A DNA stretch of 45,578 nucleotides from Myxococcota bacterium (GTDB lineage: Bacteria; Myxococcota; XYA12-FULL-58-9; JALHOP01): positions 1 through 45,578 of the forward strand of contig JBGGMJ010000124.1 of assembly GCA_041288095.1 (NCBI GenBank), given 5' to 3'. Below the pieces are notes generated by a model. The model had not been told where the DNA came from. It did no database searches and saw only the letters and a program-made list of their open reading frames with translations. Numbering within the stretch: the first letter of the stretch is position 1; every line of letters begins with the position of its first letter. Shown piece after piece: positions 1 to 45,578 of this stretch. Both the position numbers and the translations under genes were made by a program.

Positions 1-1173
1 CCCACCGTCGACGTCATGTCGGTGCGCACCTTGGGTCTGTCGCTCTTGGGCATCGGCTGGTTCTGGGCGCTCGCGGCGTTACTCGTGGGTCTTTTGGTGC
101 CGTACGGCATGGTCACCCTGGGCGGCGGCTCCTGGACCTCGTTGGTGCTCGTCGCAAGCCTCGCGGTCGGCTTCATCGGCGGCGCGCTCACGTGCTCATG
201 GTTGTCACGTGGCGTGCTCGAGCTCGGCGTCGTGCCGCTGGGCGCCTTGGGCGTCACCGTCTTCATCGCGTTTCTCTGGTTCGGCGGCATGGTCGCGGCA
301 CCGACGCTCTGGCACGCCTACGCGGTGGCGGTGCCGTGCGGTACCTCGCTCGCGTGGTTCGTCGTACCGCTCTACGCGCTCATCTACCATCGCAGCGAGC
401 CGTCGCAAGCGGCGAGGATTGCCGCGCGTTGCGACCGGATCAGCAGTGCCTTCGCCATTGGCGCGGCGGTGATCTTGTGGGGCGCTTTCGTTTACCAGTG
501 GCCGGCACATTGGATCTTCTTGGCCATGGCGGCGGTGAACGCGGCGGTGGCGTTCTTTATTTACGCGTACGCTCCCGAGTTTGCCTTGCGCTTCGTAATC
601 TGGCTGCTCGCGCATGTCCTCTATCGCGTACGTGTCATCAACCGGGAAAACTTGCCGTTACGCGGGCCCGCGGTGCTCGTCTGCAATCACGTCACCTTCG
701 TCGATTGGCTGATCATCGGGAGTGCCTCGCCGCTGCCGGTCCGCTTCGTCATGCACTACAGCTTCATGAACATTCCGCTGCTGAAGCACCTGTTCAAAGA
801 CGCGAAGATCATTCCTATCGCGGGGGCGAAGGAGGATCCGGAGACATTGGAGAAGGCGTTCGAGCGTATTGCGGCTGCTTTGGCGGACAACGAGATCGTT
901 TGCATCTTTCCCGAGGGGAAGCTCACGACCGACGGCAAGATGAACGGGTTTCGGCCGGGGATCGAGAAGATCATCGCGCGTAGTCCGGTGCCGGTAACGC
1001 CGATGGCCCTCGTTGGGATGTGGGGGAGCTTGTTCAGCAAGAGCCGCGACAAGCGGGTTGGCAAGCGCGTTTGGTCGAAGGTGACCTTGCTAGTCGATAC
1101 GTCGGTCGCCCCGTCGGCGGTGACAGCTCTGGAGCTAGAAGGGCGGGTGCGGCGGCTCGGAGCGCTCGAGTAA
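1..1173 (+). CDS. MFS (LplT-like)/1-acyl-sn-glycerol-3-phosphate acyltransferase fusion, 5' truncated by window edge
   Basis: Multiple TM helices followed by PlsC motifs (CNHVTFVD, IFPEG); frame is open from base 1. Confidence 0.85.
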   Translation, partial: PTVDVMSVRTLGLSLLGIGWFWALAALLVGLLVPYGMVTLGGGSWTSLVLVASLAVGFIGGALTCSWLSRGVLELGVVPLGALGVTVFIAFLWFGGMVAAPTLWHAYAVAVPCGTSLAWFVVPLYALIYHRSEPSQAARIAARCDRISSAFAIGAAVILWGAFVYQWPAHWIFLAMAAVNAAVAFFIYAYAPEFALRFVIWLLAHVLYRVRVINRENLPLRGPAVLVCNHVTFVDWLIIGSASPLPVRFVMHYSFMNIPLLKHLFKDAKIIPIAGAKEDPETLEKAFERIAAALADNEIVCIFPEGKLTTDGKMNGFRPGIEKIIARSPVPVTPMALVGMWGSLFSKSRDKRVGKRVWSKVTLLVDTSVAPSAVTALELEGRVRRLGALE

Positions 1174-1182
1174 CGGAGAAAC

Positions 1183-1689
1183 CTACCGACCGCCACGCCG
1201 ATGCGGCTCGATGCCGAGCTCATGCACCGTAAACGGAATGCGCCCAAACGGACGCTCGATGGCCATGTGCACCGCGTCGCCAACGATCTTCTCATCGCCG
1301 ACATCGCCAGCGTGCGTCTGCACGAGCTTCACGCGGCCTTTGCTCTCTTCCTGAACCGCCGCCGCCAGAGCACCGCGAATCGCCGGGTTCTGCATGATCG
1401 GAAGCGTGACTTCAGTGGTGTTGAAGTACTCGCCTTCCCTCATCATGTTCTCGAGGCTGGGCACGTCGCCGGCGGCGAAGATGCGCACCAGCTCCTTGAA
1501 GTGTGGCGAGCCGACGTATTGATCGGGGTCGGTCGAGATCCGGTGCAGCTTGGGGTCGATGTGCTGCCGAGTGATGTCCGTGACGAGACGCTTCGAGCCC
1601 GAGCCCTCATCGGCGAGGGGGCGCGCCGAAGCGGCCTCCTGGCGGGCCCAGGTAGCATGGCCAATTCGAACTTTTGCTCCGTCAGACAT
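1183..1689 (-). CDS. Hypothetical protein (168 aa)
   Basis: Fills gap between convergent and tandem neighbours; normal composition; promoter-like motif 11 nt upstream of the ATG. Confidence 0.7.
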   Translation of the reverse strand: MSDGAKVRIGHATWARQEAASARPLADEGSGSKRLVTDITRQHIDPKLHRISTDPDQYVGSPHFKELVRIFAAGDVPSLENMMREGEYFNTTEVTLPIMQNPAIRGALAAAVQEESKGRVKLVQTHAGDVGDEKIVGDAVHMAIERPFGRIPFTVHELGIEPHRRGGR

Positions 1690-1700
1690 CGTCGGGAATG

Positions 1701-1727
1701 TTATCGCCTGATAAAACAGGGCGTTGC
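1701..1727 (-). promoter_or_regulatory. sigma28-like promoter motif A (GCAAC-N14-GGCGATAA)
   Basis: Minus strand reads gacGCAACgccctgttttatcaGGCGATAA; resembles FliA consensus TAAA-N15-GCCGATAA; motif recurs in the window. Confidence 0.6.
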
Positions 1728-1728
1728 G

Positions 1729-3570
1729 TCAGATTAGCACGCCAGCGATACACGCCATCAGGGCAGTCGTGATCGCTCCAGCGATCATAGCCCGAAGCCC
1801 CAATTTCGCCAGGTCAGAGCGGCGATTTGGAGCCATGGCGCTAATTCCACCGATCTGGATGCCAATCGATGAGAAATTAGCGAAACCGCACAGAGCATAA
1901 GTCGCGATCGTGAAGGTTCTAGGGCTAATTTGGCTGCGCAAAGCGCCCAGCTCGACGTAAGCCACGAACTCGTTGAGCGAGATCTTGATGCCAAGGAGCT
2001 TCCCGAAGGCCAAGAGGTCGTTGGTGTGCACGCCCATGCACCAGGACAGCGGATAGAAGAGGTAGCCGAAGACCTCGCCGAGCTGCAGCCCGGGGTGGCC
2101 AAACCAGCCGCCGGCGACTCCAAGCATCCAGTTGGCGACAGCCACCAGCGCGATGAAGGCGATGAGCATCGCCGCGACGTTCAAGGCGAGCGAGAGGCCG
2201 TCCGAGGCGCCGGCGGCGGCCGCATCGATGACGTTGGCGGTCGTGCGCTCGGGGTCTTTGACCTGGCCACCCTTGGTCTCGGATTCCTCGGTCTCCGGCC
2301 ACATGATCTTGGCGATGACGAGCGAGGCGGGCGCGGACATGACGCTGGCGGCGACGAGGTGGCCGGCGTCGATACCGAAGCGCACGTAAGCGGCGAGCAC
2401 GCCGCCGGCGACCGAGGCGAAGCCACCAACCATGACCGCCATGAGCTCCGACATGGTCATGCCGTTCAGGTACGGCTTCACGACGAGCGGTGCCTCGGTC
2501 TGGCCGACGAAGATGTTCACGGCGGCGGCGAGCGACTCCGAGCCGCTGGTGCGCATCGACTTCTTCATCACCCAAGCGACCGCGTGCACGAGCTTCTGGA
2601 TGATGCCCCAGTGGTAGAGCACCGACATGAAGGCGCCGAAGAAGATGATGGTCGGCAAGATGTGGAAAGCGAAGATGATGCCGATGTTCATGGCGTCACC
2701 GCTGGTGCCGTCGATGAGGGACATCGGGCCGCGGGTTGGGCCGGGGGCCAAGCCGTCGTAGATCGAGCCGAAGACGAAGCTCGCGCCCGCGTCCGTGAAA
2801 GCGATCAACTTGTTGACGGCGTCGTTGGCGACCGCGAAAGCGGCCTTGCCGGCGGGCACGATGAGCACCAGCAAGGCGAAGACGATCTGCAGCGCCATGC
2901 CCCAGATGACCAAGCGCCAATCGATGCGCTTCTTGGCCACCGACATGAGGAACGCGAGGCCCAGCAACACGAAGACGCCGAGCAAGCTGCGCAGGCGCAT
3001 GGTGATCGCGGTGCTGGCGTCGACCTCGGGTGGCCTGGTGAGGCCGAGCGTCACTTCGAGGCGCTTGATCTCGGGGTGCTGCGGCGCGATGGCGACGAGG
3101 TCGTCGAAGCGCTTCAACGCGAGGTCACGGTCGCCGGCTTCGAGCGCCAGGTCGCTGATGTGGACCAAGAGATCGGCCATGCCCTGGCGGCGCTGCCAGT
3201 TGATGAACACGCGGCGCAGACGCTCATGGGCCTTCAACGCGAGGGCCTTGTCGCCGCTGGCGATGACCGCGCAGAGCTGATCGGTGGCGTTGTCGAGCTG
3301 ACCCAGGCGCACCAGGCGATCGCCCCGGCGGTAGGCCTCGGCGATGTCCGGAACGGTGGTGGTCTGCGGTCCGCAATACGACGCCCAGTCGGGCCGCTCT
3401 GGGAGCGATGGATCGGGCTCCTGCTGGGGCTCGTCGGTATCCGGAGCGACGACTTGGTCCGTCGTCTGGCTCTTGACGCTCGCGGGCAGGATCAAGACGG
3501 CCGCGAAAGTGGTCACGGCCGAAACGGCGATGGTTGCCCAGATGCGTCGGGTCAGCACGTTCCGCAGCAT
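1729..3570 (-). CDS. nupC: CNT-family (NupC-like) nucleoside transporter with long N-terminal extension
   Basis: CNT motifs (LPTIIFF, NIFVGQTEAP, NEFVAY, YALCGFANFSSIGIQIGG); start placed at ATG 3570 to avoid overlap with the divergent PNP gene. Confidence 0.9.
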   Translation of the reverse strand: MLRNVLTRRIWATIAVSAVTTFAAVLILPASVKSQTTDQVVAPDTDEPQQEPDPSLPERPDWASYCGPQTTTVPDIAEAYRRGDRLVRLGQLDNATDQLCAVIASGDKALALKAHERLRRVFINWQRRQGMADLLVHISDLALEAGDRDLALKRFDDLVAIAPQHPEIKRLEVTLGLTRPPEVDASTAITMRLRSLLGVFVLLGLAFLMSVAKKRIDWRLVIWGMALQIVFALLVLIVPAGKAAFAVANDAVNKLIAFTDAGASFVFGSIYDGLAPGPTRGPMSLIDGTSGDAMNIGIIFAFHILPTIIFFGAFMSVLYHWGIIQKLVHAVAWVMKKSMRTSGSESLAAAVNIFVGQTEAPLVVKPYLNGMTMSELMAVMVGGFASVAGGVLAAYVRFGIDAGHLVAASVMSAPASLVIAKIMWPETEESETKGGQVKDPERTTANVIDAAAAGASDGLSLALNVAAMLIAFIALVAVANWMLGVAGGWFGHPGLQLGEVFGYLFYPLSWCMGVHTNDLLAFGKLLGIKISLNEFVAYVELGALRSQISPRTFTIATYALCGFANFSSIGIQIGGISAMAPNRRSDLAKLGLRAMIAGAITTALMACIAGVLI

Positions 3571-3605
3571 TGCGGGCGCATCGCTATCACAATATATCCC
3601 GAGCA

Positions 3606-4424
3606 GTGAGCACATATTACGATCAGGTGCAGGAAGCCGTCCGTGCCATTGGCGCCTCGGAGAGCCCTACCGTCGGTGTCGTTCTGGGCTCGGGCCTGTC
3701 CGCTTTTGTCGAGCAGATCGACGAGCCTCGCGTCATCCCCTACCGCGACATACCCAATTTTCCAGTGAGCAACGTCGAAGGGCACAAAGGCGAGCTGGTG
3801 CTCGGCAAGATCGGGAGCGCGCGTATCGTCGTCATGAGCGGACGCGTCCACTATTACGAAGGTCACGCCATGAGCGCCGTGACCTTCCCGATCCGCGTGC
3901 TCGCGGGGCTCGGCATCAAGACCCTGCTGGTCACCAACGCCGCGGGCGGCATCAACACTTCGTTTCGGCCCGGCGACTTCATGATCATCACCGACCACCT
4001 GAACTTGGTCACGGACAACCCGCTGCGTGGCGTCAACGACGACCGCTTCGGCATTCGCTTCCCCGACATGACCGAGGCCTACTCGAAGGCGGCGAGCGAC
4101 AAGCTGCGCGAAGCCGCAAAATTCGCGAACGTTACGCCGCGTGAGGGTGTCTACGCGTTCTGGACCGGCCCCTGCTACGAGACGCCAGCAGAGATACGTA
4201 TGTTGCGGACACTGGGCGCCGATGCGGTCGGCATGTCGACCGTGCCCGAAGTCATCGTGGCACGGCACGCGGGCCTCACCGTCTGCGGCGTGTCGATCAT
4301 CACCAACGCGGCGGCGGGCATCTCGGGAGCCACCTTGTCGCACGACGAGGTCAAAGAGGTCGCCGGCCGCGTGCAAAAACCCATGCGCATGATGCTCGCG
4401 CGCGCGGTGCAAACCCTCGCATGA
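3606..4424 (+). CDS. punA: Purine nucleoside phosphorylase (trimeric type)
   Basis: VVLGSGL, GRVHYYEG, TNAAGG, GPCYETPAE, GMSTVPE motifs; likely GTG start at 3606. Confidence 0.93.
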   Translation: MSTYYDQVQEAVRAIGASESPTVGVVLGSGLSAFVEQIDEPRVIPYRDIPNFPVSNVEGHKGELVLGKIGSARIVVMSGRVHYYEGHAMSAVTFPIRVLAGLGIKTLLVTNAAGGINTSFRPGDFMIITDHLNLVTDNPLRGVNDDRFGIRFPDMTEAYSKAASDKLREAAKFANVTPREGVYAFWTGPCYETPAEIRMLRTLGADAVGMSTVPEVIVARHAGLTVCGVSIITNAAAGISGATLSHDEVKEVAGRVQKPMRMMLARAVQTLA

Positions 4425-5806
4425 CAGTCCGCCATAGTGGCCCCCGCGTGCCGGCCAAAAAAAAGCACGTACCCGTCAAACGCGACGGCACCATCGTCAT
4501 CCGCGGCGCCGACGTCATCACCATGAACGAGCGCTTCGACGTGGCGAAGCTCGACGTCGCCATCGAAGACGGACGCATCATCGGCGTCGGCCCCAAGCTC
4601 TCCACGCGCGGCGCCGACATGGTCATCGAGGCCAAGGGCTTGGTGCTCATGCCCGGCTTCGTGCAGGCCCACGTCCATTTGTGCCAGACGTTGTTTCGCG
4701 CCCAGGCCGACGACATGGTGCTGCTCGATTGGCTGCGCGAGCGCATCTGGCCGATGGAAGGCGCCCTCGAAGCCGACGACATGCGGGCCGCGGCGCGGCT
4801 TGGTCTCTCCGAGCTCTTGCTCTCCGGGACCACGGGCATCCTCGACATGGGCACGGTCCGCCACGCCGACGTGCTCTTCGAGGAAGCCGCGCGCTCTGGC
4901 ATCCGCTATGTCGGAGGCAAGTGCCTCATGGACGTCGGTCAGGGCTACCCCGCCGGTCTGCGCGAAACGACCGAGAGCGCCATCGACGAGAGCGTCACCC
5001 TCTGCGAGCGCTGGCACGGCGCCGCCGATGGCCGCCTGCGTTACGCCTTCTCGCCGCGCTTCGCCTTGTCGTGCAGCGAGCACGCCATGAAGATGTGCGC
5101 CGCCAACGCCCGCGCGCACGGCGCCATGTTGCACACGCATGCCTCGGAGAACTCCGAGGAGATCGAGCTCGTGCGCGAGCGCAGCGGCAAGAGCAACATC
5201 GAGTATCTGCATTCGCTCGGCCTCACCGGTCCCGATGTCGTCCTGGCCCACGGCGTGTGGCTCTCCGCCGAAGAGCGCCGCATCCTGCGCGACACCAAGA
5301 CGCGGCTCGCGCATTGCCCGTCCTCGAACCTGAAGCTCGCGAGCGGCATCGCCCGCATCGACGAGCTCTTGCAGATGGACATCCATATCGCGCTCGGCGC
5401 CGACGGTGCTGCCTGCAATAACGGACTCGACGCCTTCATGGAGATGCGGCTCGCCGCCATCCTCCACAAGGTCCGCGGCGGCCCCACGGCGATCCCCGCG
5501 CGCAAGGCGCTGCACATGGCGACCCGCGCCGGCTCCCAAGCGCTCGGGCTCGAGGACGCCGGCATCATCGCGCCCGGCATGCGCGCCGACGTGGTGCTGC
5601 TCGACCTCCACAAGCCGCACGTCTATCCCGACATCGGCGACCTCACCTCGCGCGTCGTCTATTCGGCTCGGCCAACCGACGTGCACAGCGTCATCATCGA
5701 TGGGCGTGTCGTCGTTCGCGAAGGGCAGCTGTTGACGCTCGATGTGAACAAGACCCTCCGCGATGCCAGAGCGGCCGCGAAGCGTGTCGCGACGCGCGTC
5801 GCCTAG
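4421..5806 (+). CDS. Amidohydrolase-family nucleoside deaminase (5'-deoxyadenosine/MTA-SAH deaminase-like)
   Basis: HVH, HTHASE, AHGVW, HCPSSNLKL, GADG motifs; ATGA overlap with the PNP gene. Confidence 0.85.
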   Translation: MTVRHSGPRVPAKKKHVPVKRDGTIVIRGADVITMNERFDVAKLDVAIEDGRIIGVGPKLSTRGADMVIEAKGLVLMPGFVQAHVHLCQTLFRAQADDMVLLDWLRERIWPMEGALEADDMRAAARLGLSELLLSGTTGILDMGTVRHADVLFEEAARSGIRYVGGKCLMDVGQGYPAGLRETTESAIDESVTLCERWHGAADGRLRYAFSPRFALSCSEHAMKMCAANARAHGAMLHTHASENSEEIELVRERSGKSNIEYLHSLGLTGPDVVLAHGVWLSAEERRILRDTKTRLAHCPSSNLKLASGIARIDELLQMDIHIALGADGAACNNGLDAFMEMRLAAILHKVRGGPTAIPARKALHMATRAGSQALGLEDAGIIAPGMRADVVLLDLHKPHVYPDIGDLTSRVVYSARPTDVHSVIIDGRVVVREGQLLTLDVNKTLRDARAAAKRVATRVA

Positions 5807-5829
5807 CCCAGTAGCGGAGGCGAAACGCG

Positions 5830-5865
5830 GTCCGGCTACCTGGACGGCTGTCCGTGTCCTTGGAC
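5830..5865. promoter_or_regulatory. Tandem enhancer boxes GTCC-N8-GGAC (pair 1)
   Basis: GTCCggctacctGGAC (5830-5845) and GTCCgtgtccttGGAC (5850-5865), 20 bp apart. Confidence 0.75.
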
Positions 5866-5916
5866 GACGCCGTGCTCCGCGATGGCAAGCAACGCGACTG
5901 GGTCGCGATTCCGTCT

Positions 5917-5932
5917 CGGCACGTCGATTGCT
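5917..5932 (+). promoter_or_regulatory. sigma54 -24/-12 promoter
   Basis: CGGCAC-gtcga-TTGCT, about 50 bp downstream of enhancer pair 1; AGGAG RBS follows before ATG 5971. Confidence 0.8.
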
Positions 5933-5970
5933 TCGGATGAACGCATCAACCTTCCCAGGAGCAAGCGCCA

Positions 5971-6477
5971 ATGACGTCGGTTCAATACTGGCATTTCCCC
6001 ACGTTTACGGAGGCCACCGAGGTTCGCAAAGGCGAGCGAAGACACGCGGAAAAGCTCGTCGAGAAGGCGGCGGAAGACGGGATCATTACCGAGGCCGAGC
6101 AAGACGAGATCATGAGCGAGCTCCGCGTTAGCGCCGGCGTGGTGCGCGACGTCTACCTGGAAGCCGTCGAGAAGCTGGGCAGGGGCGCTCAGGCTCCGGT
6201 CGGCTTGGACCCGCTCGTCGAGCGGATGGAGCGCCGCGACGCGATCCTCGATGAAACCTCACGATGGGGTGACGAGCTCGTCAGAGCGGCCGGCAATGGG
6301 GAGCTCTCGGAAAAGGAGCGCGAGGCACTCGTGGCCTCTTTTCTGACCCTCTCGGAGTCCGCCAAAAAAGCAGTGATGGCGATTCTACCCCGCTACGGGG
6401 TCGCCGGCGCGCCCGAGCTCGTCAGCGAGATCAACGTCGCGTTGGCAAGGGCTGGCGGGTCGCGACTGCTGCGCTAA
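5971..6477 (+). CDS. Hypothetical acidic alpha-helical protein (168 aa)
   Basis: RBS and sigma54 promoter upstream; two similar motifs, AAEDGIITEAEQ and AAGNGELSEKER. Confidence 0.75.
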   Translation: MTSVQYWHFPTFTEATEVRKGERRHAEKLVEKAAEDGIITEAEQDEIMSELRVSAGVVRDVYLEAVEKLGRGAQAPVGLDPLVERMERRDAILDETSRWGDELVRAAGNGELSEKEREALVASFLTLSESAKKAVMAILPRYGVAGAPELVSEINVALARAGGSRLLR

Positions 6478-6493
6478 CGGGGCACGCCGCGGG

Positions 6494-9400
6494 TCACGCG
6501 TCGTTCACTAGGCGGTGTTGCTTGAGCTTGGCGTAGATACCGGAGCGAGAAATGCCGATGGCGCGGGCGGCGCGTGAGGGGTCGTTGTCGTTCGCCGCCA
6601 GCGCCTCGGCGAGGAAGCTCTTCTCGAAGGTCGCCACGGCATCGCGATAGCGTTTCGACTTCGCAGCCGACATGCTCAACCCGCGCAACGCCGCGCGCAC
6701 CGATTTCGAGAAGTGACCGACACGCAGCTCGTCGTCCGCGAGCGCGAGCGCGCGGCGCAGCTCGTTGTCGAGCTCACGAACGTTACCCGGCCACGCGTAG
6801 CTTTGCAGAGCGTCGAGGACGTCGCGCTTCACCTTGGGCACCGCGATGCCGAACTCTTTTGCCGCGCGGATGAGCAGCACACGGACGAGCTCCGGGATGT
6901 CGTCGGCGCGGTCTCGCAACGGCGGGATCTCGATCAAGGCGCCGGCAAGGCGATAGTAGAGATCTTCGCGGAAGCGGCCCGCCGCGACCAACGCCGACAG
7001 CGACCTGTGACTCGCGCAGACGATTCGCACGTCGGTCTGTTGCTCGTCGGTGGCGCCAACCGCGCGGAAGGTGCCCTCCTCGAGGACGCGCAGGAGCTTC
7101 GTCTGCATCGGCGACCCCATGTCGCCGACTTCGTCGAGAAAGAGCGTGCCGCCATCGGCGACACGGAAGAGGCCCTCTCTATCGTTGAGCGCACCGGTGA
7201 AAGCGCCACGACGAACGCCGAAGAGCTCGCTCTCCAGGAGCTCGTTGGGGATCGCCGCGCAGTTCAGCGCAACGAAGGGTCCCTCGACGCGTGGACTGTG
7301 CGTATGTAACGCGCGCGCGACCAGCTCCTTGCCGGCGCCGGACTCGCCGTGCACGAAGATCGGCAAGGGCACGCTGGCGAAGCGCTGCACCTTGTCGAGG
7401 ACGTCGAGCATGCCGCGGCTGCGGGCGACGATCTGCGAGAACTTGGCGCGCAAGCCGTCGTCGTCGCTCCCGGCCGCGAGGTGCAGTTTGGTGCGCGCCA
7501 GCTCTTCGCTGGTGCGAGAAAGGCTCGAGTGCAGCGCTTCGTTCTCGTTGGCCAAGTTGCTCCGCGCCACTTCGAGCTGGCGACGCTCGTCGAGCAAGGC
7601 GAGGCGCAGCTCGGCGCTCTTGAGCGCCAACGCAGCTTGCTCCGCGAACGCGGTCAGGACCGACAGCGCGTCGACGCTGAAGACGTCGGCGCGGGCACGA
7701 TGGTCGAGATAAATGGCGCCGCGGGGAGCTCCGTCGATGAGCAACGGCACGCACGCGATCGAGCGCATGCGCAGGTCGCGAACGCTGCGCTGCTCCATGA
7801 AGCGCTCATCGGCCATGGCGTCGCTCGTGACGATGCTCCTGCCGCTGGCGATGACTTGCTCGGCGATGCCACGACTGAAGTCGGTGTCGCTGCCGTTCGC
7901 TATGGCGCGTTGAGCGAGCACCGCCATTCCACCTTCGCGCTTCACCAGGGCGAGGCTGCGCTCCGAAGCGGTCAGGGCGGAGACTTCGTCGAGAATCGCG
8001 CCCAACAGCTCGTCAAGGTCGGCGCACTCGTTGAGCTTGCGGTTGATGCGCAAGACCCGCTCGAGCAAGGACGACGCGCCGCTACCACGGGCCTTCGCCC
8101 ACAGGCTCGACAGCCGCGCGACCTCGCGTGCGTTGGCGGGAACGCGCTGGTAGTCGCCGATGTGCTCGCGCGGCAGCGCGGCGAGGGCACGCCGAAAATT
8201 GACGCGCGCCACCGCCACCGCGTCGTCGAGGCCGAGGTCGTCTCCAGCGCGCTCGGCGAGCTCGGCTTGGACCAGGGCCACCTGCCAATCCAGGAGGGGC
8301 GAGCCTCGCATGGCCCGCGTAGCCAGCTCGACCGCCCGGCCGGGAGGCGCGCCACGATCGCAGGCCTCGATGCGCGCGGCCACGAGAGCGGCCTCGGCGT
8401 CAGTCAGGTCCAGATCGCTCACCGCCAAGCGTGCATGCAAGACGTCACCTTCGAGGAGCGCGAGCTTGGCGTGGACGAGCGCCGCATGCCGCGCCATCTG
8501 TCCGTCGCGCTCTCCACGAAACTCCGCGAAGCGGGCCAACGCCGCGCGCGCGTGGTCGAAAGACTCGTTGGCGATGCCGATCTCCGCGTCCAGGAGATGG
8601 AGGCGCGCCACCTCGACGCGCATGCCGCGCTCGGCCGCGAGAGGCGTCGTGAGCTTGAGCCAACGCGCAGCGCTGTCGAGAGCGCCGATCTGAATCGCGA
8701 GATTCGCGATGTTGAAACCGACGCGTACGCGATCGCGGTCGGAGCCGACACGCGCCGCGAGGGTCGCGGCTTCCTGGTAGTGCGCATGGGCCGCGGCCAG
8801 CCGTCCCGCGTCCTGTGCCGCGGTGCCGAGGTTGAGCAAGCGCGCCGGCAGGCGCGTGACGTCGCCCGCGGCTCGGCTGAGGCGATAGGCGCGGCGGTAA
8901 TGAAGCAGCGCGCGGGAGAGCTTGCCGGACTTGTGGGCGGCAAGGCCGCGCGAGGTGGCGATGCTGGCAGCGCCGACTGGGTCGGCTTTCGGCTCGACGA
9001 GCCGCGAGGCCCGTCGCAAACGGCGCTCGGCGTCCTTGATGCGGCCCCGGTAGAAGTCGACGAGGCCGCGCATGTGAAAGAGCTCGCCGCGCGTCGCGGC
9101 CGCGTTGGGGTGCGTCGAAGCTTCGCGGGTGAGCCGCTCGGCCGCATCGAGCTCGCCCCGGTGCAACGCGAGCCTCGCCCGCAGGAGCAGCATGCTCGCC
9201 GATGGGCTCGTCGTCGCGGCTCGCCCGGCGATCGCCCAAGCGTCGTCATAGGCGCCGAGCGTGATCGCCGCCTTCAGAGCGCGGCACTGGCTCAGGTCAT
9301 CGCTCGCGTCGATGCGCGCAAGGACGGCTTCGGTGGCGACGACGCCGGCGAGCTCGCCGCAGCGCTCCTCGAGCTCCACGGCGTAACGGAGCACCTCGGC

Positions 9401-11188
9401 GGTGGCGAGCGACGGGTGCCAGCGCAGATACGTCGTCAGGGGCGCCAGGAGGCGTCGCGACTCGACTGGGCTCAACGCGGCGCGTGCGGCGGGCACGAGC
9501 ACGCGACAAGCACGGTCGGCGCTGCCGGCGTGAAGCTCGTAGACGCAGGCGCGCTCGACGTCGCCTTCACTGTCGAACCAGTCGGCGAGACGACGAGCGC
9601 TGGTCGCGGTCTCGCCGCCGGTGCCGGGCGACACGGGCCGCGCGAGCTGCCAGGCGGGGCCGCGCACGGTCTCGAGCCGCCGGGCAACGTGCCGCGCGAT
9701 GAGCGCGTCGAGGACACGGTCGAGCGACGATGCGTCCAAGCCCGTCGCCGCCAGCAGCGCCCCGCGAGAGAGGCTCTCACTGGTCAACGCCAGCGCGGCG
9801 ACCACGGCGGTTTCGGCGATCGAGAAGGTGATCGAGCGAGACGCCCGCCGACGCGCCTCGTCGATTGCTTGCTCCGGCGCGACGCCGCCGGCGATGGCGA
9901 CGACCACATCTTCGGCGGCGTCGAGCTCGGTAGGGAAAGAGGCCGCGACCGCTTCGAGGCGACTGTCAGCCACCGCTCGGCCTACGCCTCGCCATTCCAG
10001 GATGCGTCGCAACGTCGCGGCATCCACCGTGTCCGGCGGCTCGGCGCCGTCGCGGTAGGCGAGACCCCATCGGCCGCCGATGGACGTGGTGCTCGCGAGC
10101 TCCGCCTCGCCGCGAGCGCTGTTCGCGAAGACGGACAGCACGCGGGTCGCGGCGCCGCCGCGGTCGAGAGCGACGAAGATTGGCTGCTCGCCAGTGGCGC
10201 GCGCGAGGCCCTCGCAAAGCAACGCGGCGCGTGCTTCCACGCTCCCCGCGACTTCAAGCTCGACGCCCACGAGCTCGCCCAAGTACGTGAACCAAGCGTC
10301 CTCGTCGTCGCAGCGCAGCGTCATCGTCGTGAATCCGTCTCGGGCGGCGCGCACCAGGGCGGCATCGAGGCGCTGCGAGTCGCCGCCGGCGCGAACGACG
10401 CGGCGCGTCTCGTCCTGGCGCCATGGGTCGGCGACCGCTGTGTTACGGCGAGCCAATGGCGCGACGTCGACACCCGCGGCGAGGCGGAGCGCGTCGGCGT
10501 TGGGGCGCAGCTCCGGCCGCTGGCTGACGGCCGCGCGCACCAGGGTCGCGACGGCCTGAGGGAGCACGTCATCGAGCCCCCCATGCTCGCCGCCGCGAAA
10601 AACCTCTACCCCCAGCAGACTGACGATGATGCTCGCGCCGAAAGCGTAAATGTCTGCCGCGGCGGACAGAGCCTCACCAGCGACGACCTCGGGCGCGGCG
10701 AAAGGGACGGTGCCAACACCTCGTTCGACGATCTCGCCCGCGAATAGCGAGAAGCCAAGATCGATGAGCCGCGGCGAGGCGCTGCCGCCGTCCAACAAGA
10801 CGTGCGCGGGCTTCAGGTCGCCGTGGGTCCAGCCAACAGCGTGGACGGAGGCGAGCGCTGCCGCCACGCGACCGATGACGGCAACGCGCTCCGGCGTTGC
10901 GGCGGCGCTCAGCGCGTGGTCGAGACGAGTACCAGCGACGTACTCACGAACCAGGGCGAAACGTGCCGCGTCCCAGGCGCCGTAGGCGAGCGAGCGCGGG
11001 ACGGCGTCGTGGCGCAGCAAGAGGCCGGCGGCGTATTCACGGAGCAGGGCGGCGCGCGCGGCCGGGTCGTCACGAGCGACGAGCTTGACGCAAACGAGGC
11101 GCTCGGAGCGGTCGGCGCCGCGATAGCAGACGCCGTCGATACCGCTGCCGAGCTGCTCCTCGAGACGAAAGCCCCGAGAGAGCATCAT
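6494..11188 (-). CDS. Ser/Thr kinase-TPR-GAF-sigma54 activator (AAA+)-Fis HTH fusion
   Basis: HGDLKPAH/DLG/APE kinase motifs; TPR-like helices; GAF (SIACVPL..GAIYLD); GESGAGKE, ESELFG, GAFTGA, WPGNVREL; C-terminal HTH. Confidence 0.92.
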   Translation of the reverse strand: MMLSRGFRLEEQLGSGIDGVCYRGADRSERLVCVKLVARDDPAARAALLREYAAGLLLRHDAVPRSLAYGAWDAARFALVREYVAGTRLDHALSAAATPERVAVIGRVAAALASVHAVGWTHGDLKPAHVLLDGGSASPRLIDLGFSLFAGEIVERGVGTVPFAAPEVVAGEALSAAADIYAFGASIIVSLLGVEVFRGGEHGGLDDVLPQAVATLVRAAVSQRPELRPNADALRLAAGVDVAPLARRNTAVADPWRQDETRRVVRAGGDSQRLDAALVRAARDGFTTMTLRCDDEDAWFTYLGELVGVELEVAGSVEARAALLCEGLARATGEQPIFVALDRGGAATRVLSVFANSARGEAELASTTSIGGRWGLAYRDGAEPPDTVDAATLRRILEWRGVGRAVADSRLEAVAASFPTELDAAEDVVVAIAGGVAPEQAIDEARRRASRSITFSIAETAVVAALALTSESLSRGALLAATGLDASSLDRVLDALIARHVARRLETVRGPAWQLARPVSPGTGGETATSARRLADWFDSEGDVERACVYELHAGSADRACRVLVPAARAALSPVESRRLLAPLTTYLRWHPSLATAEVLRYAVELEERCGELAGVVATEAVLARIDASDDLSQCRALKAAITLGAYDDAWAIAGRAATTSPSASMLLLRARLALHRGELDAAERLTREASTHPNAAATRGELFHMRGLVDFYRGRIKDAERRLRRASRLVEPKADPVGAASIATSRGLAAHKSGKLSRALLHYRRAYRLSRAAGDVTRLPARLLNLGTAAQDAGRLAAAHAHYQEAATLAARVGSDRDRVRVGFNIANLAIQIGALDSAARWLKLTTPLAAERGMRVEVARLHLLDAEIGIANESFDHARAALARFAEFRGERDGQMARHAALVHAKLALLEGDVLHARLAVSDLDLTDAEAALVAARIEACDRGAPPGRAVELATRAMRGSPLLDWQVALVQAELAERAGDDLGLDDAVAVARVNFRRALAALPREHIGDYQRVPANAREVARLSSLWAKARGSGASSLLERVLRINRKLNECADLDELLGAILDEVSALTASERSLALVKREGGMAVLAQRAIANGSDTDFSRGIAEQVIASGRSIVTSDAMADERFMEQRSVRDLRMRSIACVPLLIDGAPRGAIYLDHRARADVFSVDALSVLTAFAEQAALALKSAELRLALLDERRQLEVARSNLANENEALHSSLSRTSEELARTKLHLAAGSDDDGLRAKFSQIVARSRGMLDVLDKVQRFASVPLPIFVHGESGAGKELVARALHTHSPRVEGPFVALNCAAIPNELLESELFGVRRGAFTGALNDREGLFRVADGGTLFLDEVGDMGSPMQTKLLRVLEEGTFRAVGATDEQQTDVRIVCASHRSLSALVAAGRFREDLYYRLAGALIEIPPLRDRADDIPELVRVLLIRAAKEFGIAVPKVKRDVLDALQSYAWPGNVRELDNELRRALALADDELRVGHFSKSVRAALRGLSMSAAKSKRYRDAVATFEKSFLAEALAANDNDPSRAARAIGISRSGIYAKLKQHRLVNDA

Positions 11189-11871
11189 GGAGTCACCACG
11201 ACCTCGATGAACTCCGTGGTGATGCTCGCATCATTGCGATCGAAGCCGTGGACGACGACGGTCTCGCCGAGCTCGGCGTCCAGCCGGATCAGGAAAACGT
11301 CGGGATTGCCGTCGAGCGGGCTGTCGCTCACGCGCGCGATTCCCGCGGCGGTGAAGGCGCGGAAGCGAGGGCGTTCACCGAGGGTCGTGGTGAACGTGCC
11401 GCCGACACCCACCTGGTTGCCGTCCAGGTTCTTGCGCGCGTAGACCCCGGAGATGGTGATGGCGTCGCTCGCCGCCGGTAGGTCGATGCGGGCTGGGACG
11501 CTGACCCCGCCATCGTAGGCCAGGCGCACCTCGAGCTCGTCGCCGGGTTGCGCGTCATTCACACGGCCGACGAACGCGCCGGCGGCCGTGGCGTTGGCGC
11601 GAACCTCGGTCCCGGTGCGGGCCAAGGTCAGCCGCACTTCGGCGCCGTCGACGACCGCGCCGTCAGGACCTGCCATCGCGAAGGCGTTGCCAAGAGCGGA
11701 CGGCGCTATCGTGACGTCGACCAGGTCGACCACCGGCCAAGTTCCACTGCCGGTAGGATCCTTGGTCCCGTCGCCGCAAGCAGCCAGGGTGAGCACCAGC
11801 GCCAGCGAAAGCGCGCCGAAGAGCCAGCGGGAGGGAGTGGTACGCATCATGGGTCTGTGTAGGAGCAACAT
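11185..11871 (-). CDS. Lipoprotein with beta-rich (Ig-like?) domains, coupled to the kinase-bEBP gene
   Basis: LAAC lipobox; ATGA overlap with the bEBP start; GGGAG RBS before ATG 11871 (alternative start 11850). Confidence 0.75.
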   Translation of the reverse strand: MLLLHRPMMRTTPSRWLFGALSLALVLTLAACGDGTKDPTGSGTWPVVDLVDVTIAPSALGNAFAMAGPDGAVVDGAEVRLTLARTGTEVRANATAAGAFVGRVNDAQPGDELEVRLAYDGGVSVPARIDLPAASDAITISGVYARKNLDGNQVGVGGTFTTTLGERPRFRAFTAAGIARVSDSPLDGNPDVFLIRLDAELGETVVVHGFDRNDASITTEFIEVVVTP

Positions 11872-11931
11872 GCAGACCAACTCCCTTGCCCGCGAATATA
11901 CTGACGAAGGATGACCGACGGCACTCAAAGT

Positions 11932-11967
11932 GTCCAACTTTTCGGACGGTCGTCCAAGAATCTGGAC
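11932..11967. promoter_or_regulatory. Tandem enhancer boxes GTCC-N8-GGAC (pair 2; probable autoregulatory site)
   Basis: GTCCaacttttcGGAC and GTCCaagaatctGGAC, 20 bp apart, upstream of a TATATT -10 (11895-11900, minus strand). Confidence 0.75.
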
Positions 11968-11972
11968 AACCT

Positions 11973-12491
11973 TTAGCCGCCTGCGCTGCCGCCGCCACCC
12001 TCTTCGGCGCCACCGCCACCCCCGTCTTCCCCTCCGCCGCCGGTGCCGTCCTCCACGCCGCCGCCGCCTCCCGTACCGTCGGCAGGGCCACCGCTTCCAC
12101 CCGTACCGTCGGCGGGACCCGTGCTACCGCCGGTGCCGTCCACGGGGCCGCCGCTGCCGCCGCTGCCATCCGCTGGGCCGCCGCTACCGCCGATGCCGTC
12201 CAGATTCGACGTGCCGTCCAGCGGGTCGGAGCCGCCGGCTCGCTCTTCGTTGTCGGAGTAGCTGTCGCCGTCACTGTCGGCGTTGAGCGGATTCGTGCCC
12301 TCGTCGAGCTCCTCGCCATCGAGCACGCCATCGTCGTCCGAATCGTCACTACCGGGGTCGGTGCCGATGGCGGCCTCCAGCGAGTCGAGCAGGCCGTCGG
12401 CGTCCGCGTCGCCCTCCGGCGCGGCAGTGCGGCCGCAAGCCGCGATGGCGATCAGACAAGAAGGCAAGATGTAGAAAAGCTTGGATGACAT
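11973..12491 (-). CDS. Lipoprotein with TSP3-like Asp repeats and a Gly-rich tail
   Basis: IAAC lipobox; DADADGLLD/DSDDDGVLD/DSDGDSYSD repeats; AGGAG RBS. Confidence 0.8.
   Translation of the reverse strand: MSSKLFYILPSCLIAIAACGRTAAPEGDADADGLLDSLEAAIGTDPGSDDSDDDGVLDGEELDEGTNPLNADSDGDSYSDNEERAGGSDPLDGTSNLDGIGGSGGPADGSGGSGGPVDGTGGSTGPADGTGGSGGPADGTGGGGGVEDGTGGGGEDGGGGGAEEGGGGSAGG
12041..12190 (-). repeat. Five 30-bp imperfect coding tandem repeats (about GGSGGPADGT)
   Basis: 30-nt period starting at 12041, 12071, 12101, 12131 and 12161. Confidence 0.85.
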
Positions 12492-12546
12492 GAGTCCGCG
12501 CTCCTAGGTGAGCTCGCGACATGCGAGCCGGGTTTCGCGGTCATCA

Positions 12547-12562
12547 AGCGAGATGTGTGCCA
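12547..12562 (-). promoter_or_regulatory. sigma54 -24/-12 promoter for the 12491 lipoprotein
   Basis: TGGCAC-acatc-TCGCT on the minus strand. Confidence 0.65.
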
Positions 12563-12624
12563 AGCACGGTCGCGCCAAGACGCGCGGATCTGGGTGGCGC
12601 GTCCGCTATCGCACACGAGCCGCG

Positions 12625-12660
12625 GACCATGGACCTGGACAGTCGTCCTGAAATTTGGAC
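12625..12660. promoter_or_regulatory. Tandem enhancer boxes (pair 3) between divergent sigma54 promoters
   Basis: GACCatggacctGGAC and GTCCtgaaatttGGAC, 20 bp apart, about 62 bp from each -24 element. Confidence 0.75.
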
Positions 12661-12721
12661 GCGCCCGGCCCATCGCCGCCGCCACCGGGGTTTTTGCTCG
12701 CGGTTCTCGAACGCTCGGCCA

Positions 12722-12737
12722 CGGCACTCCTCTTGCT
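12722..12737 (+). promoter_or_regulatory. sigma54 -24/-12 promoter for the DUF1592-DUF1552 operon
   Basis: CGGCAC-tcctc-TTGCT followed by AGGAGG RBS and GTG 12763. Confidence 0.8.
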
Positions 12738-12762
12738 TCATGCACGAAGCAGGAGGCTCGCC

Positions 12763-14340
12763 GTGCGTTCACTCTGCTTGATCATCGTGATGCTTGCCGG
12801 CTGCACCGGTTGGATCTCGCCGCCGCTCGCGGAGACCAGCGTCGAGACCAGCGCCGAGCCGAGCGCAAGTCCGCTAAGGCGGTTGACTCGCGCGGAGCTC
12901 GCCGCCTCACTGACCCAGGCTTTCGCGATCTCACCCGCGGCGCTCGTCGAGGGCTTGCCGGAGGACATCACCGCCGAGCGTGGCAATCCCTTCGACAACG
13001 ACTATGCCTTGCAGGACGTCGCCACGGCGTACGTCCAGAGCCTCACGGAGTTCGCCGAACGCTACGGTGATCTCGTCGCCTCTCAGCCCGCCCGCGTCGA
13101 CGCGATCGCGGGATGCCGGCCGACCGCCGCGGACGATGCCGCGTGCCTCGGTGCGTTCGTGCAGCGGGCAGGCCGCCTCGTGTTGCGACGCGAGCTCGCG
13201 GCTTCCGATGTCGCGCTCTTTCTCGCTCTCATCGACGAGGCGCGTGCGGCCAATGACTACTACGTCGGCATCGCGGCGGTCGTGCAAGCGCTGGTGCAGC
13301 ACCCAGAGACGATCTTCCGCTTCGAGATCGGTGAGCCCGCGCGCCTCGGCGAGCGTGATGCCTTCTTGCTCGGCGACTTCGAGGTTGCGAGTCGCCTGGC
13401 GTTTCTCGTGTGGGGAGCGGCGCCGGACGAGGCGTTGCTGGACGTCGCGGCAAGCGGAGGGCTCGCCGACCCCGGTGTTCGTCGAGGCGAAGCCCAGCGC
13501 CTCTACGACTCGCCACAAGCGCGCGCCCATTGGCGACGCTTCCACGCGCAATGGCTCGGGTACGCCGATCGCCTTCCCGACCAACTCGTCGCCGATCTCA
13601 CGCTGGAGACCGACACGGTCGTCGACGCCGTCACCCACGACGAGCCGACGCTGGCCTGGTTCGATCTCTTCACCCTGGACCGCAGCTATCTGACTCCGGC
13701 GCTGGCGGCGCACTACGGCATGGCCCCAACCGCGACGGCCACATGGGTACGTTATAGCGGTGGACGGGGTGGAGGTGTGCTCGCGCACGGCATGTTCCTG
13801 CAGCAAGGAGCGAAGTTCGGTGACACCAGCCCGACCCTGCGCGGCTATCGCATCTTGAAACGCGTCCTCTGCGGCGAGCTGGGCGCGCTGCCCACCAGCG
13901 TCGACACCGATGTACCACCCGCCGGCACCTCGCCGTCGGATTGCAAGGAGGAACGCTACACGATGCGCGCGACGCCGGCGTGCGCGACCTGCCACATGGT
14001 GACTGACGGGATCGGGTTCGGCCTCGAGAACTTCAGCGCGACGGGAGCGTGGCGTGAAGTCGAGACCAACAACCCAGCTTGCGCCATCGACGGCGCGGGC
14101 GACGTCCTCGGTGAGAGCTATAGCGGTCCGGCGGAGCTCGGAGCCATCATTGCCGCGAGCGAGGACGCGCTCGCATGCGGCGCCCGTCAGCTCTTTCGCT
14201 TCGCGAGCGGTCGCACCGAGCGCGACGCCGACGAGGACGGCATCGCGGCAATCGCCGAGCTCGTCGCCCAACGAGCGAGCTTCCGCCAAGTGCTGATGAC
14301 GCTCATCGAGAGCCCAATGTTCAACTACCGAACCGAATGA
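12763..14340 (+). CDS. DUF1592/DUF1588-family lipoprotein
   Basis: LAGC lipobox; [47 protein letters not shown] motifs. Confidence 0.88.
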
Positions 14341-14348
14341 GGTCTGCC

Positions 14349-15707
14349 ATGGTCGTGAACCCTCGTCCGCTATCGCGTCGCGCGCTCTTGCGTGGTGCTG
14401 GAGCCATCGTTGCCCTCCCCTTCCTCGATGCCATGCGCGGAGGCATGGCCAGCGCGGCGACCCCGGGCGGCAAACGTTTCATCGTCGCCTACGGCGGCAT
14501 CTCGCATGGCTCGGCGCGAGTCTCCCAACCCGTGGGCACCGGCCCTCTCGGCGTCTTGCCGCGGGCCTTCAGGTCGCTCGAACCCGTGAAGCAACACGTC
14601 ACCATCTTGAGCAAGCTCGCGGTGCCCACCTACAACGACGGGCAAACGCCGCCCCCAGGCAGTCGCAAGAACGAGCAGCATGGCATGATCGCCGCTCCCC
14701 TGCTGAGCGGAGTTCACAGCCGCGATGCCATGCCGGTGATGCCGGTCGCGCACAGCAGGAACATGCCCGGCGTCCCTGGCGCGCACAGCGTCGACCAGCT
14801 GGTCGCCGACGCCATCGGCGGCCAGACGCTGCTCAAGTCGTTGCAGGCACGCGTCCAGACCATCGGTTACGGCGGCGGTGGCTCGAAGGGGATCGTCTCC
14901 GGGCGCATGGAGGGCGGGCTGTCGCGCGCCCTGGCGCCGATCACCAGCCTCGAAACGCTGTACACCACGCTGTTCGGCGGCTCCGCGGCGCTCACACCGA
15001 ACCTGCGGCGCCGCAAGAGCGTCCTCGACCTCGTGCTCGGCGACGCGCAGCGCTTGTCGTCACGGCTCGGGGGCGACGACCGCGCGCGCCTCGAGAGCTA
15101 CTTCACCGAGATCCGCGAGCTGGAGCGTCGCATCGGCGGCGGTGGTAGCTGCGGCGCGGGCCCCATGCCGGCCGACCCGCCGATCGGCGCCAATGCGTTC
15201 GCCGGTTGGTCATCCGAGACGGAGCGAGGTGACGTCATGGCGGACATGCTGGCGATGGCGATGGCCTGCGACGTCACGCGCTCGGTCTCATGGATGCTCA
15301 CCTTCGACCAGTGCTTCATGACCTCGCAACACGCCGCGGGCGTGACCGACGACATGCACGCCTGCTCTCACTCCGGTACCACCGAGAACCTGGCGGACAA
15401 TGCCAACTGGCACGCCGAGCGCTTTGCGCGCCTGGTCGGTCGTCTCGCGAGTCTCGATGAGGGCTCGGGCACGGTGCTCGACCAGACCTTTGCCGTCCTC
15501 GTCTTCGCCGAGGGCGAAAACGCCCACAACTCGTCGGCGATGACCTTCGTCGCCGCCGGCAGCAAAGACACGCTGAAGATGGGCCAGCACATCGACACGC
15601 AAGGCGCGCATCCAGCGACGCTCATGGTGAGCGGCATGCGGGCGGTGGGCATGAACGTCGATCGCCTGGGCGAGATCTCGGGGGAGCTCGGCGCGCTGAT
15701 GGTCTGA
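14349..15707 (+). CDS. DUF1552-family protein
   Basis: LSRRALLRGAGAIVALPFLDAM N-terminus, SVDQLVA, KSVLDLV..DRARLESY..IRELE; usual partner of DUF1592 (alternative start 14337). Confidence 0.88.
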   Translation: MVVNPRPLSRRALLRGAGAIVALPFLDAMRGGMASAATPGGKRFIVAYGGISHGSARVSQPVGTGPLGVLPRAFRSLEPVKQHVTILSKLAVPTYNDGQTPPPGSRKNEQHGMIAAPLLSGVHSRDAMPVMPVAHSRNMPGVPGAHSVDQLVADAIGGQTLLKSLQARVQTIGYGGGGSKGIVSGRMEGGLSRALAPITSLETLYTTLFGGSAALTPNLRRRKSVLDLVLGDAQRLSSRLGGDDRARLESYFTEIRELERRIGGGGSCGAGPMPADPPIGANAFAGWSSETERGDVMADMLAMAMACDVTRSVSWMLTFDQCFMTSQHAAGVTDDMHACSHSGTTENLADNANWHAERFARLVGRLASLDEGSGTVLDQTFAVLVFAEGENAHNSSAMTFVAAGSKDTLKMGQHIDTQGAHPATLMVSGMRAVGMNVDRLGEISGELGALMV

Positions 15708-15728
15708 CTCCCGCGAAGCACGCGCCGC

Positions 15729-16583
15729 TCAGGGGGCTTCGGGCGGCGCCTCGACGTCCTTGGCAAGTGCGCGCGTGAGCTTCGGCCGCACCCCCGTGGA
15801 CGCGAGCAACTGGTCGAGCCGTCGTGCCGCGTCGCCGTTCGACGCGCGCACCTTCTTGCCGATGATCAGCTCGTTCTTGAGCGAATGCTCCCAACCCGCG
15901 AGCTCCGTCACCGTGACGCTGTAACCGTGCGCCTCGAGCGTCAGAGCGCGGATGACGTTCGTGAGGTGGGAGCCGAACTCACGCCGATGCCACGGATGCG
16001 AATGCAGCTCCGCCATGACGGGCGACTCGCCGTCGCGCTCCTTGAGCTGGCGCGCCACCTCGGCCTGGCAGCACGGCACTACGGCGACGTGGTCGGCGCC
16101 GCGCTCGATAGCAAGCGTCAAGGCGTCGTCGGTGGCGGTGTCGCAGGCGTGCAGCGCGACGACCAGGTTCACCCGCGGCGGCAGCGTCGCGCCGGCGATG
16201 TCGGACCCGATGACCTCGAGTCGATCGAAACCAAGCCGCTGCGACCGCTCACGCGCACCGCGCACCAGGTCCTCGCGGGACTCGAGCAGAATCAAGCGCC
16301 CCTTCCCGGCGTCGCGCAGGAACAGCTCGTAGAGAATGAACCCGAGGTAGCTCTTCCCCGCGCCGCAATCGACGACCACCGGCTCGCCGAAGCGCGCGAG
16401 GACGTCATCGAGCGCCGGGCGCACCAGCTGCACCAGGTGATTCACCTGCTTGAGCTTGCGCAAGGTGTCCGCGTTCATGGCACCATCGCGCGTGACGAGG
16501 TGCAGATCCTTCAAGAGCTCGACCGATTGCCCGGGCGCGAGCTCCTTCTTCAGCTCACCGGCTTCGACACGGCGTCGGCTCAC
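15729..16583 (-). CDS. SAM-dependent methyltransferase (Methyltransf_32-like)
   Basis: VDCGAGKSYLGF, ALHACDTATD, VPCCQ; GTG start overlaps the upstream TGA (GTGA). Confidence 0.88.
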   Translation of the reverse strand: MSRRRVEAGELKKELAPGQSVELLKDLHLVTRDGAMNADTLRKLKQVNHLVQLVRPALDDVLARFGEPVVVDCGAGKSYLGFILYELFLRDAGKGRLILLESREDLVRGARERSQRLGFDRLEVIGSDIAGATLPPRVNLVVALHACDTATDDALTLAIERGADHVAVVPCCQAEVARQLKERDGESPVMAELHSHPWHRREFGSHLTNVIRALTLEAHGYSVTVTELAGWEHSLKNELIIGKKVRASNGDAARRLDQLLASTGVRPKLTRALAKDVEAPPEAP

Positions 16584-17335
16584 GGCACACTCCCGGGCCA
16601 GAAGAAGTTGACGATGCCGCGCACCGAGAGCAACACGATCACGGTGCCAACGATGAAGAGCAAGGGTCGCTCGGGCACGCGCTTGGCGACCCGAGCCGCG
16701 ATGGGCGCGGCGAGGACACCGCCGATGAGCAAGCCCGTCATGATCGGCCAAATCGAAAATCCCGAGGTCACCAGAAAGGTCGCCGAGATCACCAGGGTCA
16801 CGAAAAACTCGGCGGCGTTGGACGAGCCGATCGCATAGCGAGCCTTGCTGCCACCGCCGATGAGAGTCGTGGTGACGATCGAGCCCCAGCCGCCGCCGCC
16901 GGCCGCGTCGAGGAAGCCGCCGAAGAAGCCGAGCGTGCGCACGCCTCGAGGGATGCGATGTTCGCGATGGCGGATAGGGAACGCCTTGATCAGGATCCAT
17001 GCACCGGCGAGCAGCAGATAGATGCTGACGGCGGGACGCACGAAGGTCGGCGGAGCCCACCACAACAAGTACGCGCCGATGAACCCGCCGACCATGCCGG
17101 GAATGGCGAGCTGCCAGACCAAGCGCTTGTCGATGTTGCCGATGCGCCAATGGGCGATACCGCTGGCGCCGGTGGTGAAGACCTCGGCGGCATGGACGCT
17201 GGCGCTGGCCGCGAGGGGTGACAAGCCCAGGCTCAAGAGCACCGTGTTGCAAGCGACACCATATGCCATGCCGAGCGCACCATCGACGAGCTGCGCCACG
17301 AAGCCGACCACGATGTACACGAGGAACTCGTTCAC
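16580..17335 (-). CDS. TauE/SafE (TSUP) family membrane protein
   Basis: AQLVDGALGMAYG, GGFLDAAGGGGWG; multiple TM segments. Confidence 0.9.
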   Translation of the reverse strand: MNEFLVYIVVGFVAQLVDGALGMAYGVACNTVLLSLGLSPLAASASVHAAEVFTTGASGIAHWRIGNIDKRLVWQLAIPGMVGGFIGAYLLWWAPPTFVRPAVSIYLLLAGAWILIKAFPIRHREHRIPRGVRTLGFFGGFLDAAGGGGWGSIVTTTLIGGGSKARYAIGSSNAAEFFVTLVISATFLVTSGFSIWPIMTGLLIGGVLAAPIAARVAKRVPERPLLFIVGTVIVLLSVRGIVNFFWPGSVP

Positions 17336-17356
17336 TCGGGCGCTATATCAGCTTCG

Positions 17357-18001
17357 CTAGGCGTCGTCCTTGAATGCTGCTTTGAGCGCGGCCATGCCGG
17401 CTAAGGCCAGCACCGCGCCGCCGGCGATGAGCATGAACGAAGGCGAGCGACCGGCACTGTGCACCATGTTCATGACGCCGGTGAGCGCGAGAAAGCCGCC
17501 ACCACCGAGCGCCGCGATACCGCCGAGGCCGATGGCCGTGTTCTTCATGGAGGCCCAGAAGGTGCCGGAGGTCTTGTCCTCGGCCGCGTGCTGCTCGCCG
17601 CGATAGCGGTCCGGGCGTTCGTAGCGATCATCGTAGCGGTCGTCGCGGCGCCCGCCGTAGCCGTCGTAACGTGGCGGCGGCCGGTCGCAGTCGCGGGGCC
17701 TATCGGCGCGACGTTGGTCGGCGCTGCGCGGTCCACGCTGGTCCTGGTACGGGCGGAACTTGCCGTACTTGTCGTAGTAGCCACGGCGCTTGTCTTGGCG
17801 CTTCCCCGGGCGCTTGCGGCGGCCGTCACCGTCGTCGTCACGACGGCGCTGCTGCTCGATGATGTTGGCCATGAGGTCGTCATGGTCCATGCACACGGCC
17901 GGATCGACGCGCACGCGGAAGGGAATGGCGCGCGAATGATGTTGTTCCGTGAAACCAGCGCCGCAGTCAGCATCAGGCTGACCGAATTGGATCGGGCTCA
18001 T
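17357..18001 (-). CDS. Hypothetical protein: Arg/Asp/Tyr-rich disordered region plus two C-terminal TM helices
   Basis: Fills intergenic gap; hydrophobic Gly/Ala-rich hairpin at the C-terminus; promoter motif upstream. Confidence 0.65.
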   Translation of the reverse strand: MSPIQFGQPDADCGAGFTEQHHSRAIPFRVRVDPAVCMDHDDLMANIIEQQRRRDDDGDGRRKRPGKRQDKRRGYYDKYGKFRPYQDQRGPRSADQRRADRPRDCDRPPPRYDGYGGRRDDRYDDRYERPDRYRGEQHAAEDKTSGTFWASMKNTAIGLGGIAALGGGGFLALTGVMNMVHSAGRSPSFMLIAGGAVLALAGMAALKAAFKDDA

Positions 18002-18081
18002 GTTCGGGGTTCCGAGGTCTCGCCAGCGCTACGACCGCGGCGTTTCCTCAAGTAATCGGCGGGGTGGTGGTAGTCGCGCCA

Positions 18082-18108
18082 TTATCGTGCCGCTCCCAGG
18101 CAGGTTGC
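18082..18108 (-). promoter_or_regulatory. sigma28-like promoter motif B (GCAAC-N14-CACGATAA)
   Basis: gacGCAACctgcctgggagcggCACGATAA; a second -10-like GCCGATTA lies at 18053-18060. Confidence 0.55.
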
Positions 18109-18118
18109 GTCGATCGGT

Positions 18119-19765
18119 CTACTCCGGGCCCGCCACGCCGACCGCGTTCCAGGCCTCGGCGACGCGTCGAGCCTCGGCGGAATCACCACCGTAGAGGTCT
18201 TGGGCCGCAAGCAACGTGGCGACGCGGGCGTCGGCGAACCTCGTCGTGGGGGTCATGTACGTGGTCAGAGCGCGGTACCAGATGCGGGCGCCCTTCTCCA
18301 TGCCGATGCCGTCGCGCACCGTGACCCCTGAGGTGTCGTTCGTGCCGCCGTTCACCAGGAGGTAGAAGAAGTTGTTGGCGATGCCGGCGTTCATGTGGAC
18401 GCCGCCGCTGTCGTGCTGCAGGCGATAGAGGTGCGCGTAGTGGTCGCGATCATAGAGGTCGTATTGCGAATGCGAGCGATCACGGCTCGGGTGGTCCATA
18501 TAGCGCGCGGCGTCGTTGCCAATCCCCGGGGTCCAGGTCGTGCGGCCGAGCCACCAGTCGATGCTCTCGTTGCCCATGCGGCGCGCGTGCCACCAGCGGG
18601 CCGCGGCTTGCAGAATGTCCGAGGTCGCTTCGTTCAGGGCGCCGGGCTCGCCGCGCTTCTTCAGACGCGCTGTGTTCTCGGTGAGGCCGTGGAAGATCTC
18701 GTGCAACCCGAAGTCGAGCGACACCATCGGGTCGGCGGTGTGGCCGTCACCGTCGCCGTAGAACACCTGGCCGTCGAGCCAATAGGCGCCAATGAGATTG
18801 GTACCGGCATGGACGTTCGAGCGGATGGCCATGCCGCGGTTGTCGAGCGAGTCGCGGCCGAACATGTCGCGCAAGAAATCCCAGGCGACGGCGGCGGCGT
18901 GCTGGGCGTCGACCGCGACGTCGTTGCGCCGGTCGTCGGTTGGAGTGCCCCACTGGTCGTCCGTGTCGATGATCTCGGTCGAGGTCGCCGGAAAGCCCGG
19001 AGTCGAGCTCGGGCGCTGCTGACGGGCGTCGCGCGTCTCGGAGTTGCCGCGGGTGGGGTCGCGCAACACGAAGCCACCGGGCACGGGTGTCGTCTCGAGC
19101 GTCACTTGGCCAGAATGGAGGCTGTGCGCAACGGCGGTTCGCGCCGCGGCGGTCTGCTCGAGGACGGCACCACTGACGGCGTCGACCACGACGTTGGCGC
19201 CGGCGGGCGAGCCATCGGGACGGGTCCAACGGAGGTCGATGGAAAACGCGCGTCGCAGCCCCTCCTGCGAACGGTGCGCAACCAGATCGAGGGCGCGAAC
19301 CATAGCCCCGGCATCGGTGACCGCTCGAGCGGACGCGACGGCGACGACGCGATCGATGGTCGCGCCACCAGCCGGTGGCAGGGTCGGCCGATCGGTCGGT
19401 CCGCTGAGAGCGCGCAGGCCGCCATGGCGGTCGTAGTGGACGATGAGCTGCTCGCCGTCGAGGGGGATGCCGGCGACCATGCGGTCGAAGCGGACATGCG
19501 TCATGCCCAGCTCGTCACGGGCCACGGCGCGGAGCCTGACCTCGCCGAAGCGATGTAGCGCGAGCTCGCGACGGGCCAACTCGGCAAAACGAATGCGATC
19601 GTCGGTCGCTGGCGGCGTCGGCGGCGCCAAAAAAGAGGTCGAATCGGCCACCCGCGTACGCGGCCCCAGCGGCACGATCAGAGCGGGCCGCTCCGGCGGA
19701 ATTTCCGCGGAAGATTGAGGCTCGGCTGCAACCGACCCGACCCGTTCGACAGCATTGAGGGTCAC
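18119..19765 (-). CDS. Thermolysin-family (M4) metalloprotease with FTP/PepSY-like propeptide
   Basis: HEIFH, NEATSD, GGVHMNAG; propeptide DELGMTHVRF; start uncertain (GTG 19765 or TTG 19819). Confidence 0.9.
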   Translation of the reverse strand: MTLNAVERVGSVAAEPQSSAEIPPERPALIVPLGPRTRVADSTSFLAPPTPPATDDRIRFAELARRELALHRFGEVRLRAVARDELGMTHVRFDRMVAGIPLDGEQLIVHYDRHGGLRALSGPTDRPTLPPAGGATIDRVVAVASARAVTDAGAMVRALDLVAHRSQEGLRRAFSIDLRWTRPDGSPAGANVVVDAVSGAVLEQTAAARTAVAHSLHSGQVTLETTPVPGGFVLRDPTRGNSETRDARQQRPSSTPGFPATSTEIIDTDDQWGTPTDDRRNDVAVDAQHAAAVAWDFLRDMFGRDSLDNRGMAIRSNVHAGTNLIGAYWLDGQVFYGDGDGHTADPMVSLDFGLHEIFHGLTENTARLKKRGEPGALNEATSDILQAAARWWHARRMGNESIDWWLGRTTWTPGIGNDAARYMDHPSRDRSHSQYDLYDRDHYAHLYRLQHDSGGVHMNAGIANNFFYLLVNGGTNDTSGVTVRDGIGMEKGARIWYRALTTYMTPTTRFADARVATLLAAQDLYGGDSAEARRVAEAWNAVGVAGPE

Positions 19766-19843
19766 GACGGGCGGGTTATCGCGATGCCACCCCGGCATCG
19801 GTGCTTGAAAAACGATCAACGCCTGACGGTCAGACCGCGATGA

Positions 19844-20470
19844 TCAAGAGTATGGTTTGGTCGCAGCGAGCGATGGACGTTTTTGCAGAGTGTCGTTCCA
19901 AGCGGACAGGCGTGGAAACGCCTGACGTAGACCTGGCTCGATCCCGCGAAACTCGAGCCAACCCATCATGCACGCAATCGCGATTCCCCCGAGATCGAGC
20001 TCGGGAGGCTGGCGATCGATGGTGGCTTCGAGCTCGCTGAGGCCCTGCGTCACCTTCAAGCGTTGGCCCGCGACCCACGGTTGCCAGGCGAGCTCAGGCG
20101 GACGCATCGCGCTCTCGTAGCGCACCAGGATGCCGGCATCGACGATCCCGTCGGCCAGGGCCTGGGTCCGCAGGACCTGCCAGCGCGCCGCCCCGCTCTG
20201 AGGCAGGAGCTGGCCGCGCCCGTGCACGGCGTCGAGATACTCGCAGATGACCTTCGAGTCGTAGAGGGTCGTGCCGTCGTCGAGCTCGAGAGTCGGTAGC
20301 TTGTTCAAGGGGTTAGCGCGGCCGAGGGCTGCGTCCGGCTCGTGCGGCGCGCTCACGACCGGCACGATCTCGCACTTCTCGGCGATGCCGAGCTCCTGGA
20401 GCACCACCCTGACTTTGCGGACGAACGGGGAAGTCGTGGAAGCGTAGAGGCGCATGACTTCGGCCCCCAT
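19844..20470 (-). CDS. Glutathione S-transferase family protein
   Basis: SPFVRKV, NPLNKLPTL, LYDSKVICEYL; GGGAGG RBS. Confidence 0.92.
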   Translation of the reverse strand: MGAEVMRLYASTTSPFVRKVRVVLQELGIAEKCEIVPVVSAPHEPDAALGRANPLNKLPTLELDDGTTLYDSKVICEYLDAVHGRGQLLPQSGAARWQVLRTQALADGIVDAGILVRYESAMRPPELAWQPWVAGQRLKVTQGLSELEATIDRQPPELDLGGIAIACMMGWLEFRGIEPGLRQAFPRLSAWNDTLQKRPSLAATKPYS

Positions 20471-20491
20471 AACCTCCCGGTCGCTTCTTCC

Positions 20492-20518
20492 GCAACAACT
20501 CCGGGCAACTGCCGATAC
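20492..20518 (+). promoter_or_regulatory. sigma28-like promoter motif C (GCAAC-N14-GCCGATAC), pointing antisense into otsB
   Basis: cGCAACaactccgggcaactGCCGATAC. Confidence 0.55.
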
Positions 20519-20540
20519 AGAGGACGAGGAAAACGAAAAC

Positions 20541-21368
20541 CTAGCCGTGTTGCTTTTCTTCCCTCACGACCCGTCTCGCCGAGATCGCCTCGAGCAGAAA
20601 ACCACGCAGCTCAGTGACGCTGTCCAAACGGACGCGCGCCTGAGTCGGCCCAGCACCGATCTTGATGGTCCAGGTGCCGTCGGGGGGCTTCACGAACATG
20701 TCCTCGTCGGTCCGGTCGTCACCGGCCGCGATAGCGAAGTCGGCGCGGGTGAGAGCCGCCAGGTCGGCAAGCGCGACGCCCTTGTGAATCCCTGCCGGGC
20801 GTACCTCGAGGACCATTTTGCCCCGGTGCAGCTCGACAGTCTCCGGGAGGTGCTCGCGGAGTCGCTGGGCGAGGCTATCGACAACCTGCTCACCTATTCT
20901 GGCTTCGACGTTGCGGTAGTGGAACGAGAACGAGAAACGCTTGGGCTCGAGGATCGAGCCAGCCGTCTTGGCACGCACTTCGGCGAGAATGGCGCGCGCC
21001 GTCGGGAACCAGGTCAGCGTCTCGGGTTTGACGCGATCGACGAACACTCCGCCGGGCTTGCGATGCGCCCCACCGTGCTCCGAGACCAGATGGATTGGCA
21101 AATGGCCAAGCCATTTCTGAAGGGTCGGACCGTCGCGACCGCTGACAACGGCGACGGTGATACCGACCGCAATCGCGGACTCGAGCAGCGCGATGATCTC
21201 GGAGGTGGGCTTAGCCTTTTCGGGAGTGGCCGCGATCGGGGCGAGCGTGCCGTCGTAGTCGAGCACGAGCAGCGGGCGTTCGGCGTGAGCCAAAGCGTCC
21301 GCGACAGCGATCTTCCAAGCCGCGCCGACAGCATTTTCCAGGGTCGCGTAACGAACAGGCGAGACCAT
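20541..21368 (-). CDS. otsB: Trehalose-6-phosphate phosphatase (HAD IIB)
   Basis: LDYDGTL, VVSGR, SEHG, FHYRN, GKMVLEVRP..HKG, AGDDRTDEDMF. Confidence 0.9.
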   Translation of the reverse strand: MVSPVRYATLENAVGAAWKIAVADALAHAERPLLVLDYDGTLAPIAATPEKAKPTSEIIALLESAIAVGITVAVVSGRDGPTLQKWLGHLPIHLVSEHGGAHRKPGGVFVDRVKPETLTWFPTARAILAEVRAKTAGSILEPKRFSFSFHYRNVEARIGEQVVDSLAQRLREHLPETVELHRGKMVLEVRPAGIHKGVALADLAALTRADFAIAAGDDRTDEDMFVKPPDGTWTIKIGAGPTQARVRLDSVTELRGFLLEAISARRVVREEKQHG

Positions 21369-21413
21369 CGAGCTCCGGGCGTCACCCGAGAGAAGTACTA
21401 GGGGAGACTACCC

Positions 21414-23333
21414 GTGCGCGAAGTCATTAATCAACCGTTGGGCGGCGGTCGCGGCGTCATAGAAAGCGTCGACCGCGCCGACGAGGCCCGGAAGCCCGCT
21501 GGCGGCCGCGCGGTGGGTCGCACCGTAGCCCACAGCCCTAGCGGCTACGACGGCGCCAACGGCGTCTCGACCACCGTCCCAGTGCAAGGCCCGGCGCGCG
21601 TCGTCGACTCAGCGACGGTCGGCCAAGAGCACGCCAAGACCCTCGCCAATGCCCTCAAGAACTCGAACGAAGGTCCCGAGCGCTTGACCGCGTTGCAGGC
21701 GCTCGCCAAAGCCGCGAAGGCCACGCCCAACGAGGTACGCGAGGCCCTGCGGTTCGAATCGGCCGCGCCAAAACACAAGCTCGAAGAATATGAAGAAGCG
21801 CTGGCGCGAACCATGGGCAAGGACGCTGCGCACCGCTTCATGCAAGACACGCGTGCTCTCGCGAAGCGCATGCAGAAAGCCGGTGCACCACGCATCGCAT
21901 TGGTGAGCGCCACCTTCTCTGGTGGCGGCGTCGCCGAGATGTTCCAGACGCAAGCGCACATCCTGCAGCACCTCGGCATCGAGCTCGAGTGGCAAAAGAC
22001 CTGGGCCCCTGATGGCGCTTACGGCGAGGTCTGCCGCAAGGCATTCGACGCCTTCCAAGGCGGCGCCACCGTCATCCCCGACCTCGACCACAAGCTCTGG
22101 CGGAACCACAACGAGTTGCTCGCCGACATCTATCGCGGCCTTGCCATGGACAAGAAGGTCAGCGCCATCTTCCTCGAAGACCACCACGCCATTCACATGA
22201 TCCCGGCGATCAAGGCGGCGAATCCCGACAAGCGCATCGTTTGGCGTAGTCACGTCGACATGGCCGGCGTCCTCGCAGGTAAGCCCGGCGCGCTAGATGT
22301 CTGGCAGAAGGCGATCCTGCCGATGCTCGAGCGCCTCGACGAGAACGACGTCATTCTCTTTCAACCGGGCAGCGTGCCGCCCGAAGCACACAAGCTCCGA
22401 GCCAACGTATTCGTGGCACCACCCGGCATCGATCCGCTGTCGAAAAAGAACGAGCCAATCACCTGGGAAGAAGCGCGCGCGACCCTACTCGAGCTGTCGC
22501 GTGAGCTCGCGCCCAACGCTCCGGCAGACAAGCCGTACATCGATCCGGATCGTCCACACATCGTCACCGGCGGCCGCTTCGTACCATGGAAGGGCATCAT
22601 CCCGACGGTGCGTGCCTTCATCGCCATCGCCAAGGAACATCCCGACATCGACCTCCTCGTCTTCGGCTCAGCCGGCAAGGACGACTGGCGCAAGGTCGAG
22701 TACCTGCAGCAGTTCAACCTGATGATGGCCGAGGCCGGTCCCGAGATCGCGTCGCGCATCAAGGTCGTCCTCAACAAGAGCGAAGAGCTCGCCGCCGGGT
22801 ACAAGCTCGCCGCGCATCACAAGCTTCCTGCCTTCTTCTTCTCGCTCGCCGAAGGTTACAACCTCATGCAAGACGAGGCGCTGGTGCACGACGCCGCTGT
22901 CGGCAACAGTCGCGTCGGTGGTCTCGAGCGCAACAGCGCCGGACCCCTTGCCTGGTTCTCGACCCAGCTCGGCAAATACGTGAAGGCCCTGATCGACCCC
23001 AAGCTCCTCTACGGCGACAAAGACGGAACCCTCGACGTCTCGCCGGAAGCGAAGGCCATCGAGGACGACCTCGCCGCCACGTTCCGCCGCGTGCTCGACG
23101 AACGCGCGAACAACCGCGAGGCTTACGACGCGCGCTACGACGAAGCAGTCGGCGTCGGCAAAGGCATCGCCATCCGCAACTCGCTACCCCGCATGTCCGA
23201 TTGCTACATGGCGCTCGCCAGCGCGACGCCACTCCAACTGGCCATCGCGGCCCAGGGCGAGCGCGGCACTGCCGGCGCCGCGCACATGGGCACGGTCGCC
23301 GAAGTCATGCGCGCCGGGAGATTGATCCGCTAA
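21414..23333 (+). CDS. Divergent TreT-like GT4 glycosyltransferase with long N-terminal extension
   Basis: SATFSGGGVAEM, WRSHVD, PPGIDPLSKKN, GRFVPWKG, SLAEGYNL..EAL resemble TreT motifs; GGGGAG RBS. Confidence 0.75.
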   Translation: MREVINQPLGGGRGVIESVDRADEARKPAGGRAVGRTVAHSPSGYDGANGVSTTVPVQGPARVVDSATVGQEHAKTLANALKNSNEGPERLTALQALAKAAKATPNEVREALRFESAAPKHKLEEYEEALARTMGKDAAHRFMQDTRALAKRMQKAGAPRIALVSATFSGGGVAEMFQTQAHILQHLGIELEWQKTWAPDGAYGEVCRKAFDAFQGGATVIPDLDHKLWRNHNELLADIYRGLAMDKKVSAIFLEDHHAIHMIPAIKAANPDKRIVWRSHVDMAGVLAGKPGALDVWQKAILPMLERLDENDVILFQPGSVPPEAHKLRANVFVAPPGIDPLSKKNEPITWEEARATLLELSRELAPNAPADKPYIDPDRPHIVTGGRFVPWKGIIPTVRAFIAIAKEHPDIDLLVFGSAGKDDWRKVEYLQQFNLMMAEAGPEIASRIKVVLNKSEELAAGYKLAAHHKLPAFFFSLAEGYNLMQDEALVHDAAVGNSRVGGLERNSAGPLAWFSTQLGKYVKALIDPKLLYGDKDGTLDVSPEAKAIEDDLAATFRRVLDERANNREAYDARYDEAVGVGKGIAIRNSLPRMSDCYMALASATPLQLAIAAQGERGTAGAAHMGTVAEVMRAGRLIR

Positions 23334-23385
23334 ATGGGGACACTAACCATTTCTTTGTTCTGAAAAATGGTTGGTGTCCCTATTT
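23332..23385. repeat. REP-like inverted repeat, copy 1; may serve as a bidirectional terminator
   Basis: aaatggggacactaaccattt / aaatggttggtgtccctattt: 21-bp arms with two G-T mismatches, filling the gap between convergent stops. Confidence 0.8.
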
Positions 23386-24837
23386 TTAGTAGGACTTCGA
23401 GAATAATACGCGTCGCTTCGACGGCTTGCCCGTGAGCACACACTTGCCGTCTTCCGCTGGCGCGTCGAGCGGGATGCAGCGGATGGTGACCTTGAGCTCT
23501 TCTTTGATGCGCGCCTCGGTCTCCGCGGTGCCGTCCCAGTGCGCCATGACGAACTTCGAGTCCTGACCCTCGAAGACCTTCTTGAACGCGTCCCAGTCGT
23601 CGATGCTCACCGTGTTGTCGGCGAGACGCTGCTTTGCCCGCTCCAAGAGACGCTTCTGGAAATCGTCCATGAACGCGGTCGCCCAGGCGGCGAGACCTTC
23701 GCGGCTGCGGAAGTCCTTCTTCTCGGCGAGGCGATCCTTGTACGCGATAGCGTTCTTTTCGATGTCCTTCGGCCCGATCTCGATGCGGAGCGGCACGCCC
23801 TTCTGCTCCCACTCGAAGTACTTGAAGCCGGGCTTGTAGTCGCGCGTGTCGAAGACCACCGAGAGCCCCGCGGCGCGCAGCTCCTTGGTGATGGCCTCGC
23901 CGTGCTCGCGCACCAGCGCCTCGTCGGCGCCCTTGCCGTAGATGGGCACCACCGCGACGTGCACGGGAGCGAGCTTCGGCGGCAGCACCAGGCCGTTGTC
24001 GTCCGAATGCGACATGATGAGCGCGCCGATGAGACGCGTCGAGACGCCCCAGCTCGTCTGCCAGACGAAGTCCTGCTGGCCTTCCTTGTTCTGGAACTTC
24101 ACGTCGAAGGCCTTGCCGAAGTTCTGGCCCAGGTCGTGCGACGTACCGGCCTGCAGCGCCTTGCCGTCTTGCATCATCGCTTCGATGCAGAACGACTCGA
24201 CGGCGCCGGCGAACTTCTCGCTGTGCGTCTTGATGCCGCGAATGACTGGCATCGCCATGTGGCTCTCGGCGAAGTCGCCGTAGACGTGCAGCATGCGAAT
24301 GACTTCTTCGCGCGCCTCTTCGTGGGTCGCGTGCGCGGTGTGACCCTCTTGCCAGAGGAACTCACCCGTCCGCAAAAACATACGCGTGCGCATCTCCCAG
24401 CGCATGACGTTCGCCCATTGATTGATGAGCAGCGGCAGGTCGCGCCACGACTCGATCCACTTGGCGAAGAAGTGCCCGATGATGGTCTCGGAGGTCGGGC
24501 GGATGACGTACCTCTCCTCGAGCTCCTTGCCGCCGGCGTGGGTGACGACCGCGAGCTCGGGCGAGAAGCCTTCGACGTGCTCGGCTTCCTTCTTGAGGAA
24601 GCTCTCGGGGATGAGCAGCGGAAAGTACGCGTTCTGGTGGCCGGTGGCCTTGAACATGTCATCGAGCGCCCGCTGGATCTTCTCCCAGATGGCGTAGCCG
24701 TGCGGCTTGATGACCATGCAGCCTTTGACGACCTCGGCGTTCTCGGCGAGGCTCGCCTGGCGGATGACGTCCAAATACCAACGGGAATAATCTTCGGAGC
24801 GCGGAGTGATGCGCTCAGGCTGCTTACCTTCGGACAT
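23386..24837 (-). CDS. proS: Proline--tRNA ligase, eukaryote/archaeal type
   Basis: [47 protein letters not shown]-terminal SKSY. Confidence 0.97.
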
Positions 24838-24974
24838 GCGCGCTCGTTTAGCGCGCACACGCCCAGTTAGTCGAGTGCTTTGCGGAAACCTCGGTGCTGG
24901 CCCTGACACCATGTCGTGGGTAGCGCACGATTTCGCGGGGCCCGCTCGACCGCCCTGTCGGTATTCTCATCGTC

Positions 24975-25754
24975 ATGAGCTGGGTTTCGGGGCTGGTGAG
25001 CAAACTTGGGCGAAGAGCCGCGGCCGGCGCGCCCGAGTACAACGCCGCAAGCGCTCGCGTGCCCACGGCCGGTGCCGTTCGGGCCGGACTCGCCGCCGGG
25101 GTGAGCGACGGCGAACGCTTCGCGGCTCAGGCGGTGCTCCGGCGCGCGACCCCCTTCGAAGGCGCGGCGAGTCGGCTTCGCGCTTTCGATGCCCGGATGC
25201 GATTCAGCGATGCCGACGCGGACGCTTTGCTCGACGGCGTCGTCGATGGCGTGAGGAAGACGTTGCGGGCGGTTGGTGCAAGACGGCAGTTCGAGCATGA
25301 TGCGTTGTCTCCGGCCGGCCTTCAGGGAGCCTGCGGCTTTGCTACGACCGCCAGCCAGCTCTACCTCGGCGACTTGGGCGCCAACACAGTCGCTCACCAA
25401 GCGAGGATCTTCTTCGGCAACGCCTACAGTCACGCCTTCGCCGTGACCACGCTACCGAACGGCCGCACCTACCTCGTCGACGCAACCTTCGCGCAATTCA
25501 CCGGCCCGGGCGGAGTGCCGGGCGAGCTCTTACGATCGACCGTCGAGGGCAACAGACTGCTGCAGCGCCTCCTCACCCGTGGCTATGTCGAGCTCGATGA
25601 TCAGACTGCCGCCCTCTATGGTCGCGCTCTGGGCGGCCAGCATCCCCCGCGAACGGTGAATGACTTTACGGCCGCGAATACGTTGGTCAACGGTATCGCG
25701 CCGCAGCGTGTCCAGCCCTGGCTCGCGCGCCTTCCGGGCCATCCCGAACCTTGA
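24975..25754 (+). CDS. Putative papain/transglutaminase-like Cys-His-Asp enzyme
   Basis: GACGF...SHAFAV...YLVDATFAQF spacing suggests a Cys-His-Asp triad; Ala/Arg-rich N-terminus. Confidence 0.6.
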   Translation: MSWVSGLVSKLGRRAAAGAPEYNAASARVPTAGAVRAGLAAGVSDGERFAAQAVLRRATPFEGAASRLRAFDARMRFSDADADALLDGVVDGVRKTLRAVGARRQFEHDALSPAGLQGACGFATTASQLYLGDLGANTVAHQARIFFGNAYSHAFAVTTLPNGRTYLVDATFAQFTGPGGVPGELLRSTVEGNRLLQRLLTRGYVELDDQTAALYGRALGGQHPPRTVNDFTAANTLVNGIAPQRVQPWLARLPGHPEP

Positions 25755-25781
25755 CGCTGCCGCTGCTCGCGCCGCGTGTCT

Positions 25782-27068
25782 TCAGTTGCAGGTCGCGTCG
25801 CCGCTCTCGCAGCTCACGATCGCCAGCCCGTACGCGCCACCCGACACGGTCACGTCGTAGGTGCCGGCCGACAGCGTCGTGTGCACGATGGTGTTCCCGG
25901 CGGCGACCTGCGTGCCCCCGTTCTTCACGGCGATCGCCGCGACGCCGCTCCGCGTGAGCGCGAGGAAACGCGTGCGCCTCGAGGACGGCACGTTCAAGCG
26001 ATAGGTCTTTGGTCCCGATTCATCAGCGTCGACGAACGGCAGCGCATCGACCACGAACGGCGACGAGGCGGTGCCGGTGCCGCTCACGGTAGCGCCCGCA
26101 TCGAGCGCGCCTCCGCCATCGAGGACATGCCGCACGCGGTCCAGCGCCTGCAGCGTGATGAGGTTGCGCACGTTGTAGCCATATTGCAGTCCCGCCGAAG
26201 TGAAGACGCAGCCACCGAACTCGACCTTCGGATGAGTGCCGTCCCAGAGACCGTAATCAGGCAGCGGCAGGAGCTCGCGCTCGAAGTCGATGAGCGGGAT
26301 GGCCCGGCTCTGCGCAATGACCCGAATGATCGCGTTCATCGTCGGCACGTTGAGGTAGCCCGGCCGCGGCGCGATGTACGGCGGGATGGTGTAGAGCACC
26401 GGCACGATGCCGCGCGAGGCCATGGTGTCGACCAGCGCTTGCATGCGGCCATGGAACGTGACGAAGCCGTCGACACCAGCCGCGGTAGTGATGAGCGTCG
26501 AGTCGTTGGTGCCGAACTCGACGAGCGCAACGCGTGGCTTGATGGCGTTGTCTTCCTGGTCGAGCGGACGTGGTGTCAGCGATAGCGGATAGTCGGCGGT
26601 GGTGCCGCCCTCGGCCGCGTAGCTCGCACGGTTGTACGAGGTGGTCGCCCCCTGACACCACTCTTCGTTACAAGGCGACGCGCCGCTGACGTTGGCGGCG
26701 CCATAGAAGTCGATGCTGTCCTGCAAGTCGTTGCGGCCGGCGAGGTCGATGGTGCCGTCGGCGAAGCACGACATCACCGCGAACGAATCGGTGATCGAGT
26801 CGCCGACCTTCATGAACATGTCGTCGTTGCGACTGGTGGACGTGCCGGCGATGGCGCGGATGTTGTTCGCGATGGCGGCGGTGATCGGCGACTGCGTGCG
26901 GTCGCGCATGTAGCGGACCTTGGAGGTCGTCTCGCCGGGGATCTCGTCCGGCTGGTCATCCTGCTGGTCGCTGGGGTCACTGTCGGGCCCGTCGGGACCG
27001 CCCCCGGAGCTTCCACACGCGGCGATGAACGCGAAAACACCTAGAATTGCTATTCTTACAACCCTCAC
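25782..27068 (-). CDS. SGNH/GDSL hydrolase lipoprotein
   Basis: IAAC lipobox; GDSIT, GTND, DGTHP; GGGAGG RBS before GTG 27068. Confidence 0.85.
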   Translation of the reverse strand: MRVVRIAILGVFAFIAACGSSGGGPDGPDSDPSDQQDDQPDEIPGETTSKVRYMRDRTQSPITAAIANNIRAIAGTSTSRNDDMFMKVGDSITDSFAVMSCFADGTIDLAGRNDLQDSIDFYGAANVSGASPCNEEWCQGATTSYNRASYAAEGGTTADYPLSLTPRPLDQEDNAIKPRVALVEFGTNDSTLITTAAGVDGFVTFHGRMQALVDTMASRGIVPVLYTIPPYIAPRPGYLNVPTMNAIIRVIAQSRAIPLIDFERELLPLPDYGLWDGTHPKVEFGGCVFTSAGLQYGYNVRNLITLQALDRVRHVLDGGGALDAGATVSGTGTASSPFVVDALPFVDADESGPKTYRLNVPSSRRTRFLALTRSGVAAIAVKNGGTQVAAGNTIVHTTLSAGTYDVTVSGGAYGLAIVSCESGDATCN

Positions 27069-27137
27069 AACGCCCTCCCCGAGCCCTCGCACACAGCTTG
27101 GGGACGATTCGCGACGTCGCCAAGGGGGTAAGGCAGC

Positions 27138-27167
27138 CCCGGCGACGCCTTGCAGCGCGTCGCCGGG
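27138..27167. terminator. GC-rich hairpin downstream of the giant lipoprotein gene
   Basis: cccggcgacgc-N8-gcgtcgccggg perfect 11-bp stem; no clear U-tract. Confidence 0.5.
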
Positions 27168-27187
27168 AGCCAAGAAGGATTAGCGGA

Positions 27188-33061
<5,874 letters not shown>

Positions 33062-33267
33062 TCGAACGGCTCCTTCGACCACAGCGACGAGTTTCCAGGT
33101 GCAAACCCAGCGTAAAGGCAAACACCCAGGTCGGGCCCATATCGTATACGACAGGGTCGATGCACGCCCGTTTAGTGCACACTTATGCGTACATACGTCG
33201 GCCCACGTAACACCATGATCTCGATGTCAGGATTTCAAGGCTGGGAAACCCCAAGCCGGGTCGAAGC

Positions 33268-33273
33268 TTGACA
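33268..33273 (+). promoter_or_regulatory. Consensus -35 hexamer (TTGACA) upstream of the small ORF
   Basis: Perfect TTGACA; no clean TANNNT at 17 bp. Confidence 0.4.
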
Positions 33274-33327
33274 AGTATGGGTCGGTAACGGCATCTGCCG
33301 CCCCCTTACTCTCGACCGGAGCTCGAC

Positions 33328-33462
33328 GTGGCCTCGACGACCAAAGCGCATATGACCAAGCTGAAGAACAAGACCCGCGCCCTCGGCAAGCGCCGCAAGA
33401 AGGCCCTGGCCAAGAACGGCTCGACGCCCTCGAAGGCCAAGCTCTTCGGCGACGCCAAGTAG
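33328..33462 (+). CDS. Small basic protein, 44 aa (MASTTKAHMTKLKNKTRALGKRRKKALAKNGSTPSKAKLFGDAK)
   Basis: Not in the ORF track; GGAG RBS, GTG start, strong G/C third positions, hairpin after the stop. Confidence 0.75.
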   Translation: MASTTKAHMTKLKNKTRALGKRRKKALAKNGSTPSKAKLFGDAK

Positions 33463-33469
33463 GTCGGCT

Positions 33470-33492
33470 AGCGCGGCGGTCGATGCCGCGCT
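33470..33492. terminator. Hairpin between convergent genes
   Basis: agcgcggc-N7-gccgcgct perfect 8-bp stem. Confidence 0.55.
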
Positions 33493-33493
33493 C

Positions 33494-33760
33494 TTACCGC
33501 ACCAAGCTCTGCTGGTAGGCGTCGAACGGCTGCCGCGCTCTTAGCGCGTCGATCAGCTTGAGATACGCCTCGCGTTGCCCGAATGGTGCATCGAAGGTGC
33601 GTTGCATCTGCACCTGCATCTGACCCGACGGCCCAGCTTCGTGCCATGCCTGCTGCAGGCGCGAATATTCGACGCGCGAGACGTTGCCCGCGGCGGGTGC
33701 GAGCTCACGTGAGCCGATGGCTTGATGTGCCAAGGAGACGAAGTCAGCGGCGGTAGCCAT
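33494..33760 (-). CDS. Hypothetical protein (88 aa)
   Basis: AAGGGG RBS; overlaps the end of the upstream ORF. Confidence 0.55.
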   Translation of the reverse strand: MATAADFVSLAHQAIGSRELAPAAGNVSRVEYSRLQQAWHEAGPSGQMQVQMQRTFDAPFGQREAYLKLIDALRARQPFDAYQQSLVR

Positions 33761-34157
33761 GCGTGGCCCCTTTTGGGTTCACCGGACGTAACACTGAGCG
33801 AATAGTTGGCCGCGGCGAGCCACCACTCTCGCCGCGGCCATCGATGAACGAAGCGGCCCGGCGCGCATCCGCTTCAGCGGACAGGCGCGAGGTATAGGAG
33901 CGTTTTGCAAGCTCCACCGCAAGGTCGTTCACGAGCTTCTCGATTTGATTGGCGGCCGCCCCACCCTCGTCGAGCACGTGGAGAGCGCTGTGCAACCGCA
34001 CCAGATCGCCGAGCACCTTGTAGAACGATGGGTTCGGGAGCTGCAGCGTTTGCACGGCCGCGAAGGCGACGTCTTTGTCGGAGAAGCGCAGCGCGCGCTC
34101 GTCGAGCCCGCGAGCGAGCTCGTCGACCAACGGGTGTGCGCCTTCCAACGTTGCCAT
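33744..34157 (-). CDS. Hypothetical helical protein (about 137 aa)
   Basis: Normal amphipathic composition; follows ilvE in tandem. Confidence 0.55.
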   Translation of the reverse strand: MATLEGAHPLVDELARGLDERALRFSDKDVAFAAVQTLQLPNPSFYKVLGDLVRLHSALHVLDEGGAAANQIEKLVNDLAVELAKRSYTSRLSAEADARRAASFIDGRGESGGSPRPTIRSVLRPVNPKGATHGYRR

Positions 34158-34244
34158 CACATAGAGCTACCCGCCGCCCTCGAAAGCTGGCCAAGGCGAG
34201 GATCTGTCAGGCCGTCAGGGACCAGGCGTCGCACGGCGGCAACG

Positions 34245-35162
34245 CTAGACGCGCGTGAGCCAACCGATACGCTTCTCGTTTTGGCCCCGCACCGCTTCAG
34301 CGTACGCCTTCTGCACCAGGCGCGTGACCTCGCCCGGACTGCCGCTGGCGATGCGGCGATTATCGATCTCGCGCACCGGCGTGATCTCGGCCGCCGTGCC
34401 GGTGAGGAACACCTCGCTCGCGCAGTAGAGCTCGTCACGCGAGATGAAGCTCTCCTCGACGCTGATGCCGGTATCGCCGAGCAGCTGGATCACCGTGTCA
34501 CGCGTGATGCCGTGCAAGATGGCCGCGCCCTTCGGCGGTGTGCGCACCTTGCCTTCGACCACGAGGAAGAGATTTTCGCCCGACCCTTCGGCGACGTAGC
34601 CCTGCGGATCGAGGAGCAGCGCTTCTTGGTAGCCGGCGGCGTTGGCTTCACGGCGCGCGAGGATCGAGCTCACATAGTTGCCGGTGATCTTGCCCTTGGC
34701 GAGCATCGAGTCGACGGCGGGCCGGCGGAAGCTCGAGATCTTGCAGCGAATACCGTTCTTCACGCCCTCTTCGCCGAGGTAGGTGCCCCAGCGCCAAGCG
34801 ATGACCTCGACGTGCGTTGGGTTCTGCGCGGCGATGCCGAGCTCGCCTTCGCCCATGTAGACGATCGGACGCAGGTAGCAGCCGTCGAGCATCTGATTCT
34901 TGCGCACCAGCTCGACGCAGGCGTCGACGACCTGTGGCAGCGGCACGGTGATCTGCATGGCGGCGATGTGCGCCGAGTCGTAGAGACGCTTCAAGTGCTC
35001 TTGCAGACGGAAGATGGCGGCGCCGCCTTTGTCGGTCGCGTAACAACGGATGCCCTCGAAGGCCGCGAGCCCGTAGTGCAACGAGTGCGTCGTGACGTGC
35101 ACCCGCGCGTCATCCCAGGCAACGAACGAACCGTCTCGCCAGATCCAATCGGCCTTACGCAT
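34245..35162 (-). CDS. ilvE: Branched-chain amino acid aminotransferase
   Basis: HSLHYG..FEG, YLRP, KITGNY, EGSGENLF, LHGITR, TGTAAE. Confidence 0.96.
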   Translation of the reverse strand: MRKADWIWRDGSFVAWDDARVHVTTHSLHYGLAAFEGIRCYATDKGGAAIFRLQEHLKRLYDSAHIAAMQITVPLPQVVDACVELVRKNQMLDGCYLRPIVYMGEGELGIAAQNPTHVEVIAWRWGTYLGEEGVKNGIRCKISSFRRPAVDSMLAKGKITGNYVSSILARREANAAGYQEALLLDPQGYVAEGSGENLFLVVEGKVRTPPKGAAILHGITRDTVIQLLGDTGISVEESFISRDELYCASEVFLTGTAAEITPVREIDNRRIASGSPGEVTRLVQKAYAEAVRGQNEKRIGWLTRV

Positions 35163-35176
35163 GTGTCACCCTTACC

Positions 35177-37300
35177 TTAGCCGCGGGAGCCCAGGAAGCT
35201 CTCGCCGATGAACACCAAGCACAACGTGAGCAAGAGATACGACGCGTAGCCGCGCTGGGCGAACGGGTCATCGTACTGACCAGCGCCGATGGTCACCGAG
35301 ACTACCCGATCGCCGCTGTCACCGCCGAGCGCTTCGGCGATGCGCGATGGTTGCACCGGCTTCCAATCGGATTCGTCGAGCGTTGCATTGACGGCGACGT
35401 CGAGGCGCGGGGCAGGCTGCCAATCCTTGCCGAGCATCTGTGCGCTATAGAAGCCCGGCTCGACGAGCGGCCCCAGCTCGAGCCGGCGGCGGGTGCCATC
35501 ATCGCTGCTGCGCTCGAGGCGCGTGCCGCTAGGCGACACCAGGGCGACCGCGTCCGCTCCCGAGGGCACCGGCAGATCGACGGTCGCGCCGACACGCACC
35601 GGTGCGAGGCTCGAGGCGTCGATGGCCTTGGCGAGGTAACGCACGCAGCGCTGCACCAACGCTGGATAGGTGCTGCGCAGCGCCAGGTCGCTCATATCGA
35701 CGTCGACGCTGGTGGCGAGCAACATGACGCGGCCCTTCGAGGCATCGCGGCGCTCCATGAGCGCCGGCGCGCCGTTGTCGAAGCGGAGGATGGCGAGCGT
35801 CTTGTTGCGCGAGCCGACGTCGACGTTGAAGTAGCTGCGGGTGCGCGAGGCGCGCAGACCTTCCTGCGCCGCTTGCCCCAAGCCCGCGAGCACCGGGTGG
35901 TCCCAGTCCATGTCACCGAGGGCCAAGGGCGGCGTCCCCGCGACCTCGTCGGCGGCCTTGTGCAAGTCGCGCAGCGGGTGCGGCAGGAGCTCGCCGAACA
36001 GTGCGTTATAGCGTTCGAAGCGCACCTCGCTGCCGAGCGTGAAGAACAAGCCTCCACCGGCGCCGACGAACTTCACCAGGCGCGCGATGACGTCGGTGGG
36101 GAGCTCGGCGACATTGGCGAGCACGATGACGTCGTACCCCTCGAGCGAAAAGTCTTGGACGACCTCGTCGACCCCGACGATGCGCAGGTCGATGGGCGGG
36201 TCGCCCTTGGGCACCGCTTGCACGGCGTGCTCGAAGAAGAAGAGCTCGTCGTCATATGGCGTGGTGCGCGGGTCGCCGTCGATCGCGAGCACCCGCACGC
36301 CGGGCGCGATCTCGGCGACGAACGCCATGGTGTCGTCGCTCGCGTAGGCGCCGTCACCGACCAGCGTCACCTCGCAGCGGAACACACCGGTCCCGGCGAA
36401 TGCATAGGTCAACGTCTTCTCGGTCACCCCGTAGGCGGGGATCTCGACGAGGACGCGCTGGGTGACCTCGCCGGAGACGCGCAGCTCGAGCGGTATTTCG
36501 CGCACGCCCTCCGGTCCGTAATTGCGGACAGTGACGCGGATGCGTCGTTCCGACGCTTGATCGCCCGCGCCCTCGACGAGCACGCTCTCGATGGCGAGAT
36601 TCGGCAGCGCCGCGGGGGTCGAGCGCTCGGCGGCGTCGATGAGGCGCACCTCGGGCGCCGGCTCCATCGCGGTGGGCCGGAGGTTCGCGAAGCCGTTCTC
36701 GGCGAGGTCGCTGACGATGACCAGCGTGGCGTTGCCGCCGTCGCTGCCGAGCTGCGACAGCGCCATGTCGATGGCCGCGCCCATGTTGGCGACGCCGTCG
36801 GGAGCCGCGATCTTGTCGACCGCGTCGCGCACCGTCGTGAGCTCGAGCGTTGGCGCTTGAAACACTGGCGTCACGTCGCGGCCGGCGACCACCAGGGTCG
36901 CGGCGTCACCCGGCGCGAGGTGCGAGATCACGTCCCGTACTTGGCGCTTGGCGTTCTCGAAGAGCGAGCGTCCGCCCTTTTCGTAGCGCATAGACGCTGA
37001 CGCATCGAAGACGATGGCGACCCGTTTGCTCGCGTTGCCGGCGTCGGCGGCGCGCTTCGGCATCGGCCGCGCCACCGCGAAGACCAGAGCGAGCACCGCG
37101 AGGGTCCGCAAGACCAGGAGCAAGATCTGGCGCAGCCGCTCGCGCCGCGCCAAGCGCTTGTTCACGGCCATCAGGAAATCGAATGCCGCGAACTTCACGA
37201 CGGGCGCGCGCCGCCGCCCGATCAAATGAATGATGACCGGGAGGCTCGCGAGCGCCGCTCCGCCGAGCAGCCATGGATAAAGGAAGGTCAGCTCACCCAC
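35177..37300 (-). CDS. BatA-domain/vWA/class I GATase-like membrane protein
   Basis: PVIIHLIGRRR..LAVARP BatA N-terminus, DASASM MIDAS, C-terminal TM. Confidence 0.88.
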   Translation of the reverse strand: MGELTFLYPWLLGGAALASLPVIIHLIGRRRAPVVKFAAFDFLMAVNKRLARRERLRQILLLVLRTLAVLALVFAVARPMPKRAADAGNASKRVAIVFDASASMRYEKGGRSLFENAKRQVRDVISHLAPGDAATLVVAGRDVTPVFQAPTLELTTVRDAVDKIAAPDGVANMGAAIDMALSQLGSDGGNATLVIVSDLAENGFANLRPTAMEPAPEVRLIDAAERSTPAALPNLAIESVLVEGAGDQASERRIRVTVRNYGPEGVREIPLELRVSGEVTQRVLVEIPAYGVTEKTLTYAFAGTGVFRCEVTLVGDGAYASDDTMAFVAEIAPGVRVLAIDGDPRTTPYDDELFFFEHAVQAVPKGDPPIDLRIVGVDEVVQDFSLEGYDVIVLANVAELPTDVIARLVKFVGAGGGLFFTLGSEVRFERYNALFGELLPHPLRDLHKAADEVAGTPPLALGDMDWDHPVLAGLGQAAQEGLRASRTRSYFNVDVGSRNKTLAILRFDNGAPALMERRDASKGRVMLLATSVDVDMSDLALRSTYPALVQRCVRYLAKAIDASSLAPVRVGATVDLPVPSGADAVALVSPSGTRLERSSDDGTRRRLELGPLVEPGFYSAQMLGKDWQPAPRLDVAVNATLDESDWKPVQPSRIAEALGGDSGDRVVSVTIGAGQYDDPFAQRGYASYLLLTLCLVFIGESFLGSRG

Positions 37301-37316
37301 GCGGCGACGCTAACAC

Positions 37317-38327
37317 TCAACGCATCAGACAGAAACCACCCGAGAAGGCCGCATCGGAGCTCGCGAAGTTGAGCTGGATGCATTCGGTGCCCACCATGAG
37401 CTCATCGCAATCGTCGCGCGTCGCGCACGGCGTCGTGCACATGCCCTCGAGACACCACTCGCCAGCGCAATCGGAGTCAGTGTCGCAGTCGTCCCAAAGG
37501 TCGCCGTGGCCACTGTAGAGGCGCCCGATGCAGACACTGGTCCAGCCGCGCTGGCCGCCGTCGTCGATGAGGGGATAGAAACCGCAGGCCTCGCTCGGCC
37601 CGCAGTCGGGTGCCGCGCGGCAATGCGCAACGCATTCGCTGCCGACGCACATTCCGCTATCGCATTCACTGGGGTCGCTGCAGCTCTCGCCGGTCGAGCG
37701 ATACCGCGACAGGTCGCTCGCGATGCAGACGTGCAGGTAACCCATGTCGGCCGGGTAGGCGTAGCAAACCTCGCCGCTGCCGCAGTCACGGTCAGCCGCG
37801 CATTGCACGACGCAGGTCCCGGTCGCGGTGTCGCACACTTGGGTCTGACACTCGTTGTCGGAGTCAGTGCACGCGCCACCCGGCGGGGTCGTGAAGGGGT
37901 AACCCGCTTCACCGGCACCGAGCTGCCAGTCGGCGAGGCAGATTTGCACGCCGTCGAGCGTCGTCGACTCGTAGTTGTAACAAGCAAAGCCCGTGGGGCA
38001 GTCGTCGTTGCCGCCGCGGCCGGTGCCGATGCACGGGACGGTGCAGATGGTGCTGCCGACGGCGAGGCCGCTGCACACGAGGCCCGGCCCGCACTCCGCC
38101 GTGGTGTCGCAATCGTCACCGAAGGTCGGATCATCGACCTCGGGAGGAGGAATGATCGGATCGTCGTCGTCCTCGTCGGGCACGACGTCGACCGGATCAT
38201 CCTGGTCGGTGGTCGTGCGCGAGTCTCCACCGCTGTCGCCACCGAGTGGCGACAACGGAGTGGTCCGCGTGCTCCCGCTACAGGCGAGCACACAGCCCGA
38301 GAGCAAGAGCAACGCGGCCTTCATCAT
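37317..38327 (-). CDS. Cys-rich repeat lipoprotein
   Basis: VLAC lipobox; repeated CxxDxDC..GxxC modules; ATGA overlap with the upstream gene. Confidence 0.8.
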   Translation of the reverse strand: MMKAALLLLSGCVLACSGSTRTTPLSPLGGDSGGDSRTTTDQDDPVDVVPDEDDDDPIIPPPEVDDPTFGDDCDTTAECGPGLVCSGLAVGSTICTVPCIGTGRGGNDDCPTGFACYNYESTTLDGVQICLADWQLGAGEAGYPFTTPPGGACTDSDNECQTQVCDTATGTCVVQCAADRDCGSGEVCYAYPADMGYLHVCIASDLSRYRSTGESCSDPSECDSGMCVGSECVAHCRAAPDCGPSEACGFYPLIDDGGQRGWTSVCIGRLYSGHGDLWDDCDTDSDCAGEWCLEGMCTTPCATRDDCDELMVGTECIQLNFASSDAAFSGGFCLMR

Positions 38328-39109
38328 CGAAAGACCCGAGGGGTCATCTGCGGCATGACGCGACCGCCGGGGGTCGTCATACCTGCGCCTGGAACCATGC
38401 CGGCGCCGGGCGTCATGCCGGGCGTCATCATCGTGCCCGATCCCGGCGGGGCGCCAACGCCGCTGTAGCCGGGGATGCACGTGTCGCGCATGCCCATCAG
38501 CCGCTTCACCGCGGCGCCCACCGTCTTATCGAAGAAGCCGATGAGACCGTAGTTGTTGAACATGCCGCACTGGCCGTTCGTCGGCGTGCCGGTGCGCGCC
38601 GGATATTGACCCATACCCGGAGGAACCGTGGGCATCGGCCGACCGTTGGGCATCGTCGGCCCGCCAGGCTGCTGGCCAGGGACGAGCACCGGCGGTTGTT
38701 GCGGATTGTAGCCACCGGCTCGCGGGGGCAGCGTACCCGGCAACGTGCGACCAGGCAGGGTCACACCCGGGACCGTGCGGCCAGGCATAGTCACCCCTGG
38801 CACGGTCGGCATTGGCCGCGCGATCGGCGCGGGCCCACCCGGCACACCGGGCACGAGCACCGGCGGGCGCTGTGGGATACCACCCGCGCGACCCGGCGGC
38901 GCGATTCCAATGCCAGGCATGGTGGGGAGCGGCCGAGCCCCTCCCAAAAATCCGCCTGGGACAGGACCGGGCACGAGCACCGGCGGACGCCCGCCAAGTG
39001 GTCCTGGTGCAAGCGGCACCGGCATCGGCCGAGCCAATGCACCTGGGGGAGCTGCGCGAAAGGAGTAGTTGCCGGGCGCACTCGGTCCGACACCGAACGG
39101 TCCTGCCAT
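38324..39109 (-). CDS. Pro/Gly-rich low-complexity protein (261 aa)
   Basis: GAGGAG RBS; repeats of RPMPTVPG, PPVLVPG, TxPG, MTPG; stop coupled to the next start. Confidence 0.7.
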   Translation of the reverse strand: MAGPFGVGPSAPGNYSFRAAPPGALARPMPVPLAPGPLGGRPPVLVPGPVPGGFLGGARPLPTMPGIGIAPPGRAGGIPQRPPVLVPGVPGGPAPIARPMPTVPGVTMPGRTVPGVTLPGRTLPGTLPPRAGGYNPQQPPVLVPGQQPGGPTMPNGRPMPTVPPGMGQYPARTGTPTNGQCGMFNNYGLIGFFDKTVGAAVKRLMGMRDTCIPGYSGVGAPPGSGTMMTPGMTPGAGMVPGAGMTTPGGRVMPQMTPRVFR

Positions 39110-39190
39110 GGTGGGTCTCCTCGCGAGACCGCTTCCATGTGCTGCCCCTGTGCAGCCGCGAGGTTAGGTCCCGCTATGTACTCAGATCGA

Positions 39191-39216
39191 ATATCGGCGT
39201 TGCGCGGTAGAGTTGC
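39191..39216 (-). promoter_or_regulatory. sigma28-like promoter motif D (GCAAC-N13-GCCGATAT)
   Basis: cGCAACtctaccgcgcaacGCCGATAT upstream of the Pro/Gly-rich gene. Confidence 0.6.
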
Positions 39217-39277
39217 GCAAAATCGCCAACGACGCGTCTTGGATCGAGCGGAGCAAAGCCGCTATGGTCGCCCCGCG

Positions 39278-40093
39278 ATGCGAGAGACCGTCTATCGTTC
39301 CTACTCCTACCGCCCGCCGCAGCTCGAGCACCGCTACGGCCCGAACGTCCATCTCCTGGGCGATCCCGTGATGCTGACGCAGCTCGCGCGCCTGTCGCGG
39401 CCGGAGACGCTACAACCCGAAGTCACCTGGTTGGTCCGCGACATCTACGAGACCCTGGTGCGCATCGTCATCGCCGCGGAGTTTCCGCGCAGTCCGGCCG
39501 AGGTCCGCACCCGCATGTTCGCGGCGACGCCAAACGGCGTTTGGAGCGGTCAGATCCTCGACGCCGCCACCAAGGTCGTCACCGTCGACGTCGCGCGTGC
39601 CGGCACTCTGCCGTCGCAGATCGCCTTCGAGACTTTGGTGCGCTTGCTCAACCCGGACGCCGTGCGCCAAGACCACGTCTACATGAACCGTGTCACCAAC
39701 GATGCCGGCGCGGTGCAAGGCGTGTCGGTCTCCGGTAGCAAGATCGGCGGCGGCGTCGATCGCGCGGTCGTCTTGTTCCCCGACCCGATGGGCGCGACCG
39801 GCGGCAGCATGAGCTGGGCGATGAACATGTACAAGGACATGGAGGGCGGCACGCCGATGAAGCTCATCGCGCTGCACCTCATCGTGACGCCCGAATACTT
39901 GAAGCACATGACGACGACGCACCCCGATGCCATCGTCTACGCCGTGCGCCTCGATCGCGGCATGTCGGAGCCCGACGTGCTCAAGACCGGGCTCGGTGAG
40001 CGTTGGTCCGAGGAGCGCGGTCTCAACGAGAAGCAATACATCGTCCCGGGCGCCGGTGGCCTCGGGGAGATCTTGAACAACAGCTACGTATGA
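39278..40093 (+). CDS. upp: Uracil phosphoribosyltransferase-like protein
   Basis: VARAG, PDPMGATGGS PRPP loop, YIVPGAGGLG; TTGGAT-N18-TATGGT promoter just upstream. Confidence 0.8.
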   Translation: MRETVYRSYSYRPPQLEHRYGPNVHLLGDPVMLTQLARLSRPETLQPEVTWLVRDIYETLVRIVIAAEFPRSPAEVRTRMFAATPNGVWSGQILDAATKVVTVDVARAGTLPSQIAFETLVRLLNPDAVRQDHVYMNRVTNDAGAVQGVSVSGSKIGGGVDRAVVLFPDPMGATGGSMSWAMNMYKDMEGGTPMKLIALHLIVTPEYLKHMTTTHPDAIVYAVRLDRGMSEPDVLKTGLGERWSEERGLNEKQYIVPGAGGLGEILNNSYV

Positions 40094-40626
40094 CCACTTG
40101 GCGTGACCACATCGACGTTCTCTACGATGCCGAGACCATCAAGCGGCGTATCGCCGAGCTCGGCGCGCAGATCACCCGCGACCTCGCGGGTCGCTCGCCG
40201 ATCTTCGTGGGCATCCTCAAAGGCTCGGTGCCCTTTTTCGCGGACTTGATCCGCGCCGTCGACTTGCCGGTGCAGTGCGAGTTCATGGGCATCTCGAGCT
40301 ACGGCGACGACACCGAGTCGAGCGGTGTCGTCCAGATTACCTACGACCTCACCAAGACCATCGAAGGCAAAGACGTCGTGCTCGTCGAGGACATCGTCGA
40401 TACCGGTCTGTCGATGCAGTATCTGCTCGCGAGCATGCAAACGCGTAAGCCCGCCTCGGTGCGCGTCTGCACGCTTCTCGAGAAGCCGGACAACGCCCGC
40501 GTGAAGATCCCGCTCGACTACGTGGGCTTCCGCATCCCCAACGAATTCGTCATCGGTTACGGCCTGGACTACGCTGGCAAGTATCGCAACCTCCCGTTCA
40601 TCGGGGTGTACCGTGGTCCAACGTAG
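40090..40626 (+). CDS. hpt: Hypoxanthine phosphoribosyltransferase
   Basis: GILKGS, VEDIVDTGLS, FVIGYGLDY..YRNLPFI; ATGA overlap with upp. Confidence 0.96.
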   Translation: MTTWRDHIDVLYDAETIKRRIAELGAQITRDLAGRSPIFVGILKGSVPFFADLIRAVDLPVQCEFMGISSYGDDTESSGVVQITYDLTKTIEGKDVVLVEDIVDTGLSMQYLLASMQTRKPASVRVCTLLEKPDNARVKIPLDYVGFRIPNEFVIGYGLDYAGKYRNLPFIGVYRGPT

Positions 40627-41347
40627 CCAATACGGCGGCATTGGTCGGTTCTTCACCGGCCTCCTGGTGTTCTGCTTGGTGGTCGCATTGGGCGGCGCCG
40701 TCGCCTATCTGCTCGCCGAGCGCAATCAGCGTCACTTCCGCATGCGCAATCAGGGCGGCATCGTCTTCATCGAGCGCGGGCGCTTGCTGCCCATCGGCTA
40801 CGAGCCATTCGCGCCGGACGCGAAGGATCTGCAGTCGGCGTACGCGCCCATCAAGGTGCCCGCGGGCGAGAAGGTGGACGAGATCGAGGACTTCGAAGAC
40901 CGTGTCGAGCTCGATCGCGCGCTCTTCTCGCTGCTCGCCGGCTGGGCCCGCGCCCGCCTCCAGGCCAACGACGCCGACTCGTTCGAGATGGCGAGCGGCT
41001 ACGTCAGCCGCTGCTCACTCCTCCCCGGCCTCTCCGAGGAGCAGCGCTCCGAGCTCAAGTCGCTGCGCGCCGACCTCGCCTACCGCAACGGTAAGCGACT
41101 CGCGTACGCTATCGCGGACGACTTCGACAAGGCGGTCGCGGAGCTCAAGTTGGCGCTCGAGCTCGGTACCTCGCGGCCGAGCGACGCCGACGCGTGGGTC
41201 ACGCAGATGACCAAGTGGGCCCGTGACTATCGCGCCGCTCTCGGTGACCGCACCAAGCCCGACACCGTCCTTGGCGCGCCGCCCACGCCCAGCCCAAAGA
41301 CGAGCGAAGCCGAGCCTGTCGAGAAGCCCAAGGGCGAGGCGCTGTAA
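40613..41347 (+). CDS. Bitopic membrane protein, hypothetical
   Basis: N-terminal TM, helical body, Pro-rich tail; in operon with hpt. Confidence 0.75.
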   Translation: MVQRSQYGGIGRFFTGLLVFCLVVALGGAVAYLLAERNQRHFRMRNQGGIVFIERGRLLPIGYEPFAPDAKDLQSAYAPIKVPAGEKVDEIEDFEDRVELDRALFSLLAGWARARLQANDADSFEMASGYVSRCSLLPGLSEEQRSELKSLRADLAYRNGKRLAYAIADDFDKAVAELKLALELGTSRPSDADAWVTQMTKWARDYRAALGDRTKPDTVLGAPPTPSPKTSEAEPVEKPKGEAL

Positions 41348-41350
41348 GGC

Positions 41351-42715
41351 ATGAGCGCCACCCTCTACGGGGAGACGGAGGCGCGTTATGCCGCCCTCTC
41401 GGGCCTGGTGCACGGAGCGCGCGTCCTAGACCTCGCGATTCATGGCGACGCTCGCTGCATCGACGCCCTGGTGACCGCGGGGGCCAAGAGCATCGCGGTC
41501 TGCGCTCCCGAGCAAGTGCGCCGTGACCTCACGACCCAGAACGTCGAGCTGCAGCTCGTGCCGCCGGTGGCGCTACCCCTGCCCTTCGGGCCCAGCTCGT
41601 TCGACGTCGTCGTCTGCTTCGATCTCATCGCCCGCATCGCGCAGGACCCGGCTTGGATGAGTGGCCTGCGTGAGGTGCTGACTCCCGACGGCGCCATCGT
41701 CATCGCCACCAGCTCCGCCGATGACGCGGCACGCATCTTGGGCGCGTCGTTCGGCGTCGCGACCGTGTTCGCCCAGACGCCGCTGGTTGGTCACATGCTC
41801 TACGACGTCGGTGTCGAGGAGCTCGAGCCGGAGCTCGACCGCACCTGGGCCGACGGCGCCGATGACGAGCCGATGAGCTATGTCGTCATCTTCGCGCCCG
41901 ACACGCGCCACAACGAAAAGCTCACCATGGTGCAGATGCCGTTCACCGCGTGGGAGCGGCTCGCCGGCGCCGAGGTCGAAGCGCTCCGCCAAGAGCGCGA
42001 CCACTTGAAGCATGATCTCGCCGCGGCGAACGAGCACATCGCGCGCAGTCAGTGGCAGCTGGGCGGCGCCGTCAACGAAGCTGGCACCTCCGAAGTCGAG
42101 CTGGCGAACGCCCGCAGTGAGCTCGAGGTCGCCGTCAACGAGCTTGCGAGCTTGCGTCACGAGGCCGAGCAGCTCAACGCGGGAAACCTCACGCCCGACG
42201 AGTTGGCCGGTGAGCTGGCGCGGCACCGTAGCGACCGCGCCTCTCTCGAAGCGCAGATCGCCGACCTCCTCGAAGAGAGCGCCGCGATGAGCGCCAACGT
42301 GATGGTGTGGGAGGAGCGCATCGCGACGCTCGAAGGTGCCGTCAACCAAGCCGAAGGACGCGCCAGCGAGCTCGAGGCGGCAGCCGCGCGTGACCAGGCC
42401 GCCGTCGCCGAGCTTCAGGACACCATCGCCATCGAGCGGGGCGCGGCCACGCAGGCCAGGCAAGCCGCCGAGAGCGAACGGGATGCGCTGAAACGCCGCC
42501 TCGACGAGGTGCAGCGCGCTCTCGACATGAGCCGCCGCCGTGGCGACGACCTGGCGCGCAGTCTCGACCTCGACCGCCAGCAGCTCGCCGAGCTGAAGGA
42601 CCTCGTGGACAGCGAGCGCCAGCGCGCCAAGGCGCTGGAAAAGACGCTAAATACCAATTCCAGCAAAGAAATCGACGACCCCTCTGGCCAGAAGGCGATC
42701 GACGGCGAATCTTAG
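41351..42715 (+). CDS. Degenerate class I methyltransferase domain plus long coiled coil
   Basis: RVLDLA, LPFGPSSFDVVVCF, VLTPDG, then about 240 aa of heptad-rich acidic sequence. Confidence 0.75.
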   Translation: MSATLYGETEARYAALSGLVHGARVLDLAIHGDARCIDALVTAGAKSIAVCAPEQVRRDLTTQNVELQLVPPVALPLPFGPSSFDVVVCFDLIARIAQDPAWMSGLREVLTPDGAIVIATSSADDAARILGASFGVATVFAQTPLVGHMLYDVGVEELEPELDRTWADGADDEPMSYVVIFAPDTRHNEKLTMVQMPFTAWERLAGAEVEALRQERDHLKHDLAAANEHIARSQWQLGGAVNEAGTSEVELANARSELEVAVNELASLRHEAEQLNAGNLTPDELAGELARHRSDRASLEAQIADLLEESAAMSANVMVWEERIATLEGAVNQAEGRASELEAAAARDQAAVAELQDTIAIERGAATQARQAAESERDALKRRLDEVQRALDMSRRRGDDLARSLDLDRQQLAELKDLVDSERQRAKALEKTLNTNSSKEIDDPSGQKAIDGES

Positions 42716-42779
42716 GGTAGCGATGACCCCGGCACGTGCCGGCAGCCGGGTCGATCGTGGAAGCCACTAGGATACGACC

Positions 42780-43403
42780 GTGCGTGATCTCAACGTCGAC
42801 TGGCCAGCGCTACACAGCGCCTTCCAAATGAACATGCCCGAGGTACGGTGTTTCCTGTCCCTCGAGGATGGGCGTGTACTCAAAGTCCCGCCTGGCGACG
42901 CGCGTCTCGCTCAGGTCCGCGAGCAAACCACGCGCTACGCCCCCATCGAGGCCATCCCTTCGCGCATCCAGTACCAGTGGCTCGACGACTTCATCCGCCA
43001 GGTCGAGGAGCCGGGCGTCAAGGCGCGCATGGAAGCCGCCATCAACGGCAAGGGTGCCTTCCGTCGCTTCAAGGACATTTTGCTGACGCTGCCCGAGGAG
43101 CGTCGCCGCTGGTTCGAGTTCCGCGATGCCCGCATGCGCGAGCGCATCGTCGAATGGGTCGCGGAGGTTGGGGTGCAGGCGACCAATCTGCCACCGTGGC
43201 TGGGTGGGCCCGGCGAGTATCAGTCCGCTGAAGCGGTCAATGACATCGTCGCGCTCGAGGCCAACGAGAAGCAATACACCGAGGCGCTGCGCGACTATCT
43301 GATCGCGTGGTCCGAGGGTAAGACCGTCGACGCCTTGTCGCCGCTCTCGCTCGAGAAGCTGGCGCAGGGCATCGCGCAAAGCTTCGTCGTCAAACCGCGT
43401 TAG
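42780..43403 (+). CDS. UPF0158 family protein
   Basis: YQWLDDFI..AINGKGAFRRFKDIL...RWFEFR. Confidence 0.85.
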   Translation: MRDLNVDWPALHSAFQMNMPEVRCFLSLEDGRVLKVPPGDARLAQVREQTTRYAPIEAIPSRIQYQWLDDFIRQVEEPGVKARMEAAINGKGAFRRFKDILLTLPEERRRWFEFRDARMRERIVEWVAEVGVQATNLPPWLGGPGEYQSAEAVNDIVALEANEKQYTEALRDYLIAWSEGKTVDALSPLSLEKLAQGIAQSFVVKPR

Positions 43404-44695
43404 CCGAAGAGCGAGATCTCGACGCCCAGAGTCGAGAGGATGAGCACCAAATTGAGCGCCAGCACCAAGCCGGCGCCGAGCCAAGCCACGCCGTCGGTGA
43501 GCTTGCTGTTGGCCTGCTCGCCCATGAGGCGCGGGTCGCGCGTGAAGAGCACGAGCGCCACCATCGGCACGGGCAGGGCAATGGACAGCACGACCTGGCT
43601 CAACACCAGCGAGCGCGTCGCATCGAGGCCCATGCCGACGACGATGAACGCCGGCACCATGGTCACCACGCGACGCACCCAGACGGGAATGCGGAAGCCG
43701 ACGAAGCCCTGCATGATCACCTGACCCGCCATGGTGCCGACGACCGAGCTCGAGATGCCCGAGGCGATGAGCGACATGAGGAAGATGCCGGCGGCGGCGA
43801 TGCCGAGGAGCGGCGTCAGCGTGTGATACGCGGTTTCGATCTCGGCGACTTCGCTGTGCCCGGCGTGAAACGCGCTCGAGGCCATCATCACCATGGCCGC
43901 GTTGACGATGCCGGCGAGCGCGAGCGCGATGATCACCTCGCGGTTCGAGATGCGCACCAGCTGGCGCTTCTCGGCGACATCTCGGCCGACGAACCGTCCC
44001 TGGGTCAGCGAGGAGTGCAGGAAGATGGCGTGCGGCATGACTGTCGCGCCGATGATGCCGACCGCGATGGCGAGCGCTTCGGTGTTGGGAATGCGCGGTG
44101 AGCCGAGGCTCTTGACGACGTCGAGCCACTCGATGGGCGCGATGAAGAGCTCGATCACGTAGCAGAGCGCGATGATGCCGACGAGCACGCCGATGATGAT
44201 CTCCATCGGCCGGAACCCATTCTGCTCGAATGCCAGGATGGCGAAGGTGAGCACCGCGGTGACGGCCATGCCCGCGAGCATCGGCATGCCGAAGAGGAGC
44301 GACAAACCAATGGCGCCGCCCAGGAACTCGGCGAGATCTGTCGCCATAGCGGCCACCTCGCTCACGATCCACATGGCGATGACGACCGGCTTGCTGAAAC
44401 GCTCGCGGCACATCTCGGCGAGGTTCTTGCCAGTGACGATGCCGAGCTTCGCCGATAGCCCTTGGAAGAGCATGGCGATGAGGTTCGCCACGGCCACCAC
44501 CCAAAGCAGCGTGTAGCCGAACTTCGAGCCCGCCTGGATGTTGGTCGCGAAGTTGCCCGGGTCCATGTAGGCGATGGACGCGATGACCGCTGGACCAGCG
44601 AAGAGGAGGAACGACTGCAGCGGCGAGCGGCGGCCGGCGAGCGCTTCGATCATGCCGGCGTGAGTGCGTTCGCTCAGGGTTCCGCGGCGATTCAT
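43400..44695 (-). CDS. mntH: Nramp-family Mn2+ transporter
   Basis: YMDPGNF, GATVMPHAIFLHS, TMAGQVIMQGF, SQVVLS. Confidence 0.96.
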   Translation of the reverse strand: MNRRGTLSERTHAGMIEALAGRRSPLQSFLLFAGPAVIASIAYMDPGNFATNIQAGSKFGYTLLWVVAVANLIAMLFQGLSAKLGIVTGKNLAEMCRERFSKPVVIAMWIVSEVAAMATDLAEFLGGAIGLSLLFGMPMLAGMAVTAVLTFAILAFEQNGFRPMEIIIGVLVGIIALCYVIELFIAPIEWLDVVKSLGSPRIPNTEALAIAVGIIGATVMPHAIFLHSSLTQGRFVGRDVAEKRQLVRISNREVIIALALAGIVNAAMVMMASSAFHAGHSEVAEIETAYHTLTPLLGIAAAGIFLMSLIASGISSSVVGTMAGQVIMQGFVGFRIPVWVRRVVTMVPAFIVVGMGLDATRSLVLSQVVLSIALPVPMVALVLFTRDPRLMGEQANSKLTDGVAWLGAGLVLALNLVLILSTLGVEISLFG

Positions 44696-44707
44696 TGGCG
44701 CGAATAT

Positions 44708-44730
44708 AAACTATAGCCTCGGCTATACCT
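44708..44730. promoter_or_regulatory. MntR-type operator
   Basis: aaacTATAGCCtcGGCTATAcct; core ATAGC-N4-GCTAT as in the E. coli MntR box; abuts the TATATT -10 of mntH. Confidence 0.8.
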
Positions 44731-44773
44731 AGGGAGCCGAGGCCATCCCAGGCAACATCCGGCCGTTCCCGGT

Positions 44774-44843
44774 TAAAATGGGGACATCAACCATTTTCCA
44801 GGCAACCGCTCGCAGCGGAAAAATGGTTGGTGTCCCCATTTTA
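44774..44843. repeat. REP-like inverted repeat, copy 2
   Basis: taaaatggggacatcaaccatttt / aaaatggttggtgtccccatttta; inner hairpin ccgct-cgc-agcgg; arms nearly identical to copy 1. Confidence 0.8.
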
Positions 44844-44851
44844 GTGGCGAA

Positions 44852-44878
44852 GCAACTTCCGGCTCCCCCGCAAGATAA
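44852..44878 (+). promoter_or_regulatory. sigma28-like promoter motif E (GCAAC-N14-CAAGATAA)
   Basis: GCAACttccggctcccccgCAAGATAA, 32 nt upstream of ATG 44911. Confidence 0.5.
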
Positions 44879-44910
44879 CCTTGGTTCCTTCCTCTTCCCG
44901 GACCCAAGCC

Positions 44911-45578
44911 ATGACCAACGACATCCGCAAGGCTCAGCGCCTCACGCTGGGCACCAAGCCCCTTTTGTCCGCTTCCTCGGGCCCACTGCGCGAGCTCGCC
45001 GCCAAAGGCGCGGTCCTGCGCAGCGGCCAGGGTGTCGCGGCGACGTCGTCCACCCTCGAGCGCGTCGGCACCAAGGGCGTCGCGGCCGTCACCTCGATAG
45101 GCAAAGCGGCGAACCCTGACGCCGATCCGATGACGCACATCACGTACCTGGCGTCGGCGGAGCTGCGTGGCCGCGGCAGCCCCTCGGAGGGCTACAACGC
45201 CGCGTCGAAGTACGGCGCCGACCTCATGAAGAAGTACGGCCTCGAGGGCGTGAACGCCGGCGACCCGTCGGGCAACCCGTTCTTCCAGACGTTCGATCTC
45301 GTCGGCTTCGAGATCGAGCCGCGGCTCAACATCCACGGTCACCCGACCTTGGGGCCGAAGCTCTTCCAGCACGGCTTCTATCTCGACGACACCACCAGCA
45401 AAGAAGAGCACGACATCATCCGTCGCGAGCACGGCCACCGCCTGCCCAAGAACGGCGGCTTCAGCGGCAACCTGAGCCTCGAGGCCTTGAAGCGCGCCGG
45501 CATCGCCGCGAGCACCGTGCAGAACGTGGTCGGCGTCGTGCGCGGCACGGGTCCGCAAGCGAACGAATACGTCGTCTT
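44911..45578 (+). CDS. M28-family peptidase, 3' truncated by window edge
   Basis: Open frame MTNDIRKAQ...HITYLASAELRGRGSPSEG...FFQTF...QNVVGVVRGTGPQANEYVV, typical of an M28 N-terminal region; missing from the ORF track because there is no stop. Confidence 0.8.
   Translation, partial: MTNDIRKAQRLTLGTKPLLSASSGPLRELAAKGAVLRSGQGVAATSSTLERVGTKGVAAVTSIGKAANPDADPMTHITYLASAELRGRGSPSEGYNAASKYGADLMKKYGLEGVNAGDPSGNPFFQTFDLVGFEIEPRLNIHGHPTLGPKLFQHGFYLDDTTSKEEHDIIRREHGHRLPKNGGFSGNLSLEALKRAGIAASTVQNVVGVVRGTGPQANEYVV

Follow-up and report, generated by a model that had tools for sequence, protein, structure and literature searches.

The five copies of a bipartite motif found in the window (here, the whole stretch of 45,578 nucleotides analysed, from a Myxococcota bacterium) are probably promoters of one divergent sigma28-group sigma factor that is tied to a system for type III secretion (T3SS). 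The motif is real, oriented and conserved, and it is found phylum-wide. Judged from sequence comparison, its likely reader is sigB, a divergent sigma factor of the FliA/WhiG (sigma28) group, and the gene encoding it keeps synteny with the T3SS. The genes that follow the motif form an orphan-rich, cysteine-poor set with few hydrophobic N-termini.

Exactly five matches to GCAAC-N13/14-NN(C/A)GATA were identified in the window, compared with 0.12 expected and a maximum of 1 in 100 dinucleotide shuffles. This is the number given in a preliminary description of this DNA, in which three of the coordinates were one base off. All five lie between predicted genes, the gene calls, the start choices and the hydrophobicity measure used below being crude.

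Site 1, 1702..1727, minus strand: cGCAAC-N16-CGATAa, exact match
Site 2, 18083..18108, minus strand: cGCAAC-N16-CGATAa, exact match
Site 3, 20492..20517, plus strand: cGCAAC-N16-CGATAc, exact match
Site 4, 39192..39216, minus strand: gcGCAAC-N15-CGATAt, unusual 15-nt spacing
Site 5, 44852..44877, plus strand: aGCAAC-N16-AGATAa, -10 box with one mismatch

Both boxes are kept at 5/5 sites in same-genus relatives (~75-88% nucleotide identity), while spacers and flanks vary. The -35 box of site 1 shares bases with the stop codon of a nucleoside-transporter gene that lies upstream, and the site is kept in the relatives G001, G002 and G003, although the orphan gene downstream diverges. Site 2, which as previously described shares gacGCAAC with site 1, shows a clear footprint: G001 and G002 have both boxes unchanged and a conserved leader, while divergence is seen in the spacer and in the DNA that lies upstream of the -35 box. 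Site 3 is conserved in the same two genomes, with a spacer of 16 nt in one and 17 nt in the other. The spacer of site 4 holds a second GCAAC; G001 and G002 retain the first GCAAC and the CGATA, but not this inner copy. At site 5, G002 has kept GCAAC and AGATAA.

Four of the five sites are followed by orphan genes with polar N-termini.

1183..1689, minus strand: 168-aa orphan, target of site 1, start 12 nt past the motif
17357..18001, minus strand: 214-aa orphan, target of site 2, 81 nt downstream of the motif
38324..39109, minus strand: 261-aa orphan, target of site 4, 82 nt downstream of the motif
37317-38327, minus strand: 336-aa orphan, next after the 261-aa orphan of site 4
44911..45576, plus strand: orphan of at least 221 aa, target of site 5, 33 nt downstream, running past the window end

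A Pfam search returned no family even at E<=0.5 for the 168-aa, the 261-aa and the at least 221-aa proteins. For the 214-aa protein no family was found at E<=1e-5, the sole row being a chance-level LysE match (E=0.2). Among 5.8 billion clusters, the 168-aa protein has only three homologues besides itself (62-89% identity) and the 214-aa protein only four (64-76%); judged from these homologues, the two are confined to the genus. The Atlas model of the 214-aa protein is of low confidence (pLDDT 0.56), and the 261-aa protein has no usable Atlas match. Site 3 has no sensible downstream gene. It is located between the start of a GST gene and the 3' end of a trehalose-phosphatase gene (PF02358, 4.6e-40), pointing antisense into the latter, and the nearest plus-strand gene, TreT-like (21414-23333), is ~900 nt off. 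The “Pro/Gly protein” formerly placed after it is a shadow ORF on the plus strand without Pfam match, opposite the trehalose-phosphatase gene. The proposed M4, M28, TreT-like and papain-like enzyme targets found no support, and neither did the “-10-only” matches. A peptidase M28 match by Pfam is present in 0 window genes, the DNA upstream of the M4 protease reads GCACC-N18-CGATAA, the spacing of which is off, and two-mismatch matches in the window are at chance level (40 vs 37 expected).

Across the genome (G000), GCAAC-Nx-CGATA has 133 matches when x is 16 and 60 when x is 17, compared with 4-15 at each other spacing between 8 and 23. Its frequency lies above background; a reversed-pattern control gives 15 matches for these 193. 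Although intergenic DNA makes up 8.2% of the genome, 168/193 sites are intergenic (121/133 with N16, 47/60 with N17). The earlier view of a large regulon, dispersed over the genome and marked by a variant of the sigma28 motif, is supported. When an intergenic N16 site has a same-strand downstream gene, this gene is within 300 nt in 104/116 cases, at a median distance of 56 nt; such a gene is found within 300 nt of 41/47 intergenic N17 sites (median 49 nt). Variants with one mismatch number 193 in forward and 104 in reverse orientation, and 12 in shuffles. The most strand-biased hexamers upstream of genes are CCGATA and CGATAA.

Conservation across the sites is limited to the two boxes. The -10 profile of the 193 sites is g (101), c (117), CGATA, then a/c (87/73), which is of the sigma28 type. 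The -35 box, cGCAAC, differs from the TAAA of sigma28, and the combination TAAA-N15-CCGATA is essentially absent, TAAA-Nx-CCGATA having 0-2 matches at every spacing genome-wide. One might argue for an ECF-type (group 4) promoter, with AAC in the -35 and a CG-rich -10 element, since GCAAC resembles the AAC-containing -35 element of ECF promoters. The motif might also be the housekeeping promoter of this lineage, as no other bipartite signal in the genome comes near it in strength, and TTGAC-N17/18-TANNNT has only 23 and 22 matches vs about 9. Either origin is highly improbable: the -10 box is gcCGATAa/c, not CGTC, the exact motif precedes 0/49 tRNA genes (2/49 with one mismatch), no ribosomal or core housekeeping gene was seen among 120 annotated targets, and, across the phylum, the motif goes along with sigB and with the T3SS cluster.

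The preliminary description had suggested a search of the genome for FliA/WhiG-family sigma factors, and profile matches reveal that such factors are present.

Contig C92:35188-36072, outside the window: sigB, 294 aa
Contig C127: sigA, a second sigma28-like sigma, paired with a FlgM-like gene

The best model for sigB is FliA_WhiG, matched over the whole profile length at 163.7 bits, which is under the curated NCBIfam cut-off of 189.6 bits (TIGR02479); SigBFG is next at 87.1 bits. The protein has the Pfam domains Sigma70_r2 and Sigma70_r4. Its closest solved chains are those of FliA/WhiG (9wsm, 9wsf, 6pfv, 1rp3, 6pmi and 7lq4; E 6e-27 to 6e-17), with which region 2.4/3.0 aligns well. In the region-4.2 segment LSKSWTSRLHAR, 10/12 positions are invariant and one more is at least 90% conserved among 27 orthologues of 45-99% identity. 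This near-invariance fits an unchanging -35 box. The motif's -10 box agrees with GCCGATAA, the sigma28 -10 element, while its GCAAC disagrees with TAAA at N15, the -35 consensus of the group. From the association of motif and gene across the loci described below, sigB probably reads the motif; a search for RNA runs that contain this DNA found none.

The sigB gene is the last of a conserved four-to-five-gene operon, which also encodes a TPR chaperone-like protein and, just before sigB, the conserved op159, a protein with a disordered N-terminus and a helical body. The motif (0-1 mismatch) is located 1.2-2.4 kb upstream of sigB, on the sigma strand, in 20/33 loci, counting only loci with enough upstream DNA (GC 45-70%), where the shuffle rate predicts ~1. 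The presence of the motif at the operon head suggests positive autoregulation.

Another sigma28 paralogue, either sigA or a true flagellar FliA, might read the motif instead, sigB being a mere neighbour of the T3SS. The -10 box is of the general sigma28 type, and it is sigA, not sigB, that adjoins a FlgM-like gene: the 80-aa protein encoded after sigA matches FlgM at 31.3 bits (cut-off 25), and op159 shows no likeness to this protein (hhalign probability 0.4%). In addition, the relative G005 is motif-enriched (87/9) and has a 59% relative of sigA, while a sigB orthologue was not found. However, sigA orthologues are present in 6/40 relatives only, while motif enrichment extends over the whole order, and no motif with at most one mismatch is found upstream of sigA. 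Three relatives (G004, G010 and G015) have motif counts of 85/13, 50/7 and 94/17, a sigB orthologue and a T3SS, with no flagellin and no second FliA-like match. Together with the near absence of TAAA-N15-CCGATA and the motif at the sigB operon head, this makes a different paralogue an improbable reader, and sigB is the preferred one. The correspondence is not perfect: G022 and G023 have counts of 41/8 and 41/1 without a close sigB, and G007 and G012 (assemblies 65% and 84% complete) have sigB and few motifs.

The T3SS, an export machine which the earlier description had placed outside the window, is present in the genome with its core export apparatus and sorting platform. SctV (799 bits), SctU, SctR, SctN and SctJ were found by profile, and one cluster holds SctS, T, Q, L, O and FliO. 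The system has kept several flagellar-like parts, namely FliO, FliM/N-like, FliG_M-like, FliH and FliK-like proteins. Flagellin (PF00669) and rod (PF00460) had no match in this assembly, which is 90% complete, indicating that the T3SS is not a flagellum; same-genus relatives have a separate flagellar cluster and a separate flagellar FliA. By Pfam, no secretin, needle or translocon gene was seen within the T3SS cluster, the first gene of which has a weak SctI-like match (E=0.008).

This first T3SS gene directly follows sigB in 34/39 related loci. SctJ is next in 19/39, and 14 of those 19 continue to SctL and SctN. In the genome under study, one-mismatch motifs stand before the head of the T3SS cluster, before the sigB operon and before sctV; after sctU there is an exact one. 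Exact or one-mismatch motifs are also found at the head of the sigma operon and of T3SS genes in the distant genomes G029 and G040; G029 (9 Mb, 100% complete, same phylum) has a T3SS cluster of the same kind with the sigma gene and the motif inside. The link to a T3SS goes beyond what the earlier description could show: in genomes from across the phylum the gene of the likely sigma factor is a neighbour of the T3SS cluster, and T3SS operons have the motif at their head.

The genes carrying the exact or one-mismatch motif number 299. A Pfam family was assigned to 29/120 targets vs 84/123 controls (p=4e-12), leaving 76% of targets without any. Hydrophobic N-termini are found in 22/145 exact-motif and 26/154 one-mismatch targets vs 1803/4620 other genes (15-17% vs 39%). 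The median cysteine content is 0.39% vs 0.71% (p=8e-10). Most targets appear, from sequence, to be fast-evolving, genus-restricted orphans without N-terminal hydrophobic signal. The earlier description of the targets as signal-less holds as a strong enrichment, both for the lack of a Pfam family and for the lack of a hydrophobic N-terminus, but not as a rule, as lipoprotein-like proteins occur among the 15-17% with hydrophobic N-termini and the regulon also includes ordinary cytoplasmic enzymes (a DEAD helicase, an adenosine deaminase, a homoserine dehydrogenase fusion and an acetyl-CoA hydrolase).

If FliA with its flagellar class-3 genes and HrpL with its hrp-box regulon are taken as analogues, a large part of the orphan set might be substrates or cargo of the T3SS, a possibility that we rate at somewhat below even. 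A competing reading, itself tentative, is that sigB does act as reader of the motif, with co-expression of sigB and T3SS, while the orphans are mostly intracellular and serve a lifestyle programme such as predation, stress or a developmental state. Cytoplasmic proteins likewise have no Sec signal, the enzymes listed above and a serine/threonine kinase among the targets look cytoplasmic, FliA and WhiG regulons elsewhere include many non-secreted proteins, and the T3SS cluster has no visible needle or secretin gene. However, target cysteine is also below that of ordinary signal-less proteins of the same genome (0.51x in residues 2-25, 0.57x in residues 61-400). Target N-termini are enriched in Pro (1.47x) and Ser (1.23x), shifts in composition that are modest, and the high proportion of targets without Pfam family, like the confinement of the two window orphans to the genus, also argues against an intracellular programme.

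In the proposed mechanism, sigB would recognise gcCGATAa/c as -10 and GCAAC, in place of TAAA, as -35. It would activate its own operon through the motif at the operon head. The same motif precedes T3SS structural genes and ~300 dispersed genes in this genus, and this regulon would be switched on together with the T3SS. It is conceivable, and put forward tentatively, that the needle-less myxobacterial T3SS has the ~300 motif-driven orphans as its export repertoire, with expression coupled to secretion by sigB and the small operon proteins. The sigma factor, the TPR chaperone-like protein and op159 would then represent a FliA/FlgM-style checkpoint, retained by a T3SS with flagellum-like parts.

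The closest known machine is the T3SS* of Myxococcus xanthus (mxan_2434-2464), which has the same core parts SctJ, L, N, O, Q, R, S, T, U and V. It has been described without needle and secretin (PMC12075869) and is needed for prey lysis; in the available 2024-2025 text of the two reports, the substrates in this contact-dependent killing are described only as “potential” effectors and no regulator is named (PMC12075869, PMC10849154). The available text of PMC12075869 gives no sigma factor for this T3SS (“sigma” and “FliA” have 0 occurrences), and the single “sigma” in that of PMC10849154 concerns SigF and motility. A search of the searchable literature retrieved no sigma-controlled secretion regulon of the present variant. 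A cluster-encoded sigma factor with a sharply defined, searchable promoter would make the effector question a testable list. It would also be a case of a non-flagellar T3SS, some parts of which resemble those of a flagellum, having a sigma28-family paralogue of its own. If the export reading is true, the same motif would give the first promoter-based candidate effector list for a Myxococcus-type T3SS*. The number of exact sites varies widely (~20 in one large, 9-Mb relative, 40-90 across the order and ~200 in this genus), which points to an arsenal of orphan proteins that has grown fast and in a lineage-specific way in uncultured predators of the soil.

FliA (sigma28) reads class-3 flagellar promoters, TAAA-N15-GCCGATAA, and its anti-sigma factor FlgM is exported. 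The factor sigB belongs to the same group by best NCBIfam model and best PDB sequence matches, and the motif has the same -10 box and bipartite geometry. Like FliA, sigB has its gene alongside those of a type III export apparatus, here one retaining flagellar-like parts, and its putative regulon includes signal-less proteins. In contrast, the -35 box is GCAAC and sigB falls below the curated cut-off of the family. Its machine is non-flagellar, a separate flagellar FliA coexists in relatives, and there is no adjoining FlgM. The regulon is ~10x the size of a typical FliA regulon, and consists mostly of orphans.

In Pseudomonas syringae and Erwinia, the hrp box, GGAACC-N15/16-CCACNNA, is read by HrpL, a sigma factor of the ECF type (group 4). 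Here too, a dedicated alternative sigma factor is encoded with a T3SS, and a bipartite box precedes machine genes and dispersed fast-evolving genes. With a box of this type before machine and effector genes, effectors can be found by promoter search. Unlike HrpL, sigB is a group 3, sigma28-like factor (FliA/WhiG best models), which would work like the HrpL kind without being a member of it; the host is a soil myxobacterium with a needle-less myxobacterial T3SS, and its effectors are candidates only.

In Bdellovibrio, whose attack-phase cell is flagellated, it is the flagellar FliA that controls the attack-phase regulon, through the canonical motif. In both cases a sigma28-type promoter precedes hundreds of mostly hypothetical genes, in Bdellovibrio those of a predator, whereas sigB is a paralogue in its own right, linked to a T3SS that is non-flagellar.

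As the preliminary description had claimed, the window contains five copies of a bipartite motif, GCAAC-N13/14-NN(C/A)GATA. Shuffled sequences gave a mean of 0.12 matches and a maximum of 1. The pattern matches are located as follows:

1702-1727, minus strand, site 1
18083-18108, minus strand, site 2
20492-20517, plus strand, site 3
39192-39216, minus strand, site 4
44852-44877, plus strand, site 5

The same motif is abundant in the whole genome, an assembly of 5.85 Mb in 212 contigs with 66% GC and a completeness of ~90%. GCAAC-Nx-CGATA occurs 133 times with x = 16 and 60 times with x = 17, each of the other spacings from 8 to 23 occurs 4-15 times, and the reversed pattern used as a control yields 15 matches versus 193 for the motif. 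On gene calls made crudely by a codon-usage score (4,919 genes, 91.8% of the DNA), 121 of the 133 N16 sites and 47 of the 60 N17 sites are intergenic. A same-strand gene start lies within 300 nt in 104/116 (N16) and 41/47 (N17) cases, and the median motif-to-gene distance is 56 nt and 49 nt, respectively. Among hexamers found ahead of genes, CCGATA and CGATAA show the strongest strand bias. One-mismatch variants are likewise ~25-fold over-represented, with 193 forward and 104 reverse versus 12 in shuffles. Allowing at most one mismatch, 969 matches and 299 downstream genes were counted, corresponding to ~6% of the gene calls.

The consensus reads c-GCAAC-N14-g-c-CGATA-a/c, with GCAAC as the -35 box and CGATA in the -10 box. 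A repeat or mobile element as the source of the motif was ruled out because nothing is conserved beyond these two boxes. Two other readings were also rejected: a canonical FliA -35 as the -35 of the motif, after the genome-wide pattern counts, and a housekeeping promoter, on the annotated targets and the tRNA genes.

The sites in the window were compared with three relatives of the same genus (G001-G003), aligned at ~75-88% nucleotide identity. Site 1 is present in all three, despite fast divergence of the orphan gene that follows. At site 2, the two boxes are identical in the relatives, with scrambled sequence in the spacer and ahead of the -35. Site 3 is conserved, its spacer being 16 nt long in one relative and 17 nt in another; of the two GCAAC copies at site 4, only the outer (N15) is retained, and AGATAA of site 5 is retained in G002. 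Site 3 is oriented antisense to a trehalose-phosphatase gene (20541-21368, minus strand; PF02358, 4.6e-40), into whose 3' end it points; the nearest plus-strand gene beyond the site, which is TreT-like (21414-23333), lies ~900 nt away. Transcription from this site may yield antisense RNA, or else a very long leader. Its formerly assigned target, a plus-strand "Pro/Gly" ORF, matches no family and scores lower as coding sequence than the trehalose-phosphatase gene opposite. Some further assignments had to be given up: none of the window genes contains the M28 domain once named, and the "-10-only" promoters described before the M4 and papain-like genes were rejected. The arrangement at the M4 gene is GCACC-N18-CGATAA, and two-mismatch matches in the window occur at chance level (40 versus 37).

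A near-perfect inverted repeat is found between site 5 and the neighboring transporter gene:

43400-44695, minus strand, Nramp transporter gene, divergent from site 5
44775-44799 and 44817-44842, arms of the inverted repeat, ~25 nt

The repeat is kept in G002, with changes in both arms that preserve complementarity, and may serve the Nramp gene as an operator or attenuator. No Rfam family matched in the window at gathering score, the repeat included. Elsewhere in the window, a 1564-aa fusion (6494-11188, minus strand) joins a Ser/Thr kinase, TPR, GAF, a sigma54-activator AAA+ domain and a Fis-type HTH, and a 1957-aa protein of high coding score (27188-33061, minus strand) has no Pfam family at E<=0.1.

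The genes directly behind the motif, here called targets, are poor in known families. Exact motifs precede 145 genes, of which the first 120 were annotated; a Pfam family was assigned to 29 of them (E<=1e-6), versus 84 of 123 controls (E<=1e-5 or 1e-4; Fisher p=4e-12), a non-random set including a few targets and composed of window non-targets, three sigma/type III secretion system (T3SS) neighborhoods, the T3SS contigs and contig C23. Among the window non-targets alone, the fraction is 23/30. The named families are mostly hydrolases (M24 and S8, two each, trypsin, M1, S9, C11, GGT, GH3, amylase and PHB depolymerase); the others include a serpin, an Flp-like pilin, a kelch protein and a kinase, along with some ordinary cytoplasmic enzymes. 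For the window orphans, no meaningful Pfam match appeared at E<=0.5; two that were tested have 3 and 4 homologues among 5.8 billion clusters, and the ESM Atlas returned no usable feature match for those of 214 aa and 261 aa. The Flp/Fap-like pilin (C23:7871-8122; L197:7874-8122, minus strand; 30.6 bits versus a cut-off of 32.2) is an exact-motif target followed by two orphans, and its neighbors on C23 include no genes of the Tad machinery. It is of interest because the needle-less T3SS of Myxococcus is reported (PMC12075869) to work with a Tad-like pilus.

The targets are also enriched in signal-less proteins, as had been anticipated. By a crude measure (maximum Kyte-Doolittle mean of any 11-residue stretch in the N-terminal 60 residues; threshold 1.9), a hydrophobic N-terminus is present in 22/145 exact-motif targets and 26/154 independent one-mismatch targets, versus 1803/4620 of all other genes and 772/2276 of the genes that lack the motif and have 60 nt or more of DNA upstream. 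Compared with signal-less controls, residues 2-25 of the signal-less targets are richer in Pro (1.47x) and Ser (1.23x) and lower in Cys, Phe, Tyr, Lys and Glu, and the median cysteine content of the whole protein is 0.39% versus 0.71% (p=8e-10). An N-terminal domain common to the targets was discarded: 200 of the 299 have no paralogue (E<=1e-6), and only 53 of 314 paralogue matches are themselves targets, against a background of 6%.

The preliminary description had attributed the motif to a variant sigma28 and the targets to a type III export route, both encoded outside the window. The genome encodes RpoD, two more group 1/2-like sigma factors, RpoH and two with FliA_WhiG as the best model, both under its cut-off of 189.6 bits:

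sigA, contig C127, 270 aa, 166 bits, FlgM-like gene directly after
sigB, contig C92, 294 aa, 164 bits, 11 kb from the T3SS cluster

The closest solved chains to sigB by sequence are FliA and WhiG. The FlgM-like gene after sigA (C127:22611-22853; L131:11812-12051) encodes 80 aa and scores 31.3 bits versus a cut-off of 25.

Export genes are likewise present. SctV, SctU, SctR, SctN and SctJ occur in single copies, and the non-flagellar T3SS cluster, 24 kb on the minus strand of C92, also encodes SctL, SctO, SctQ, SctS and SctT, as well as three flagellar-like proteins:

C92:4851-5441, FliO
C92:8668-9513, FliK-like (Flg_hook, below cut-off)
C92:21671-22693, FliG_M-like

Also within the cluster are genes for a Kup potassium transporter, a GNAT and an HD-domain protein. 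Motif variants precede its head (aACAAC-N16-CGATAa), the sigB operon and sctV, and an exact motif lies behind sctU and a TPR gene.

It is likely, judging from gene neighborhoods and co-occurrence, that sigB reads the motif. In 39 loci retrieved with sigB from public genomes (48-99% identity, GC 45-70%), the first T3SS gene directly follows sigB in 34. SctJ and a FliG-like gene come next in 19, and SctL and SctN after these in 14 of the 19, with every gene on the same strand; in the genus of the window, an RND/TolC insertion sits between sigB and the cluster. The operon order is conserved (~110 aa, ~180 aa, a TPR protein of ~140 aa, ~150 aa, and sigB last). A motif with at most one mismatch lies 1.2-2.4 kb upstream of sigB, on its strand, in 20 of the 33 loci with enough DNA, where ~1 is expected from the shuffle rate. 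These positions suggest autoregulation of the sigB operon. G029, a 9-Mb relative with a 46% identical sigma, has one exact motif at the head of its sigma operon and another three within its T3SS cluster; in G040, the sigma operon and the first T3SS gene are each preceded by a motif.

Of 21 genomes of the same order, 19 have a sigB orthologue (63% identity or more), and sigA orthologues were found in 6 of 40 relatives. Three genomes with sigB (G004, G010 and G015; motif counts 85/13, 50/7 and 94/17) contain neither flagellin nor any other FliA-like match. The region-4.2 segment of sigB is near-invariant, 10 of 12 positions being identical in all 27 orthologues, which fits the unchanging GCAAC -35. 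Counting against the assignment, no sigB was detected in G005 (87/9), G022 (41/8) or G023 (41/1). A look for RNA runs containing positions 14000-22000 of the window, which include sites 2 and 3, listed none.

The T3SS cluster of G029 also contains three tandem paralogous genes of 73-78 aa (L193, contig C57, minus strand, ~6044-4897), with exact motifs before two of them and before the next gene, of 184 aa. They have no Pfam family; by size and location, they would be plausible as small structural subunits that are exported.

Searches for flagellin and rod proteins gave no match in the genome of the window, in which the FlgM-like anti-sigma gene beside sigA is present. In each same-genus relative, a single contig (G001:C2, G002:C2 and G003:C59) carries flagellin genes together with a third FliA-like sigma and a second FHIPEP gene, so the genus probably has a flagellum too, the flagellar set being lost here or missing from the 90%-complete assembly. 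The lineage thus seems to combine a flagellum and a non-flagellar T3SS, and the third FliA marks sigB as a paralogue beside the flagellar FliA and not its replacement.

In the passages searched, among them those of PMC12075869 and PMC10849154, no sigma factor is named for the needle-less T3SS of Myxococcus, and its effectors are called only potential. Neither a T3SS-linked sigma28 paralogue nor a GCAAC/CGATA promoter in Myxococcota was found in the papers searched. There may be an overlooked link of sigB to a known M. xanthus sigma, such as SigF.

In the proposed mechanism, RNA polymerase carrying sigB would most likely start transcription a few bases past CGATA at all five sites. The sigma factor would amplify its own expression and turn on the T3SS genes plus a large, fast-changing set of signal-less proteins. 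As a guess, the small proteins of the operon, namely the TPR protein and op159, encoded directly before sigB, could couple sigB activity to secretion. The AlphaFold2 model of op159 (pLDDT 64, pTM 0.53) has disordered residues 1-36 followed by seven helices. The protein resembles neither a solved fold (Foldseek against the PDB, no match at E<=0.001) nor the FlgM-like protein (hhalign, probability 0.4%).

By analogy with the class-3 genes under FliA and the hrp box of HrpL, many of the motif-driven signal-less proteins are tentatively read as T3SS substrates or cargo. Judged by sequence and promoter, sigB is strictly a member of neither kind, because it falls under the FliA_WhiG cut-off, its motif lacks the TAAA -35 of the FliA family and, unlike HrpL, it is not an ECF sigma; its regulon would nevertheless work like both the FliA/class-3 and the HrpL/hrp-box regulons.
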